Shown here piece by piece: positions 1 through 60,763 of a stretch of 60,763 bases of DNA. The stretch is from Actinomycetota bacterium (GTDB lineage Bacteria > Actinomycetota > Actinomycetes > Actinomycetales > Dermatophilaceae). Positions within the stretch are counted from its first letter, which is position 1; each line of letters opens with the position of its first letter. The stretch spans positions 1 to 60,763 of the forward strand of contig JBKPKI010000021.1 in assembly GCA_046731055.1 (NCBI GenBank), given 5' to 3'. The position numbers and the translations under genes were made by a program. The notes under the pieces are model-generated. The model did not search any database and had not been told where the DNA came from. It saw only the letters and a list, made by a program, of their open reading frames with translations.

Positions 1-794
1 TATAGCTCGGAGGCGTTGCCCAGTTTCACACCGAAGTAGTAGACGGTGACCAGGTGGAGGATCTGCGTGCCGATCCCGAGGAAGACCGCTCCGGGGACCA
101 GACCCCACCAGGGCAGGTTCGGGCTGTGGGGGAGGAGGTACGACACGCCCAGCCACAAGAGTGCCCAGAGGCCGCCGACGATGCAGGTCATGGCGAGACC
201 GGGGCCGGGTGAGGCGTTGCGGATCACCGATGCGGCGGCGGCCAGCCCGCCCCCGACGATCACGACTCCGAGCGTCAGGGCGACGGCCCGCATCGGCCGG
301 TGCACCGACCGCGAAGGCTGGCCCCAGATGAGCGCGGTGGCCACGACCACCGTCTTGGTCAGCGTGTATGACACCCAGAGCATCAGGACACCGCCGACGA
401 TGACGAGGATCCACCGGCTCCGGTGCGCCTCGACGGCAGCCTGTTCCACAGTCGACAACGTGAACCCGCGGATCCCGGAGACCTTTCTTTCCGCGTCGTT
501 GTCGTCGACGGTGAACCCGAGGAGCCCGACCGTAAACAGCGTCGCCGGCAGGGTCCACAGGAAGGTTCGGAAGGCCAGCGCCGCCGCCATGAGCGAGCCG
601 CCGGCCTCGACGTCGCGCTCCCATGTTCGCAACGCCAGGTCGACCTGGTGGTACCGGTCGCGGGAGGACAGCACGCGGTCGCGAGTGGCGTAGACCCGCT
701 CACGGGCCTCACCGAGTCGGCCCTGGGCGGCTGAGTGCCGGGCGACGCTCGGCTGACCGACGTCGTCGTGGTCCTTCGGCCTGCTCGTGCTCAC
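1..794 (-). CDS. YihY/virulence factor BrkB-like membrane protein (runs off window start)
   Basis: Manual translation from GTG at 794 (GGAG upstream): MSTSRPKD...DVEAGGSLMAAALAFRTFLWTLPA...PWWGLVPGAVFLGIGTQILHLVTVYYF...NASELY. Multi-TM and YihY-like. Not in the ORF track because the stop lies outside the window. Confidence 0.75.
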   Translation of the reverse strand, partial: MSTSRPKDHDDVGQPSVARHSAAQGRLGEARERVYATRDRVLSSRDRYHQVDLALRTWERDVEAGGSLMAAALAFRTFLWTLPATLFTVGLLGFTVDDNDAERKVSGIRGFTLSTVEQAAVEAHRSRWILVIVGGVLMLWVSYTLTKTVVVATALIWGQPSRSVHRPMRAVALTLGVVIVGGGLAAAASVIRNASPGPGLAMTCIVGGLWALLWLGVSYLLPHSPNLPWWGLVPGAVFLGIGTQILHLVTVYYFGVKLGNASEL

Positions 795-857
795 GTCATG
801 ACTCCGGTCCGCTCTTCGCCCGGGTTCCGACCCAGCGGTCCGCACCATACTGGCGTC

Positions 858-1597
858 ATGCCGTCGGGGCGAGCACGTCGCGGAACTCCTCGCCGACTGT
901 CCAAACCGTCAACGGTCCTCGCCGAACGCTAGACGACGCTCGACGGGGTCGAGGTCTTCTACCGGGAGTCGCCGAACCCGGTCCACGGCCGTGTGATGCT
1001 GCACCTGCACGGCTTCGGATGTCCGGCGCCTACCTGGTGGCCACGGCCGAACGGCTGGCCGCCGAGTTCCAGACCTACGTCCCGGACCTGCCCGGATTCG
1101 GACGCAGCGGCAAGGCGCTTCGTGCCTTGGACGTCACCGACCTGGCCCATGCCGCCGCTGCCTTCTTCAACGACCGCGGTCTCGACACCGCCACGCTCGT
1201 CGGGAACTCGATGGGCTGCGCGGTCATCACCGAGTTCGCCCGCCGTTACCCCCACCGGATCGAGCGCGCCGTTCTGGTGGCGCCCGCCGGCGGACTGCAC
1301 AACCAGCCCCTGCACCGGGCCATGCGATGGCTGGACCGCGACGGCACCCGGGAGCCGCCGCGCCTGGTCCCGGTTGCCGTGCCCGACTACCTGCGGTTCG
1401 GCGTGCCGAGCACCTTGCGGCTCTTCCGGGCCCTGACCCGGTACCCGTCTCTCGACCGGCTGCTTGCCCTGCGCATCCCCACGCTGCGGTCATCGGCAAC
1501 CGCGACCCACTCATGCCCGGCCGCGAGAGCCTGCGCGAGGTCGGCTGGACAGACGGTGAACCACACCCTGCTCGTCGTCATCGAGGGGGCTGCCTGA
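858..1597 (+). pseudogene. Disrupted alpha/beta hydrolase
   Basis: ATG 858; in-frame TAG 930-932; HLHGFG followed by a frameshift near 1018; PDLPGFGRS and GNSMG nucleophile elbow; further frameshifts near 1488 and 1545 (VIGNRDPLMP is in another frame); ends GAA-stop just before the expected catalytic His. Confidence 0.8.
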
Positions 1598-1611
1598 ACA
1601 CGCTTGTTCAG
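1594..1611. promoter_or_regulatory. Putative TetR operator (CTGAACA-N4-TGTTCAG)
   Basis: Perfect 7-bp inverted repeat about 30 bp upstream of the TetR start, with an extra GAACA half-site at 1616-1620. Confidence 0.55.
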
Positions 1612-1639
1612 TCCCGAACAGCGGCGTATTTTCCGGGGC

Positions 1640-2188
1640 ATGACGGCTCTAGCCACCCGCACGCAGCACGCCGACCTTCTCGACGCGGCGGTGACCTATC
1701 TCGTGAGCAACCCGCGCGCCTCCCTCGCCGACATCGCCGCCGCCGCGGGGATCGGTCGGACCACGCTGTTCAAGCGGTATGCGACCCGCGACGAGCTCGA
1801 GCACGCCGTCGCGATGCGCGCGGTCGGCGTCTGCCTCGAGGCTGCCCGGGGCGCCGACACCATGGCCGCGGACGGTGGGCTGCGCTCGCTGGTGACCGCG
1901 CTCGTCCCCGTCGGGCCACAGCTCAACTTCCTGTGGCGGACCCCGAGCCTGCAGAGCGACCAGGAGTTCTGCGCCGCATACAGCGAGGTTGACGCCGCGA
2001 TCGTCGACGTCCTCAGCCGGGCCAAGGCGGTGCGCGCGCTCGACGCGGCGCAGCCTGACTGGTGGCTCCGTCAGACGCTCGTCGCCTTGGTCTATGTGGC
2101 ATGGGAGTGCGTGGAGAGCGGTCGGCTAGCTCGGCTCGACGCGCCTCACCGCGTTCTCGACACGATGCTGAGGGGAGTGGCGGCATGA
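1640..2188 (+). CDS. TetR/AcrR family transcriptional regulator
   Basis: N-terminal HTH ASLADIAAAAGIGRTTLFKRYATRDEL; ATG 1640 lies 7 nt after TATTTT. Confidence 0.9.
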   Translation: MTALATRTQHADLLDAAVTYLVSNPRASLADIAAAAGIGRTTLFKRYATRDELEHAVAMRAVGVCLEAARGADTMAADGGLRSLVTALVPVGPQLNFLWRTPSLQSDQEFCAAYSEVDAAIVDVLSRAKAVRALDAAQPDWWLRQTLVALVYVAWECVESGRLARLDAPHRVLDTMLRGVAA

Positions 2189-3444
2189 CCACGGTCACGC
2201 AGCTCCGGACCGCGGCGAACTTCGCGGGCGGACTGTACAAAGAACGCTGGGACCGCTGGTATGCGGCCCGTTTCCGCGGCGACCAGCTGGCCCGCCTCAG
2301 CCTCCGTGAGGGGCGTCGCGACCCGTATGCGGTCTACGAGGACATGCGGGCCATCGGGCCGATGATCCCGACGCGCCTCGGCAACTGGGCCACGACGAGC
2401 TACGCCATCTGCAACCAGGTGCTGCGCAGCCGCCAGTTCGGGGTGCGGGAGGAGAGCGGGGCGGCACCAGCGCGGTCGCCGCAGGAGGAGTTCGACCTGT
2501 CGTTCCTCAGCCTCAACGAGCCGGACCACGCCCGGCTCCGTCGGGTGGCCGCGCCGGCGTTCAGCCCGAAGATGATGTCGGGATATGCGGCGACGATCGA
2601 CCAGACGGTGGGGGAGCTGCTCGATGCGGCCGACGCCAAGGGCACCTTCGACCTCGTGGCCGATCTCGCCGCACCGCTGCCGATTGCCGTCATCACGCGG
2701 ATGTTGGGCGTCGACGGCGGGGACATTCCCGCCTTCCAGCGTTACGGTGCGGCGCTCGGCAGCGCCCTCGACGGCGTCATGTCGCTCCCTCAGGCGCGCC
2801 GCGTCATGGAGGCAAACCGCGAGCTCGACATCCTCTTCGCGCGGCTGTTCGAGGAGCGAGAACGGGAGCCGCGGGACGACCTTCTCAGCGTCATCGTGGC
2901 CGAGAAGGGCAACGCGATCCGCCCGGAGGAGCTTCGGCCGATGTGTTCGCTGTTGCTCATCGCCGGCTTCGAGACGACGGTGAACCTCATCGGCAACGCG
3001 ACGCGCGCCCTGCTGACGCACCCCGAGCAGTGGGAGATGCTGCGCGCGGACCCCTCACTCGCGGCCGGTGCCATTGAGGAGGTTCTCCGGTGGGACCCAC
3101 CGGTGCAGGAGACCGCTCGGCTGTCGTTCCGCGAGACCGAGGTTGGTGGAGTGCCGGTGCACGTCAATCAGGCGGTGGTCCTGCTCCTGGCCGGCGCGAA
3201 CCGCGACCCGGAGATCTTCGTCGACCCGGCCCGGTTCGACATCACCCGGACGTCCGGCTCCGAGCACCTGTCCTTTTCCGGCGGCATCCACTACTGCCTC
3301 GGGGCTCCTCTCGCACGACTGGAGGCGAAGGTCGCGCTGACCGCACTCACGCAGCGGATGCCGCGGTTGCATCAGACGGGACGCGTGGTCATGCGGCCGT
3401 CCCGGTTGATCCGCGGGCCGCTGCACATGCCGGTCGCTGCCTGA
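2185..3444 (+). CDS. Cytochrome P450
   Basis: AGFETT I-helix, EEVLR (ExxR) and FSGGIHYCLG heme-binding motif; ATGA overlap with the TetR stop. Confidence 0.95.
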   Translation: MTTVTQLRTAANFAGGLYKERWDRWYAARFRGDQLARLSLREGRRDPYAVYEDMRAIGPMIPTRLGNWATTSYAICNQVLRSRQFGVREESGAAPARSPQEEFDLSFLSLNEPDHARLRRVAAPAFSPKMMSGYAATIDQTVGELLDAADAKGTFDLVADLAAPLPIAVITRMLGVDGGDIPAFQRYGAALGSALDGVMSLPQARRVMEANRELDILFARLFEEREREPRDDLLSVIVAEKGNAIRPEELRPMCSLLLIAGFETTVNLIGNATRALLTHPEQWEMLRADPSLAAGAIEEVLRWDPPVQETARLSFRETEVGGVPVHVNQAVVLLLAGANRDPEIFVDPARFDITRTSGSEHLSFSGGIHYCLGAPLARLEAKVALTALTQRMPRLHQTGRVVMRPSRLIRGPLHMPVAA

Positions 3445-3476
3445 GGACCGTCGGAGGGCGGGTCTAGGTTCGGTCC

Positions 3477-4016
3477 ATGAGGCAGGTGCCACAGAACTAC
3501 AGTCAGCAGTGGGCCGGCGGCCAGCGACCCGAGCTGCCCCAAACCGGCGACGAGCGCACGATGCTCACCACCTACCTCGACCACCACCGGGCGACATTCG
3601 AGCTCAAGTGCCGCGGCGTCGACCCGGCCCGGCTCAACGACCGGACCATGCCGCCGTCGACGCTCACCCTTCATGGGTTGCTGCGCCACCTCACCGGGGG
3701 AGAGCGGTGGTGGTTCCAGATCAACTTCGCCGGCGACCATGTTCCGTTGCTCTACTACTCCGACGACGACCCCGACCAGGACTTCGACCGCCTGGACGGC
3801 GACCTCGAGGAGGCCTGGGCGGCGTGGCGGCGCGAGTGCGAGCGGTCTCGCGACATCGTGGCGGCCCACCACCTCGACGACGAAGGAATTCGCGTCCGCG
3901 ACGGCGAGCCCATCTCGCTGCGCGGGGTGGTGCTCAAGATGATCGCCGAGTATGCCCGCCACAACGGCCACGCCGACCTGCTGCGGGAGGCGATCGACGG
4001 GGCGACCGGGGCCTGA
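3477..4016 (+). CDS. DinB/DUF664 family protein (putative mycothiol transferase)
   Basis: ERTMLTTYLDHHR, LHGLLRHL...ERWWF and EYARHNGHADLLREAIDG motifs. Confidence 0.85.
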   Translation: MRQVPQNYSQQWAGGQRPELPQTGDERTMLTTYLDHHRATFELKCRGVDPARLNDRTMPPSTLTLHGLLRHLTGGERWWFQINFAGDHVPLLYYSDDDPDQDFDRLDGDLEEAWAAWRRECERSRDIVAAHHLDDEGIRVRDGEPISLRGVVLKMIAEYARHNGHADLLREAIDGATGA

Positions 4017-4116
4017 GACGGCGTGGACCCACCGAGAGAGACGGTGGCCCCGGCTGGCGCAGACGGCTAGCGTCGCGGAATCGGGCCTTGCCTGGGCCCC
4101 GGCGAAGGAGAGGGTC

Positions 4117-4326
4117 ATGGCTGACCACGTGTACCGCGTGACGGAGGTCGTGGGGACGTCGAGTGAGAGTCTGGAAACGGCGATCCGGACGGGCATCGAC
4201 AAGGCGGCGGAGACGGTGCGCGGCCTCGATTGGTTCGAGGTCACCGAGATCCGCGGACACCTCGAGGACGGCGGGGTCGCACACTTCCAGGTGACGATGA
4301 AGCTCGGGTTCCGCGTCGGCGCTTAG
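4117..4326 (+). CDS. Dodecin (flavin-binding)
   Basis: 69 aa MADHVYRVTEVVGTS...LDWFEVTEIRGH...HFQVTMKLGF; AAGGAG RBS. Confidence 0.93.
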   Translation: MADHVYRVTEVVGTSSESLETAIRTGIDKAAETVRGLDWFEVTEIRGHLEDGGVAHFQVTMKLGFRVGA

Positions 4327-5072
4327 TTGATGAGCAGCGACAGCATGGTGGCGATCACGACGGTGTTGAGGATCCAGGCCATGACGCTCTGGAACGTGAC
4401 CATGCGCCGCATGGATGCCGAGGTCACCGTGGTGTCGGTCGTGCCGAACGTCACCGAGCACCCGGCCGCCAGGTAGACGTAGTCGGAGAAGACCGACTCT
4501 GCGGGACCCGCGAATGCCAGCCCACCCTCCTCGACGTCCTTGCGGGCGTAGTACAGGGCGAAGCTGAAGGTGATGATCGCGATACAGCTGAGCACGGTGA
4601 TCCCGGCCATGGTGAGCACGAGGACCGGGACGTCCTTGCGATTGACGACGGCGGTGACGACTGTGATGAACGCCCAAATGGCGATGCTGACCGGCCAAAC
4701 GATGCTGCCGCCGCCGGCGAGGAGCCAGCGCATCCACGCCGACCGCGGCAGTGGTGTCCCCAGGATGCGGCGAACCAGCTCGGCGTGGTCCGCCCTTCGG
4801 AAGGCCCGGGCGCCCAGCCACAGGTAGGCGATCGCGAATCCGACCCAGGCGATGAGGTTGGAGCCGTAGTCCTCCTCGAGGGCCCGTTGAGCCGGGGTTA
4901 GCTGCTTTCGAAACCCGAACTCCTGGTAGAGGCTCTGGAGGATAGCGAACAGCAGGCTGAAGAGGAGCCCCAAGCCGATCGCCGCCCAGAGCCGGAACAC
5001 GTCCGAGCACGACCGGGGGATCGGCGCCGGCCGCTTGTCTGGAGGCGGGAAGACGATGTACTTCTCAGGCAT
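4323..5072 (-). CDS. DUF1345-like membrane protein
   Basis: Several TM segments; C-terminal FSDYVYLA...TFGTTDTTVTSASMRRMVTFQSVMAWILNTVVIA; GAGGA upstream of ATG 5072. Confidence 0.75.
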   Translation of the reverse strand: MPEKYIVFPPPDKRPAPIPRSCSDVFRLWAAIGLGLLFSLLFAILQSLYQEFGFRKQLTPAQRALEEDYGSNLIAWVGFAIAYLWLGARAFRRADHAELVRRILGTPLPRSAWMRWLLAGGGSIVWPVSIAIWAFITVVTAVVNRKDVPVLVLTMAGITVLSCIAIITFSFALYYARKDVEEGGLAFAGPAESVFSDYVYLAAGCSVTFGTTDTTVTSASMRRMVTFQSVMAWILNTVVIATMLSLLIN

Positions 5073-5130
5073 GGCGTCCTCGGTGGGTGGGTAGCCGAAG
5101 CCATTGTCCTGCGTCCCCCGCTGTAACCGG

Positions 5131-5187
5131 CGAAAGGCCAACTTTGGTCGTTTTGGCGCCGTCATAACGACCAAACTTGGCCTTTCG
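5131..5187. repeat. Long palindrome (22-bp arms, 1 mismatch)
   Basis: CGAAAGGCCAACTTTGGTCGTT (5131-5152) / AACGACCAAACTTGGCCTTTCG (5166-5187). Confidence 0.85.
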
Positions 5188-5249
5188 ACAGCTGAAGCGC
5201 GGGTCGGCGTGGTCGGGCCTGCCCTCGACCGCGTGAAAGACTTGACGCC

Positions 5250-7097
<1,848 letters not shown>

Positions 7098-7128
7098 CCC
7101 TGTCGGCTCCGCCGCCTAGCCTGACCGG

Positions 7129-7971
7129 GTGCGCGAGCACTACACGCATACCGTCGGGCCGCCGCTGCGTCCGTACGTGACCCTCGCGGTCGGCTATCGG
7201 TATGCCGGTGCGCCTCCGGGCGTCCACATCGGCATGCCGTCGGGCACGCTGACGCTCGTCGTGCCGTTCGATGAGCCACTGCTCCTCAGCGGTGCCGGGC
7301 TCTCCCGGCGGACCCCGTTCGAGGGGGTGCTCGCCGGGCTGGCCACCGCTCCGACGCTGATCCACCACGAGGGACGCCAACACGGCGTGCAGCTCGGCCT
7401 CACTCCGGCCGGAGCCCGAGCCCTCTTCGGCCTCCCGGCCGCTGAGCTGGCCGAGCGGTCCGTCGAGCTCGAGGACGTCGTCGGGCGCGTCGCCCGGTCG
7501 CTTCGTGACGAGCTCCAGGAGTATGCGACGTGGCGGGAGCGGTTCGCCGCGGTGGAACGCGTCGTCCTCGAGCTGGTGCGCACGAACGACGTGGGCCGGG
7601 AAGCGGCGCCCGAGGTGAGGGAGGCCTGGCGGCTGATCCGCCGCGGTCGAGGATCGACTCCGGTCGCCGCGCTGGCCTCGGACGTGGGGTGGTCGACGCG
7701 CCACCTCGAGCACCGGTTCCGTGGCGAGTTCGGGATCACCCCGAAGTCCGCGGTTCGGTTGACCCGGTTCGAGCGGTCGGTCGAGGTCGCGCGCGACCCC
7801 CGACGGAGGCTCGCCGACGTCGCGGCCGAGTGCGGCTATGCCGACCAGGCGCACCTCGCCCGGGAGTGGCGAGAGCTGGCCGGGTTGCCGCCGTCCCGGT
7901 GGCGCGCGGAGGACGACCTCGCATTCGTCCAAGACGACCAAGCGGCTCGCTCGGCAGCATGGGGGACATGA
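7129..7971 (+). CDS. AraC family transcriptional regulator
   Basis: C-terminal GWSTRHLEHRF...GITPK and LADVAAECGYADQAHLAREWRELAGLPP. Confidence 0.9.
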   Translation: MREHYTHTVGPPLRPYVTLAVGYRYAGAPPGVHIGMPSGTLTLVVPFDEPLLLSGAGLSRRTPFEGVLAGLATAPTLIHHEGRQHGVQLGLTPAGARALFGLPAAELAERSVELEDVVGRVARSLRDELQEYATWRERFAAVERVVLELVRTNDVGREAAPEVREAWRLIRRGRGSTPVAALASDVGWSTRHLEHRFRGEFGITPKSAVRLTRFERSVEVARDPRRRLADVAAECGYADQAHLAREWRELAGLPPSRWRAEDDLAFVQDDQAARSAAWGT

Positions 7972-8366
7972 CAACACGCACTGACCACAACGTCTGGCCC
8001 GGGCTCAGCTATGACGACGCCCACGCCGCCCGCGGGTGGCTGGCGGCGCTCGGCTTCGAGGAAGGAATCGTCGTCGAGGGTGAGAGGCCGGGGGAGATCC
8101 AGCACAGCGAAATGCTCTGGCCGGGCGGCGGTCGCGTGATGGTGCACAGCCGCGGCAAGGCGGACGAGACCTTCACGACGCCGAGGGGGAGCGGAAACGT
8201 CTACGTGGTGTGCGACGACCCGGACGCGGTCTGGGGCAAGGCGCAGGCACTCGGTGCGACGGTGCTCCGACCGATGGAGGACACCGACTACGGCTCCCGC
8301 GGGTTCTCGATCGCCGACGCCGAGGGCAATGCCTGGTCGTTCGGGACCTACGCCGGCGAGGACTGA
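7968..8366 (+). CDS. VOC/glyoxalase family protein
   Basis: VWPGLSYDDAHAA...DTDYGSRGFSIADAEGNAWSFGTY; ATGA overlap with the AraC gene. Confidence 0.88.
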   Translation: MTTRTDHNVWPGLSYDDAHAARGWLAALGFEEGIVVEGERPGEIQHSEMLWPGGGRVMVHSRGKADETFTTPRGSGNVYVVCDDPDAVWGKAQALGATVLRPMEDTDYGSRGFSIADAEGNAWSFGTYAGED

Positions 8367-9355
8367 CCGGCGCCGCTCGGCGGCCAATCCGGGGGTACCT
8401 CCCGCTTGCGGGGCCGATCCTTCTGGAAATCGAGGAGCTTGGCCCGCAGGCGGTCGGTGTCCTCGGCGGTCCAGCCGTGCTGCTCCAGCCACGCCTCGGC
8501 GCCGCCCTCGCGGTCGAGAGCCCGGACGAGTAACCGCATGGTCTCGGCCTGCGGTTGCTGCTGGGCGACCGTCTTGCCGTCGAGGTTCGCCGCGTACGCC
8601 GGGTGTCGAGCGAGCCGCTCAAGGATGCGCGGGACCCGCTCGGCGGACGCCGCGTAGTCCGCGACGACTGCCTCGTGGGTGACCCCGGCCACCAGCAGGG
8701 CCAGCCCGACGATGGTGCCTGTCCGGTCCTTACCGGCCGCGCAGTGCACCACCACGGCGCCCTTCGCCTGTGCGATCGCCCTCAACGCGGCCACCACCGA
8801 GTCCGGACGCTGGGTGAGATACCCCAGGTAGTGCCCGGACCAGTAGGCGTCGTGCTGGCGGCGCTCCTCCGCCGAGCCCCGACTACGTCCGGTCTCGCCG
8901 TGGCGCCGCTTTTTCGGACGACGGACTCCGGCCGCCGTCCCGAACTTGCGGTCGCTCTCCCATGGCAGATTCCGTTCCCCGGGCGGAATGCCGGTCTCCT
9001 TGGTGTCCTCGGTGTAGAGCGTGTGGTGGTGCAGGCGCACGCCGCGCTCGGCGACCATGGGGCCGTCGCCCTCCTTGGCAACCTCGACGAACGTGCGCAG
9101 GTCGACGACGTCGGTCACTCCGAGGTCGTCCACGAGGTGACGGACCGACGCCGGCGCGAGCTCCTGGAGGTTGTCGGACCGGATGAGCCGACCCGCGACG
9201 ACGGACCGCCCGTCGGTCGTGGGAAGCCCGCCGACGTCACGCATGTTGTCGACGCCGTCGAGCTCGATCCAGCGCGGATCGTGGCTGAGGGCGACATCCA
9301 TCGCTGGGACTGGGGCCGGATCGTCGGCCGCCTGGGAAGCAGCGGTGGACGTCAC
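8348..9355 (-). CDS. Tyrosine-protein phosphatase (PtpB/Y_phosphatase3-like)
   Basis: NMRDVGG, VVDLR and P-loop VHCAAGKDRTG. Confidence 0.9.
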   Translation of the reverse strand: MTSTAASQAADDPAPVPAMDVALSHDPRWIELDGVDNMRDVGGLPTTDGRSVVAGRLIRSDNLQELAPASVRHLVDDLGVTDVVDLRTFVEVAKEGDGPMVAERGVRLHHHTLYTEDTKETGIPPGERNLPWESDRKFGTAAGVRRPKKRRHGETGRSRGSAEERRQHDAYWSGHYLGYLTQRPDSVVAALRAIAQAKGAVVVHCAAGKDRTGTIVGLALLVAGVTHEAVVADYAASAERVPRILERLARHPAYAANLDGKTVAQQQPQAETMRLLVRALDREGGAEAWLEQHGWTAEDTDRLRAKLLDFQKDRPRKREVPPDWPPSGAGQSSPA

Positions 9356-9379
9356 GCCACGACCCTAACGGGCACCGGT

Positions 9380-9414
9380 GAGGGCCCCGGGAAGTATGAG
9401 TTCCCGGGGCCCTC
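9380..9414. terminator. GC-rich stem-loop, probable intrinsic terminator
   Basis: GAGGGCCCCGGGAA-N7-TTCCCGGGGCCCTC perfect 14-bp stem; no U-tract. Confidence 0.6.
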
Positions 9415-9551
9415 TGCGACGGGCCGGAGCACGCCGCTCGATGTCCGAGGTTTGACCCTCGCACAGACCCGAAGTTCCGCGAATCTCGTTCTCCCGAAAG
9501 AGAATTGGACCCCTCAGATCTTCGGTCCGCCTCCGGCGAACCGGCGGCGTG
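9380..9551 (-). ncRNA. Candidate structured non-coding RNA or cis-regulatory leader (unassigned family)
   Basis: The minus strand has three UUCG-capped hairpins, G-U pairs that favour this strand, a closing helix CACGCCGC/GCGGCGUG, an upstream TTGCGG-N18-TAGAAA promoter-like pair and a terminal hairpin. No credible ORF. Confidence 0.55.
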
Positions 9552-9627
9552 GGGATATTTCTAGGCCTTCGCGAACCGGTCCCGCAAGGGCTTCATCCGA
9601 ACTTTTTCGGACCGATTTGGGTCGCTC

Positions 9628-9651
9628 CGGCGTGTCGCGCTCGACACGCCG
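9628..9651. promoter_or_regulatory. Palindrome CGGCGTGTCG-N4-CGACACGCCG (GACAC-containing; possible WhiA-type site)
   Basis: Perfect 10-bp inverted repeat upstream of the candidate ncRNA promoter. GACAC is the known WhiA core; the assignment is inference. Confidence 0.4.
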
Positions 9652-9889
9652 ACCGACGTCCTGGACCTGGTCTCCCGCGAGCGCGGCGGATGGCGGTCTG
9701 CGCCCGGTTCGCACCGATCGCGCTCGCCGCAGGGCAGCAAGCCTGGCTGGTGCGCGTGCCCTGATCCCTGGTCGCCATCCCCTGCTCGCCGCCCTCGCCA
9801 ACGTCCCGGCGAGCACCTGGGGCTCGCGCACCCCAGCGCGGTACGGGGTCACGACGCATACCGGTTGAGGGCGCTGGGAGACTGGAGCA

Positions 9890-11104
9890 GTGCCGAGCGC
9901 TCTTCCCGACGGCGAACCCGCCCCGACCGCTGGCGACCTGCCCGGACCGGCTCTGGAACGTCTCGGCGGGGCTCCGTTCGGCGTCTACCTGCACGTCCCC
10001 TTCTGCACGGTCCGGTGCGGCTACTGCGACTTCAACACCTACACACCTGCCGAGGCGGGGACCGACCTCGGTACGTATGCGTCGGCAGCCCTTGGCGAGC
10101 TCGACCTGGCTCAGCGGGTCCTCGGCGACCGGGCTCCAGTCGTTGACACCGTCTTCGTCGGAGGCGGAACCCCGACCCTGCTGCCGTCCGGCGACCTCGT
10201 GCACGTGTTGCGCGGCATACGGGACCGGTTCGGCGTGGCCCCCCACGCCGAGGTGACCACCGAGGCCAACCCGGACTCGGTCTCAGCCGCCTCGCTGGCC
10301 GCGTTGGCGGCGGGCGGGTTCACGCGGGTCAGCTTCGGGATGCAGAGCGCCGTGCCCCACGTGCTGCGCACACTCGACCGAACCCATGACCCGGACAACG
10401 TCGCCCGGGCGGTTGGCTGGGCCCGTGCTGCGGGCCTCGACGTCAGCCTCGACCTTATCTACGGGACGCCCGGGGAGTCGCTGGACGACTGGCGGCGCAG
10501 CCTCGACGCCGCGGTCGCGCTCCGACCCGACCACGTGTCCGCCTACGCGCTCGTCGTCGAGGAGGGCACCCGACTTGCGGCCCGGGTTCGTCGCGGCGAG
10601 GTCGCGCCGCCGGACGACGACGACGAGGCCGACAAGTACGAGCTGGCCGACCAGGTGCTGACTACCGCCGGCTACGCCTGGTACGAGGTGAGCAACTGGG
10701 CCTCGGCGCCGCGCTTCCGGTGCCGCCACAACGAGGCGTATTGGTCCGGCGGCGACTGGTGGGGCGTGGGACCGGGCGCGCACAGCCACGTCGGGGGCGT
10801 GCGGTGGTGGAACGTCAAGCACCCCGTCGCGTATGCGTCGCGGCTCGCCGGGGGAGTCTCGCCGGCCGCCGCTCGAGAGGTCCTCACCGCCGAGCAGCGC
10901 CTCGACGAGTGGGTCCTGCTCGGCATCCGCCGGGCCGCGGGCATCCCCGTGGACGGCCTGGAGCCGGCCGGTCGCGACGCGCTCGCGGCGTTGATCACCG
11001 ACGGGCTGGTCGACGGGCGGGCCGCCGTCCGGGAGCGGCAGGTGCGCCTGACCCGGCGGGGACGGCTGCTGGCGGACACGGTCGTGCGCCGGCTCCTGGG
11101 CTGA
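9890..11104 (+). CDS. hemW: Radical SAM heme chaperone HemW (HemN-like)
   Basis: YLHVPFCTVRCGYCDFN (CxxxCxxC), GGGTPT, EANP, YEVSNW, CRHNEAYW; lepA-hrcA context. Confidence 0.95.
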   Translation: MPSALPDGEPAPTAGDLPGPALERLGGAPFGVYLHVPFCTVRCGYCDFNTYTPAEAGTDLGTYASAALGELDLAQRVLGDRAPVVDTVFVGGGTPTLLPSGDLVHVLRGIRDRFGVAPHAEVTTEANPDSVSAASLAALAAGGFTRVSFGMQSAVPHVLRTLDRTHDPDNVARAVGWARAAGLDVSLDLIYGTPGESLDDWRRSLDAAVALRPDHVSAYALVVEEGTRLAARVRRGEVAPPDDDDEADKYELADQVLTTAGYAWYEVSNWASAPRFRCRHNEAYWSGGDWWGVGPGAHSHVGGVRWWNVKHPVAYASRLAGGVSPAAAREVLTAEQRLDEWVLLGIRRAAGIPVDGLEPAGRDALAALITDGLVDGRAAVRERQVRLTRRGRLLADTVVRRLLG

Positions 11105-11143
11105 TCGACAGGGCCCGAAGGAGCCGGCGCACCGGAGGACGCG

Positions 11144-11542
11144 TCAGTGCAGGATGCGGATCTGGAACGGGTAGTTGTAGACCTCGCCCCTGCTCGCCTT
11201 GACCGCCCCGATGATGTGGAAGACGAAGATCAGGATGTTCGCGATGAAGAAGAGGACGAGAGCGACGGGGATGAGCACGATCGTGAACACGCAGATCCAC
11301 GCCACGATGTTCATGATCCAGAGGCCGACGTTGAAGTTGAACGAGCCGGCCGCCGCCTGACGGACCAGCGGGCTGCGGTCCTTGTAGATGAACCAGATGA
11401 TCAGTGGGCCGGCGAAGCTGAGCCATCCGGCCGTGACAATCGCAGCGATGATCGCCGACAGGTGGGCGAAGATGCTCGCGGTCTTCTCCTCACCCGTGGC
11501 GGGCAGGTGGCCTGAGGTGGGGCCGTAAGGCTGGTTGGTCAT
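11144..11542 (-). CDS. DUF4870 domain membrane protein
   Basis: EEKTASIFAHLS...GPLIIWFIYKDRSPLVRQAA...GAVKASRGEVYNYPF; GGGGAG RBS before ATG 11542. Confidence 0.85.
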   Translation of the reverse strand: MTNQPYGPTSGHLPATGEEKTASIFAHLSAIIAAIVTAGWLSFAGPLIIWFIYKDRSPLVRQAAAGSFNFNVGLWIMNIVAWICVFTIVLIPVALVLFFIANILIFVFHIIGAVKASRGEVYNYPFQIRILH

Positions 11543-11639
11543 GGTCTCCCCTGAAAGGTGTGCAGTGACACCGGTGTGACGTCGTGGCCGGCCCGGTTGT
11601 TCCACGTTAGGCCGAATTAGGGCCGGTTTCAGGGTTCGG

Positions 11640-12530
11640 TCAGGGTCTCTCCGGAGCTGTCACGAAGTCGAGAAGCTCCTCGACGCTTGCGAGCAGCGAC
11701 GGTTCGAGATCGGCGTAGGTGCGGACCCGCCCCAGGATCCGCTTCCAGGCCAACGCGATGTCGGCCTGCGTCTCGTGGGGCCAGCCGAGGGCTTCGCAGA
11801 TACCGTGCTTCCAGTCCCGACCGGGCGGGACCTCCGGCCAGGCGTCCAGTCCCAGACGGCCCGGGCGCACGGACTGCCAGACGTCGACGTACGGGTGCCC
11901 GAGCACCCTGACGTATCTCCGGGCGCCGGGCAGCGCGCGGACCGCGTCGACGATCCCCGACTCCTTGGTTCCTGGGACGAGGTGGTCCACCAGCACCCCC
12001 ATCCGCCGGCCGGGACCCGGTGCGAAGGAGGCGACGGTTGCCGGCAGCTCGTCCACGCCGTCCAGCATCTCGACGACAACGCTCTCGACGCGCAGGTCGT
12101 CGCCCCAGACCTTCTCGACCAGCTCCGCGTCGTGCCGGCCCTCGACGAAGAGCCGTGACGCCGCCGCCACCGCCGCCCGGTGTCCGGCCACGGCGGCCGA
12201 GCCGCTCGCGGTGCGCGACTCCGCCTGGCGGGCCGCGGCCAGAGCGGCGGTCGCGGCTCGTCGCGGCGGGGTGAGCATGATCGGGTCTCCGTCGACCAGG
12301 AACCCCGAACCGAGGGGGAACCCCCGCGTCCGGCCCTGCCGGTCCTCGAGGTGGACGACGTGCATCCCGCCGGCCTTCTCGACCCGGACGACGGCGCCGC
12401 ACCAACCGGTCTCGGCGTCCTCGACCACCAGCCCGCGCTCGGCCGCCACCTCGGCCGGCACAGGACGACCACGAGTCCGCCAGCCAGCCGCGAGAACGTC
12501 GAATCGGTACCGGTCTCGAGAGCTGGGCAT
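11640..12530 (-). CDS. DUF3097 family protein
   Basis: [38 protein letters not shown] and GHPYVDVWQ; usual position divergent from hrcA. Confidence 0.9.
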
Positions 12531-12618
12531 TCCGCGAGGCTACGCAGTCGCATACCCCGCCTTCACGCACCGCGCCGGGAAGAGGGGCGCCGGGTGAGGA
12601 CGTAGACTGGCACCCGGA

Positions 12619-12645
12619 TTGGCACTCGGGCACGTCGAGTGCCAG
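12619..12645 (+). promoter_or_regulatory. CIRCE element (HrcA operator)
   Basis: TTGGCACTC-N9-GAGTGCCAG directly upstream of hrcA; -10-like TAGACT at 12603-12608. Confidence 0.93.
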
Positions 12646-12691
12646 CCGCCCGTTAGGGGCTCTCGGAGTGCTCGTCGAGGGAGGTGCCGCC

Positions 12692-13741
12692 GTGACCGAG
12701 GAGCGTCGACTCGCCGTGTTGCGGGCCATCGTCCAGGACTACGTCCAGACCTCGGAGCCCGTCGGCTCCAAGGCCTTGGTCGAGCGGCATTCCCTGGGAG
12801 TCTCGGCCGCCACGGTGCGCAACGACATGGCCATCCTGGAGGAGGAGGGACTGATCCACGCGCCGCACACGTCGGCTGGGCGGGTGCCCACCGACGCCGG
12901 GTACCGGCTGTTCGTCGACCGGTTGAGCTCGATCAAGCCCTTGTCGGCCGCCGAGCGGTCGGCGATCCAGACCTTTCTCGCGGGCGCCGTGGACCTCGAC
13001 GACGTCGTCGACCGGACGGTGCGGCTGCTGTCGACACTGACCCGGCAGGTGGCGGTCATGCAGTACCCCAGCTTGACCCGATCCACGGTCCGCCACATCG
13101 AGCTGGTGCCGCTGGGGTCGGACCGACTCATGATCGTCGTCATCGTCAACACCGGCCGGGTCGAGCAGCGCATCGTCGGCACCGAAGGCGACCTCACCAG
13201 CGAGGCCGGAGAGGCGTTCATGGCGCGGCTGCGGGCCGCGCTCAACGCAGAGGTCGCCTCGCGGCCGTTCCTCGAGGCCTCGGCCCGTCTCGCCGCGCTC
13301 GCGGACCGGTTCGGGCCGGCCGACCGCGACACCGTGCGCGCGGTCGTGCGAACGCTCGACGACGCCCTGCTCGAGGAGCGGGAGGAGCGGGTGGTCCTCG
13401 CCGGCACGGCGAACCTGGCCCGTTCTGCGACCTCGCTCACCGACTTCCCGCTCACCATCGGCCCGGTGCTCGAGGCGCTGGAGGAGCACGTCGTGCTGCT
13501 CAAGCTGCTGAGTACCCTGGGTCGCGAAGGGCTCGAGCACGACGCCGTGGCCGTGCGTATCGGCCACGAGAATCCGCACGAGGGGCTCGTCTCGACCTCG
13601 GTCGTCTCCACGGGGTATGCGGCCGGCTCCGAGGTCGTCGCGGGACTCGGCGTGGTCGGTCCGACCCGGATGGACTACCCCACCGCGATGGCGACCGTGC
13701 GGGCCGTGGCGCGCTACGTCTCTCAGATTCTCGGCCCCTGA
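12692..13741 (+). CDS. hrcA: Heat-inducible transcription repressor HrcA
   Basis: [48 protein letters not shown] and GPTRMDY. Confidence 0.98.
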
Positions 13742-13774
13742 CCTCCCTCTTTCGTTGTCAGACAAGGACATTCG

Positions 13775-14896
13775 TTGAACGACTACTACCAGGACCTCGG
13801 CGTCCCGAGAACGGCGAGCGAGGAGGAGATCAAGCGCGCCTACCGGCGGCTGGCTCGCCGGCTCCATCCAGACGTCAACCCGGGCGCGGAGGCTGAGGAG
13901 CAGTTCAAGCGGGTCGCGCAGGCGTACGACGTCCTGTCCGACCCGGAGAAGAAGCGCGCCTACGACATGGGCGCCGACCCCTACGCGATGGCCGGCGAGG
14001 GTGGCTTCGGGGCCGGCTTCAGCTTCAGCGACGTCATGGACGCCTTCTTCGGTGGCGGCGCGGCCACCCGTGGACCGCGGTCCCGACAGCAGCGCGGCCA
14101 GGATGCGCTGGTCCGGCTCGACATCGACCTGGCGGCCGCGGTGTTCGGCTCCGACGAGGAGCTGACCGTCGACACGGCGGCCGCGTGTGGGACATGTGGC
14201 GGCTCAGGCGCGCAGCCGGGCACTGGTACCTCGACCTGCAACGTCTGCAACGGCCGCGGCGAGGTGCAGACGGTCCAGCGGTCGTTCCTGGGACAGGTGA
14301 TGACCAGCCGGCCCTGCAACGCCTGCCAGGGCTACGGCACCGTCATCCAGCACCCCTGCTTCGAGTGCTCCGGACAGGGGCGGGTCCGGACCCGCCGCAC
14401 GCTGAAGCTACGGGTTCCGGCCGGCGTCGACACCGGCACCCGGATCCAGCTGTCCGGCGAGGGCGAGGTCGGCCCGGGCGCCGGACCGGCCGGCGACCTC
14501 TACGTCGAGGTCTCGGTACGTCCGCACTCGATCTACACGCGGCGCGGCGACGACCTGCACTGCCAGGTGGAGCTGCCCATGACCGCTGCGGCGCTCGGCA
14601 CGACGTTCCAGCTGTGGACCTTCGACGGCGAACGTGAGCTCGCGGTGGCCGCCGGTACTCAGCCGGGCGAGACGCTGACGCTGCGCTCCCTCGGAATCAC
14701 CCATCTGCGGGGCAACGGCCGCGGCGACCTCATCGTCCACGCCGTCATCCAGACTCCGACCCACCTCACGCCGGAGCAGGAGGACCTGCTGCGGCAGCTG
14801 GCCACCCTGCGCGGCGAGGAGCGTCCCGAGGGCAAGGTCGCGCCACTCGAGAAGGGGCTGCTCGGCAAGCTGCGCGACGCCTTCAAGGCCCGCTGA
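13775..14896 (+). CDS. dnaJ: Molecular chaperone DnaJ
   Basis: J domain with HPD and four CxxCxGxG repeats; TTG start. Confidence 0.98.
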
Positions 14897-14962
14897 ACTG
14901 CCGGCTCGTGTTCTGAGCGTCATGGAAGTCCGACCGCCAGCCGCGCGAACCATCAGGCCGAC

Positions 14963-15706
14963 GTGACCGCGCGGATGTTCCTCCTGGACTCGGCCGCCTG
15001 GACGTCGGCAGCGGTCGGCGACGAGGTCGAGGTCAGCGGGCCGGAAGGGCGGCACGCCGTCGACGTCGTCCGGCTCCGCGCGGGGGAAACCGTGCTCCTC
15101 GGTGGCGGTGGCCGGCGCGCGGAGGCGACGGTCACGCATACCGGCAAAAGCGCGTTCTCCGCCCGGCTGGAGACCGTCGTGGACGAACCCGAGCACGACC
15201 CCCGCCTCGTCCTGGTGCAGGCGCTGGCCAAGGGCGGCCGCGACGAGCAGGCCGTGGAGGCAGCGACCGAGCTCGGCGTCGACGAGGTCGTGCCGTGGCA
15301 GACCGCCCGCGGGGTCGTCGTCTGGCGCGGCCGGGAACGCGAGGAGAAGGGCCGGCGGCGCTGGGAGTCGGTATGCGTCGCGGCCAGCAAGCAGTGCCGG
15401 CGCGCCCGCGTGCCGGCGGTTTCGGGGCCGGCGGCCACCTCAGACGTGGCCGCGCGTCTCAGGCGTGCGGCCCTCGCCCTGATCCTCCACGAAGCGGCCA
15501 CCGAGCCGTTGTCCGCACGGCCGCTTCCCATCAGCGGAGAGGTCGTGGTCGTCGTCGGGCCCGAGGGTGGGATCAGCGACGCCGAGATGGCCGAGCTGGT
15601 CGCGGCCGGAGGCCGCCCGGTGCGGCTCGGCCCCGAGGTGCTGCGGTCCTCGACCGCGGGGCCGGCCGCCTTGGCGGTGCTGTCAGCGTCGTTGCGCTGG
15701 CGCTGA
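14963..15706 (+). CDS. rsmE: 16S rRNA m3U1498 methyltransferase RsmE
   Basis: EGRHAVDVVRL, ATELGVDEVVPW, VGPEGG and LGPEVLRSSTAG. Confidence 0.95.
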   Translation: MTARMFLLDSAAWTSAAVGDEVEVSGPEGRHAVDVVRLRAGETVLLGGGGRRAEATVTHTGKSAFSARLETVVDEPEHDPRLVLVQALAKGGRDEQAVEAATELGVDEVVPWQTARGVVVWRGREREEKGRRRWESVCVAASKQCRRARVPAVSGPAATSDVAARLRRAALALILHEAATEPLSARPLPISGEVVVVVGPEGGISDAEMAELVAAGGRPVRLGPEVLRSSTAGPAALAVLSASLRWR

Positions 15707-15709
15707 TCG

Positions 15710-16828
15710 TCAACGGACCGAGAACGGCACGACGTTCTGGAAGGCGATGCTGCCGTCCTTGGGGCTGACCTCGATCGCGCGGAACTCGTACTGGCCGGCG
15801 GCCAGCGTCCCCAAGCTCACTGTCCACGATCCCTGTTGGGGACAGCCGCTGGTCGCCGTCGTGTGGCCCTGGTCGACGACCGAGCCGCCCTGACGCAGCT
15901 CCCAGGTGACGTTCGCCTCGAAGACGCACGCCTGGCCAGTCACGGTGGCCGCCTTGCCGGCGGGGAGCACCTGACCCGCATACGGGCTGTCCACCCAGAT
16001 CGGCGCGATCTCCTCGAACTGGCGGTCGTCGGCCGGCCGCTTGAAGATGTTCGTGCCGACGCTCTCGAAGATCCGCCCGCCGCTGACGACAACGGGGACC
16101 GGAGCGTGGGCCTGCTGCACCGCGGCGGTCACCGTCCATATCAGGGCTTGAACGGCCATCCGCTGCGCCTCCTCGGGCAGCCCCGTGACGCCTGGGCCGC
16201 TCAGGGACATCCCGACCTCGGGGGCGGGCAGGGCGACGTACTTCGCCGTCGTGCCCGCCGGCCAGGCGGCGACGAACCGGTTCGGATTGTCCCTCGGTAC
16301 GGTCACGGCGGCGGCGAGGGCCGCGTCGGCCTTCTGCGCCGTCGTGGCGCCGGCCGGCAGCTGGCCGGGGACGAACACCCGGACCAGACGGTAGTGGCCG
16401 TCCGCCGACCCTGGCGGCGCGACGTAGTAGACCGGCAGCGCCACGGCGACGGTCGGCACCGGAGCAGAGGTTCCCGACCCCGTTGGCGACGATGATGCCG
16501 AACCCGTCGTCGGCGCAGAGCTGCTCGGCGACGGGGAGCTGCTCGGCGACGGCGTCGCGGAACCCGTCGGCGAGGGGCTCGCCGGTGCCGGGGTTGGGCT
16601 GGTGGTGGGTCGCAGGCCCGACCAGACGGCGACGCCGATGGCGGCGACGGCGGCTGCGGCGGCGATCGGCGCCACCCACCTCCAGCCCCGGCGGGGCGAG
16701 GAGGAGACCGCGGCGCGGATGTCGCGGAGCCGGTCGTCGGGCTGCACGCTGTCGGCTTCACGGGAAAGCGCACCGCGCAGTCGGTCCTCGATGTCCTCGA
16801 GTCCCTCGAAGCCGTGACGGTCGGTCAT
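15710..16828 (-). CDS. Membrane-anchored GerMN/Gmad2 Ig-like protein (putative anti-sigma partner)
   Basis: Short cytoplasmic N-terminus, one TM, Ser/Pro/Thr linker, LPVYYV and C-terminal VTGQACVFEANVTWEL; overlaps the sigma-factor stop. Confidence 0.7.
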   Translation of the reverse strand: MTDRHGFEGLEDIEDRLRGALSREADSVQPDDRLRDIRAAVSSSPRRGWRWVAPIAAAAAVAAIGVAVWSGLRPTTSPTPAPASPSPTGSATPSPSSSPSPSSSAPTTGSASSSPTGSGTSAPVPTVAVALPVYYVAPPGSADGHYRLVRVFVPGQLPAGATTAQKADAALAAAVTVPRDNPNRFVAAWPAGTTAKYVALPAPEVGMSLSGPGVTGLPEEAQRMAVQALIWTVTAAVQQAHAPVPVVVSGGRIFESVGTNIFKRPADDRQFEEIAPIWVDSPYAGQVLPAGKAATVTGQACVFEANVTWELRQGGSVVDQGHTTATSGCPQQGSWTVSLGTLAAGQYEFRAIEVSPKDGSIAFQNVVPFSVR

Positions 16829-17415
16829 GAGGCACCTCCCAGCGCGCTGCGGAGTGTCGTGAGCGCCCGGTGGGCGTGCGCCTTCACCGAACCCGGTGAA
16901 ATGTCGAGCGCGTCGGCGATCTGCTGCTCGCTGAGGTCGCCGTAGTACCGGAGGACGACAACCTCCCGCTGGCGCAGGGGCAACCGGTGGACGGCTTCGA
17001 GGAGGGCAGCGTCTGCGTCGCGCCGGAGGGCGGTCACCTCGGCGCTCTCACCGGCGCTCCGGCCGAGCGCCTCCGCCGATCCGGCGACCGACGTGAGGTA
17101 GCGCGCCTCCACGCCGTGGCGCCGGAACCCGGAGCGGCAGCCGTTGACGACGGACCGGCGCAGGTAGGCCAGGGCCGTACCCTCCTCGCGCAGCCGGGCT
17201 AGCCGGGGGTATGCGGAGATGAAGGCGTCCTGGACGACCTCCTCCGCGCGGCTCCGGTCCCGCAGCAACAGGTGGCCGAGCCGCACCAGTGCCACCCAGT
17301 GCGCCGCATACAGCTCCGTGAGCGCCTCGTCGGAGCCGCGTCGCGAGAGAGCGTCGGAGGACCTCCGCGCGGCGCCGGCGCCGGTGCCCGGATCCAGCAT
17401 GCCGGGATCCGCCAT
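16825..17415 (-). CDS. ECF RNA polymerase sigma factor (SigE-like family)
   Basis: AEEVVQDAF, AYLRRSVVN and LPLRQREVVVLRYYGDLSEQQIADALDISPGSVK; start uncertain (17400, 17415 or 17430). Confidence 0.9.
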   Translation of the reverse strand: MADPGMLDPGTGAGAARRSSDALSRRGSDEALTELYAAHWVALVRLGHLLLRDRSRAEEVVQDAFISAYPRLARLREEGTALAYLRRSVVNGCRSGFRRHGVEARYLTSVAGSAEALGRSAGESAEVTALRRDADAALLEAVHRLPLRQREVVVLRYYGDLSEQQIADALDISPGSVKAHAHRALTTLRSALGGAS

Positions 17416-17496
17416 GCTCAAGGCTCCCATGACCAGAGAACGCGCGAGCCCGGGAACCGGTTGACACACACCGAGGGCGCCACCAGGATCGCGGCC

Positions 17497-17829
17497 ATGT
17501 GCCTGTTCTGCCGCATGCTCGCCGGCGAGGTGCCGATGGACGTGGTCCGCGAGACGGGACAGTCGGTAGCGTTCCGCGACATCAACCCGCAGGCACCGAC
17601 CCACGTCCTGGTCGTTCCCCGGCGGCACGTCGAGAACCTCGAGGCGCTTGCCGAGTACCCCGAGGAGCTGGCCGACCTCGTGGCGCTCGGTGCCTCTGTG
17701 GCCGAGGAGGCGGGGCTCGACGCCGGGTACCGGATGGTCGCCAACACCGGCGAGCTCGCCGGACAGTCGGTCTTCCACGCCCACCTGCACGTGCTCGGCG
17801 GCCGCCGGATGTCCTGGCCGCCGGGGTGA
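17497..17829 (+). CDS. HIT (histidine triad) nucleotide-binding protein
   Basis: MCLFCRM, AFRDINPQAPTHVLVVP and GQSVFHAHLHVLGGR...WPPG. Confidence 0.95.
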   Translation: MCLFCRMLAGEVPMDVVRETGQSVAFRDINPQAPTHVLVVPRRHVENLEALAEYPEELADLVALGASVAEEAGLDAGYRMVANTGELAGQSVFHAHLHVLGGRRMSWPPG

Positions 17830-17853
17830 CCGCTCTTTTCGCGATTCCCCACG

Positions 17854-17923
17854 GACCGAACTCAGATCCTTGCCGGTTTCAGCGGCTGATGTCCGTTTTG
17901 CCGGGGAACATCTGAGTTCGGTC
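17854..17923. repeat. Long imperfect palindrome
   Basis: GACCGAACTCAGAT (17854-17867) / ATCTGAGTTCGGTC (17910-17923), with further internal pairing. Confidence 0.8.
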
Positions 17924-17955
17924 GCATCGGCGGCCGCACGTAAACTGGCCGGAAC

Positions 17956-19074
17956 ATGACCGACGCCGACCATTCCTCCGCGCCGAGCGACCGCGACGAC
18001 CTCGACGACGTCACCACCGCGAGCCCGCACGTCCCGACGCACATCATCACGATCCCCACATCGATCCCGATGGTCACGCTGCTCGGACCGCGCGACGAGC
18101 TGTTGCGAACGATCGAGCGCGCGTTTCCACTGCTCGATGTCCACGTGCGGGGCAACGAGATCTCGCTGCGCGGTGCGAGTCCGGAGGTCGCCCTGGTCGA
18201 GCGACTGGTCGACGAGCTGCTCGTCATCCTCGACGCCGGCCAGCCGCTGAACCGAGACGCCGTCGAGCGCTCGATCGCCATGCTCCGCAACCAGACGCTG
18301 GAGCGCCCCGCCGACGTTCTGACGATGAACATCGTCAGCAACCGCGGGCGCACCATCCGCCCGAAGACGCTGAACCAGAAGCGCTACGTCGACGCCATCG
18401 ACCAGCACACCATCGTCTTCGGGATCGGCCCGGCCGGTACCGGCAAGACCTATCTGGCGATGGCCAAGGCCGTGGCGGCGCTGCAGGCCAAGCAGGTCAA
18501 CCGGATCATCCTGACCCGGCCCGCAGTCGAGGCGGGGGAGCGGCTCGGGTTCCTGCCGGGCACCCTCAACGACAAGATCGACCCGTACCTGCGGCCCCTC
18601 TACGATGCCCTGCACGACATGGTCGATCCGGAGTCGATTCCGCGGTTGATGGCGGCCGGGACCATCGAGGTCGCCCCGCTGGGGTACATGCGTGGCCGCT
18701 CGCTGAACGACTCGTTCATCATCCTCGACGAGGCCCAGAACACCTCGGCCGAGCAGATGAAGATGTTTCTCACCCGCCTGGGTTTCGGCTCCAAGATGGT
18801 CGTCACCGGCGACGTCACCCAGGTCGACCTTCCCGCCGGCTCGACCTCGGGCCTGCGCCAGGTCCGACAGATCCTTGACGGCCTTGAGGACATTCACTTC
18901 ACCGAGCTGACCTCGGCCGACGTGGTCCGGCACCGTCTCGTCACGGCGATCGTCGACGCGTACGACCGGTCCGATGCGCGTCAGCGTCGGGAAGGTATGC
19001 GGGACCGCCGGCCTGAGCGCCGCCGGCCTCCGCGCGACGACCGTGCCGACGAACCGAGAACGGCGACGCCGTGA
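17956..19074 (+). CDS. phoH: PhoH family ATPase
   Basis: [32 protein letters not shown] and GDVTQVDL. Confidence 0.96.
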
Positions 19075-19547
19075 GCGTGGACGTCCTCAACGAAACCGAG
19101 TACCCTGCCGACCCCACCGAGCTCGTCGCCCTCTCCCGCTACGTGATGGGCGAGATGCGGGTTCACCCCCAGGCCGACCTCTGCATCACCCTCGTCGACG
19201 AGCGGGCGATGGAGACCCTCCATGTCCAGTGGATGGACCTGCCCGGCCCGACCGATGTCATGAGCTTTCCCATGGACGAGCTGCGGCCCGGGCGTGAGGA
19301 CCAGGACCCGGAGGAGGGTGTGCTCGGCGACATCGTGCTCTGCCCGAGTGTCGCGGCGAAGCAGGCCACCGAGGCCGGCCATGCCACCGACGAGGAGCTG
19401 CTGCTGCTGACAACCCACGGCATCCTCCACCTACTGGGCTTCGACCACGCCGAGGCGGACGAGGAACGCGAGATGTTCGAGCTCCAGCGGCAGCTGCTGC
19501 TGACATTCCTCGCCGGCCGGGGCCGGTCGTCCACCTTCGGACGGTAG
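19071..19547 (+). CDS. ybeY: rRNA maturation RNase YbeY
   Basis: [15 protein letters not shown] and [11 protein letters not shown]. Confidence 0.97.
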
Positions 19548-19555
19548 GAAGCACC

Positions 19556-20875
19556 GTGTTCACCCAGATGGTGCTGTTCGCGCTGGTGAGCATCGTCGTG
19601 GCGTTCAGCCTCGCGGCCGCCGAGTCGGCGATCTTCCGGATGTCCCGTGTCCGTGCCGCGGAGCTGGCCGACGAGGGGCGGTCCGGCTCGCGATCGCTGG
19701 TCACCGTCGTCGGTGACTCGGCGGCCTACCTCGCCGTCCTCGCCTTCCTGCGGGTCGTCGCCGAGGCGACCTGCGCGGTGTTCATCACGGTTGCCATCCT
19801 CGGCCTCGTCGACAGCGTCGGCTGGGCGCTGACCATCTCGATCGTCATCATGGCCGTCGTCTCGTTCGTCGTCGTCGGCGTCTCCCCTCGAACCCTCGGC
19901 CGCCAGAACTACGACACGGTCGCGCTATGGGCCGCCCCGGTCGCGGTCGGTCTACGCAAGGTGCTCGGCCCGGTCTCGCGGGTCCTCGTCGCCCTGGGCA
20001 ACGCCGTCACCCCCGGCAAGGGCTACCGCGACGGCCCGTTCCAGAGCGAGGCCGAGCTCCGGGACCTGCTCGACATGGCCGGCGACACGGCGGTCATCGA
20101 GGAGGGCGAGCGGGAGATGATCCACTCGGTCTTCGAGCTCGGTGACACGGTGGTCCGCGAGGTCATGGTGCCCCGCACCGACATGGTGACGATCAACCAC
20201 GACAAGAACCTGCGCCAGGCGATGTCGCTGTTCATCCGGTCCGGGTTCTCCCGCATCCCTGTTGTCGGCGAGGACAGCGACGACGCGCGGGGGGTGCTGT
20301 ACCTCAAGGACGTCGTGCGGAGGACCTATGCGGACCCCGACTCCTCGCACACGCCGGTGGACCAGCTCATGCGTCCGCTGCACTTCGTGCCCGAGAGCAA
20401 GCCGGCCGACGACCTCCTCAAGGAGATGCAACGGGAGCAGAACCACTTCGCGATGGTCGTCGACGAGTACGGCGGTACCGCCGGACTGGTAACCATCGAG
20501 GACATCCTCGAGGAGATCGTCGGGGAGATCGACGACGAGTACGACAAGGAGTCGCCCACCGTCGCGGAGCTGGAGGATGGCGCGTTCCGGGTGCCCGCCG
20601 GGATGAGCATCGACGACCTGGCCGACCTCTTCGACGTCGACATCGACGAGGAGGAGGTCGACACCGTGGGCGGTTTGCTGGCCAAGGCGATCGGGCGGGT
20701 GCCGATTCCGGGGTCGCATGCGCCGGTCGCCGGGTTGTCGCTCACCGCCGAGAAGATGGCCGGTCGCCGACACCGGATCGCGACGGTGCTCGTCCGGCGG
20801 CTCGAGTCACCGCATGAGGACGCCGAACCGCTAGCGCGGCGCGTGCTCGAGAGGGAGCAGGCCCATGAGCGATGA
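19556..20875 (+). CDS. Hemolysin/CNNM family protein (DUF21-CBS-CorC)
   Basis: N-terminal TMs, [43 protein letters not shown] and TVGGL. Confidence 0.93.
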
Positions 20876-21821
20876 CGCGCAGGACCGGGAACCCGGACTG
20901 GTTGGTGACGATGCGGCATACCGGGCGGGGTTCGCGTGCCTCGTGGGCCGGCCGAATTCGGGCAAGTCGACCCTGACCAACGCGCTGGTCGGCCAGAAGG
21001 TCGCGATCACCTCGTCGAAGCCACAGACCACGCGGCACACCATCCGCGGCATCGCCATGAGCCCCGGGGCCCAGCTGGTCCTCGTCGACACGCCAGGGCT
21101 GCACAAGCCGCGCACCCTGCTGGGGCAGCGGCTCAACGACCTCGTCCGGGAGACGCTGCTCGAGGTCGACGTCATCGGGTTCTGCCTGCCTGCTGACCAG
21201 CGACCCGGCCCCGGCGACACCTTCATCGCGCGTGAGCTGACCGAGCTGCAGACGGTGAAGCGGAAGCCGGTCGTGGCGATCGCCACCAAGAGCGACCGCG
21301 TCGACCGGGCGCAGCTGGCCGAGCACCTCATCGCCATCGACCAGCTCGGGTCGTGGGACGAGATCGTGCCGTGTTCCGCCACCCGGGGTGACCAGGTCGA
21401 CGTCGTCCGTGACGTCCTCTCGAGCTACCTGCCGGAGTCGCCTCAGCTCTACCCCGACGGCGTCCTCACCGACGAGCCGGAGGCGGTGATGATCGCCGAG
21501 CTGGTGCGCGAGGCGGCCCTCGAAGGGGTGCGCGACGAGCTGCCGCACTCGCTGGCCGTCGTCGTCGACGAGATGGTCCCTCGCAAGGACCGGCCGGTCG
21601 ACTCGCCGCTGCTCGACGTGCGGGTCAACGTCTTCGTCGAGCGGTCCAGCCAGAAGGCCATCGTCATCGGGCGTGGCGGGTCACGGCTGCGTGACGTGGG
21701 GACCAGGGCGCGGCGGCAGATCGAGGCACTGCTGGGCCAGCGGGTCTACCTGGACCTGCACGTCAAGGTCGCCAAGGATTGGCAGCGCGACCCGAAGCAG
21801 CTGCAGCGGCTGGGGTTCTGA
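20865..21821 (+). CDS. era: GTPase Era
   Basis: [24 protein letters not shown] and KH-domain [11 protein letters not shown]. Confidence 0.98.
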
Positions 21822-21825
21822 GCCG

Positions 21826-23136
21826 TTAGCGCCTCTGCGACGTGGTCTTCTTGGTCGTCTTCTTGGCGGTGGCTTTGAGGACCTTCACGGTCTGCCAGGC
21901 GTCCTTGACGGCCCTGGCCTGGCTGCTGCCCGCGCCGAACCGCGCCTCGGCCGCATCGACGGTCAGCCTCGCGAACCCGGCGAAGTCGATGTCCTTGGTG
22001 ATGCTCGAGCCGGTCAGGACGTCGTACCAGACCAGTCCGGCACCGTCCCATGACCGGCCGCCGATGTTCGCCGCCGCCAGGTAGAACGCGCGGTTGGGGA
22101 TGCCCGAGTTCGTGTGCACGCCGCCGTTGTCGTGCTGCGCATCGGCGGGCAGCTTCACGTAACCGTCCATGTCGACCGGCTGTGGGTCCTTGCCGAGGAC
22201 CGGGTCGTCGTATGCGGTGCCGGGCGCCTTCATCGAGCGCAACGCCACACCCTGCACCTTGGCCGTGAACAGCCCCTCGCCGATGAGCCAGTCGGCGTCC
22301 GCGGCGTCCTGCCCGAGGACTTGCTGCTTGACCATCGAGCCGAAGCAGTCGGACACCGACTCGTTGAGCGCCCCGGACTGGGTGACGTACGTCAGGCCGG
22401 CGGTGTACTGCGTGACGCCGTGCGCCAGCTCGTGGCCGATGACGTCGACGCTCGACGTGAAGTCGTTGAAATAGGTGCCGTCTCCGTCTCCGAAGACCAT
22501 CTGCTGGCCGTCCCAGAACGCGTTGTCGTACTGCTCCTCGTAATGCACCGACGCGACGAGCTCCAGCCCTTTGGCGTCGAGAGAGTTGCGCTGGAACGCG
22601 GACCAGTAGAGCTGCCACGTTGCACCCAGGCCGTCGTACGCGCGGTTGACCGGGTCGTCAGCCGTCGGGGGCTTGCCCTCGCCGCGTACCAGCCGCCCCG
22701 GCAGCTTGGACTGGTGCTGGGCGTCGTAGACGGCGCGCTGGACCACCGGCTCGGCCTTGGCCCTGGCCCGTCTCTCGGCCTCCGCGACGCGTTCGCCGAC
22801 GCGGAGGTTCGGCAACCCGGGAATCGGGCCGCGCAGGTCGCCGCGGCCGCGTTCGGCGAACACCTCACGCTGCCGCCGCAGAAGGGCGTCGGCCTCGAGG
22901 GTGCGCTGCGCCGCCGCCGCGGCATCGTCCGGCACGTCGGGGTGGTCCGGGCCGGCTCCCTCGGCGATCCGACGGAGGATCTCGGGCGGAACGATTCCGC
23001 AGATGGCCCGACCAGGCGACGGACGGGAGCCGCCCCCCGCCGCCCCCAAACGTCCGCACGTGATGACGTGTTGGGCCTGGATGTCCCAAATGCCCGAATA
23101 AAGGTCAGCACGTGCGGAGTTGTGGCGCGAGTTCAT
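21826..23136 (-). CDS. M4 family (protealysin-like) zinc metalloprotease
   Basis: Propeptide CGIVPPEILRRIA, NAFWDG, HELAHG, GALNESVSD and DNGGVHTNSGIPN; start uncertain (ATG 23136 chosen). Confidence 0.9.
   Translation of the reverse strand: MNSRHNSARADLYSGIWDIQAQHVITCGRLGAAGGGSRPSPGRAICGIVPPEILRRIAEGAGPDHPDVPDDAAAAAQRTLEADALLRRQREVFAERGRGDLRGPIPGLPNLRVGERVAEAERRARAKAEPVVQRAVYDAQHQSKLPGRLVRGEGKPPTADDPVNRAYDGLGATWQLYWSAFQRNSLDAKGLELVASVHYEEQYDNAFWDGQQMVFGDGDGTYFNDFTSSVDVIGHELAHGVTQYTAGLTYVTQSGALNESVSDCFGSMVKQQVLGQDAADADWLIGEGLFTAKVQGVALRSMKAPGTAYDDPVLGKDPQPVDMDGYVKLPADAQHDNGGVHTNSGIPNRAFYLAAANIGGRSWDGAGLVWYDVLTGSSITKDIDFAGFARLTVDAAEARFGAGSSQARAVKDAWQTVKVLKATAKKTTKKTTSQRR
23053..23118. repeat. 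Long imperfect palindrome within the M4 ORF 5' end
   Basis: TCCGCACGTGATGAC (23053-23067) / GTCAGCACGTGCGGA (23104-23118), 1 mismatch. Confidence 0.75.
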
Positions 23137-23216
23137 GCGCTCCACCCTGTCGGCCACCACCGACAAGAGCAACGAGCGGCCGTGGGACGGGACGACCGCC
23201 ACCTAGGGTGAGCTGG

Positions 23217-24644
23217 ATGAGCGAGACGACGGCGACCCGGCTCCCGAGGGCCAGACCGTCCCACGTGGGTGTGCCCGCCGCCGCGGTGCATGCGGTGTTA
23301 GACGATTTCGAGGCCCGCGGCCTGGAGATGCACAGCCTCATGGTCGTCCGCCACGGGCACGTTGCCGCCGAGGGCTGGTGGGCGCCCTACTCCGCCGATC
23401 GCCTCCACCTGCTCTACTCGCTGAGCAAGTCCTTCACGTCGACCGCCGTCGGCTTCGCCGTGGCCGAGGGCCGGTTCCGGCTCGACGACCGGGTCGTCGA
23501 CCTGCTGCCGACGCATACCCCGCCGGACGCCGACCCTGCCGTCGCCCAGCTGACCGTCCACCACTTGCTCTCGATGTCCACCGGGCACCGGGACGACACG
23601 CTCGAACCGGCCCGACGACGAGGCGGAGGCCGCCTCGTCCGCGGCTTCCTGGGCATCCCACCCGAGGAGCCCGTCGGCTCGCGGCACGCTTACAACAATC
23701 CGACGACGATGGCGCTCGCGACCCTCGTCGAGGAGCACACCGGTCAGCCGCTGCTCGACTACCTGCGTCCCCGGCTCCTCGACCCGCTCGGCGTCGGCCC
23801 GGCCCGGTGGGACACCGACGAGCACGGCGTCGCTCTCGGATTCACCGGGCTGCACCTGCAGACCGAGTCCGTCGCGAGCTTCGGGCAGCTCCTGCTCCAG
23901 GACGGCGTCTGGAACGGGCGACAAGTTCTCCCGGACGGCTGGGTCGCGCTGGCCACGCGCTGCCACATCGCCAACGACAACGACTCGGGGCGGCCGGTCG
24001 ACTGGCGGCGGGGCTACGGCTACCAGTACTGGATGGCCCGCCACGGATACCGGGGTGACGGCGCATACGGCCAGTTCTGCGTCGTCGTCCCGGAGGCAGA
24101 CCTCGTCGTCGCCACCACCGCCAGCGCCGAGGACATGCAGCAGGTCCTCGACGTGTTCTGGGAGCGGTTGCTCCCCGCGCTCGACAGCGGCTCTCAGCCG
24201 CAGGAGGAGGACGCGTATGCGTCGGAGGCGCGGCTGGCCGAGCGGCTCGCCACGCTGGCACTGCCCGTGGTCGAGCCCCGGCACGACGGACCCAACGCAC
24301 CCAGGAGATTCGTCGTCGAGACCGCCGCCGACGACCAGCCGCTGCGTCGCGGCACCGAGCTGACCGTGAGCCGCCATGGCTCCGACTACCTGCTCACGTT
24401 CGGCCGCGCCCCGCGCGAGCTGGCGGTTCCGTGCGGCCAGGACCGGTGGGTCGAGTCATGCCCTCAGGGCGTCCCGGTGGTTGCCCGGGGTGGCTTGGTC
24501 GACCCCGACACGTTCGAGGCCGACCTCGTCCTCATCGAGACGCCACATCGGATCCGGTTGCAGGGCAACGGTTCTCGGCTCGACGCCCAATGGAACACGC
24601 TTCCGCTGTTCGGCCCGGTGCTGGACTTCGGCGGCCCACGCTGA
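23217..24644 (+). CDS. Serine hydrolase, beta-lactamase family
   Basis: YSLSKS (SxxK), HHLLSMSTG, YNN, YGYQYW and YRGDGAYGQ. Confidence 0.9.
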   Translation: MSETTATRLPRARPSHVGVPAAAVHAVLDDFEARGLEMHSLMVVRHGHVAAEGWWAPYSADRLHLLYSLSKSFTSTAVGFAVAEGRFRLDDRVVDLLPTHTPPDADPAVAQLTVHHLLSMSTGHRDDTLEPARRRGGGRLVRGFLGIPPEEPVGSRHAYNNPTTMALATLVEEHTGQPLLDYLRPRLLDPLGVGPARWDTDEHGVALGFTGLHLQTESVASFGQLLLQDGVWNGRQVLPDGWVALATRCHIANDNDSGRPVDWRRGYGYQYWMARHGYRGDGAYGQFCVVVPEADLVVATTASAEDMQQVLDVFWERLLPALDSGSQPQEEDAYASEARLAERLATLALPVVEPRHDGPNAPRRFVVETAADDQPLRRGTELTVSRHGSDYLLTFGRAPRELAVPCGQDRWVESCPQGVPVVARGGLVDPDTFEADLVLIETPHRIRLQGNGSRLDAQWNTLPLFGPVLDFGGPR

Positions 24645-24663
24645 CCTGAGAACGCCGCGGACA

Positions 24664-25410
24664 TCAGAAGGGTCCGTGCACACCGTCCTGCGGCGGGGCG
24701 TCCTGTGGCGTGGCGGGCCCGGCGCCCCGCACCGCCCCGTTGCTCGTCGTGCCGCTCAACCCCGGTTGGGTGTCTGCACCACCCCGCTTGAGGTGTCGCC
24801 GCATCAGGTACCGGTCGTGACGACCGGGGTACCGGACCCGCACAGACCCGGCCACCGAGTTCCCGTGCAGTACGAGCAGCGGTTTGCCGGGCTGCGGGAC
24901 GGTGTCGACCTTATTGGACACCGAGCCGATGCCCTTGCTGACCTGATCGGTGTTCGCGGCCCAGCCCTCGGGGACCACCAGCACCACCGACCCGACGCCA
25001 GCGGAGACGTGGATGTCCACGACGTCGTGGGCACAGATCGCCTGCTGGAAGTCCAGCTTGACCGTCGCCATTCCGGCGTTGAGGTTGAGGTACGCGGGGA
25101 CCGTCCACACCCCGCGTCGCACGAAGCTCGACATGCCGCCGGTCATCGTCTGCCGATGGCTCGGGTCGGTGCCGAGGCGGGCGAGGTCCGCCGCCGTCGA
25201 CGCCCCGTGCGCCTCCGTGGACGGCGGGACCACCGGGAGGTCCGCGACGAGGCGGTCGAGGTCCGCGTAGGTGCGGGCCTGACGCGTCCGAGCCGACCGG
25301 TCGTCGAGCTCGCCGGGGGTGAGCCGGCCCTCCGCGTACTGCTGCATCAACAGGTGGACGACCCGCTCGCGCTCCTCATGGCCCACGCGCAGGGATCCCG
25401 CGTCAGTCAC
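24664..25410 (-). CDS. DUF1707 (SHOCT-like) domain protein
   Basis: LRVGHEERERVV...YAEGRLTPGELDDR...DLDRLVADLP; C-terminal beta-rich GSVVLVVPEGW; GTG 6 nt after TACCAT. Confidence 0.8.
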   Translation of the reverse strand: MTDAGSLRVGHEERERVVHLLMQQYAEGRLTPGELDDRSARTRQARTYADLDRLVADLPVVPPSTEAHGASTAADLARLGTDPSHRQTMTGGMSSFVRRGVWTVPAYLNLNAGMATVKLDFQQAICAHDVVDIHVSAGVGSVVLVVPEGWAANTDQVSKGIGSVSNKVDTVPQPGKPLLVLHGNSVAGSVRVRYPGRHDRYLMRRHLKRGGADTQPGLSGTTSNGAVRGAGPATPQDAPPQDGVHGPF

Positions 25411-25454
25411 CCCAACATGGTACGAGAGCAGGCCGTACCGCGGCCGAGACGTAG

Positions 25455-28341
<2,887 letters not shown>

Positions 28342-28345
<4 letters not shown>

Positions 28346-28974
28346 CGCACGCCGCGAACCCGGAACTGAATGGAGATCCGGGGGCCGATGTCCTTCGTGG
28401 TCTTCGGGATCGCGTGATCCCAGGTGCGCTGGCACGAGCCGCCCATGACGACGAGGTCCCCGTGGCCCAACGGGAACCGCAGGCTGGCGGTCCCTCCGCT
28501 TCGCGGGCGCAGCAGCAGAGGTCGGGCGCTTCCGATCGACAGGATGGCGACCATGGTGTCCTCCGTGGTGGACCGACCGATCCGGTCGCCGTGCCACGCC
28601 ACGCTGTCTCGTCCGTCGCGGTAGAGGCAGAGCCCAGCGGTCACGAAGCGTTCGCCGAGCTCGGTCTGGTAGTGGTCGCTGAGGGCTTCCCGCACCGTGA
28701 CCAGCATCGGGTGCGGCAGGGGCTCGTCGACGTCGTAGAACTTCGTCAGCCGGGGCACGTCGACGACGCTGTCGTACATCTGGCGCCGCTCGGCGCGCCA
28801 GGGAACGTCGTGATGCAGGACGTCGAACAGGGAGTCTCCGCCGGTGAGCCAGCCGGGACGAAGATCTACCCAGGCTCCCGCCGCCAGTTCTGTGCGCGTC
28901 AGGCCGGCCGTGAGGTTGTGGAGGGTGAGGTCCTCGTCCAGGTCCAGCAGCGAGCTCTGCATCGCGATTGCCAC
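28342..28974 (-). CDS. AlkB-family 2-oxoglutarate/Fe(II) dioxygenase
   Basis: YRDGRDSVAWHGD (HxD), WDHAIPK and PRISIQFR; GTG 7 nt after TAAGAT (alternative ATG 28962). Confidence 0.9.
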
Positions 28975-28996
28975 GGAGCTAATCTTACCGCAGATG

Positions 28997-29012
28997 TCGA
29001 ACACATGTTCGG
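28997..29012. promoter_or_regulatory. LexA (SOS) box
   Basis: TCGAACACATGTTCGG matches the actinobacterial TCGAAC-N4-GTTCGA at 11 of 12 positions, within the AlkB-family promoter. Confidence 0.85.
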
Positions 29013-29062
29013 GCGGTATCGGGCTACACCGGCTCGTTCCCCACGCTTCCTAGACTTTGGCC

Positions 29063-29722
29063 ATGGGAGCCACCACGGCCCATCAGTCCACTGCCGAGCT
29101 GCTGACGCTTCATGCCGTCCGGTTGAAAGGCATGGCCAACGACGCCGAGGTGGCGGCGCGCTTCGCGCTGGAACGCGCTGAGTCCGACGAGCTGCTCCTG
29201 GACTACGAGGCGTTCGGCTGGGTGACCAGGGTCGAGTTCGCCGGTACGAGCGGCTGGACACTCACGTCCGCCGGCCGGAAAGAGAACGAGCGGCGACTGG
29301 CCGAGGAGCTGGCGGCGACCGGAGCCACGGGCGCCGTGCTCGACGCATACCAGAGCTTCCTGCCCTTGAACGGCCGTCTTCTCGCGGCGTGTACGAACTG
29401 GCAGCTCAGGCCGACCCGGGACGACGCTCTCGCTTCCAACGACCACTCCGACGTCGCCTGGGACCAGCGCGTCCTGGCCGAGCTGGCCACGCTGGGCGAC
29501 GAGCTCGACGGAGTCGCCGAAGCGCTCGGCGTGCAGCTGGAGCGGTTCCAGGGCTACGACGTCCGATACCGGAGGGCCTTGGTTCGCGCCCTGAACGGAG
29601 AGCCGGCCTGGGTCGCTCGTCCGCGGGCCGACTCCTGTCACACCGTCTGGATGGAGTTGCACGAGGACCTGCTGGCGACCCTTCGCCTGGAGCGGGAACC
29701 GAGGGCTGACGGGGCGCCCTAG
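29063..29722 (+). CDS. Hypothetical protein with possible winged-helix N-terminus
   Basis: LHAVRLKG...GWTLTSAGR wHTH-like segment; C-terminal DSCHTVWMELHEDLL; ATG 6 nt after TAGACT. Confidence 0.7.
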   Translation: MGATTAHQSTAELLTLHAVRLKGMANDAEVAARFALERAESDELLLDYEAFGWVTRVEFAGTSGWTLTSAGRKENERRLAEELAATGATGAVLDAYQSFLPLNGRLLAACTNWQLRPTRDDALASNDHSDVAWDQRVLAELATLGDELDGVAEALGVQLERFQGYDVRYRRALVRALNGEPAWVARPRADSCHTVWMELHEDLLATLRLEREPRADGAP

Positions 29723-29731
29723 GCTCGGCGG

Positions 29732-29923
29732 ATGGTGTTCTGGCAGCTGACGATCGATGCGAACGACCCAGCGCGGCTGACCTGATTCTGGGCGCAGGCG
29801 CTGGCCCGGCTCACGGGGCTCGGCACCACAGTCGTCGACCGTCGTGTGAACGACGATCCTGTCGATTTCGTCTACTTCGCCGTGCTGCAGGATCCGGAAG
29901 GCAACGAGTTCTGCGTCGGCTGA
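29732..29923 (+). pseudogene. VOC/glyoxalase relic (nonsense codon plus internal deletion)
   Basis: MVFWQLTIDANDPARLT*FWAQAL-ARLTGLG...[15 protein letters not shown]. Both VOC termini fit in only 63 codons; TGA at 29783-29785. Confidence 0.8.
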
Positions 29924-29981
29924 GCGGCCTGGCCGCGCGGCGGGGACGATCGCGGCCGGTGGCGGGGAGAGAATGTCTCAC

Positions 29982-30719
29982 GTGCCCCTCTATCGTGACG
30001 AGGCCGTCGTGCTGCGTACCCACCCGCTGGGCGAAGCCGACCGGATCATCACCCTCCTCACCAAGGAGCACGGGCGGATCCGAGCTGTGGCCAAGGGGGT
30101 TCGGCGCACCAAGTCTCGGTTCGGCGCGCGGCTGGAGCCGTTCATGGTCGTCGACGTCCAGTGCTACGAAGGGCGCAACCTCGACACGGTGACCCAGGCC
30201 GAAAGCCTCGCCAGCCACGGGCAGACCATCGCTCGCGACTACACCGTCTACACCGCAGCCACGGTCATGGTCGAGACCGCCGAGCGGCTTACCGAGGAAC
30301 ACGAACCGTCGACGCAGCAGTACCTCTTGCTGGCGGGCGCCCTCCGGTCGCTCGGCGGCGGGGAACACGACACCGGGCTCGTCCTCGACGCGTACCTGCT
30401 GCGGTCTCTTGCTGTGGCCGGCTGGGCGCCAAGCTTTCACGACTGTGCGAAGTGCGGTGCGCCCGGGCCGCACCAGGCGTTCAACATCGCCGCGGGCGGC
30501 GCGGTATGCCCGGTCTGCCGGCCGCCGGGCTCGGCCGCCCCGGCGCCGGCGACGTTGCGCCTGCTGGCGTCGCTGCTCAGCGGCGACTGGGTGCTCGCCG
30601 ACGCCTCCGACCTGCGCACCCGTCGCGAGGGCAGCGGCCTGGTCACTGCTTTCCTCCAGTGGCACCTCGAGCGCGGGGTCCGGTCGCTACGTCATGTCGA
30701 GCGCTCGGTCCAGGGATGA
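29982..30719 (+). CDS. recO: DNA repair protein RecO
   Basis: [40 protein letters not shown] and Zn finger CAKC...CPVC. Confidence 0.96.
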
Positions 30720-31531
30720 GCGGAACGGGGTATGCGGCACCGTTCCCGCACCCGAGCGGAGCTCGGCCGCCGTCCATCCCGCCGGAGCTGATGCCGCGGC
30801 ACGTGGCGATCGTCATGGACGGCAACGGACGCTGGGCGAATGCTCGCGGCCTCCCCCGGACCAAGGGCCACGAGGCGGGCGAGGCCTCCTTGCTCGACGT
30901 CGTCGCCGGTGCCATCGAGGTCGGGGTGACGCACCTGTCCGCCTACGCCTTCTCGACCGAGAACTGGCGCCGTTCGCCGGACGAGGTGCGCTTCCTGATG
31001 GGGTTCAACCGCGACGTGATCCGGCGCCGCCGCGACCAGCTGCACGAGTGGGGAGTGCGGATGCGCTGGGTCGGCCGACGGCCGCGTCTGTGGCGGTCGG
31101 TCATCCATGAGCTGGAAGTGGCCCAAGACCTCACTCGAGACAACACGGGCCTGACGCTGTACTTCTGCGTCAACTACGGCGGGCGCGCCGAGGTCGCCGA
31201 CGCGGTGGTCCGCATCGCCGAGGACGTACGACTGGGTCGGCTCAAGCCGAGCGGCATCGACGAGAGGACCATCGGTCGATATCTGGACGAACCAGACATG
31301 CCCGACGTCGACCTCTTCGTGCGGTCCTCCGGCGAGCAGCGGACCTCGAACTTCCTGCTGTGGCAGTCGGCCTACGCCGAAATGGTGTTTCTCAACACAC
31401 TCTGGCCCGACTTCGACCGCCGCAACTTGTGGGAGGCGATCAACATCTACGCCAGCCGAGACCGTCGTTACGGCGGGGCAGTGGACCGGGCCGCAAGCCC
31501 CCCATCCGGAGAGTCGGCGGGTCACCCCTGA
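30716..31531 (+). CDS. uppS: Isoprenyl transferase (undecaprenyl diphosphate synthase family)
   Basis: [41 protein letters not shown] and RRYGG. Confidence 0.96.
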
Positions 31532-31570
31532 GGACCTCGGTCCGCCGGGATCGGGGCATACTCTCCCGAC

Positions 31571-33091
31571 ATGCCCCTCGCCTCCGCTGACCCGCGCACG
31601 ACCCGTGAGACCCGAGAGGCGCGGAACACGTGGGACGTCATCGTCATCGGTGGGGGGCCGGCCGGCGAGAACGCCGCCGACTACGCGATCCGCGGCAGCG
31701 ACCGGACTGCGGTGATCATCGAGAACGAGCTCGTCGGCGGCGAGTGCTCCTACTGGGCCTGCATCCCCAGCAAGACATTGCTGCGTTCGGTCGAGGTCTT
31801 CGGCGAGGCGGAGAACCTGCAAGGCACGGCAACTCGGTTGAGTACCAAGGGAATCGATGTCAAGTCGGTGCTAAACCGGCGGGATGAGTTCACCTCGTAC
31901 CTGGACGACGGCAGCCAGGTCAAATGGGCCAAGCGGGCCGGAATCGACGTCGTGCGGGGCCACGGTCGACTCACCGGCACCCGCACCGTCCAGGTCGCGG
32001 ACTCGAACGGACCGGCCCGCGAGCTGACCGCCCGGCACGCCGTCGTCGTCGCTACGGGCACCACCGCGACCATTCCCGAGATCGCCGGCCTGCGCGAGGC
32101 GCTGCCCTGGACGTCACGTGACGTGACCAACCTGCACCAGGTCCCGCGGCGGGTGGCCATCCTCGGAGGGGGCGTCGTCGCCTGCGAGGCGGCGACCTGG
32201 CTCCTCGGGCTGGGCGTCGAGCAGCTCACTCTCATCGACGTGGGGGACCGGATCCTCCCGCGGTCCGAACCGTTCGCGAGCGAGCTGGTCCATCGGTCTC
32301 TCCTGGCCAGCGGCGCAGAGGTGCTTACCGAGACGAACGTCATGGAGGTGACTCGAAGGTCGCCCAGGGACAACGGGATCGGGCACATCAGCGGCGGTCC
32401 GGCCACCCTTCACATCGGGCGCCGGCGGTCCATCGTCGTCGACGAGGTCGTCGTCGCGACGGGTCGCACCCCCGCCACCCAGGACCTCGGGCTCGAGGCG
32501 GTCGGGATCGCCGACTCGGTCGCCGAGGCGCACGGCTACATCCGTACGAACGACCAGCTGCAAGCCGAGGGTGTGACGGGGCGCTGGCTGTATGCGGTGG
32601 GTGACGTCAACGGTCGCGCGCTGCTGACGCACATGGGCAAGTACCACGGCCGGATCGCCGGCGCGGTCATCGCCGCGCGGGCCAGCACCCAGGAGCGCGC
32701 CGCGGGAAAGGAGTTCCGGGACCGGGCCAGCGAGCGGGTGGTTCCGTCCGTGACCTTTACCTCGCCGGAGGTGGCCAGCGTCGGGCTGACGGAGGACGCT
32801 GCCCGCGACGCCGGGATCGACGTCGAGACGGTCGAGTACGACACCGGAAACGTTTCGGGAGCGGCGCTGCTGATGGACGGCTACGTCGGCCGGGCCAAGC
32901 TCATCATCGATCGCGCCCGAGACGTCCTCGTCGGCGCCACCTTCGTCGGCGCGGGTACCGCCGAGCTCGTCCACTCCGCGACGGTCGCCATCATCGGCGG
33001 CGTGCCGCTCTCGGACCTCTGGCACGCCGTGCCGTCGTACCCGACGGTGAGCGAGGTGTGGCTGCGCCTGCTGGAGGCCCGTCGCGGGTGA
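31571..33091 (+). CDS. FAD/NAD(P)-dependent pyridine nucleotide-disulfide oxidoreductase (dihydrolipoamide dehydrogenase-like)
   Basis: GGGPAG, GGECSYWACIPSK, GGGVVACE, AVGDVNG and HAVPSYPTVSE. Confidence 0.92.
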   Translation: MPLASADPRTTRETREARNTWDVIVIGGGPAGENAADYAIRGSDRTAVIIENELVGGECSYWACIPSKTLLRSVEVFGEAENLQGTATRLSTKGIDVKSVLNRRDEFTSYLDDGSQVKWAKRAGIDVVRGHGRLTGTRTVQVADSNGPARELTARHAVVVATGTTATIPEIAGLREALPWTSRDVTNLHQVPRRVAILGGGVVACEAATWLLGLGVEQLTLIDVGDRILPRSEPFASELVHRSLLASGAEVLTETNVMEVTRRSPRDNGIGHISGGPATLHIGRRRSIVVDEVVVATGRTPATQDLGLEAVGIADSVAEAHGYIRTNDQLQAEGVTGRWLYAVGDVNGRALLTHMGKYHGRIAGAVIAARASTQERAAGKEFRDRASERVVPSVTFTSPEVASVGLTEDAARDAGIDVETVEYDTGNVSGAALLMDGYVGRAKLIIDRARDVLVGATFVGAGTAELVHSATVAIIGGVPLSDLWHAVPSYPTVSEVWLRLLEARRG

Positions 33092-33100
33092 GACCCCACA

Positions 33101-34573
33101 TCAGATCGCGACGAGCGGTCGGACGTCGCGGTAGCCGTCCTCGACGACCCGTGATGGCTCTCCGAACACCATGACCTCCCGGCGCTCGGGGGAGTACGAC
33201 GGCCAGCCCGGGATCACCTCGTGTCATGAGGCCGACCGCGGCACCGTGCACCTCGTCGGCCAGCGCTTGCGGTGGCCGGTCACCGGTGAGCGCCGACACG
33301 TGCTCGGCGCCCAGGCAGTCGAACCAGAACGGGACGTCGACGCAGTGGATGGCGAGGCCGTGGGGCGGCGACCGCCACCCGAACCGGTAGAGCCACGTGG
33401 TTCCCGGCGGGCGGACCTGGGCCGCCTGAAGCGCAACCGACCGGAACACCTGGTCAGTGAGGAAGTCCTGGAAGATCTCGGGCGTCGACCGTCCCTGGTG
33501 GGTCGCCGAATAAGCCTCTCTGGCGGTCGGTTGCAGCCCGAGCCGCGAGAGCAGCACCGGTACGGGGATCGCCGCGATCCTCTGCGCCACTTCGTCGGTG
33601 ACGACGGGGATCTCGTCCTCCACGGCTCCGGCGACGAGGGGCTTGTCGCCGCCGACCCCGTTGCGGAGGGAGTCAACGGTGGGGCGTTGGATCAGATCGC
33701 CGTCCACGACCGGGGCGAACGGGAGGCCGTCGTTGAGCTGGGCCAGTGCCGCGAGCGGGTCGGCCGGGCCGTCCTCCGGGAGGTCGCCGGACCCCAAAGC
33801 GCGCTGGAACATGAGCAACCGCTCCTCGGGCACCGACCGGAAGCCCCCGAGCGTCGGCGATACCCCCGCGAGCCCCGCGAGCCGGCGCGCACGCCGCTCG
33901 GCCACGGTGCCAGGCAGGTCGCCGAGCGCTCCGGACAGACTGAACGCGGCCGCGAAGAGGTGCTGCGCGGCTGGCATACCCAGCAGGGTGAGGACCGCCC
34001 CGCCGCCGGCGGACTGACCGGCGATGGTGACCCGGTCCGGATCGCCGCCGAAGGCCCGGATGTTGTCCTGCACCCACTCGAGGGCGAGCAACCAGTCCCG
34101 GACGCCCCGGTTCGTCGGCGCCCCGTCGATCCAGCCGAACCCGTCCAGGCCGAGCCGATAGGAGACGCATACCGTCACGACGCCGTCGCGGTTGAAGGCC
34201 CCCCCGTCGTACCACGGACTGGCGGGCGAGCCCGCCACGTACCCGCCGCCATGGATCCAGACGAGGACCGGAAGCCCGGCATCCGGCCCAGGCGAGGGCG
34301 TGTAGACGTCCACGATGAGGGTCGCTTCGCCGGGAAGGGACGGCTCGGGGATCAGGGTGACTTCGCTGAGAGCGGCCCGTTGCGGAGTCGGTCCATGTCG
34401 CGTCGCATCGCGAGTGCCGGTCCACGGCCTCGCGGGCACCGGCGCCGCGAACCGGAGGTCTCCTACCGGCGGTTCAGCGAACGGGATGCCGAGGAAGGCG
34501 GCCGAGGAGCCGCGCCACAGACCGCGTACGCGTCCTGCGGAGGTCCGGACCTCGGAACGGCCTGATGAGTCAC
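33101..34573 (-). pseudogene. Type-B carboxylesterase with two frameshifts (or sequencing errors)
   Basis: FLGIPFAEPPVGDLRF, WIHGGG, YRLG and GQSAG intact. GTG 34573 (MTHQAVP) is out of frame with EVRTSAG near 34555. The natural C-terminus WPSYSPERREVMVF...DVRPLVAI* is shifted near 33208. Confidence 0.75.
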
Positions 34574-34683
34574 AGCGGCGAGCGTCTCACGGTCAGTCAG
34601 CTCTCGACCGTCCGGTTGCCGAGAGCAGGAATGGTGATGGACCGCTCGGGGACCGCGCGCTGAAGCACCATGGGTTTCCGGTC

Positions 34684-35127
34684 TCACGGGGAGCAGTCGG
34701 AACAGGTCCCGAAGATCTCCAGGGTGTGCGTGACGTCCCGGAACCCGTGGGCGGCACTTACCGCGTCGGCCCACCGTTCGACCGTGGGTCCCTCGACCTC
34801 CACGGTCCGCCCGCAGGACCGGCAGACCAGGTGGTGGTGATGACCCCCGCTGCTGCACCGGCGGTAGACGGACTCGCCGTCATCGGTGCGGAGTACGTCG
34901 ACCTCGCCGTGTTCGGCCAGGGTCTGCAGAGCCCGGTAGACCGTGGCCAGGCCGACCTTGTGGCCCTGGGTGCGGAGCCGGACGTGCAGATCCTGCGCCG
35001 ACATGAAGTCGTCCGCGCCGCCCAGCGCCTCGGCCACCGCCGACTGCTGACGGGTCAGCCGGCGCGGCTCCTTCCTCGGCTCGGCCAGCGCGGAGCCCGC
35101 GTGGCTCCTCTTGGTCAGACCGGTCAC
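34684..35127 (-). CDS. zur: Fur-family zinc uptake regulator
   Basis: SAQDLH, VGLATVYRAL, HHHHLVCRSCG and FGTCSDC; last gene of the Zn ABC operon. Confidence 0.9.
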   Translation of the reverse strand: MTGLTKRSHAGSALAEPRKEPRRLTRQQSAVAEALGGADDFMSAQDLHVRLRTQGHKVGLATVYRALQTLAEHGEVDVLRTDDGESVYRRCSSGGHHHHLVCRSCGRTVEVEGPTVERWADAVSAAHGFRDVTHTLEIFGTCSDCSP

Positions 35128-36137
35128 GGCTGCCTCGCTTTCTGGGCTTCGTGTCCAGCGGGTTCCTGCCCAGCGGCGTCGTGCTCGTCGTAGTGACCCT
35201 CGTGTGGCGCGTGTCGGTGCCCGTCGTGGAGGTAGTCGACGTGGCCCAGGTGCGGGACCGCCGGATGTCCGCACTCGGGACCGTGCTCATGGGCATGGGT
35301 CTCCGCGCGGGCATGGCGGCGCCTCCGCACCCGCGTCACCAGGGCTCGGCCGACCGACGCGGCGAGGAACACCGCGATGGCGAGAACGACGATGGTGCCG
35401 CCGGAGGGCGTGTCCGCCTCGTACGACAGGACCACTCCGGCGACAGCGCAGAACAGGCCGATGGCCACGGCCCAGCGCATCGTCGCGCGAAACGACGAGC
35501 CCAGAAGCTGCGCCGCAGCGTTTGGGACGATCATCAGCGCGCTGATGAGCAGCAGCCCGACGATCCGCATGGACACGACGACGGTCACCGCGGTCAGCAC
35601 GGCCAGGGCGAGATTGAGGCCGAGGACCGGCATGCCCATCGCCCGCGCATACTCCTCGTCACTGGCCACGGCGAACAGCCGCGGACGAAGCACCCAGGTC
35701 GTGAGGAGAACAAGAACCGCGAGCACCGCGAACACCCAGAGGTCGGAGCCCTTTACGGTGGTGATGGCTCCGAAGAGGTATGCGGTGAGATTCGCCGGCG
35801 TCCCCTGCGCGGACTTGCTGAGAATGACGACACCAGCAGCGATACCGCCGTAGAAGATGACGGCGAGGGCAACGTCGCCCTGGGTGCGGCCGGAGGCTCG
35901 GATCAGCTCGATGGCCACCGCCGCGAGGACCGCGGCGACCAGGGCGGCCCAGACCGGTGAGAGATTGGTGAGCAGGCCGACCGCGACGCCGGCCAACGCG
36001 ACGTGCCCCATCCCGTCGCCCACGAGAGACAGCCGGCGCTGGACGAGGAACACGCCGACCAGCGGAGCGACCATGCCGACGAGGACGGCGGCCAGCAGCG
36101 CCCGTTGCATGAAGTCGTAGGAGAACAGCTCGCTCAT
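35124..36137 (-). CDS. znuB: Zinc ABC transporter permease with His-rich C-terminal tail
   Basis: FMQRALLA, LVGDGMGHVALAG, YLFG, VGLLLISALMIVP and PSGGTIV. Confidence 0.9.
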   Translation of the reverse strand: MSELFSYDFMQRALLAAVLVGMVAPLVGVFLVQRRLSLVGDGMGHVALAGVAVGLLTNLSPVWAALVAAVLAAVAIELIRASGRTQGDVALAVIFYGGIAAGVVILSKSAQGTPANLTAYLFGAITTVKGSDLWVFAVLAVLVLLTTWVLRPRLFAVASDEEYARAMGMPVLGLNLALAVLTAVTVVVSMRIVGLLLISALMIVPNAAAQLLGSSFRATMRWAVAIGLFCAVAGVVLSYEADTPSGGTIVVLAIAVFLAASVGRALVTRVRRRRHARAETHAHEHGPECGHPAVPHLGHVDYLHDGHRHAPHEGHYDEHDAAGQEPAGHEAQKARQP

Positions 36138-36952
36138 TGGGTACCACCGGCTGGACCCGCTTCCGCCGTCCCCGTCAGCGAAGGCCGCGGATCGGTGAGT
36201 TCCTGGTCGTGGTGATGGGTGTGCTGCTCGCGGAGCAGCTCGGCCTCCCGGGCCAGGAACGCGTCCCGTGAGCCGTCGAAGACGACGCCGCCACGGTCGA
36301 GAACGACAACCCGGGTCACGACCTCGACGAAAGCGTCCAGCTCGTGCGTGACGAGCAGCATCGTCACCCCCTGAGCGGCCAGCCGACCCATGACCTGGGC
36401 GAGGACCTGCTGGTTGGCCGTGTCGACGCCGGCGGTGGGCTCGTCCATGAGCAGGATCTCGGGCTGCCCCGCGAGCGCTCGGGCGATGAGGACCCGGCGC
36501 TGCTGACCCCCGGAAAGGGTGACCACGTCGATGCCGGCCCGGTCGGCCAGCCCGACCGTGTCGAGGGACCGGGCGATGACCTGGCGGTCGGTCGCCGACG
36601 GCCGTCCGAACCACGACTGTCGCACCAGTCGGCCGGTGGCCACGATCTCCTCCGCCGTGGCCCGCATCGAGCCGGAGAGGGTGTGCCGCTGGGGGACGTA
36701 GCCGAGCCGAGCGTGGTCGCCGGATCGGCGGAAGCGGTCGACCGGCGTCCCGAAGAGAAGCACCTCGCCGCCGAGCCGGTCGCTGAGGCCGAGCAACCCC
36801 TTGACCACGGTCGACTTGCCGGCGCCGTTCGGGCCGAGGAGTGCGACGACCTCACCGGCGTGGACCTCGAGCGTGACCCCGCGCATGACGGCGTGGTCGC
36901 CGTAGCCGAGGGTGGCACCCCGCATGGACACGATGGGCTCAGAGGTCGTCAT
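36134..36952 (-). CDS. znuC: Zinc ABC transporter ATP-binding protein
   Basis: GPNGAGKST, GYVPQ, LSGGQQRR and MDEPT. Confidence 0.9.
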   Translation of the reverse strand: MTTSEPIVSMRGATLGYGDHAVMRGVTLEVHAGEVVALLGPNGAGKSTVVKGLLGLSDRLGGEVLLFGTPVDRFRRSGDHARLGYVPQRHTLSGSMRATAEEIVATGRLVRQSWFGRPSATDRQVIARSLDTVGLADRAGIDVVTLSGGQQRRVLIARALAGQPEILLMDEPTAGVDTANQQVLAQVMGRLAAQGVTMLLVTHELDAFVEVVTRVVVLDRGGVVFDGSRDAFLAREAELLREQHTHHHDQELTDPRPSLTGTAEAGPAGGTQ

Positions 36953-37935
36953 GCGCAGCCTTGCCCGGCTCGCAGCACCGAAAGGTTCGACCTCATGACC
37001 TCGAAATAGTCCCGGCCGGCCGCCTGGCCGGTCAGGCCCTCGAGCGGGTCGAGGACCGCCAGCTGGGCCCCCGTACTTCGCGAGATCGTGTCGACGAACG
37101 CCGGCTCGCCGAGGGTCTCGGCGTAGATCGTCGTGACGTGGTGCTGCCGGACGAAGTCCGCGACCTCGACGAGCTTCGCTGCGGACGGCTCGCCCTCGGG
37201 TGAGAGCCCGGATATGGGTACTTGGGTGAAGCCGTAGCGCTCGCTGAGGTAGCCGAACGCCGCGTGGCTTGTTACCAGGTCGGTGTTGGTGCACGACGCC
37301 AAACCAGTGCGGAGATCACCGTCCAGGGCGGCCAGCCGCCCGGCGAACACCTGCGCATTGTCCGAGTAGTCCGCCGCGTGTGCGGTGTCGACCTGGCCGA
37401 GACGCTCGGCGATCGCGGTCGCCACGGCGGCGTATCGCTCGGGGTCGAGCCAGAAGTGCGGGTCCCTGGGGGCACCGGGATCCTCGGCCGGGTCCTCGGC
37501 ATCGGTGTGCGTGTGCCCCGAATCGCCGTGCCCGCCGTCCTCCGGCGGTGCCAGCAGGTCGAGGTTCGCGACCGGGGCGACATCGAGGGTGTGGCCGGCA
37601 CCCTCGAGGTCGACGGCGGTGTCGACCGCCGGTTGGAATCCCTTCGCGTAGACGACCAGGTCCGCCCCGGCGACCCGGCCTACAGCCCTGGCAGTCAGCT
37701 CCAGGTCGTGCGGCTCGACACCGGGTTTGGTGAGGCTGAGAACACTGACGCGGTCGCCGCCGACCTGCTGCGCCGCGAACTCGAGAGCGTAGAACGACGC
37801 GACGACCTGGACCTGGCTGGTGTCGTGAGGTGGTTGGGTATCGGGTGTCGCGACCCCACAGCCGCCGACCAGGCCCACCACTGCGACTGCCCCGAGCAGC
37901 CCGGTGAGTCGAACCCAGGGCGGACGGTCACGCAT
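36949..37935 (-). CDS. znuA: Zinc ABC transporter substrate-binding lipoprotein
   Basis: Lipobox-like VGGC, EPHD, His-rich loop, DPHFWLDP, HAAFGY and LDPLE. Confidence 0.9.
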   Translation of the reverse strand: MRDRPPWVRLTGLLGAVAVVGLVGGCGVATPDTQPPHDTSQVQVVASFYALEFAAQQVGGDRVSVLSLTKPGVEPHDLELTARAVGRVAGADLVVYAKGFQPAVDTAVDLEGAGHTLDVAPVANLDLLAPPEDGGHGDSGHTHTDAEDPAEDPGAPRDPHFWLDPERYAAVATAIAERLGQVDTAHAADYSDNAQVFAGRLAALDGDLRTGLASCTNTDLVTSHAAFGYLSERYGFTQVPISGLSPEGEPSAAKLVEVADFVRQHHVTTIYAETLGEPAFVDTISRSTGAQLAVLDPLEGLTGQAAGRDYFEVMRSNLSVLRAGQGCA

Positions 37936-37951
37936 ACTGCCGTTCTACCCA

Positions 37952-37972
37952 TAATGAGAATGATTGTCAAAA
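37952..37972 (-). promoter_or_regulatory. Zur box overlapping the znuA -35
   Basis: ATGAGAATGATTGTCAA imperfect palindrome; the minus strand reads TTGACA-N17-TAGAAC-N6-ATG(37935). Confidence 0.85.
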
Positions 37973-37975
37973 TCT

Positions 37976-38263
37976 CTAGCCGCGCGGGACCGCCTGGATG
38001 ATGGCGACGGCGGTGATCAGGGCCAGGACAGCCAGGCGCATCAGCCGCTCTGGCAGCGACAGTCGTGGCCACGTGTAGTAGACGAGGAACCCGACGGCGA
38101 GGCCCACGAGGGCCGTCGCGAGGAAGCCCCATCGTGGAACGAAGATGCCGACGACAATCAGGAGGAGGACCGTCAGGAAGGGCACGGCGCGAGGCAGACG
38201 CTCGAGACGGTCGAGCACCGGGTATGCGGCGTGCTCGACCCGCGACCGGAACGGCAGGCTCAC
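37976..38263 (-). CDS. Small membrane protein (DUF6703-like)
   Basis: 95 aa with hydrophobic helices, RLPRAVPF...[15 protein letters not shown]; GTG 6 nt after TACCCT. Confidence 0.7.
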
Positions 38264-38324
38264 GGGGAGAGGGTACGCATACTCCGATGAGGTTGCTGTA
38301 CCGCGGCCGTTAGCCTTGGGGCCC

Positions 38325-39740
38325 ATGGCCAGCCTGACCACTCCCGGCACGACCGTCGACACCGTCGTGAGCCTGTGCAAGCGCCGCGGCTTCGTGTACC
38401 CGAGCGGGGAGATCTACGGAGGCACGCGGTCGGCGTGGGACTACGGTCCGCTTGGGGTCGAGCTCAAGGACAACATCAAGCGGCAGTGGTGGAAGGCTAT
38501 GGTCCAGCAGCGGGACGATGTCGTCGGGCTCGACTCGTCGATCATCCTGCCGCGCGAGACGTGGGTGGCCTCCGGGCACGTCGCGACGTTCAGCGACCCG
38601 CTCGTCGAGTGCCTGTCGTGCCACAAGCGGTTCCGCGCCGACCACCTCCAGGAGGCGGTCGCCGAGAAGCGGGCTGCCAAGGGAGACGTCGTCAACCCCG
38701 ACGACATCCCGCTCGCCGAGATCGTCTGCACCAACTGCGGCACGCGGGGTCAGTGGACCGAGCCACGCCAGTTCTCCGGGCTGCTCAAGACCTTCCTCGG
38801 TGTCGTCGAGGACGACTCCGGCCTGCACTACCTGCGGCCCGAGACGGCACAGGGCATCTTTCTCAACTTCCTCAACGTCATGAACTCGTCGCGGAAGAAG
38901 CCACCGTTCGGCATCGCGCAGATCGGCAAGTCGTTCCGCAACGAGATCACGCCGGGGAACTTCATCTTCCGGACCCGCGAGTTCGAGCAGATGGAGATGG
39001 AGTACTTCGTCAAGCCCGGCGAGGACGAGGCGTGGCACCAGAAGTGGATCGACGAGCGCACCGCCTGGTACGTGGGCCTCGGTATCAAGGCGGAGAACCT
39101 GCGCCACTACGAGCATCCCAAGGAGAAGCTGTCCCACTACTCGAAGCGGACCGTCGACATCGAGTACCGGTTCAACTTTCCCGGATCCGAGTGGGGTGAG
39201 CTGGAGGGCATAGCCAACCGCACCGACTTCGACCTGACGACGCACTCCCAGCACTCGGGGACCGATCTCGTCTATTTCGACCAGACGACGGGGGAGCGGT
39301 ACACGCCGTACGTCATCGAGCCGGCGGCCGGTCTGTCGCGGTCGCTGATGACCTTCCTCGTGGACGCCTACGCCGAGGACGAGGCGCCCAACACCAAGGG
39401 CGGCGTCGACAAGCGTGTGGTGCTGCGGCTGGACTCCCGGCTGGCGCCGGTCAAGGCCGCGGTGCTGCCGCTGTCACGGAACGCGGATCTCTCGCCGAAG
39501 GCGCGAGACCTGGCCGTGCAGCTGCGCCGGAGCTGGAACGTCGAGTTCGACGATGCCGGCGCGATCGGCAAGCGCTACCGCCGCCACGACGAGATCGGCA
39601 CGCCGTTTTGCGTCACGGTCGACTTCGACACCCTGGAGGACCAGGCAGTCACGATCCGCGAGCGCGACTCCATGGCGCAGGAGCGGATCGCGCTCGACCA
39701 GGTCGAGGGGTGGCTGGCCTCCCGCCTGATCGGCAGCTGA
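38325..39740 (+). CDS. glyQS: Glycine--tRNA ligase (alpha2 type)
   Basis: [48 protein letters not shown] and IGKRYRR. Confidence 0.98.
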
Positions 39741-39809
39741 GGTCCAACCCAGGGCGACGACCTGGTATGCGGGGAGTCGCCTCGCCGGGGCGGCGCCGGC
39801 GACCGGTTT

Positions 39810-39938
39810 GACAGCGGTCACGCGGCGTGACCGAGCCCGATCGACAGGCACGAGGGGTGGATTCGGCCACTTTCGCGACGAATGTGGCTCTCGTGCCTGT
39901 AGATCGGGCACCGCTTAGGGTCCGGCGGTGCCGCTGTC
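39810..39938. repeat. Compound palindrome cluster between convergent genes
   Basis: 22-bp arms at 39835-39856 / 39888-39909 (2 mismatches), flanked by hairpins at 39815-39833 and 39908-39931; GACAGCGG/CCGCTGTC outer pair. Confidence 0.75.
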
Positions 39939-39955
39939 GTGACCTCGCGACCGGT

Positions 39956-40462
39956 TCAGTCGGCGAGCTTGAAGGTCAGCCGGGTCACCCACTGGCTCAT
40001 GTCCGGCTGCTCCGCCGGGTTGGTCTCGTACCACTCGATCCGGCCGGCCCAGACGTCGCCATGATCGGACGGACGGACGTCGAAGCGCAGTCCCTCGCCG
40101 TCAGCCCACTGCAGGAACCGGCGCGTGACGCCCTCGAGCTCGTCCGGATGCCCGACGTGCGTCGTCGTCGCATAGCGGCCGCCCGGCAACTCTCCGGCCT
40201 CCACGTCGCCAGCCGTCTCGACCGGCGAAGCGACGGGCACGCCGGCCTGCATCACCAGCTCGCGAGCCATGTCGATCACGAGGTACCGCAGGAAGGGAGC
40301 GCCCGACGGTGCGTATCCGTGGTTGAGCACCCAGTCGATCAGCCCGGGGATCTCGTCGGCGATCTCCGGGATCGTCGTCATCGTGACGGTCTTGGTGACG
40401 CCCACGAACGGCTGCTCGGGCAGGTCGACGACGGCGTATGTGCTCGGTCGAGTATCGGTCAT
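39956..40462 (-). CDS. GyrI-like small-molecule-binding domain protein
   Basis: PSGAPFLRY, AGVPV, LPGGRYATTTHVGHPDEL and EWYETNP. Confidence 0.85.
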   Translation of the reverse strand: MTDTRPSTYAVVDLPEQPFVGVTKTVTMTTIPEIADEIPGLIDWVLNHGYAPSGAPFLRYLVIDMARELVMQAGVPVASPVETAGDVEAGELPGGRYATTTHVGHPDELEGVTRRFLQWADGEGLRFDVRPSDHGDVWAGRIEWYETNPAEQPDMSQWVTRLTFKLAD

Positions 40463-40578
40463 ATCGAGCAGACCGCCAGGGCACCTCAAAGTCATCGCGA
40501 GCGCACCGACCGATGAGTTGACGTCGGTGGCCTGGTCTACCGTCGCAAGCCCGACGAGAGCCGGAGGAAGAGGAGACG

Positions 40579-42039
40579 ATGGCCGCCCAGGGACCGAGGC
40601 TCGACCTGCGCCAGCCGGCGCAACGGACCTTCCTGCATCTGCTGCTCAACACCCTCACCGTCTCGGTCATGAACTTCACGGTGTGGTTCGCCGTCACGTT
40701 CTGGGTCTACCTCGAGACGCAGTCCGTCTTCGCGACCGGCATGATCGCCGGGATCTTCCTCATCGCCATCGCCGCGACCGGGATCTGGTTCGGCAGCCTC
40801 GTCGACCACCACCACAAGAAGCGCATCATGCAGGCCTCCGCGGCGGTGTCGCTGGTCATCTATGCCGCCAGCCTGGCGCTCTACGTCGTCACCCCCGACG
40901 CGACGTTCCGTGATCCCTCCAGCCCCGTCCTGTGGGTGTTCGTCGTAGCCGTGATGCTCGGCGTGATCACCGGCAACCTCTTCACGATCGCGTTGCCCAC
41001 CTGCGTCACACTGCTGATCCCGGCCGACGTGCGCGACCGCGCCAACGGCCTGGTCGGCACCACGACCGGCGTGTCCTTCCTCGTGACGTCCGTCATCAGC
41101 GGTGTGCTCGTGGCGGCAGGCGGCATGCTCTACGTGCTGGTGCTGGCGGTATGCGTGCTCGTGCTTGTCGAGCTGTACCTCGCTCTCGTCCGCGTGCCCG
41201 AGCGCCGGATCGTCACGACGGCGCAAGCCATGGGCGAGGCGGCCGACGACGACGCGGCGCCTGCGCCGACCGACACAGCCGCGGAAGGGAAGGGCGTCGA
41301 CATCCGCGGCACCTTTCGCATCGTCCGGGGCGTCCCCGGCCTGCTCGCGCTGATCATCTTCGCCTGCTTCAACAACTTCCTCGGTGGGGCGTTCATGGCC
41401 CTCATGGACGCCTACGGGCTGTCGCTGGTGAGCGTTCAGGCCTGGGGCCTGCTCTGGGGTGCGCTGAGCGTCGGCATCATCGTCGGCGGCCTCGTCGTGG
41501 CCCGGACGGGCTTGACCAGCAACCCGGTCCGAATCCTGATGCTCGTCAACGTCGTGCTCTGGTCGGTGACGACGCTCTTCGCTGTCCGGTCGTCCATCGT
41601 CCTGCTCGCGATCGGGATGGCGATCTACATGCTCCTGGTGCCCTTCGCCGAGGCCGCCGAGCAGACCGTCCTGCAGCAGGTCGTCCCGTTCGAGCGGCAG
41701 GGCCGCGTGTTCGGGTTCGCCCAAAGCGTGGAGCAGGCGGCCTCGCCGCTGACCGCGTTCCTCATCGGGCCCATCACCCAGTTCGCGGTCATCCCGTTCA
41801 TGACCGACGGGTGGGGTGCTCGGACGATCGGGCCGTGGTTCGGCACTGGGCCGGACCGCGGAATCGCGCTGGTCTTCGTCGTCGTCGGCGTCCTAGGACT
41901 GGTGGCGACGGTGCTCGCGATGTTCAGCCGCTACTACCGCGAGCTCAGCGCCGCGGTGACCCGCGGCTCCGACGAGCCGGACGGCGAGGCCGACTACGCC
42001 CTCGCCGCCCCGGCTGACCGGAGAAGTCGCCGCCCCTGA
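40579..42039 (+). CDS. MFS transporter (DHA3-like)
   Basis: About 12 TM segments; GSLVDHHHKK, RDRANGL and VPFERQGRVFG. Confidence 0.9.
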   Translation: MAAQGPRLDLRQPAQRTFLHLLLNTLTVSVMNFTVWFAVTFWVYLETQSVFATGMIAGIFLIAIAATGIWFGSLVDHHHKKRIMQASAAVSLVIYAASLALYVVTPDATFRDPSSPVLWVFVVAVMLGVITGNLFTIALPTCVTLLIPADVRDRANGLVGTTTGVSFLVTSVISGVLVAAGGMLYVLVLAVCVLVLVELYLALVRVPERRIVTTAQAMGEAADDDAAPAPTDTAAEGKGVDIRGTFRIVRGVPGLLALIIFACFNNFLGGAFMALMDAYGLSLVSVQAWGLLWGALSVGIIVGGLVVARTGLTSNPVRILMLVNVVLWSVTTLFAVRSSIVLLAIGMAIYMLLVPFAEAAEQTVLQQVVPFERQGRVFGFAQSVEQAASPLTAFLIGPITQFAVIPFMTDGWGARTIGPWFGTGPDRGIALVFVVVGVLGLVATVLAMFSRYYRELSAAVTRGSDEPDGEADYALAAPADRRSRRP

Positions 42040-42064
42040 GCGCACCGTGACGACTCGCATACCC

Positions 42065-42088
42065 CACCCATGACAAGGGTCATGGGTG
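42065..42088. promoter_or_regulatory. Putative response-regulator operator (CACCCATGAC-N4-GTCATGGGTG)
   Basis: Perfect 10-bp inverted repeat with extra GTGAC half-sites on both sides, upstream of the ABC/two-component operon. Confidence 0.6.
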
Positions 42089-42142
42089 AGTCGTGACGGA
42101 GGAACTGCCTGCCCGCCGCGGCGGCCGGCCATTCTGAGGGAC

Positions 42143-43120
42143 ATGACATCGACAACCACCACGTCGGCGCGCCCGAACCGGTCCGCGCCCGGCGTGCTCG
42201 GGGACCTGGCCGTCTCGGCCACCGGACTGCGCAAGGACTTCGGATCGGTCCACGCGGTACGCGGCCTCGACCTGGAGATCCGGCAGGGCGAGATCGTCGC
42301 CTTCCTCGGCCCGAACGGCGCCGGCAAGACGACCACGATCGACATGATCCTCGGCCTGTCCGAACCCACCGCCGGTTCGGTCACCGTCTTCGGACAGACG
42401 CCGCGCGGCGCCATCGCCCACGGCCTCGTAGCCGCCGTCATGCAGACGGCCGGCCTGCTCAAAGACATCAGCGTCCGGGAGACCCTCGAGCTGACCAGCT
42501 CCCTTTTCGTGCACCACGCCTCCGTCGACTGGGTGATGAAGCGCGCCGGCATCTCGGAGATTGGAAACCGCAGGGTCAACAAGTGCTCCGGCGGCGAGCA
42601 GCAGCGCCTCCGGTTCGCCATGGCGCTGCTGTCCGACCCCGAGCTGCTCATCCTCGACGAGCCGACCACCGGAATGGACGTCGCCGGTCGGCGGGACTTC
42701 TGGGGCGCGATCCGCCAGGACGCGACCCGAGGCCGCACCATCCTCTTCGCGACGCACTACCTCGAGGAGGCCGACGAGTATGCCGACCGGGTCATCCTCG
42801 TCCGCCAGGGACGAATCGTCGCCGACGGCACCGCCGCCCAGATCAAGGCCATGGCCGCGGGGCGGACGGTTCGCGCGACGGTCCCCGGGATGACCTCCCG
42901 GCTGCTCGAGGCCGTGCCCGGCGCGGACTCCGTAGAGCTGCGCGGTGAAACGGTGCTCATCCACTCGAAGGACTCCGACGCCGTCGCTCGCTTCCTGCTC
43001 ACTCAGACCGACGCCCGCGACCTCGAGATCGAGTCGCGCGGCATCGAGGACGCCTTCCTCGCGCTGACCTCCGGCGCCGAGGACGAAGCATCCACGGGCA
43101 GCCCCGAGGAGCCGTCATGA
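42143..43120 (+). CDS. ABC transporter ATP-binding protein
   Basis: GPNGAGKTT, CSGGEQQR, LDEPT and THYLEEA. Confidence 0.93.
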   Translation: MTSTTTTSARPNRSAPGVLGDLAVSATGLRKDFGSVHAVRGLDLEIRQGEIVAFLGPNGAGKTTTIDMILGLSEPTAGSVTVFGQTPRGAIAHGLVAAVMQTAGLLKDISVRETLELTSSLFVHHASVDWVMKRAGISEIGNRRVNKCSGGEQQRLRFAMALLSDPELLILDEPTTGMDVAGRRDFWGAIRQDATRGRTILFATHYLEEADEYADRVILVRQGRIVADGTAAQIKAMAAGRTVRATVPGMTSRLLEAVPGADSVELRGETVLIHSKDSDAVARFLLTQTDARDLEIESRGIEDAFLALTSGAEDEASTGSPEEPS

Positions 43121-43917
43121 CCACCACCGCCAAAACCGCATACACGGCCCGCGCCGAGCGCCGGGTCCCGCCGATGGGCGGACTCAACCCGACCCTGCTG
43201 CGCATCGAGCTACTGCGGGTCCTGCGCAACCGCCGCACGATGATCTTCACCCTGATCATGCCGGCCGTGTTCTACCTGATCTTCGGCGTCGGCCAGAGCT
43301 ACGCCGACCAGAACGCCGGGCGCGGCAACGTCGCGGCGTACATCATGATCTCGATGGCCGCCTACGGCGCGATGATCGCCTCGACCGGCGGCGGCGCGAT
43401 GGTCGCCACCGAGCGCGCCCAGGGCTGGAGCCGGCAGCTACGGCTCACCCCGCTCTCGCCCACGGTCTACGTCTTCGTCAAGCTCCTCACCGCGATGCTG
43501 CTCGGGGCCTTGGCCGTCCTCGTCGTCTTCATGATCGGCATCTTCACCAAGGCGCACATGGACACCGCTGGTCTCTGGGTGGCGACCGCGATGATCGCGT
43601 GGGCCGGATCCCTGGTGTTCGCGGCGTTCGGCCTGTTCATGGGCTACCTGCTGCCGAGCGAGAACGTCATGCAGATCATCGGCCCCGGCCTGGCCATCCT
43701 CGCGTTCGCCGGTGGCCTCTTCGTCCCGCTCGAGGACGGGTCGACGCTGCAGAAGATCGCGCAGTTCACGCCGATGTACGGCATCTCGTCGCTGGCCCAC
43801 GCGCCGCTGACCGGCGACACGTTCCAGTGGAGCTGGGTGGTCAACGTCGCAGCGTGGCTCGTCCTCTTCGCCGGCGGTGCGATCTGGCGGTTCCGCAAGG
43901 ACACGGCGCGGGTCTGA
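43117..43917 (+). CDS. ABC-2 type transporter permease
   Basis: About six TM segments; ERAQGWSRQLRLTPL. Confidence 0.9.
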   Translation: MTTTAKTAYTARAERRVPPMGGLNPTLLRIELLRVLRNRRTMIFTLIMPAVFYLIFGVGQSYADQNAGRGNVAAYIMISMAAYGAMIASTGGGAMVATERAQGWSRQLRLTPLSPTVYVFVKLLTAMLLGALAVLVVFMIGIFTKAHMDTAGLWVATAMIAWAGSLVFAAFGLFMGYLLPSENVMQIIGPGLAILAFAGGLFVPLEDGSTLQKIAQFTPMYGISSLAHAPLTGDTFQWSWVVNVAAWLVLFAGGAIWRFRKDTARV

Positions 43918-43942
43918 GGCCCGGCACCCGCGGAGTAGCGTC

Positions 43943-45199
43943 ATGACCGTGTCCGACCCCGTCGGCGAGTACGACATCAGGTTCAACTGGTATGCCGCGC
44001 TGGGCGCCGGGGTCTGGCTGGTCTTCCTGGCTCCGGCAGTCCAGGCCGGCTGGGAAGCCCGCGACACCATGGCCGGCTGGCTCGGCCTCTGCGCGCTGGG
44101 CGGCTTCTGCGTGCTCTACGTCTGGTCCTTCATCTGGGGCCGCCCGTACCGGCAGGACGGCGTCCTCTGGCGCGCGGTACAGCCCCGGGCCGTCGTCATC
44201 CTGGGCGGGCTGTTCGCGCTCGCCGCGATCGTCGTTCTGACCCTGCACCAGGACGGACTCGCTACCGCGGTCTACGTCGCCGTCGCCGGCATCACCCTCC
44301 TGCCTCGACGGTGGTCGCTGCCGCTCGCCGCCCTGCTGGCGGTCGGCGCCGAAACCCTGGCCCGCACGATCCCGGGCTGGCAGGGAGCCGACGGCATCGC
44401 CCTGTCCGTGCTCCTCGCCGGTTTCGCGGTCTGGGGCATGTGGACCGCGATGCGGCGCAGCCGCGACCTCGTCGCGGCGAAGGAGGAGAACGCGCTCCTG
44501 ATGATCGACCAGGAGCGGGCCCGGATGGCTCGCGACCTCCACGACATCCTCGGCCACTCGCTGACGGTCATCGCGGTCAAGGCGGAGCTCGCCGACCGTC
44601 TCGTCGACGTCAGCCCGGAGCGGGCCCGAGCCGAGATCGCCGACATCCAGCGGCTCTCCCGCGACGCCCTGGCCGACGTTCGTCAGACCGTCGAGGGAGT
44701 CCGCGAGCTGAGCCTCCCGGCCGAGCTGGCCCGCGCTCGCGCCGCTCTGCGCGCCGCCGAGATCGAGGCCGATTTGCCCGGTTCGACCGACGACGTGCCG
44801 TCGGACCTCCGTGAGCTGTTCGCCTGGACGCTCCGCGAAGGGGTCACCAACGTGGTCCGGCACAGCGCGGCGACCCGTTGCACCGTCACGCTGACGGCTG
44901 ACCGGATCACTATCTCCGACAACGGACGAGGTATGCGAGCTGCCGACACCTCCGCCCTGCGCGACGGTCACGGTCTCGCCGGGCTCCACGAACGCGCGGC
45001 CGTGGAGAGAGCGCAGGTCGTGGTCGAGGAACCGCCGGGCGGTGGTTTTCGGCTCAGCGTGGTGGCCAGGAGCGCGCCCGCGGCGGCGCCCTCGTGGCCG
45101 CCTCCTGTCTCGCAGCCAGCTGTTACCCGGGCTGACGACGCCCCGGTGACCGTCAGGAACGCCCCCTCATCGCCGGCGCCGGCGGAGAGGCCGCGGTGA
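43943..45199 (+). CDS. Sensor histidine kinase (DesK/NarX-like, HisKA_3)
   Basis: ERARMARDLHDILGHSL, REGVTNVVRHS, DNGRG and GHGLAGLHER. Confidence 0.93.
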   Translation: MTVSDPVGEYDIRFNWYAALGAGVWLVFLAPAVQAGWEARDTMAGWLGLCALGGFCVLYVWSFIWGRPYRQDGVLWRAVQPRAVVILGGLFALAAIVVLTLHQDGLATAVYVAVAGITLLPRRWSLPLAALLAVGAETLARTIPGWQGADGIALSVLLAGFAVWGMWTAMRRSRDLVAAKEENALLMIDQERARMARDLHDILGHSLTVIAVKAELADRLVDVSPERARAEIADIQRLSRDALADVRQTVEGVRELSLPAELARARAALRAAEIEADLPGSTDDVPSDLRELFAWTLREGVTNVVRHSAATRCTVTLTADRITISDNGRGMRAADTSALRDGHGLAGLHERAAVERAQVVVEEPPGGGFRLSVVARSAPAAAPSWPPPVSQPAVTRADDAPVTVRNAPSSPAPAERPR

Positions 45200-45804
45200 C
45201 GATCCGCCTCCTGCTGGCCGACGACCAGGCCCTGGTCCGCGGTGCCCTCGCCACCCTTCTCGACCTCGAACCCGACATGAGCGTTGTCGCCGAGGTGGGT
45301 CGTGGCGACGAGGTCGTGGCCGCGGCCCGGGAGGCGAAGCCGGACGTCGCCCTTCTCGACGTCGAGATGCCCGGCGTCGATGGGATCGAAGCCACTCGGG
45401 AGCTGCGCGCCGCGCTCCCCGACGTCAAGGTCGTCATTGTCACCACGTTCGGGCGGCCGGGGTTCCTGCGCCGGGCCCTCATCGCCGGCGCGAACGGGTT
45501 CGTCGTCAAAGACACCCCCGCCCGACAGCTGGCGGATGCGGTCCGCCGGGTCCACTCCGGGCTGCGTGTCGTCGACCCGAACCTGGCCGCGGACAGTCTC
45601 GCTGTCGGGGAGTCGCCACTGACCGCCCGCGAGACCGAAGTCCTGCGGGCCGCACGCGACGGCGGCAGCGTCAGCGACATCGCCGGCGCGGTCTTCCTCT
45701 CCGAGGGAACCGTCCGCAACCACCTCTCGGCCGCGATCGGCAAGACCGGCGCCCGCAACCGCGGGGACGCGGTCCGGATCGCCCAGGAGAACGGCTGGCT
45801 GTGA
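45196..45804 (+). CDS. Response regulator (NarL/DesR-like)
   Basis: LADDQ, LLDVEMPG, VVKD and LuxR-type HTH LSEGTVRNHLS. Confidence 0.95.
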   Translation: MTIRLLLADDQALVRGALATLLDLEPDMSVVAEVGRGDEVVAAAREAKPDVALLDVEMPGVDGIEATRELRAALPDVKVVIVTTFGRPGFLRRALIAGANGFVVKDTPARQLADAVRRVHSGLRVVDPNLAADSLAVGESPLTARETEVLRAARDGGSVSDIAGAVFLSEGTVRNHLSAAIGKTGARNRGDAVRIAQENGWL

Positions 45805-46568
45805 TCGCCGGCGACGTTCGCCGGACCCGGCTCGTCCTCGTCCACGGGTCGCGACTGTCTGCGACCCAGTGGGTGCCGCAGACCACCCGGCTCGCGGAGG
45901 CGGCCGACGTCCACCCGTGGCTCGAGGTCGTCACGCCGGACCTCCCCGGGCACGGCGGGCGCTCCCACGAGCCCTTCACCCTCGACCGTGCGGTCGGAGC
46001 GCTCGCCGCGGCGGTCGAGGCCGAACCAGGTCCCGATCTGGTCGTCCTCGCCGGCCATTCGCTCGGCGGCTACGTCGCCGCGACCTACGCCGCGACGTTC
46101 CCGCGGCGCCTGGACGGGCTGGTGCTCCTCGGGTCGGCGGCCGTACCTCGGGGGGCCGGGGCCGCCGCATACCGAGCCGTCGCCGCTCTGACGGAGCGAG
46201 CCGGGCCCGACCGGATGACCCGCGTCAACGATCGCGTCCTGGGCCGCCTCTACGCCGCGGACCTCGTCGAACCGGTGGTCGCCGGCGGCTACTGGTTCAC
46301 GCCGACCCGCACCGCCTGGCGCGACGTCATGGCGCGCTGCGGACCGCACCAGCTGCGTGAGCTTGCCGGGCCGGTCCTGCTGGCCGGGGGCGTCTACGAC
46401 CAGCTGATGCTCCACGCCAGCCGGTATGCGCGCTCCGCCCCTCGGGCTCGCGTCGTGCGCATTCCTCGTGCTGGTCACTTCGCCGGCTTCGACCGTCCCG
46501 ACGAGGTGACGGCGCTGTTACTGGAATTCGTGAGGGGCGTGTCGGATGGGACACTGGGCCGGCCATGA
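45801..46568 (+). CDS. Alpha/beta hydrolase
   Basis: LVHG, PDLPGHG, GHSLGG and RAGHF. Confidence 0.88.
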   Translation: MIAGDVRRTRLVLVHGSRLSATQWVPQTTRLAEAADVHPWLEVVTPDLPGHGGRSHEPFTLDRAVGALAAAVEAEPGPDLVVLAGHSLGGYVAATYAATFPRRLDGLVLLGSAAVPRGAGAAAYRAVAALTERAGPDRMTRVNDRVLGRLYAADLVEPVVAGGYWFTPTRTAWRDVMARCGPHQLRELAGPVLLAGGVYDQLMLHASRYARSAPRARVVRIPRAGHFAGFDRPDEVTALLLEFVRGVSDGTLGRP

Positions 46569-47728
46569 CCACCACCGCCACGCTTGCCGCGCCGCTGCGG
46601 ATCGGCCGGCACGCCATCGGTTCGCCGGTCGTCCTTGCGCCCATGGCGGGCATCACCAACCGCGCGTTCCGTCGGGTGTGCCGTGAGTTCGGCGACTCGT
46701 CGCTGTACGTCAGCGAGATGATCACGTCCCGCGCCCTCGTGGAGCGCAACGTGGAGACCATGCGGCTGATCGAGCACGACCCTGACGAGCACCCGCGGTC
46801 GGTCCAGCTCTACAGCACCGATCCGGCCACCGCCCGGGCCGCGGCGCGGTTGCTCGTCACCGAGGACCGGGCCGATCACATCGATCTCAACTTCGGTTGC
46901 CCGGTCCCCAAGGTGACCCGCAAGGGTGGTGGTTCGGCGCTGCCTTGGAAGCGCGACCTCTTCCGCTCGGTCGTCGCGGCTGTCGTCGAGGAGGGTGCCC
47001 GTCGGGACGTCCCGGTCACCGTGAAGATGCGCAAAGGCATCGACGACCAGCACCTCACCTATCTCGAGGCCGGGCTCGGCGCCCAGGGCGAGGGCGCAGC
47101 GGCGGTGGCGCTTCACGCGCGGACCGCCGCCCAGGCCTACTCCGGCACGGCCGACTGGTCCGCGATCCGGCTCCTAAAGGAGACCGTCACCGAGATTCCG
47201 GTCCTGGGGAACGGCGACATCTGGTCGGCCGAGGACGCGCTCTTACTCGTGGAGGAGACCGGCTGCGACGGCGTGGTCGTCGGGCGTGGCTGTCTCGGCC
47301 GCCCGTGGCTGTTCGCCGACCTCGCCGCCGCGTTCGCCGGCTCGCCGCAGCGACGGCACCCGACGCTCGGCGAAGTCGCCGAGACGATGCGCCGGCACGC
47401 CGCATACCTGGTCGCCTTCTTTGGAGATGAGGGTCGCGGCTGCCGGGACATCCGAAAGCACATCGCGTGGTACCTCAAGGGTTTCCCCGCTGGCGGGACG
47501 CTGCGCAGCTCACTGTCCCTGGTCGACTCGCTGGCGGCTCTGGACCGTCTGCTCGACAGCCTCGATCCCACGGCGCCGTGGCCCGGTGACCCTGCCGAAG
47601 GACCGCGCGGCCGGGCCGGCAGCCCGCGCCGTGTGATCCTGCCCGACGGTTGGCTCGACTCGCGCGAGCTGACGCCGGAGCACGCGGCCGAGGTCGCGGC
47701 CGCGGAGGAGCACCACTCCGGCGGCTGA
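46565..47728 (+). CDS. dusB: tRNA-dihydrouridine synthase B
   Basis: LAPMAGIT, DLNFGCPVPKV, TVKMR, HART, GNGDI and GRGCLGRPWLF. Confidence 0.95.
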   Translation: MTTTATLAAPLRIGRHAIGSPVVLAPMAGITNRAFRRVCREFGDSSLYVSEMITSRALVERNVETMRLIEHDPDEHPRSVQLYSTDPATARAAARLLVTEDRADHIDLNFGCPVPKVTRKGGGSALPWKRDLFRSVVAAVVEEGARRDVPVTVKMRKGIDDQHLTYLEAGLGAQGEGAAAVALHARTAAQAYSGTADWSAIRLLKETVTEIPVLGNGDIWSAEDALLLVEETGCDGVVVGRGCLGRPWLFADLAAAFAGSPQRRHPTLGEVAETMRRHAAYLVAFFGDEGRGCRDIRKHIAWYLKGFPAGGTLRSSLSLVDSLAALDRLLDSLDPTAPWPGDPAEGPRGRAGSPRRVILPDGWLDSRELTPEHAAEVAAAEEHHSGG

Positions 47729-47753
47729 CGGCGGTGGCCGCTATGGTCCCGCC

Positions 47754-48410
47754 ATGGGTTCACGCAAGGGCGGCACGCCGGAGCAGCCCGCGCTCTTCTT
47801 CGACGGCCCCGACGACTTCCGCGCCTGGCTCGAGAAGCACCACGAAACCGAGACCGAGCTGTGGATGGGCCTCCACAAGAAGCACGTCCCGAACCGCGGG
47901 CTCACCTGGGAGGCCGCCGTCCCCGAGGCGCTGTGCTTCGGCTGGATCGACTCTCGCGCTGAGCGGATCGACGAGGACGCTGTTCGGCAGCGGTGGACCC
48001 CGCGCAAGAAGACGAGCACCTGGAGCCGGGTCAACCTCGACCTCGTCGACCAGCTGACCAAGGAGGGTCGGATGCGACCCGCGGGCATCCGCGCGTGGGA
48101 GGCGCGACGGGACGACCGGCAGGCGATCTACTCCTACGAGCAGGGCGGCGAGCTCGTCCTCCCCGAGGCGTATGCGACGCAGCTGGCCGAGAACCCGGCC
48201 GCCGCCGCCTTCTGGGCCGAGACGACGCCGAGCTACCGCAAGGTGTGCATCAACTGGGTGCAGTCAGCCAAGCAGCAGGCCACGAACGACAAGCGAATGG
48301 CCCAGCTGGTCGAGGACAGCGCGGCCGGCCGGCTGATCCCGAGCCAGCGCTACGGCGAGATGCCCAAGTGGGTGGCTCGAGCGGCGGCCGCCGCGGCCGC
48401 CGCGCGCTGA
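47754..48410 (+). CDS. YdeI/OmpD-associated family protein
   Basis: FRAWLEKHH, EALCFGWIDS, TPRKKTSTWSRVN and WVQSAKQQAT. Confidence 0.88.
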   Translation: MGSRKGGTPEQPALFFDGPDDFRAWLEKHHETETELWMGLHKKHVPNRGLTWEAAVPEALCFGWIDSRAERIDEDAVRQRWTPRKKTSTWSRVNLDLVDQLTKEGRMRPAGIRAWEARRDDRQAIYSYEQGGELVLPEAYATQLAENPAAAAFWAETTPSYRKVCINWVQSAKQQATNDKRMAQLVEDSAAGRLIPSQRYGEMPKWVARAAAAAAAAR

Positions 48411-48468
48411 CGACGACGGGCGCCGCCGCGGCCGCTTCGCCCTGACCGACGACGGGCGGCGCCGGATG

Positions 48469-48534
48469 GGATACCCGGTCAAGTCGCCGGATCGGCTGTT
48501 CCCACGACCGTTTGGGTGATCCGACGGGGTATCC
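48469..48534. repeat. Long imperfect palindrome
   Basis: GGATACCCGGTC / GACGGGGTATCC (11 of 12), with inner GGATC/GATCC. Confidence 0.6.
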
Positions 48535-48576
48535 GACCGAGTGGGGGGCGGTCGTCATCCGCACTAGGCTGGCGAC

Positions 48577-49104
48577 GTGGCCTGGTTCTCGAGGAACAAG
48601 TCGGAAGCGCGCGACGCGCCACGCGCATCGTCGGCCACCGAGGCCGACCCGGAGGACGTCGAGCTGCCGCTCCGCCCGCTCATCGAACGCCCGGGTGAGG
48701 AGGAGTGGGCCCGCCTCGGTCGCGGCCGCGCCGCTCTGGACAAGGCCGGCCTCGACCCGAACGACCTCGAGGCGCTGGGCGCCGCCTACGACGAGGCCCT
48801 GACGACCTGGCAGGCCGCCCGCAAGGGCGAACGGGAGGACGAGCGGGAGATCGTCGAGCGGTTCGCCATCGGCATAGGGGAGTATCTGCATCGCTCCACC
48901 GATCTCAGCTGGTCGCGGGTGACCGACGCGTTCGGGACCGACCTCGCGGTTGCCGGAGGCAAGGACGACTTCGTCGTCGTGCCCGGCAACCTCGTCGCCG
49001 CTCGCTGGATGAACGCGGAGACCGGATGGCTCCCGGGCGTTGTCGGCCACCTGGTACGGGTGCGCGCCGACCGGCGCGACGATCAGGCGAAGCCGATCAG
49101 CTAG
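48577..49104 (+). CDS. Hypothetical protein (DUF3806-like)
   Basis: GIGEYL...LSWSRVTDAFGTDLAV...PGNLVAARW; GTG 6 nt after TAGGCT. Confidence 0.65.
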   Translation: MAWFSRNKSEARDAPRASSATEADPEDVELPLRPLIERPGEEEWARLGRGRAALDKAGLDPNDLEALGAAYDEALTTWQAARKGEREDEREIVERFAIGIGEYLHRSTDLSWSRVTDAFGTDLAVAGGKDDFVVVPGNLVAARWMNAETGWLPGVVGHLVRVRADRRDDQAKPIS

Positions 49105-49110
49105 AGAGGA

Positions 49111-49434
49111 TCAGCTACGGCGGGCGAGCTTCACGGCTGTGCCGTACGCGACGATCTCTTGGTAGCCCTGCCCGACCTCATTGGCGTCGAACCGCATGGC
49201 GAGGATCGCGTCCGCCCCCCGTGCGCTGGCGGCCTCGACCAGCCGCTCCATCGCCTCCTCGCGGCTCTGCATCAGCTGCTTGGTCAGCCCTTTGAGCTCA
49301 CCGCCGACGATCGACTTGAGCCCGGCGCCAAGCTGGGCACCGACGTTTCGGGCGCGGACAGTGAGGCCGGTGACCTCGCCGAGGACCTCGGTGACGTCGT
49401 GGCCCGGCAGGTCGTTCATGGTCGAGATGAGCAT
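49111..49434 (-). CDS. YbjQ family (UPF0145) protein
   Basis: GLKSIVGGELKG, SREEAMERL, GADAILAMRFD and AYGTAV; GGAGG RBS. Confidence 0.92.
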   Translation of the reverse strand: MLISTMNDLPGHDVTEVLGEVTGLTVRARNVGAQLGAGLKSIVGGELKGLTKQLMQSREEAMERLVEAASARGADAILAMRFDANEVGQGYQEIVAYGTAVKLARRS

Positions 49435-49486
49435 GACCGCAGCCTCCCACAGGAACGGCCGGCGCCGACCGCATACATTGCCACCT

Positions 49487-50725
49487 GTGGCCATGACCGG
49501 GAGCTACGGCGCGCGCGACCGCGAGCGCTGGGTTGCGGAGGATCCCGCCCAGAAGCAGGCCGACCGCGACGACTTCGCGCGCGACCGAGCCCGGCTGATC
49601 CACTCCGCGGCGTTGCGCCGACTGTCGGCCAAGACGCAGGTCGTGCAGCCGGGCAGCGACGACTTCGCCCGCACCCGCCTCACGCACTCGCTCGAGGTGG
49701 CCCAGATCGGGCGGGAGTTCGGCGCCGCGCTCGGCTGTGACGCGGACGTCGTCGACACCGCCTGCCTGGCCCACGACCTGGGGCACCCGCCGTTCGGTCA
49801 TAACGGCGAGGAGGCGCTGGACGCCATCGCCGCCGACATCGGGGGGTTCGAGGGGAACGCGCAGACTCTGCGGGTGCTCACGCGCCTCGAGGCCAAGCGC
49901 TGGCATTCCGACGGTCGCCCGGCCGGCCTCAACCTCACCCGCGCCAGCCTCGATGCGTCCACCAAGTACCCATGGGCTCGCGGCGAATCGATATGGGGGA
50001 CAACGAAGTTCGGAGTGTATGCGGCGGATCTGCCGGTCTACGAGTGGTTTCGAGACGGGATCGAGCCCGGTGTCCGGTGCCTGGAGGCTGACGTCATGGA
50101 CTGGTCGGACGACGTCGCCTACTCGGTGCACGACATCGAGGACGCCATCGCCTCTCGAACCATCGACCCGCGACTGCTGCACTCACGATCCGACGTCTCC
50201 GTCGCCTTTCCCGTCGCGCGTTCGACATATGCCCCGGATCTCGCGGAGGACGACTTCGCCCACGCGTTGGACCGGCTGCTCGCCACCGGGGCGATCCCCG
50301 ACGCATACGCCGGAACCCGCGGGGATCTGGCCGCCCTCAAGGACATGACCAGCCGGCTCATCGGCCGGTTCGTCCTCGCGGTCGAACAGGCGACGCGGGA
50401 GAAGCACGGCGACGGCCCCCTGACCCGCTACGCCGCACACCTCGTCGTGCCGGACGAGGTGCGAGCCGAGACGGCGGTTCTCAAGGCGCTCGCTGCGCAC
50501 TTCGTGATGTTCGCCGAGGAACGCGTGGGAATTCTGACCCGCCAGCGGGAGGTCGTCGCCGAGCTCACCGAATGGTTCGCCGCCGACCCCTCTCGGCTGG
50601 ACCAAGATCTCCGCGTCGATTTCGACTCGGCGCTCGACGACGCGGAGCGGTTGCGCGTGGTCGTCGACCAGGTGGCCTCCCTCACCGACGGCCGCGCGAT
50701 AGTCCTCGCCCGGGCCGCGTCGTGA
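49487..50725 (+). CDS. dgt: Deoxyguanosinetriphosphate triphosphohydrolase
   Basis: RDRARLIHS, RRLSAKTQV, RTRLTHSLEV, HDLGHPPFGH, FEGNAQ and DDVAYSVHD; start 49487 or 49493. Confidence 0.95.
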   Translation: MAMTGSYGARDRERWVAEDPAQKQADRDDFARDRARLIHSAALRRLSAKTQVVQPGSDDFARTRLTHSLEVAQIGREFGAALGCDADVVDTACLAHDLGHPPFGHNGEEALDAIAADIGGFEGNAQTLRVLTRLEAKRWHSDGRPAGLNLTRASLDASTKYPWARGESIWGTTKFGVYAADLPVYEWFRDGIEPGVRCLEADVMDWSDDVAYSVHDIEDAIASRTIDPRLLHSRSDVSVAFPVARSTYAPDLAEDDFAHALDRLLATGAIPDAYAGTRGDLAALKDMTSRLIGRFVLAVEQATREKHGDGPLTRYAAHLVVPDEVRAETAVLKALAAHFVMFAEERVGILTRQREVVAELTEWFAADPSRLDQDLRVDFDSALDDAERLRVVVDQVASLTDGRAIVLARAAS

Positions 50726-50759
50726 GGCGCCGCCCGGGTCGACCCCGTACCGTGTGCCG

Positions 50760-51482
50760 GTGAGCGCAGCCAAGGCCCTGGGCGGCCTCCTCGTCCTGGG
50801 GGTCGTGGCGGCCGGCGGGCTCTACGTCGCCGACCGCTACGCCGAGTCGCGGGCCGAGGAGTATGCGGTCGGCGTCGTCTCCCAAAGCGTCTCGACGACG
50901 ACGGCCCCGGTGGTTGACATCAAGGGGTTCCCCTTCTTGACCCAGATGCTGACCGGGACGCTGGACCAGGTAACCGCCACATCGGCAGGCGCCACGCTCG
51001 AGGGGGTTCCCGTCACCGACGTGGCCATCGACGCGACCAAGGTGAACGTCCGGCCGCCCGCCGGCCAACAGCCGTCCGCCGGCCACGCGACCATCGTGGC
51101 GACGATCCCGACGGCCTCCCTCGAGAAGGTCGTCAAGGATCGCACGGGCCTGACCGTGCAGCTCACCGTGGACGGTTCGACCGTCAAGGCGTCGGGAAAC
51201 GTCCTCGGCCTGCCGATGGTCCTCACGCTCGCTCCGCGCGTCGACACCGGCAAGCTGCTGGTGGACGCGCAGGACCTCACCCTCGGCGGCCGACAGATCA
51301 CACCCGAGTCGCTGCCGGGTGCGATCCGAGACCGGGTCAAGGACATCGAGATCCCGCTCGAGGGCCTGCCGTCGGGTCTGACCCTGAGTCGCGCCGAGGT
51401 CGTTCCAAGCGGCCTGCGCGTCACCGCGGACGGCACCAACGTCGTGGTCCCGCAGACGGCGGCATCCTCTGGCGGCGCCTGA
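50760..51482 (+). CDS. DUF2993/LmeA-like membrane-anchored protein
   Basis: N-terminal TM followed by ADR...VDIKGFPFLTQ; C-terminal LPSGLTL...GLRVTADG. Confidence 0.8.
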   Translation: MSAAKALGGLLVLGVVAAGGLYVADRYAESRAEEYAVGVVSQSVSTTTAPVVDIKGFPFLTQMLTGTLDQVTATSAGATLEGVPVTDVAIDATKVNVRPPAGQQPSAGHATIVATIPTASLEKVVKDRTGLTVQLTVDGSTVKASGNVLGLPMVLTLAPRVDTGKLLVDAQDLTLGGRQITPESLPGAIRDRVKDIEIPLEGLPSGLTLSRAEVVPSGLRVTADGTNVVVPQTAASSGGA

Positions 51483-51538
51483 CTTCGCCCGTGTGGGTGA
51501 CCGCCGGCTCGGTCCGCGAGCCGACCTAGACTCGCCTC

Positions 51539-53464
51539 GTGGCGGGACGGTTCGTGGCCGAGGATGTGGCCACGCTCAAGGAGCGGACCTCGCTCGAGGA
51601 CGTCGTCCGCGAGCATGTGACGCTGCGCCGCTCGGGCAGCAGTCTGCTCGGGCTATGCCCGTTCCACGACGAGAAGACACCGTCCTTCAACGTCAATCCC
51701 ACGACGAACCACTACTTCTGCTTCGGCTGTCAAGAGGGTGGCGACGCCATCTCCTTCGTCCAGAAGGTCGAGCACCTCACCTTCACCGAGGCGGTGGAGC
51801 GGCTCGCCCAACGCGTCGGCATGGAGGTGCGCCACGAGGACGGCGGCACCCGGGAGCGCGACGACGGAGGCGTTGGTCGCCGAGCTCGGCTCGTCGAGGC
51901 GCACCGGGTCGCTCAGGAGTTCTACGCCGACCAGCTCCTCACCACCCAGAGCGCGCGGGCGGGGCGCGACTTCATGCGGGAGCGGGGGTTCGACAGCGCG
52001 GCGGCGACACTGTTCGGCGTCGGGTATGCGCCGCGCGGCGGCGAGGATCTCGTCCGTCACCTGCGGGCGAAGGGGTTCCACGACGACGAGCTCGTCGCGG
52101 GCGGTCTGGCCGGTCGCGGGTCCCGTGGGCTCTACGACCGGTTTCGCGGGCGCCTCGTGTGGCCCATCCGTGACATCACCGGCGCCTGTGTGGGGTTCGG
52201 AGCGCGCCGGCTCTACGACGACGACCGGATCGAGGCCAAGTACCTCAACACGTCCGAGACGGCGATCTACAAGAAGTCCACCGTGCTTTACGGGCTGGAT
52301 GCGGCGAAGAAGGCGATCGTCCGTGACCGGACTGCGGTGGTGGTGGAGGGGTACACCGACGTCATGGCCTGCCACCTCTCCGGTGTGGAGACGGCCATCG
52401 CGACCTGCGGGACGGCATTCGGGGTGGATCACATCAAGGTGCTGCGGCGGATCATGCGCGACGAGGCCGATCTCGCGCCGTCGAAGGTGATCTTCACCTT
52501 CGACGGCGACGCAGCCGGGCAGAACGCCGCGATGAAGGCCTTTCGCGAGGACCAGCGTTGGGCCTCCCAGTCGTTCGTGGCGGTCGCCCGCTCGGGGATG
52601 GACCCCTGTGAGCTGCGCCAGGCGGAGGGTCCGGACGCGGTCCGCGCGCTCGTCGAGGACGCCGTCCCGATGTTCGAGTTCGCGGTGCGGACGACCATCG
52701 CGCGGTATGACCTCGAGACCGCGGAGGGCCGGATCCAGGCGATGCGCGCCGCGGCCCCGATCGTCGCCGGCATCCGTGACCAGGCGCTGCGGCCGGAGTA
52801 TGCGCGAGTCCTGGCCGGCCTCCTCGGCGTCGAGGTCGAACCGGTGAGCGCCGAGGTGACCCGCGCTGGCAAAACCGGCAACCGGCCCGCATACGAGACC
52901 CGCCGTCATCCCGAGCCCACCGACGCGCAGCTGGAGCCGACCGCCGACGAGCTGCGCGACGCGCTGCCGCGCCCCGATCTGCGCGACCCGGTCGTCCTCG
53001 CCGAACGTCAGCTCTTGCAGGTGGTCCTCCAGCTCCCCGGCCTGCTCGAACCCGCGGACCTGGACCGCGTCGACGGGAGCTCGTTCAGCGCGCCGGCGCA
53101 CCGGGCGGTATGGGATGCGGTCGTCACCGCCGGTCGACCCGACGGTTCGACGGCGGCGTGGGCCGACGCGGTCGCGGCGGCGGCCCCGGCTGCGGTCCAC
53201 CCTCTCGTCGCCGAGCTGGCCGTCGCTCCGTTGCCCGTGACGCCGGACCGCGCCACGGGTCTCCCGAGCCGCCGGTATGCGGCGTCGCTGGTGGCGCGAC
53301 TGCGCGAGGTCGGGCTCACCCGCCAGGTGGCGGACACCCTCAGCCAGCTGCGCCGGCTCGACAACGCCCCGGAGCCGGACGTCGCCGTGTCGCGGGAGGT
53401 CGGCCTGAGGCTGCAGGCGTTGCAGCGCGAGCTCGCGGACCTCCGTGACAAGCAGGACGCCTGA
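51539..53464 (+). CDS. dnaG: DNA primase
   Basis: CPFH...CFGC zinc finger, DRFRGR, KYLN, VVEGYTDV and FDGDAAG Toprim. Confidence 0.98.
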   Translation: MAGRFVAEDVATLKERTSLEDVVREHVTLRRSGSSLLGLCPFHDEKTPSFNVNPTTNHYFCFGCQEGGDAISFVQKVEHLTFTEAVERLAQRVGMEVRHEDGGTRERDDGGVGRRARLVEAHRVAQEFYADQLLTTQSARAGRDFMRERGFDSAAATLFGVGYAPRGGEDLVRHLRAKGFHDDELVAGGLAGRGSRGLYDRFRGRLVWPIRDITGACVGFGARRLYDDDRIEAKYLNTSETAIYKKSTVLYGLDAAKKAIVRDRTAVVVEGYTDVMACHLSGVETAIATCGTAFGVDHIKVLRRIMRDEADLAPSKVIFTFDGDAAGQNAAMKAFREDQRWASQSFVAVARSGMDPCELRQAEGPDAVRALVEDAVPMFEFAVRTTIARYDLETAEGRIQAMRAAAPIVAGIRDQALRPEYARVLAGLLGVEVEPVSAEVTRAGKTGNRPAYETRRHPEPTDAQLEPTADELRDALPRPDLRDPVVLAERQLLQVVLQLPGLLEPADLDRVDGSSFSAPAHRAVWDAVVTAGRPDGSTAAWADAVAAAAPAAVHPLVAELAVAPLPVTPDRATGLPSRRYAASLVARLREVGLTRQVADTLSQLRRLDNAPEPDVAVSREVGLRLQALQRELADLRDKQDA

Positions 53465-54015
53465 TGCGGCTGTCGCTGAGGGGACGGCGGTCCGACGACC
53501 TTCCGGCGGACGTCGTCGCGGCGTTGCGCGATGCCGACGGCGGCAAGGTGCTGTCCGCAGCGCCGCACGCCGACTCCCGCGCCTGGCTGGTGGCCAGCGT
53601 CTACGAGCTCGCGCTCGTCGACCCTGGGCGATCCGCCGGGGAGGCCCTGCTGTGGTCCCGCCCGTGGCACGAGGTGGACGCCGGGTCGTGGAGTCGGGAG
53701 GCGTCCACCTTGACGGTGACCTGGGCGGACCGCACCCGGCCAGCGCAATGGCACCTCGACGATGGGATGCGCGAGCGGGTCTTCCTCCAGACGCTGCGCG
53801 AGCGCGTCCAGGCCAGTGTGGTGCTCGGGGAGGAACTGTCGCTCAGTGGCCGCGGGACGGGTCGGGCGGTGATCCGCCAGAATCTGCGGACCGGTGAGCT
53901 GCTGCAACAGGTAGTTCTCGGGCGGGGCGTCCGGGAGGATGACGACGAGGTGGCCGCCGTGGTGGCCCGGACGCTGGGCTGGCTGCGCGAGCAGGTGGGG
54001 ATGCCGCAGCCCTGA
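53464..54015 (+). CDS. Hypothetical protein
   Basis: TGATG coupling to dnaG; plausible composition, PWHEVDAGSW and LRERVQASVV. Confidence 0.7.
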   Translation: MRLSLRGRRSDDLPADVVAALRDADGGKVLSAAPHADSRAWLVASVYELALVDPGRSAGEALLWSRPWHEVDAGSWSREASTLTVTWADRTRPAQWHLDDGMRERVFLQTLRERVQASVVLGEELSLSGRGTGRAVIRQNLRTGELLQQVVLGRGVREDDDEVAAVVARTLGWLREQVGMPQP

Positions 54016-54112
54016 CGGCGTGGAGTGCTTCGCCCATCGCCCGCGGAGGCGCATCGCAATGCGCGCACCTTCGTCACCGTGCGCGCACGTTCGCACATCC
54101 CGCACATGTTCC

Positions 54113-54150
54113 GGACATCGCGGACAGGATCGAACCTGCCCGCGATGTCC
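54113..54150. repeat. Palindrome (16-bp arms, 1 mismatch)
   Basis: GGACATCGCGGACAGG-N6-CCTGCCCGCGATGTCC. Confidence 0.7.
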
Positions 54151-54264
54151 CGGACCTGCTCGCAATCGGGGAGGCAAGGACCAGGTTCCACTCTGTCCGG
54201 GCGATTCCGCGATCGGGCGGCCGAGTTGCTAACCTTTCCCGCGCGCGCCGCCTCGCGCACGCAG

Positions 54265-54340
54265 TCCCCTATAGCTCAATTGGCAGAGCAGCTGACTGTT
54301 AATCAGCAGGTTCTTGGTTCGAGTCCAAGTGGGGGAGCCA
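54265..54340 (+). tRNA. tRNA-Asn (GTT)
   Basis: 76-nt cloverleaf: D-arm GCTCAATTGGCAGAGC, anticodon arm GCTGA-CTGTTAA-TCAGC, T-loop TTCGAGT and encoded CCA. Confidence 0.97.
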
Positions 54341-54368
54341 CCACGGTCTGCCCTGCGCCGGGCGGACG

Positions 54369-55322
54369 TCAGCGGCGACCGGCTACGGGCTCCCCGAGGT
54401 CCTCCCCGGGAGCCTCCGCCTCGGACAGCTCTACGGGCGCTTCGACGACGAGCGTCTCCGTGCCTCCGCCACCGGCACCGATCGTGGTACGGCCGCGCTG
54501 CCGGAGGCGCCGCTCGACGTACGCGGCAAGGGTCGTCAACGAGTAGTTGATGACGATGTAGATGGCGGCGATGACGATCATCGCCGGGACGATGTTGCCC
54601 CACGTGGATCCGATGCGCTGGTAGTTCGTCAGCAGCTCGTTGTAGGTGATGATCTGCCCTAGCGCGGTGTCCTTGAGGACCACGACGAGCTGCCCGACCA
54701 GCGCCGGGAGCATGGCAGTGACGGCCTGGGGGAGCTGGATCGAGCGGAGTGTCTGCCCCCGCGTCAATCCGATCGAGAGGCCCGCCTCCGCCTGACCCCG
54801 GGGCAGGCTCCCGACGCCCGACCGCAGCAGCTCGGCGACGACCGACCCGTTGTAGAGCGTGAGCCCGGTGACCACGGCCGCGAGCGGGTTGACGTCTGAG
54901 ACGAAGATGTTGTTGTACGAGTAGAAGTAGAACGCGCCCAGCATCATGACGAGCACCGGCACCGAGCGGAAGAACTCGATGACGACGGTGCAGGCCCATC
55001 GGATCGCCGCAACGTGCGACATCCGGCCGGTGCCGAAGAGGAAGCCGAAGATGCCCGCAAGGACGATCGAGATGGCCGCCGCCTTGAGGGTGTTGGCCAG
55101 GCCGGGCAGCAGGTAGTCGATCCAGACGTTGGCGTCGATGTCGTTGACCTCGATGCCGATGAACATGGCCCACTTGTCGGGGGCGAGGTTGCCGTGGATG
55201 CCGAGCTGGTAGAGGACGAAGGCGAGGAACCCAGCGACCAGGAGGCCACCGACGATGGCGGCGATGCGGTACCGGGCCCGCGCCTTGGGGCCCGGCGCGT
55301 CGAAGAGGACTGAAGCGCTCAT
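54369..55322 (-). CDS. gluD: Glutamate ABC transporter permease
   Basis: SVLFDAPGPKAR, EFFRSVP, GQAEAGLSIGL and LKDTALG. Confidence 0.88.
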   Translation of the reverse strand: MSASVLFDAPGPKARARYRIAAIVGGLLVAGFLAFVLYQLGIHGNLAPDKWAMFIGIEVNDIDANVWIDYLLPGLANTLKAAAISIVLAGIFGFLFGTGRMSHVAAIRWACTVVIEFFRSVPVLVMMLGAFYFYSYNNIFVSDVNPLAAVVTGLTLYNGSVVAELLRSGVGSLPRGQAEAGLSIGLTRGQTLRSIQLPQAVTAMLPALVGQLVVVLKDTALGQIITYNELLTNYQRIGSTWGNIVPAMIVIAAIYIVINYSLTTLAAYVERRLRQRGRTTIGAGGGGTETLVVEAPVELSEAEAPGEDLGEPVAGRR

Positions 55323-55984
55323 CGTCTTACCGCCAGCCGGCTGGAGAGGTAGCTCGTCAGCAAGCCCATCGGCAGCGTGATGATCACGAACCCGATGGCC
55401 ACGATGAGGACGATGGGCAACGCCAGGTCCGACCGGAACTCGGTCATCTCACGCTGGAGACCTGCGATCTCAGCTACCCCGATGGCGGTGGCGACGGTGG
55501 TGTTCTTCGTCAGCGCAATGAGGGTGTTGCCGAGAGGGGTGATCGCACCGCGAAAGGCCTGCGGAAGCATGACCTGCTCCAGGCTCTGTCCGAAGGTCAG
55601 GCCGACGGAACGAGCGGCCTCCGCCTGGCCCGCGGGCACCGTGTTCACGCCGCTCCTCAGCGCCTCGCACACGAAGGCGGCGTGGTAGATGGAGAGTCCG
55701 ATGATCGACCAGATGATGTTGTTGCGCACCAGGTCGTCGCTCAGGCTGAAGCCGAGGTTGACGATCATCACGATGTTGCAGGCGATGATGATCAGCGTCA
55801 GCGGCGTGTTGCGGACGATGTTGACGTAGAGGGCGCCGACCCGCTGCAGCAGCGGTACCGGCGACACCCGCAGGATTGCCATCACCGTGCCGATGACCAG
55901 TGAGCCGATGGCGGAGAAAAATGTCAGTAGCAGGGTCATCCCGAACGCCGCAAAGACGTTGTACTGGGCCAGCAGCTCACCCAT
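55319..55984 (-). CDS. gluC: Glutamate ABC transporter permease
   Basis: RVSPVP, RNTPLT, GQAEAARSVGL and KNTTVA. Confidence 0.88.
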   Translation of the reverse strand: MGELLAQYNVFAAFGMTLLLTFFSAIGSLVIGTVMAILRVSPVPLLQRVGALYVNIVRNTPLTLIIIACNIVMIVNLGFSLSDDLVRNNIIWSIIGLSIYHAAFVCEALRSGVNTVPAGQAEAARSVGLTFGQSLEQVMLPQAFRGAITPLGNTLIALTKNTTVATAIGVAEIAGLQREMTEFRSDLALPIVLIVAIGFVIITLPMGLLTSYLSSRLAVRR

Positions 55985-56043
55985 GAGGCTCTCGGTCCTC
56001 CCGTCGGGGCACGTCTGTCGAGGTCAGGTCATGACCAGCCGAG

Positions 56044-56078
56044 GGTATGCCGCCCGCCCGCTGGGCGAGCGGCATACC
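56044..56078. terminator. Intergenic stem-loop between gluB and gluC built from inverted GTATGC motifs
   Basis: GGTATGCCGC...GCGGCATACC; possible mRNA stabiliser or partial terminator. Confidence 0.55.
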
Positions 56079-56092
56079 GGTATGCGTGTTCG

Positions 56093-56968
56093 TCAGCCGG
56101 TGGCTCCGCCGGAGGAGCCGCACGCCGCCGGAGTGGGCGGATTCCCCGCGCCCGGCTTGAAGCCGGACGGTCCGAGGTTCTTTTCGACGGCCTTCTGCCA
56201 CTCGCCCGAGCTGATCCACTTCTTGATCGCGTCCGTGACCTTCTGGCACAGCGCGGTGTCGCCCTTGGGAAGCCCCACGCCGTAGTTCTCCGTTGAGAAC
56301 GTCTGGCCGACCACCTTGAGCTGGCCCTTGTTGGCGGCCTGGGCGGCATACCCGGCAAGGATCGTGTTGTCGGTGGTCAGCGCATCGACGCTCTTGGCCT
56401 TCAGGGCGTCGACGCAGAGGGTGTAGGTGTTGTACTCCTGCAGCTGGATCTCCGCGCCGTAGTTCTTCTGCACGTTGGCGGCTGAGGTCGAACCCTTGAC
56501 CGAGCACAGTTTCTTGCCCTTGAGCGACCCGGGACCCGTGATCGACGTGTCGTCGGCGCGGATCAGCAGGTCCTGGCCGGCGATGAAGTACGGCCCGGCG
56601 AAGTCGACGTCCTTTTTGCGCGCGTCCGTGATGGAGTACGTGCCGACGATGTACTTGACCTGGCCGCTCTTGAGCAGCGTCTCGCGCTGTGCGGACACCG
56701 CCTCGACGAAGCTCGGCGTGTAGTTCAGCTCCTTGGCGATGTAGTTCGCCAGGTCCACGTCGAATCCCGAGTAGGTCGATCCCTCCTTGAGGCCCATGCC
56801 GGGCTGGTCGAACTTGATGCCGACCTTCACGGCCTCGCCACCGCCTCCTCCGGTGGCGCCGCCGCCCCCGCCGGCGCCGGACCCTGCGGGCGTGCCGCTG
56901 CCACAGGCCGCGAGGCCGACGGCTGCCAGCGCGGCCACCGTGGCGGCATTGATCCGTCCGAGCTTCAT
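56093..56968 (-). CDS. gluB: Glutamate ABC transporter substrate-binding lipoprotein
   Basis: LAAC lipobox, GIKFDQPG, TYSITDARK, FAGPY and TTDNTIL. Confidence 0.9.
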   Translation of the reverse strand: MKLGRINAATVAALAAVGLAACGSGTPAGSGAGGGGGATGGGGGEAVKVGIKFDQPGMGLKEGSTYSGFDVDLANYIAKELNYTPSFVEAVSAQRETLLKSGQVKYIVGTYSITDARKKDVDFAGPYFIAGQDLLIRADDTSITGPGSLKGKKLCSVKGSTSAANVQKNYGAEIQLQEYNTYTLCVDALKAKSVDALTTDNTILAGYAAQAANKGQLKVVGQTFSTENYGVGLPKGDTALCQKVTDAIKKWISSGEWQKAVEKNLGPSGFKPGAGNPPTPAACGSSGGATG

Positions 56969-57044
56969 CCTGGTTGTTCCTCCCTGTTGTGCCCTGGTGC
57001 GTGGGCTGGATCTGGGTGAGGTCAGTGCCTACTAACCGTTCCGG

Positions 57045-57848
57045 TCAGTGCGTGAGGATCTTCCCGAGGAAGTCCTTCGCGCGCTCCGACTTGGGGTTGC
57101 TGAAGAAGTCCTGGGGCGCCGCGTCCTCGACGATCTGCCCGTCGGACATGAAGACGACCCGGTCGGCCGCGCGGCGAGCGAATCCCATCTCGTGGGTGAT
57201 GACGATCATCGTCATGCCCGACTTGGCGAGCTGGATCATCACGTCGAGGACCTCGTTGATCATCTCCGGGTCGAGGGCTGACGTCGGCTCGTCGAAGAGC
57301 ATCACCTTGGGATCCATGGCCAGCGAGCGGGCGATCGCGACCCGCTGCTGCTGGCCGCCCGAAAGCTGTGCCGGGTACTTCCCGGCCTGCTGGCCGACGC
57401 CGACGCGCTCGAGCAGCTCCTTGGCTCGCTGCTCCGCCGCCGCCTTCTTCTCGTTGCGGACCTTCATCGGGCCGAGGGTGACGTTCTGAAGAATCGTCTT
57501 GTGGGCGAAGAGGTTGAAGCTCTGGAAGACCATGCCGACGTCGGCGCGCAGCTTGGCCAGCTCCTTGCCCTCCTCGGGCAGCGGCTGGCCGTCGATGGTG
57601 ATCGAGCCCGACTCGTAGGTCTCAAGCCGGTTGATCGTGCGGCACAGCGTCGACTTGCCGGACCCGGACGGCCCCAGAACGACGACGACCTCACCCTTGC
57701 CCACGGTGAGGTCGATGTCTTGGAGGACGTGCAGGTCGCCGAAGTGCTTGTTGACGCCCTTGATCTGGACCATCGGCTCGCCGCCCTTGGGCGGAGGGGG
57801 TGTGGACGAATCGGAGTCCTGCCGCGAGTCGGCCGGTGCGTCGCTCAT
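57045..57848 (-). CDS. gluA: Glutamate/polar amino acid ABC transporter ATP-binding protein
   Basis: [22 protein letters not shown] and [12 protein letters not shown]. Confidence 0.92.
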
Positions 57849-57995
57849 TGGCGCAACCTACCGTTCGACACCTTCCCCCGGGGTCACCGCGCAGCCATTT
57901 GCCGCCGAATTGTGAAGAAAGCATGAGAGCCATCTGCGCGTATGCCCTCAAGGAGGCCCGAGGTTGAGCCCGCGGGGAGCGGGTAGTGGTCAGCC

Positions 57996-58502
57996 ATGAC
58001 TGCAGATACCCGCACCGGCCCGGACCCGCAGACCCTCGACACCGTCCGGTCGATCATGAAGGACGTCCGGACGTGCATGTTCGTCACGACCACCGACGAC
58101 GGCAGCCTGCACGCCGCACCCATGACCACACAGGAGGCCGAGTTCGACGGCGACGCCTGGTTTGTGGCCAGCTCCGAGTCCGAGACCGTCCGCAATCTCG
58201 CGTCCCGATCGCGCGTCAACGTGTCGTATGCGGGGTCGAACGCGTGGCTCTCGTTGACCGGCACGGCGTCGGTCGTCGAGGACGCCGAGAAGAAAAAGGA
58301 GCTGTGGAATCCCTTCACGGAGGCGTGGTTCCCGGAGGGTGAGCACGACCCCTCGGTCGTCGTCGTCAAGGTCTCGGGGCAGTCTGCGCACTACTGGGAC
58401 AGCCCCGGTCGGATAGCCATGACGCTCGACATGGTCAAGGCGCGCGTCACCGGTAATCCGCCGAAGTCCGGTGACACCGGCAGCGTGGATCTGCAGAACT
58501 GA
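57996..58502 (+). CDS. Pyridoxamine 5'-phosphate oxidase-like general stress protein
   Basis: CMFVT...LHAAPM, DAWF, VNVSY, WLSLTGTA, ELWNP...AWFPEG and YWD. Confidence 0.85.
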   Translation: MTADTRTGPDPQTLDTVRSIMKDVRTCMFVTTTDDGSLHAAPMTTQEAEFDGDAWFVASSESETVRNLASRSRVNVSYAGSNAWLSLTGTASVVEDAEKKKELWNPFTEAWFPEGEHDPSVVVVKVSGQSAHYWDSPGRIAMTLDMVKARVTGNPPKSGDTGSVDLQN

Positions 58503-58524
58503 CACCGCGAGGAGGGCAAGCTTC

Positions 58525-59088
58525 ATGACAGACGAGACCGCCACCACATTGCAGGGCAAGACGATCGCCTTCGGTGTCGCCAACGAGGGCATCGAGCAGG
58601 TCGAGCTCGAGGAACCCTGGAAGGCGGTCAAGGCCGCCGGCGGGACGCCGGCACTGATTTCGATGGAGGCCGGCAAGGCCCAGGCGTTCAACCACCTCGA
58701 CAAAGCCGACGTGTTCGACGTTGATACGACGTTCGCGGAAGCCTCCGTGTCCGACTACGACGGGCTGGTCCTGCCCGGCGGGGTAGCCAACCCGGACACG
58801 CTGCGGACTGACGAGAACGCGGTTCGGTTCGTCCAGGCCTTCGTCGCAGCCGGCAAGCCGGTGGCGGCGATCTGCCACGCGCCGTGGACGCTCGTCGAGG
58901 CGGGCGTCCTGGAGGGACGACGGCTGACGTCCTGGCCGAGCCTCCAGACCGACATCCGCAACGCGGGCGCGACCTGGGTCGACGAGGAGGTCGTTCGAGA
59001 TGGCTGGCTGGTCACGAGCCGCAAGCCGGACGACCTGCCGGCGTTCAACCGCGCCCTGGTGAAGCTCTTCGCCGGCTCGGCCTCCTGA
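58525..59088 (+). CDS. PfpI/DJ-1 family (type 1 glutamine amidotransferase-like) protein
   Basis: GIEQVEL, LPGGVANPD, AICHAPW and TSRKPDDLPAF. Confidence 0.93.
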   Translation: MTDETATTLQGKTIAFGVANEGIEQVELEEPWKAVKAAGGTPALISMEAGKAQAFNHLDKADVFDVDTTFAEASVSDYDGLVLPGGVANPDTLRTDENAVRFVQAFVAAGKPVAAICHAPWTLVEAGVLEGRRLTSWPSLQTDIRNAGATWVDEEVVRDGWLVTSRKPDDLPAFNRALVKLFAGSAS

Positions 59089-59198
59089 CCTCGCTTCCCG
59101 CCTCCGAACGCCTGTTGCTGTCGATTCCTCGCCCGCGAGCCGGCGCGAAGTCGACAACAACGTGAGCCTGGAAGCGGGGTGAGGCGCAGGATGGTGCC

Positions 59199-59831
59199 GT
59201 GGCGGACGCATACACCTTCGACCCGGTCGCCCTCGGCGACGTGGAATGCGACGCTTGGGTGCACTACTACCGCCACGAGTGGGTGCCATTCCTGCGGGAC
59301 TCGCTCGGGCTCGTGTCCGAGGGCTTCGGCCTGGGGCCGCGGCGAACGCTGGTCGGAGCCTGGCTGGTCCTCCGGGCCAACCAGGTCTGGGCGCCGTACC
59401 CGGACAACGACCCGGACGCGGCCCGCGAGTACATGCGGCGCTTCTACGCGCTGGTCGTGGCGGACGGGGGCCTCGACCTGGATCCCGTCGAGGCCGCCCG
59501 CCGCGAAGTGCAGTGGTGGCACATCCATCGAGCCCACCAGCGCGAGGACCAGGTCACGGAGACGGAGCTCGTCGACGCGGTGGCGCACCTCTACGGCTAC
59601 CTCTACCTCGTTCCCGAGGAGACCGTGCGCGAGGCGGCGCGCTTGCGGGTCGCCGCGATGGCGCTCTCCGACATGTGGGTGGATGCGGGCTGCTCCCTGA
59701 CCGATCACACGCTCGTGGAGGAGCGTCGCGCGCTCATCGCCTCGTACTCCGCCCTGCGCGCGGCGATCGACGAGGGCGGCCTGGCAGCAACCCGGCCCGT
59801 GTCGACCTCCCGCCACAGTCGCCGAACCTGA
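59199..59831 (+). CDS. Hypothetical protein
   Basis: 210-aa ORF with GC3-rich codons; no family recognised. Confidence 0.7.
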   Translation: MADAYTFDPVALGDVECDAWVHYYRHEWVPFLRDSLGLVSEGFGLGPRRTLVGAWLVLRANQVWAPYPDNDPDAAREYMRRFYALVVADGGLDLDPVEAARREVQWWHIHRAHQREDQVTETELVDAVAHLYGYLYLVPEETVREAARLRVAAMALSDMWVDAGCSLTDHTLVEERRALIASYSALRAAIDEGGLAATRPVSTSRHSRRT

Positions 59832-59914
59832 GTCAAGGTCTGGTGCGCCTCCCTGAGCGGCCGCGGCGCGACGTTCCTTATGCCGGAGGACCGCTTGACG
59901 ACGGTCCGACCTTA

Positions 59915-59944
59915 TGAGAGATTCCTATCGATAGGAATCTCTCA
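59915..59944. promoter_or_regulatory. 30-bp perfect palindrome, probable operator of the adjacent HTH regulator
   Basis: TGAGAGATTCCTATCGATAGGAATCTCTCA between TTGACG (59895-59900) and the AGGAG RBS. Confidence 0.75.
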
Positions 59945-59954
59945 AAGGAGCGGC

Positions 59955-60557
59955 ATGGCCAACCCGTACAGCGACGTCGAGCTCGACGCGCGCGGAATGC
60001 GTGCACTGGCCCATCCGGTCCGGCTCGCCATTCTCACTCGGCTGCAGAACGAGGGTCCGTCGACCGCGACGCGCCTTGCCGAGACGGTCGGGGCCAGCCC
60101 GTCGGTGACCAGCTGGCACCTGCGTCAGCTGGCTGCCCATGGCTTGGTTCAGGACGCTTCCGACGCGGCGGCGTTGCGCGACCACGGCCGGGAGCGGTGG
60201 TGGGAGGCGGTGTCCCGCGGTTTCCGGTTCGCCGCGGAGCCCGACGACGACACCGCCCAGGCCGCCCGTGCCCTCGAGCAGGTGATGGAGAGCGTCGAGG
60301 GCGACCTCGTGGCTCGATGGCGCGCGGCGGACGAGCCTCAGCTCGAACCCCGCTGGCGGCGCCTGGCCGGGCGGGCCAACACCAGGATCCTCGTCACCCC
60401 GCAGGAGCTCGAGGCCGTCGAGGCGGCGATCGAGCAGGTCCTCGCGCCCTATGTGCTGCGCAAGGACCAGCCGGCCGGCTCACACCCGCCGGACACGCGC
60501 AGCGTGCGGCTGCTGCGCTACACCCTGCCGTCCAAGAACGACGGCTCGGCCTCGTGA
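59955..60557 (+). CDS. ArsR-like winged-helix transcriptional regulator
   Basis: MRALAHPVRLAIL, TATRLAETVGASPSVTSWHLRQLA and GRERWW. Confidence 0.9.
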   Translation: MANPYSDVELDARGMRALAHPVRLAILTRLQNEGPSTATRLAETVGASPSVTSWHLRQLAAHGLVQDASDAAALRDHGRERWWEAVSRGFRFAAEPDDDTAQAARALEQVMESVEGDLVARWRAADEPQLEPRWRRLAGRANTRILVTPQELEAVEAAIEQVLAPYVLRKDQPAGSHPPDTRSVRLLRYTLPSKNDGSAS

Positions 60558-60763
60558 CGGATCTGCAGACCACGCACACCCGACCGCTGTGGCGCGACCG
60601 GCGGTTCGTGACGTACTGGTCCGGCCAGACCGTCTCCCAGCTCGGCGACCGGGTCTCGGAGCTGGCGCTGCCGCTGATCGCCGTGACAACGTTGCACGCC
60701 AGCCCGGCCGAGGTCGGCGTGTTGACCGCGGCGATCTGGGCGCCGAACCTCCTCTCCCTCGTC
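60554..60763 (+). CDS. MFS transporter (runs off window end)
   Basis: GTGA overlap; LWRDRRFVTYWSGQTVSQLGDRVSELALPLIAV... Confidence 0.85.
   Translation, partial: MTDLQTTHTRPLWRDRRFVTYWSGQTVSQLGDRVSELALPLIAVTTLHASPAEVGVLTAAIWAPNLLSLV

What the first reader, a model, noticed from the sequence alone, without database searches (positions are those of the whole stretch)
1777..59213. Highly iterated non-palindromic 7-mer GTATGCS across the whole window: candidate unrecognised DNA signal
Seen: by hand I count about 70 copies of GTATGC/GCATAC (about 40 on +, 30 on -), roughly one per 0.9 kb. Every counted copy extends to GTATGCS (about 55 G, 15 C, none A/T). At 70% GC the mononucleotide expectation for the 7-mer is about 12, and one-base variants (CTATGC, GTATGA, GTATGG) appeared only a handful of times each. 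The motif occurs in all frames and uses codons rare in high-GC genomes: TAT-GCN (2259, 2325), GCA-TAC (5499), GGC-ATA (10215, hemW), GTA-TGC (15371, rsmE), CAT-ACC (23513). It is also intergenic (9856, 12550, 39765, 42057, 57940). Inference: frame independence argues against protein-level selection, and the weak strand bias argues against a polarised Chi/KOPS-type signal. The pattern resembles DNA uptake sequences (Neisseria, Pasteurellaceae) or cyanobacterial HIP1, meaning a motif maintained by an uptake receptor, a methylase/repair-driven bias or a nucleoid protein. I know of no description of this motif, but I cannot search the literature.
Basis: partly seen in the sequence, partly recalled or inferred. 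Interest (0 to 1): 0.85.

Follow-up and report, generated by a model that had tools for sequence, protein, structure and literature searches.

The report
Strand-tiled directional DNA signal in actinobacteria
A short DNA word, GTATGC, sits about every 1.7 kb on each strand separately across the genomes of many Dermatophilaceae (GGATGCC in Microbacterium), is conserved and has different base composition on its two sides, so it is likely a one-way landing site for a repair or recombination machine whose identity is still unknown.

Summary
Confirmed and larger than reported. The window has 70 GTATGC (40+/30-); the genome has 2,658 in 2.6 Mb, the top word at Markov orders 1-3 and enriched in all six codon frames. 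New features: (1) there is no replichore polarity, but same-strand copies avoid each other out to about 1.5 kb while opposite-strand copies do not (neighbours alternate 1,477 vs 923; top of 1,270 hexamers). (2) The site is directional: a G/C pattern with a period of about 17-19 nt runs to +45, a G-rich tract lies 3', and the 5' side keeps more C and diverges less. (3) Sites are conserved (84 of 126 vs 16-39% for controls) and raise the dipeptides they encode. (4) 92 of 160 family genomes are motif-rich, with dialects GTATGCG, GTATGCCG and Microbacterium GGATGCC(G), and with repeated gains or losses. No tested gene co-varies, and no methyltransferase family is shared by the motif-rich genomes. 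Best reading (0.4): a non-polarised Chi-like control site for break resection and recombination, probably read by AdnAB. Rivals: DNA-uptake signal (0.3) and nick- or priming-directed strand repair (0.2). I found no description in 10 literature searches.

The parts
1777..58231 (+). 40 copies of GTATGC on the + strand, starting at 1777, 2259, 2325, 3950, 5717, 6683, 7200, 7521, 10075, 10831, 13615, 15371, 17209, 18995, 22210, 24215, 26324, 27511, 27986, 30504, 30730, 32590, 35778, 38222, 39765, 41149, 42778, 43990, 44931, 46424, 48170, 50017, 50861, 52024, 52798, 53275, 56045, 56080, 57940, 58226
1976..59213 (-). 30 copies of GTATGC on the - strand (first G at 1981, 5504, 7151, 9861, 10220, 12555, 15141, 15983, 17311, 20921, 23518, 24068, 25512, 29350, 31561, 33979, 34172, 35652, 37937, 38282, 42062, 43143, 46172, 47407, 49476, 50308, 52894, 56077, 56351, 59213)
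15377..15416 (+). Example (site 15371 in rsmE) of the statistical 3' footprint zone, +6 to +45 from the first G: G/T favoured at +6..12, C at +13..21, G at +22..29, C at +30..38, G at +39..45. This is an average over about 2,600 sites and is not visible in one copy.
13871..15370 (+). Example of the statistical 5' zone (about 1.5 kb upstream on the motif strand) in which that strand keeps more C and fewer A/T at fourfold sites; synonymous divergence, measured over the nearest 600 bases, is lower. A genome-wide average, not shown for this single site.
56072..56085 (.). Rare back-to-back inverted pair GCATAC-CG-GTATGC; close inverted pairs are only mildly over-represented genome-wide

Best explanation
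GTATGC(G) is a conserved, non-polarised, orientation-specific DNA site spaced separately on each strand, and it likely works as a Chi-like control site at which a machine moving 3'-to-5' along that strand, probably the AdnAB helicase-nuclease at a broken or incoming DNA end, stops or switches and hands the DNA on the 5' side to recombinational repair. Shown: abundance, conservation, same-strand exclusion to about 1.5 kb without cross-strand exclusion, no replichore polarity, a 3' footprint to +45, a G-rich tract to about +300, and a 5' zone with more C, higher GC and lower divergence. Inferred: that a protein reads the site; that it approaches from the 3' side; that both orientations are needed equally because two-ended breaks or linear donor fragments have one end facing each way; and that a second same-strand site within one tract length adds little, which produces the spacing. 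It is present in 80 of 80 genomes, so motif-poor lineages would have lost recognition or selection, not the gene.
For: Strand-specific spacing: same-strand pairs O/E 0.62-0.73 to 1 kb, 0.85 at 1-1.5 kb, 0.97 at 1.5-2 kb; opposite-strand pairs 0.94-1.31; per-strand gap CV 0.77 vs 0.97+-0.03. Top of 1,270 hexamers (z 11.1; best unrelated word 2.7). Repeated in G011, G096, ten named Dermatophilaceae loci and Microbacterium G202. Whole-genome forward/reverse counts are under-dispersed in 92 rich genomes (chi2 57.9 on 92 df, p 0.002) but not in 62 poor ones (64.8 on 62). Direction: 0 of 250 control hexamers reach the 3'-versus-5' skew (z 8.5 at 40-160 nt, 10.2 at 160-1000 nt) or the GC contrast (z -7.1). 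A strand's composition is flat while the next same-strand site on its 3' side is within about 1.5 kb, then loses C (-0.016 and -0.024; z -4.2 and -4.7) and gains A (z 5.3); no such A/T rise follows distance from the previous site. That range equals the exclusion range. Synonymous divergence is 0.422 on the 5' side vs 0.457 on the 3' side (bootstrap CI of the difference 0.015-0.055; six control words span 0). Geometry: AdnB tracks 3'-to-5' and pumps that strand through the AdnA motor-like domain into the AdnB nuclease, and mycobacterial AdnAB resects about 37 kb on average (PMC13000450 Introduction), so a stop signal would be useful and contacts would fall on the 3' side. Candidate and validated Chi sites can be weakly or not polarised (Vibrio, H. 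influenzae; PMC8022716 passages). G000 encodes AdnAB-type proteins.
Against: There is no direct link to AdnAB. AdnA is in 80 of 80 genomes, rich and poor, and no AdnA column separates 24 non-poor from 6 poor genomes better than label permutations (best 0.67, permutation 95th percentile 0.75); AdnB was not compared. RecC does not co-vary (27 of 80). E. coli Chi is polarised on the leading strand and this motif is not. The passages I saw of PMC13000450 describe no sequence control of AdnAB. A 45-nt periodic flank resembles the USS extended consensus more than any Chi flank I recall. Pasteurellaceae uptake sequences also show same-strand exclusion, though only under 400 bp (3 vs 17 pairs at 60-200 bp). 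The long-range (300-1,200 nt) contrasts did not stand out in the pooled 1.26 Mb from other genomes (24 and 53 of 200 controls as extreme). In close same-strand pairs neither member is stronger. G024 gave only a weak alternation signal.
Confidence: 0.4

Rival explanations
1. A DNA-uptake signal (DUS/USS-like) for natural transformation: a surface or membrane receptor (ComEA/ComEC or a Tad minor pilin) binds the word plus its 3' flank and imports the motif strand 3'-end first, so the sites spread by uptake drive and the 5' side recombines more.
For: Density of about 1 per kb, equal orientations, even spacing, dialects and enrichment of encoded peptides all match uptake sequences (PMC2817400 passages; here 1,028 vs 828 motif-encodable dipeptides in G000 vs G015 orthologues, controls 837 vs 823, my sums). 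USS has a one-sided extended consensus (PMC3458573 passages). USS shows short-range same-strand exclusion. ComEC, DprA and three Tad/T2SS-type ATPases are present in all rich genomes tested.
Against: The same genes are present in poor genomes (5 of 5 in each test). In 39 Pasteurellaceae-type loci (606 kb) USS singles alternate only 143 of 274 times, exclusion ends by about 400 bp, and no G/C-skew tract flanks them (raw counts, lower power), whereas G000 treated alike gives 1,362 vs 879 with exclusion to 1.5 kb. Uptake was reported to be independent of USS orientation (PMC1939737 passages). The flank is a G-versus-C strand preference with a period of about 17-19 nt, not helically phased T-tracts. 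Few inverted pairs. Competence in these families was not established by anything I read.
Confidence: 0.3
2. A strand-entry site for replication-coupled repair: a nick or primer is placed at the word on each newly made strand, errors up to about 1.5 kb on its 5' side are corrected by 3'-to-5' excision, and a distributive polymerase (Pol I) re-makes the first 45-300 nt on the 3' side.
For: The plateau shape of the 5' effect (flat to about 1.5 kb) and lower 5' divergence fit a repair tract; E. coli methyl-directed repair falls off near 1 kb (PMC4390886 passage). It predicts separate tiling of both strands without polarity. The damped periodic 3' pattern could be a polymerase-cycle footprint (inference; Pol I processivity recalled). 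Actinobacteria lack MutS (PMC6159521 abstract start), so a separate strand cue is conceivable.
Against: No shared methylase could mark the old strand. Mycobacterial NucS repair is short-patch (PMC11551767 passages) and NucS is in rich and poor genomes alike (5 of 5). The divergence difference is small (0.035). A pure Okazaki-priming role predicts polarity, which is absent (630 vs 578 sites on G-rich vs C-rich strands with equal footprints; 135/136 in G096).
Confidence: 0.2
3. A neutral product of context-dependent mutation or methylation (for example deamination of GTACGC or GCATGC, or a HIP1-type methylase/repair bias).
For: GTACGC and GCATGC are depleted (0.55-0.66 of shuffles). GTACGC is the commonest one-off state in relatives (14 in G011, 26 in G015).
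Against: The word is built by changes at several positions and in all six frames, including GTA-TGC, GCA-TAC and xGC-ATA. Sites are conserved (TAT kept in 48 of 62 motif sites vs 10 of 54 elsewhere). Local mutation cannot produce kilobase-scale strand-specific spacing. C5 methylases are absent from many rich, 97-99% complete genomes.
Confidence: 0.04
4. A binding site for a nucleoid-organising or chromosome-translocating protein.
For: Even spacing and conservation, as argued for HIP1 (PMC5861425 abstract).
Against: An orientation-blind organiser predicts spacing across both strands, and a KOPS-type translocation cue predicts polarity; neither is seen. It does not explain the one-sided composition tracts.
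Confidence: 0.06

Closest known systems
Chi sites (RecBCD GCTGGTGG; AddAB Chi of Firmicutes)
   Same: Short non-palindromic word, over-represented, orientation-specific, lineage dialects, rarer in atypical DNA; effects lie on the 5' side of the word on its strand (geometry from established knowledge).
Uptake sequences (Pasteurellaceae USS, Neisseria DUS)
   Same: Density, equal orientations, even spacing, dialects, one-sided extended consensus, enrichment of encoded peptides, short-range same-strand exclusion.
   Different: Exclusion reaches 1.5 kb, not under 0.4 kb; directional G/C-skew and divergence tracts; shorter core; few terminator-like inverted pairs; monoderm host; uptake bias not tested.
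Cyanobacterial HIP1 (GCGATCGC)
   Same: Hyper-abundant, conserved inside and between genes, with lineage-specific replacements and losses.
   Different: Non-palindromic, strand-specific, and no associated methyltransferase family found.
Dam GATC sites in methyl-directed mismatch repair
   Same: A working range of about 1-1.5 kb is implied.
   Different: Non-palindromic and one-directional; no shared methylase; the host has NucS rather than MutS/MutH.

Membership tests
Chi site | Short non-palindromic motif statistically over-represented | tested here: met
Chi site | Polarised on the leading strand (E. coli criterion; PMC8022716) | tested here: not met
   chi2 56.8 on 126 df; 135/136 across 10 blocks of G096; 630 vs 578
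Chi site | Orientation-dependent action | tested here: met
   Statistically only: same-strand exclusion and one-sided footprint
Chi site | Cognate RecBCD/AddAB-type enzyme that co-varies with or recognises the motif | tested here: inconclusive
   RecC 27 of 80 with no co-variation; AdnA 80 of 80; no diagnostic AdnA column; AdnB not compared
Chi site | Attenuates nuclease and stimulates recombination in vitro or in vivo | not testable with these tools
   needs biochemistry or genetics
DNA uptake sequence (USS/DUS) | Hundreds to thousands of copies, both orientations equal, evenly spaced | tested here: met
DNA uptake sequence (USS/DUS) | Enrichment of encoded peptides in the proteome | tested here: met
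   all 9 motif-encodable dipeptides higher in G000 than in G015 orthologues (1,028 vs 828)
DNA uptake sequence (USS/DUS) | Frequent co-option as inverted terminator pairs | tested here: not met
   only a mild excess of opposite pairs under 30 bp
DNA uptake sequence (USS/DUS) | Competence genes present and tied to the motif | tested here: inconclusive
   ComEC, DprA and Tad-type ATPases in 5 of 5 genomes, rich and poor alike; comEA/comEC not found in the 57%-complete G000 assembly
DNA uptake sequence (USS/DUS) | Preferential uptake of motif-bearing DNA | not testable with these tools
   needs an uptake assay
HIP1-type highly iterated palindrome | Palindromic | tested here: not met
   the sequence itself
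HIP1-type highly iterated palindrome | Cognate methyltransferase in motif-rich genomes | tested here: not met
   G016 and G168 (98-99% complete, rich) lack PF00145, PF02086, PF02384 and PF07669; PF01555 is not over cut-off in G011 or G096 and was not tested in G016/G168; unrecognised methylase families are not excluded
HIP1-type highly iterated palindrome | Sites conserved between genomes | tested here: met
   84 of 126

The most novel reading that the evidence does not exclude
A previously unrecognised chromosome-wide signalling layer in two actinobacterial families: each DNA strand carries its own ruler of directional sites about 1.7 kb apart that sets where repair, recombination or re-priming starts. 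It would be either the first sequence control element for AdnAB or a strand-discrimination and re-priming cue that needs no methylation, and it can be found in any genome from strand-specific spacing alone.
Probability: 0.5. Interest if true: 0.93.

Novelty: new variant of a known kind. Interest (0 to 1): 0.86.

Why it matters
Highly iterated signals (Chi, USS/DUS, HIP1) are known from few lineages, and I found none described for these actinobacteria. This one comes with testable anatomy: a word, an orientation, a 45-nt flank and a working range of about 1.5 kb. It also has natural controls, namely dialects and motif-poor close relatives. It bears on open questions: what limits the very long AdnAB resection tracts, how MutS-less bacteria direct repair to one strand, and whether a monoderm bacterium takes up DNA with sequence specificity. 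In practice it could improve transformation and recombineering in Microbacterium and in wastewater Dermatophilaceae, and it offers a marker for foreign DNA. The same-strand-exclusion statistic is a composition-independent screen for such sites in other phyla.

Tried and rejected
Replichore polarity or a KOPS-like role: rejected. Transcription orientation: rho 0.05 with gene direction; sense 1,050 vs antisense 903; alternation holds inside single genes, 524 vs 301. Codon or protein artefact: six-frame shuffle; footprint present in 482 intergenic sites and absent at orthologous positions in motif-poor G015. Hairpin or ssi-type structure: no complementary covariation, best hairpin-centre z 2.6. 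RNA family: only a tRNA in the window. Replacement motif in a poor genome: none in 480 kb of G015, best z 2.8. Candidate readers without co-variation: RecC, AdnA, C5 methylase, N6_N4 (65), D12 (85), N6_Mtase, Eco57I, NucS, ComEC, DprA, T2SS/Tad ATPases, UvrD family (75), TIGR03817 helicase (65 of 80, absent from all f7 and both Microbacterium genomes), Ku (56 of 58), SSB (58 of 58), Y-family polymerases (58 of 58). Most of these are small panels or presence-only tests. A regex hunt for methylase motifs in G000 gave no DNA methylase. The gene upstream of recO is a generic actinobacterial regulator-like protein by Atlas name and was not pursued. Attempts to reach host-matched phages or plasmids found none useful, so mobile-element content is untested. 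Whether GTACGC in G072 or the motif in G497 shows the same spacing is untested. Earlier scan notes: nothing relevant.
Full report
Source and observation. The window is contig C21 of G000 (2.60 Mb, 265 contigs, 57% complete, 69.7% GC). It is an ordinary core region: lepA, hemW, hrcA, dnaJ, rsmE, era, leuA, recO, glyS, dnaG. The nearest LepA relatives in a partial scan of named genomes (2 of 64 parts) are Dermatophilaceae, Oryzihumus, Terrabacter and Pedococcus at about 89-91% identity, so the host is inferred to be a member of Dermatophilaceae in the GTDB sense. The window holds 70 GTATGC (40+/30-; next base G 55, C 15), and all quoted coordinates and frames check. Genome-wide there are 2,658 (next base G 1,948, C 608, A 89, T 13). 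That is 7.3x, 5.6x and 3.7x over Markov orders 1-3, and TATGC, TATGCG and GTATGC are the top words at maximal order. The near-absence of GTATGCT may reflect avoidance of a -10-like TANNNT hexamer (recalled, untested).

Not a codon artefact. Using my own simple gene caller (2,152 of 2,470 calls used, 5' ends trimmed), the word exceeds synonymous shuffles in all six frames: 102/13, 162/85 and 786/177 sense; 617/102, 83/13 and 203/48 antisense. In G-TAY-GCG, 641 of 850 Tyr codons are TAT, against 1,880 of 13,628 overall. Density is 0.97 per kb in genes and 1.38 outside. It is lower in the lowest and highest GC3 octiles (0.74 and 0.79) and in lysine-rich genes (0.48 per kb), which suggests dilution by foreign DNA and a cost in highly expressed genes (inference). 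Sites are conserved: 84 of 126 are identical in G011 orthologues (147 genes, 83% amino-acid identity) against 16-39% for five one-off control words. TAT is kept in 48 of 62 motif sites vs 10 of 54 elsewhere, and GCA in 19 of 33 vs 14 of 166. In motif-poor G015, 0 of 158 sites are present. All nine dipeptides the word can encode are commoner in G000 than in G015 orthologues (1,028 vs 828; eight controls 837 vs 823; my sums).

Range. Among 24 same-genus genomes, 20 have about 500 or more GTATGCS per Mb, G006 and G017 about 270-300, G014 125 and G015 14; 16 of 16 genomes of other families have under about 190 (read; G008 and G017 are unpublished and enter only this tally). In the family draw, 92 of 160 genomes (38 genera) are rich (279-1,748 per Mb), 62 (29 genera) poor and 6 intermediate. 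Named relatives mostly use GTATGCC(G), while G000 and G011 prefer GTATGCG. Two Microbacterium genomes carry GGATGCS at 3,358/3,362 and 3,515/3,451 against reversed-pattern controls of 316/340 and 431/408. In 150 genomes of the order, GKATGCCG stands out only in the window's family and in family f7 (7 of 10 genomes at 7-22x the control; f7 inferred to be Microbacteriaceae); the other 131 reach about 3.5x at most (read). In 300 genomes of the phylum only G081 and G497 stand out (about 7x); the rest stay at about 4x or less (read; nine unpublished genomes are in that background). The reversed pattern is an imperfect control. On a quick AdnA tree of 30 genomes the 6 poor ones need at least 5 changes, so the trait is labile.

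Strand-specific spacing. Per-contig +/- counts are too even (chi2 56.8 on 126 df) and unrelated to GC skew (rho 0.13) or gene direction (0.05). Neighbours alternate 1,477 vs 923. Same-strand pairs are depleted to 0.62-0.73 of expectation out to 1 kb, 0.85 at 1-1.5 kb and 0.97 at 1.5-2 kb, while opposite-strand pairs stay at 0.94-1.31. Per-strand gaps have a mean of about 1.67 kb, a median of about 1.43 kb and a CV of 0.77 vs 0.97+-0.03. GGATGC (50.4%) and GTCTGC (47.8%) show nothing; GTACGC's 54.4% coincides with an excess of pairs under 100 bp, as expected from overlap with its own complement. GTATGC ranks first of 1,270 hexamers (z 11.1; best unrelated word 2.7). The signature repeats in G011 (z 4.8), G096 (z 4.9; 135/136 sites over ten 40-kb blocks, none polarised), ten named loci and Microbacterium G202 (GGATGCC 284/284, top of 791 and of 1,218 heptamers, z 3.4-3.6, shorter range). 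It is weak in G024 (hexamer z 2.3-2.4; three of its ten blocks were low-GC DNA and were dropped; 129 vs 119 with them). It is absent from 480 kb of G015.

Direction. At fourfold sites, after removing codon and context effects, the motif strand favours G/T at +6..12, C at +13..21, G at +22..29, C at +30..38 and G at +39..45, with best periods of 17-20 nt and little structure upstream beyond -8. The pattern is also in 482 intergenic sites and has no hairpin covariation. A G-rich tract follows to about +300, and the 5' side is C-richer and GC-richer. None of 250 control hexamers matches the skew (z -6.8, 8.5, 10.2) or the 160-1,000 nt GC contrast (z -7.1), though 20 of 250 match the 40-160 nt GC contrast. 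Effects are alike on G-rich and C-rich contig strands (630 vs 578 sites; 46% of fourfold sites classified). With nearest-site distances (240,879 of 427,262 sites usable), a strand's composition is flat while the next same-strand site on its 3' side is within about 1.5 kb; beyond that it loses C and gains A, T and G. Distance from the previous site shows only the step at 300 nt. Synonymous divergence G000/G011 is 0.422 on the 5' side and 0.457 on the 3' side of shared sites (59 genes, CI 0.015-0.055; six controls span zero). In 1.26 Mb from other Dermatophilaceae (1,047 sites), four short-range statistics beat 200 of 200 controls, but the 300-1,200 nt contrasts did not (24 and 53 of 200 as extreme). 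Microbacterium shows the +8..13 G and +13..22 C blocks and the C-rich 5' side. G015 shows no footprint at orthologous positions.

Reader. None was found. RecC occurs in 27 of 80 genomes, in both classes. AdnA is in 80 of 80, with no diagnostic column. G016 and G168, rich and 98-99% complete, lack four DNA-methylase families, and the fifth is not over cut-off in G011 or G096. NucS, ComEC, DprA, Tad-type ATPases, UvrD-family helicases, Ku, SSB and Y-family polymerases are near-universal in the panels tested. The TIGR03817 helicase is missing from the Microbacterium group. These are presence tests on chosen families, not a proteome-wide profile.

Mechanism. The data require a process that reads one strand, has a direction, serves about 1.5 kb on the 5' side, and is needed equally on both strands everywhere. 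Context mutation, methylase bias, a nucleoid protein and lagging-strand-only priming fail one or more of these. A Chi-like site for end processing fits all of them: two-ended breaks or linear donor DNA need a site facing each end, a second same-strand site within a tract adds little, the 3' flank is the strand already inside the enzyme, and recombination falls 5'. AdnAB has the right geometry and, in mycobacteria, about 37-kb tracts (PMC13000450). I give this 0.4. An uptake signal fits density, dialects, proteome effect and one-sided flank. In my control (39 of 119 metagenome loci kept after filtering for length, USS density and redundancy; 606 kb), USS singles showed same-strand exclusion only under 400 bp and no skew tract; 0.3. 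A nick- or primer-directed repair entry fits the plateau and the damped 3' pattern but lacks a strand mark, and NucS repair is short-patch (PMC11551767); 0.2. That some orientation-specific DNA-processing machine reads the site I put at about 0.9.

Literature. Ten searches (listings and abstract starts) returned no description of this motif or of GGATGCC in Microbacterium. The library lacks most subscription journals and REBASE. Seen: passages of PMC8022716 (its section 15), PMC13000450 (Introduction), PMC1939737, PMC4390886, PMC2817400, PMC11551767 and PMC3458573; abstracts of PMC5861425 and PMC13756078; listing and abstract start of PMC6159521. The supplement of PMC8022716, which lists over-represented octamers by species, could not be read and might contain these words. 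Chi geometry, Pol I processivity and the -10 consensus are recalled. Earlier scan notes held nothing on this motif.

Verdict. A real, conserved, apparently undescribed chromosome-wide signal that works like Chi or an uptake sequence. It fails Chi's polarity criterion and HIP1's palindrome and methylase criteria, and membership of the uptake class is untested. Interest 0.86.

Noticed in passing
L193:181-3615 (G000:C68:19480-22914): recA of 1,144 aa interrupted by intein and LAGLIDADG domains, apparently two inteins (Pfam); two viral contigs (L429, L430) carry a similarly long RecA-like match.
   Followed up: no
L138-L157 (G202), L052, L054, L061, L062, L074: Microbacterium carries the sister word GGATGCC(G) at about 1.4 per kb with the same strand exclusion and flank; one of 10 f7 genomes (G594) lacks it and two are weak.
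   Followed up: partly
L310-L384 (metagenome loci): Pasteurellaceae USS singles avoid same-strand neighbours at 60-200 bp (3 vs 17 opposite pairs), which I have not seen described.
   Followed up: partly
L123 (G072), L121 (G103), L122 (G049), L079: Motif-poor genomes with elevated one-off words (GTACGC 33 and 29 per 20 kb; GGACGC 57; CGTACG in a Streptomyces locus), possibly further dialects; too little DNA to test.
   Followed up: no
L100-L105 (G024:C1 at 4.8-6.2 Mb): The single 6.7-Mb contig contains blocks of 34-49% GC in a 69% GC genome, likely contamination or concatenation.
   Followed up: no
G011:C2:3012507-3023113; G102:C78; G124:C1: Second AdnAB-like copies: divergent (38-40% identity) in G011 and G102, and a near-equal duplicate in G124.
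   Followed up: no
G000 genome-wide: TATGCT is almost absent (27 vs 465 expected), and heptamers such as AGCGGCT, AGGCGCT and AACCGCT (A-N5-T) are over-represented at maximal order (1.6-1.8x); unexplained.
   Followed up: no
window:33171-34565: A 464-aa ORF not called by my coding model and without an NCBIfam or Pfam hit; about 1.5 kb of atypical DNA between the dihydrolipoamide-dehydrogenase-like gene and fur.
   Followed up: no
window:53464-54015: A 183-aa gene of no known family abutting the dnaG stop, conserved in G011 (79%) and G015 (63%).
   Followed up: partly
L045, L048, L070 and several Arthrobacter loci: ComEC matches stop near residue 620 of the query, suggesting loss of the C-terminal domain in these lineages.
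   Followed up: no

Follow-up and report, generated by a model that had tools for sequence, protein, structure and literature searches.

The RNA locus and its surroundings

The window, by which we mean the entire 60,763-nt stretch analyzed (contig JBKPKI010000021.1 of an actinomycetotal genome, Dermatophilaceae), contains on its minus strand a predicted non-coding RNA of about 178 nt (9372..9551; ends inferred), which was matched by covariance model R2 with an E value of 4.4e-17. This RNA, extending from about 9551 to 9372, is larger than the span 9380-9551 given in a first-pass annotation of the same DNA. It is located between a downstream gene for a tyrosine-phosphatase family protein (PF13350; 8348..9355, minus strand) and a divergent, hemW-like gene for a radical-SAM protein (9890..11104, plus strand), both assigned by domain search and considered as context only. 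The phosphatase gene, which is probably leaderless, possesses its own -10 element (TAGGGT, 9362..9367, minus strand), as had been noted earlier, and this element occupies the spot where many family members have a convergent promoter-like element. Upstream of the RNA, the imperfect promoter TTGCGG-N18-TAGAAA described previously is present at 9587-9558, with the -35 element TTGCGG at 9582..9587 and a non-canonical -10 element, TAGAAAT, with a T at the seventh position, at 9557..9563. It is preceded by an A-rich, putatively UP-element-like tract (9600..9608) and by an inverted pair of WhiA-type boxes (GTGTC and GACACGCC; 9628..9651), which match the WhiA consensus and lie 60 and 49 bp upstream of the -35 element, all on the minus strand. 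A DNA search involving 61 genomes revealed conservation from 9651 to about 9377, and the conserved unit thus begins 100 bp upstream of the span annotated initially. The WhiA-type boxes, the terminal loop CUCAUAC and a second genomic copy of the RNA had not been noticed at that stage.

In many relatives, an MFS transporter gene that is absent from the window lies between hemW and the RNA (PF07690 by domain search on L002, L002:1846-3102; equivalents in L003, L005-L007, L009, L011, L013, and L015), indicating that this interval gains and loses genes. Ordinary genes elsewhere in the window include those for a mycothiol-S-transferase (PF04978; 3477-4016, plus strand) and a DUF1345 protein (4323-5174, minus strand).

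The stretch 9380-9551 has a folding energy of -97.9 kcal/mol on the minus strand, where none of 200 shuffled sequences was as stable (z = -5.4), as compared to z = -3.9 for the plus strand. These values agree with the structured minus-strand RNA proposed in the first-pass annotation, all motifs of which were found on that strand, and one-sided G-C/G-U and U-A/U-G changes in orthologues point to the same orientation. The structure of the window's subfamily was assessed with an alignment of 11 orthologues made from sequence only, in which five local hairpins were 98.5% paired and 8 pairs showed two-sided change. These comprise the UUCG-capped 5' hairpin P1 (9528..9549; 100% paired and invariant), a long arm with internal loops and the cap UUCUCU-UUCG-GGAGAA (9469..9525; 98.8% paired, 2 pairs with two-sided change), a hairpin with a GUCAAA loop (9443..9462; 96.4% paired, 2 pairs with two-sided change), a fourth hairpin with a UUCG-type loop in the orthologues (9416..9437; 98.9% paired), and the terminal 14-bp hairpin P6 (9380..9414), all on the minus strand. 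The stem of P6 covaries, and its near-invariant 7-nt loop CUCAUAC (9394..9400), kept under varied closing pairs, is the signature of the family and its predicted pairing surface.

The search for homologues and covariation, which had been suggested as a check, had a split outcome: the five-hairpin fold covaries, and the secondary structure proposed initially, including its long-range helices, is mostly wrong. The hairpins CCGG-UUCG-CCGG and UUCUCU-UUCG-GGAGAA and the 14-bp terminal hairpin hold in the 11 orthologues. The proposed closing helix (9551-9544/9437-9430) was 76.6% paired, and one of its pairs is disrupted in 10 and another in 8 of the 11 sequences; the inner helix UCUGAGG/CCUCGGA was 94.8% paired, yet without compensatory change; and the CGCGGAAC hairpin was only 84.4% paired. 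The earlier overall fold was 27-50 kcal/mol less stable than the five-hairpin fold in all 11 orthologues, and pairing and energy together led us to reject it. We consider the locus to be, almost certainly, a genuine non-coding RNA gene.

A covarying RNA family in the Actinomycetia

The genome containing the window, which is 57% complete, harbors at least two copies, namely, that in the window and C137:5637-5815. A terminal-hairpin pattern retrieved 122 loci from the first 21 of the 64 parts of the genome collection, corresponding to an estimated 370 or so overall. According to record titles, these loci belong to Actinomycetota (Dermatophilaceae, Nocardioidaceae, Propionibacteriaceae, Frankiales, Pseudonocardiales, and others), apart from two archaeal chance matches, and no Streptomyces, Mycobacterium or Corynebacterium title was among them in the third of the collection scanned. 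Metagenomes contributed 119 loci in 19 of 64 parts. The covariance model matched 49 of 150 evenly drawn genomes of the class (Actinomycetia) at an E value of 0.01 or better; 11 of the 19 weaker matches inspected were non-members, mostly generic terminators, and their removal, along with the omission of one uninspected match, resulted in a corrected count of about 37 of 150. The order-level pattern was too strict, with 5 of 151 genomes matched, 2 of them real, and the second copy of our own genome (C137) missed. The loose phylum-level pattern matched 111 of 201 genomes, where nearly all of the 150 matches listed, another 25 being outside the listing, were chance occurrences without a hairpin; two that were checked (G532 and G206) are not members. 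Among unpublished genomes, G008 contributed only to the tally of the 61-genome DNA search and, with one hairpin (L012), to pooled counts, and G469, G513, G406, G378, and G441 only to the phylum-level tally, so that none of our conclusions rests on them. No family member was found outside the class among the genomes searched, and no match indicative of a mobile-element origin was obtained in the viral contigs, plasmids or phages searched. The archaeal pattern matches L088 and L151, as well as L031, are due to chance, and the pooled set of 155 hairpins includes these three.

Family members span lengths from 65 to 450 nt, with clusters at about 65, 90, 130, and 180 nt, and most measure about 180 nt. 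The 65-nt members consist of one small hairpin and the terminal hairpin, the long arm being absent, whereas the common 180-nt form contains a 5' hairpin, a long arm with a three-way junction (P3 and P4), and then P5 and P6. In 50 long-form sequences aligned without structure guidance, P6 was 98.6% paired, and the loop of P4 pairs with that of P5 to form a kissing-loop pseudoknot (L4-L5), in which 96.3% of the cells were paired and all 6 pairs showed two-sided change. This is illustrated by one column that is split between 24 U-A and 21 C-G pairs, and held-out loci contributed a new kissing-loop covariant, GUGAAG/CUUCAC, seven times. Unguided RNAalifold on alignment A2 recovered only P4 and P6; the other helices were positioned manually and align less well, as for P3, where 33% pairing was obtained in a poor alignment. 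In the window's subfamily, simple hairpins replace the kissing-loop domain.

Members of the family end in a covarying hairpin with the near-invariant loop CUCAUAC, which is retained whichever pair closes it (A-U, G-C, U-A, or C-G) and on varied stems. Lineage variants are CCCUUAC/U in family f31 and CUCAUGC in family f35. Generic terminator loops in these genomes vary freely, whereas CUCAUAC is fixed; as this motif was built into the first search patterns, its constancy rests on the model search and a looser pattern.

Neighboring genes are unrelated between loci, the flanking genes occur in all four orientations (30, 24, 20, and 17 of 91 loci), and in 37 of the 91 loci an open reading frame lies downstream of the RNA on the opposite strand. 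The RNA is thus not a cis-acting leader, and a riboswitch was rejected on the same grounds, together with the phosphatase gene's own -10 element. Tandem copies each carry their own promoter. The conserved promoter, the covariation, the unrelated neighbors in all orientations, and the separately promoted tandem copies lend good support to a stand-alone, trans-acting, uncatalogued structured RNA, in agreement with the independent small RNA (sRNA) envisaged initially. Several copies adjoin tRNA or housekeeping genes such as orn, tig-clpP, and thrS (L029, L144, L048/L064/L107, L182, and L017/L044), and across these loci the insertion sites vary by lineage.

A search of positions 8500-10500 of the window against Rfam 15 gave 9 weak matches, none at the gathering threshold, and in 20 family loci only an adjacent tRNA was above threshold, which is consistent with the novelty proposed at first. 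A tRNA was discarded because there is no cloverleaf and ARAGORN calls neither copy in this genome, with one 93-nt mis-call among all loci. The same applies to 6S RNA, since in the window and the long-form alignments the ends are not paired in a single long hairpin with a central bubble. No description of the family was found in the literature searched, which for motif surveys and WhiA ChIP papers comprised the main texts. The main texts of two motif-discovery papers (PMC11109978 and PMC8632094) contain neither 'Actino' nor a related term, and their supplements could list the motif; the main texts of two WhiA regulon papers mention no small RNA.

Promoters, transcripts, and a convergent element

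Upstream of 164 of 191 hairpins, TTG-N17/18 is followed by a -10 element, mostly TA[GC]A[AC]NT, as determined with an expression designed after inspection of the data. The -10 form of the family is TA-N4-T rather than TA-N3-T on both strands, the T occurring at position 7 in 118 of 129 promoters and never at position 6, and it may be a mark of activator-dependent or alternative-sigma promoters. Boxes were counted at the 162 loci with enough upstream DNA. A WhiA box (GACACGC or its reverse) was present in 102 of these promoters, as compared to a background of 1.6-4.9%, at 37-39, 46-49, and 58-60 bp upstream of the -35 element. The motif GACACGCC corresponds to the WhiA consensus in excerpts of PMC13473873 and PMC3781837, and according to PMC10243135 WhiA boxes are functional in both orientations and with differing spacing. 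With this box near them, in one orientation or the other, the family's promoters resemble those of the WhiA/WhiB regulon.

DnaA-type 9-mers with at most 1 mismatch, scored against what we take to be the DnaA box consensus, were found in 44 of the 162 promoters (background, 1.2-2.2%). Their TGTGG cores are located at 41, 53, 63, 74, 85, 96, and 106 bp, almost all in the same orientation, and boxes of both types, WhiA and DnaA, show helical phasing at about 11 bp. Neither box type was detected in 30 of the 162 promoters. Among 79 held-out loci, 50 had a WhiA box and 16 a DnaA-type box. This genome encodes WhiA, four WhiB-family proteins, and DnaA. The same DnaA-type 9-mers fill its dnaA-dnaN interval and dnaA promoter (G000:C64:6300-9700), a region that includes dnaA, a dnaA promoter with a WhiA box and tandem DnaA-type boxes, and an origin-like dnaA-dnaN interval with about eleven boxes, and the promoter of a whiB-family gene carries a WhiA box as well. 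From these motifs, we infer that WhiA and DnaA may control the RNA promoters. At nine loci (L044, L051, L061, L139, L145, L147, L150, L154, and L157), the WhiA boxes are preceded by direct repeats of GTCAC, similar to what is presumably a site of the MtrA type, MtrA being a third cell-cycle regulator. At another locus (L208, genome G192), three long RNAs follow one another in tandem, each about 250-350 nt in length, with a middle part unlike that of the others and a separate array of DnaA-type boxes in front, and a partner-type hairpin comes after them.

Traces of expression came from four soil metatranscriptome runs of a single study, available as contigs that give neither strand nor level. 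One 180-nt contig of a relative ends right after P6 with an A-rich tail (depth, 4.2), which fits the 3' end of a discrete RNA. Another contig, of 252 nt and identical to the window, extends through P6 as far as the phosphatase gene (depth, 2.1) and is read-through or DNA. These runs cover flanking coding DNA at 99-100% identity, with no contig over about 9440-9551, such gaps proving nothing. A search with locus L115 gave no match, and a transcript of the antisense strand was not seen in these strandless contigs.

Of 204 hairpins, 50 had GACAC at a constant distance downstream of P6. Read on the opposite strand, into the hairpin, this corresponds to GTGT[CT]-N27-29-TA, which was found at 47 of 201 hairpins (45 with exactly N28); 12 more had the element with the box reversed, giving a total of 59 of 201, as compared to a background of 0.19% and to 0 of 201 in a same-strand control. 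Similarly, 111 held-out hairpins included 21 convergent elements (19 with exactly 28 bases) and 5 reversed ones, 26 altogether, and the control gave 0 of 111. The -10 of the convergent element is the family's own -10 form, and the element retains its internal spacing even when 40-50 nt away from the hairpin, as would be expected of a promoter.

The transcript predicted from this element would fold into a hairpin with the loop GUAUGAG, the exact 7-base complement of CUCAUAC, although the loop partly closes in one of four folds. Partner-type hairpins also occur as separate genes with their own stems and the exact complementary loop, placed convergent, divergent, tandem, or far relative to the long RNA. 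Cultured carriers of the family include Nocardioides iriomotensis (L133), with the cis arrangement, Flexivirga endophytica (L083), with divergent genes, and Knoellia locipacati (L075). In all, a predicted partner element was found in cis at 50 of 236 hairpins, and the stand-alone ones number up to 32; G-U asymmetry in these 32 was 6 forward and 4 reverse, in a set that includes a few misfiled long RNAs. In f31, where the loop of the long RNA is CCCUUAC, a separate hairpin 4.1 kb away has the predicted loop GUAAGGG, and, given the resemblance between the stems, this joint change may have arisen through a recent duplication. A convergent element is absent from the window copy and present in the C137 copy, about 55 nt downstream of the hairpin there. 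Within the window's family, the element was detected in only 3 of 11 hairpin-bearing genomes by a pattern that may miss some, and in genus g134, where 11 of 41 matches were not fetched, 7 of 14 genomes were flagged. In f35, the short form occurs alone in 5 of 5 genomes, with the loop GCAUGAG. The corresponding loci (L186, L187, and L203-L205) contain a short partner-type hairpin with a U-rich tail, which at L186 lies between htrA-like and PAC2-family genes.

Candidate functions of the predicted RNA pair

Given that the two loops complement each other exactly and that each is conserved in independent genes, RNA-RNA pairing is the simplest reading. Our leading, still tentative, explanation is that the long RNA serves as a stable decoy that binds the short hairpin RNA loop to loop (CUCAUAC-GUAUGAG) under the control of cell-cycle regulators. 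Both the long RNA and the short RNA from the convergent promoter would be transcribed, WhiA/WhiB and DnaA would set their ratio, and the long RNA would capture the short one by a 7-base-pair loop-loop kiss. Copies arranged in cis could anneal to a complete duplex and be degraded, and either the free short RNA or the free long RNA would act on another, invariant partner linked to growth or division. The short RNA of this genome would originate from the C137 copy and not from the window. Considering the short-only f35 genomes and the few elements in the window's family, each part seems able to survive alone, so that mutual pairing by itself cannot explain a loop fixed throughout the class, and a further partner is likely. 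The rRNA operon and tmRNA of 5 genomes contained no TATGAG, and no rRNA or tmRNA column changed together with the f31 loop in 5 genomes.

The foremost of the alternatives, itself unlikely, is that the RNA would be a decoy or scaffold for a protein, either RNA polymerase, in the manner of Ms1 and 6S RNA, or another protein, with the loop as the protein site and the convergent promoter tuning the RNA level. The prevalence of members of about 180 nt, their compact fold of a 5' hairpin, a long arm, and two 3' hairpins with a kissing loop, and a class-wide fixed loop that suits a single conserved partner would all be accommodated, and Ms1 (RF02566; MTS2823, scr3559) likewise has short 5' and 3' hairpins (PMC9130861). 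However, neither Ms1 nor 6S RNA was matched; RF02566, whose model derives from mycobacteria-like sequences and can miss distant members, gave no match in the window, in 20 family loci or in this 57%-complete genome. The Ms1 synteny (HAD-IB hydrolase, Fic/oxidoreductase) is missing as well, no HAD family being named among the 110 of 182 predicted neighbors scanned, many of which had no NCBIfam hit, and the Ms1 candidates of the same genera are placed at another conserved locus in part of PMC9130861. Moreover, the 65-nt members lack the long arm, and the separate genes with a complementary loop would be left unexplained. With no RF02566 match, no HAD-hydrolase neighbor, and minimal 65-nt members, the polymerase binder of 6S/Ms1 style suggested by the first-pass annotation is not favored. 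More doubtful is mimicry by P6 of the anticodon arm of CAU tRNAs (initiator Met, Met, and Ile2), by which a synthetase, a modifying enzyme, an anticodon nuclease, or the ribosome would be decoyed while the partner loop presents an AUG codon able to pair with these tRNAs. CUCAUAC shares 6 of 7 bases with CUCAUAA, the loop of the four genuine CAU tRNAs recorded at the loci retrieved, one family member was mistaken by ARAGORN for tRNA-Met(cat), AUGAG is common to GUAUGAG and GCAUGAG, and the f31 loop carries CUU, another real anticodon. Position 38, however, is C or U and never A; the anticodon-loop consensus of tRNAs has U at position 33, where f31 has C, besides a different anticodon; the cloverleaf is absent; and by our own estimate a generic anticodon-loop pattern is fit by chance in roughly 6% of cases. 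The match to the CAU anticodon loop may be the most interesting lead.

Still less probable is an ordinary trans-acting, base-pairing sRNA, for which 6C RNA is a precedent, with the loop seeding on mRNA start contexts of the type GU-AUG-AG. The loop is complementary to such contexts and begins with what we take to be a YUNR U-turn motif, the promoters carry boxes of cell-cycle regulators, sibling copies differ in length, and CcnA of Caulobacter (excerpts of PMC8959179) offers a second precedent. Against this reading, perfect loop complements were not enriched over a reversed control in 4 of 5 genomes (the exception being G216) or in 3 of 4 f31 genomes, and among 39 sites inspected no orthologous target recurred across lineages. 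With gene starts from a rough caller of our own, only 3 predicted starts in this genome have the 7-mer at the AUG, at least one of them leaderless-looking, and there was no match in the leaders of dnaA, whiA, or three whiB-family genes. More speculative again is an RNA-only cell-cycle switch, in which a WhiA/WhiB-induced AUG-loop hairpin would tie up the CAU-anticodon (initiator) tRNA or its partners, and the long, pseudoknotted anticodon mimic, under DnaA/WhiA boxes, would neutralize it; if true, this switch would couple translation initiation to replication and division. Very improbable, finally, is that the DNA itself is the functional unit, as a bidirectional terminator between facing promoters or a titration site for DnaA/WhiA, with the transcripts as by-products. 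The stems are nearly all Watson-Crick and hence strand-neutral, GGCCCC-type stems are common terminators in these genomes, the DnaA-box arrays resemble an origin, and hairpins are found alone. In contrast, covariation of the kissing loop and of the G-U-biased arms is that of an RNA, the loop is fixed while generic terminator loops vary freely, and an A-tailed transcript end was seen once.

The decoy pair has partial parallels among known systems. In ColE1 RNA I/RNA II and kindred pairs, convergent short and long structured transcripts carry complementary 7-nt hairpin loops. Our family shares the complementary 7-nt loops, the short and long structured RNAs, and, as predicted, their convergence, but it is chromosomal and multicopy, has no match in the plasmid or phage collections searched, keeps its loops fixed instead of diversifying, and overlaps at the 3' end. 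In the type VIII pair SdsR/RyeA of enterobacteria (PMC8610362), as predicted for ours, the two RNAs, one short and one long, come from opposite strands, the long one masks the short one by antisense pairing, and their regulation is opposed. There is, however, no sequence relation to that pair, and in our family the predicted overlap amounts to one terminal hairpin, the partner is also a separate gene, and the promoters carry WhiA/DnaA-type boxes. That 5 of 5 f35 genomes have solely the short form speaks against an obligate toxicity like that of a type VIII toxin-antitoxin system. Our family shares with Ms1 and 6S RNA the character of an independently encoded, structured actinomycete RNA, a long arm between short hairpins, and a 6S-like length of 180 nt; it differs in its several copies per genome, its range of 65-450 nt, its three-way junction and kissing loop, and the missing central bubble. 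CcnA is likewise a non-coding RNA tied to master cell-cycle regulators, but according to PMC8959179 it acts on the ctrA and gcrA mRNAs, whereas our searches yielded no conserved mRNA target, and the two families are unrelated.

Taken together, this is a covarying, pseudoknotted RNA family without an Rfam entry, present in roughly a quarter of the sampled Actinomycetia genomes. It has probably been overlooked because the model genera Streptomyces, Mycobacterium, and Corynebacterium do not seem to carry it. As its promoters display boxes of the same types as those of dnaA itself, the family offers a concrete candidate for an RNA component of the circuits run by WhiA/WhiB and DnaA.
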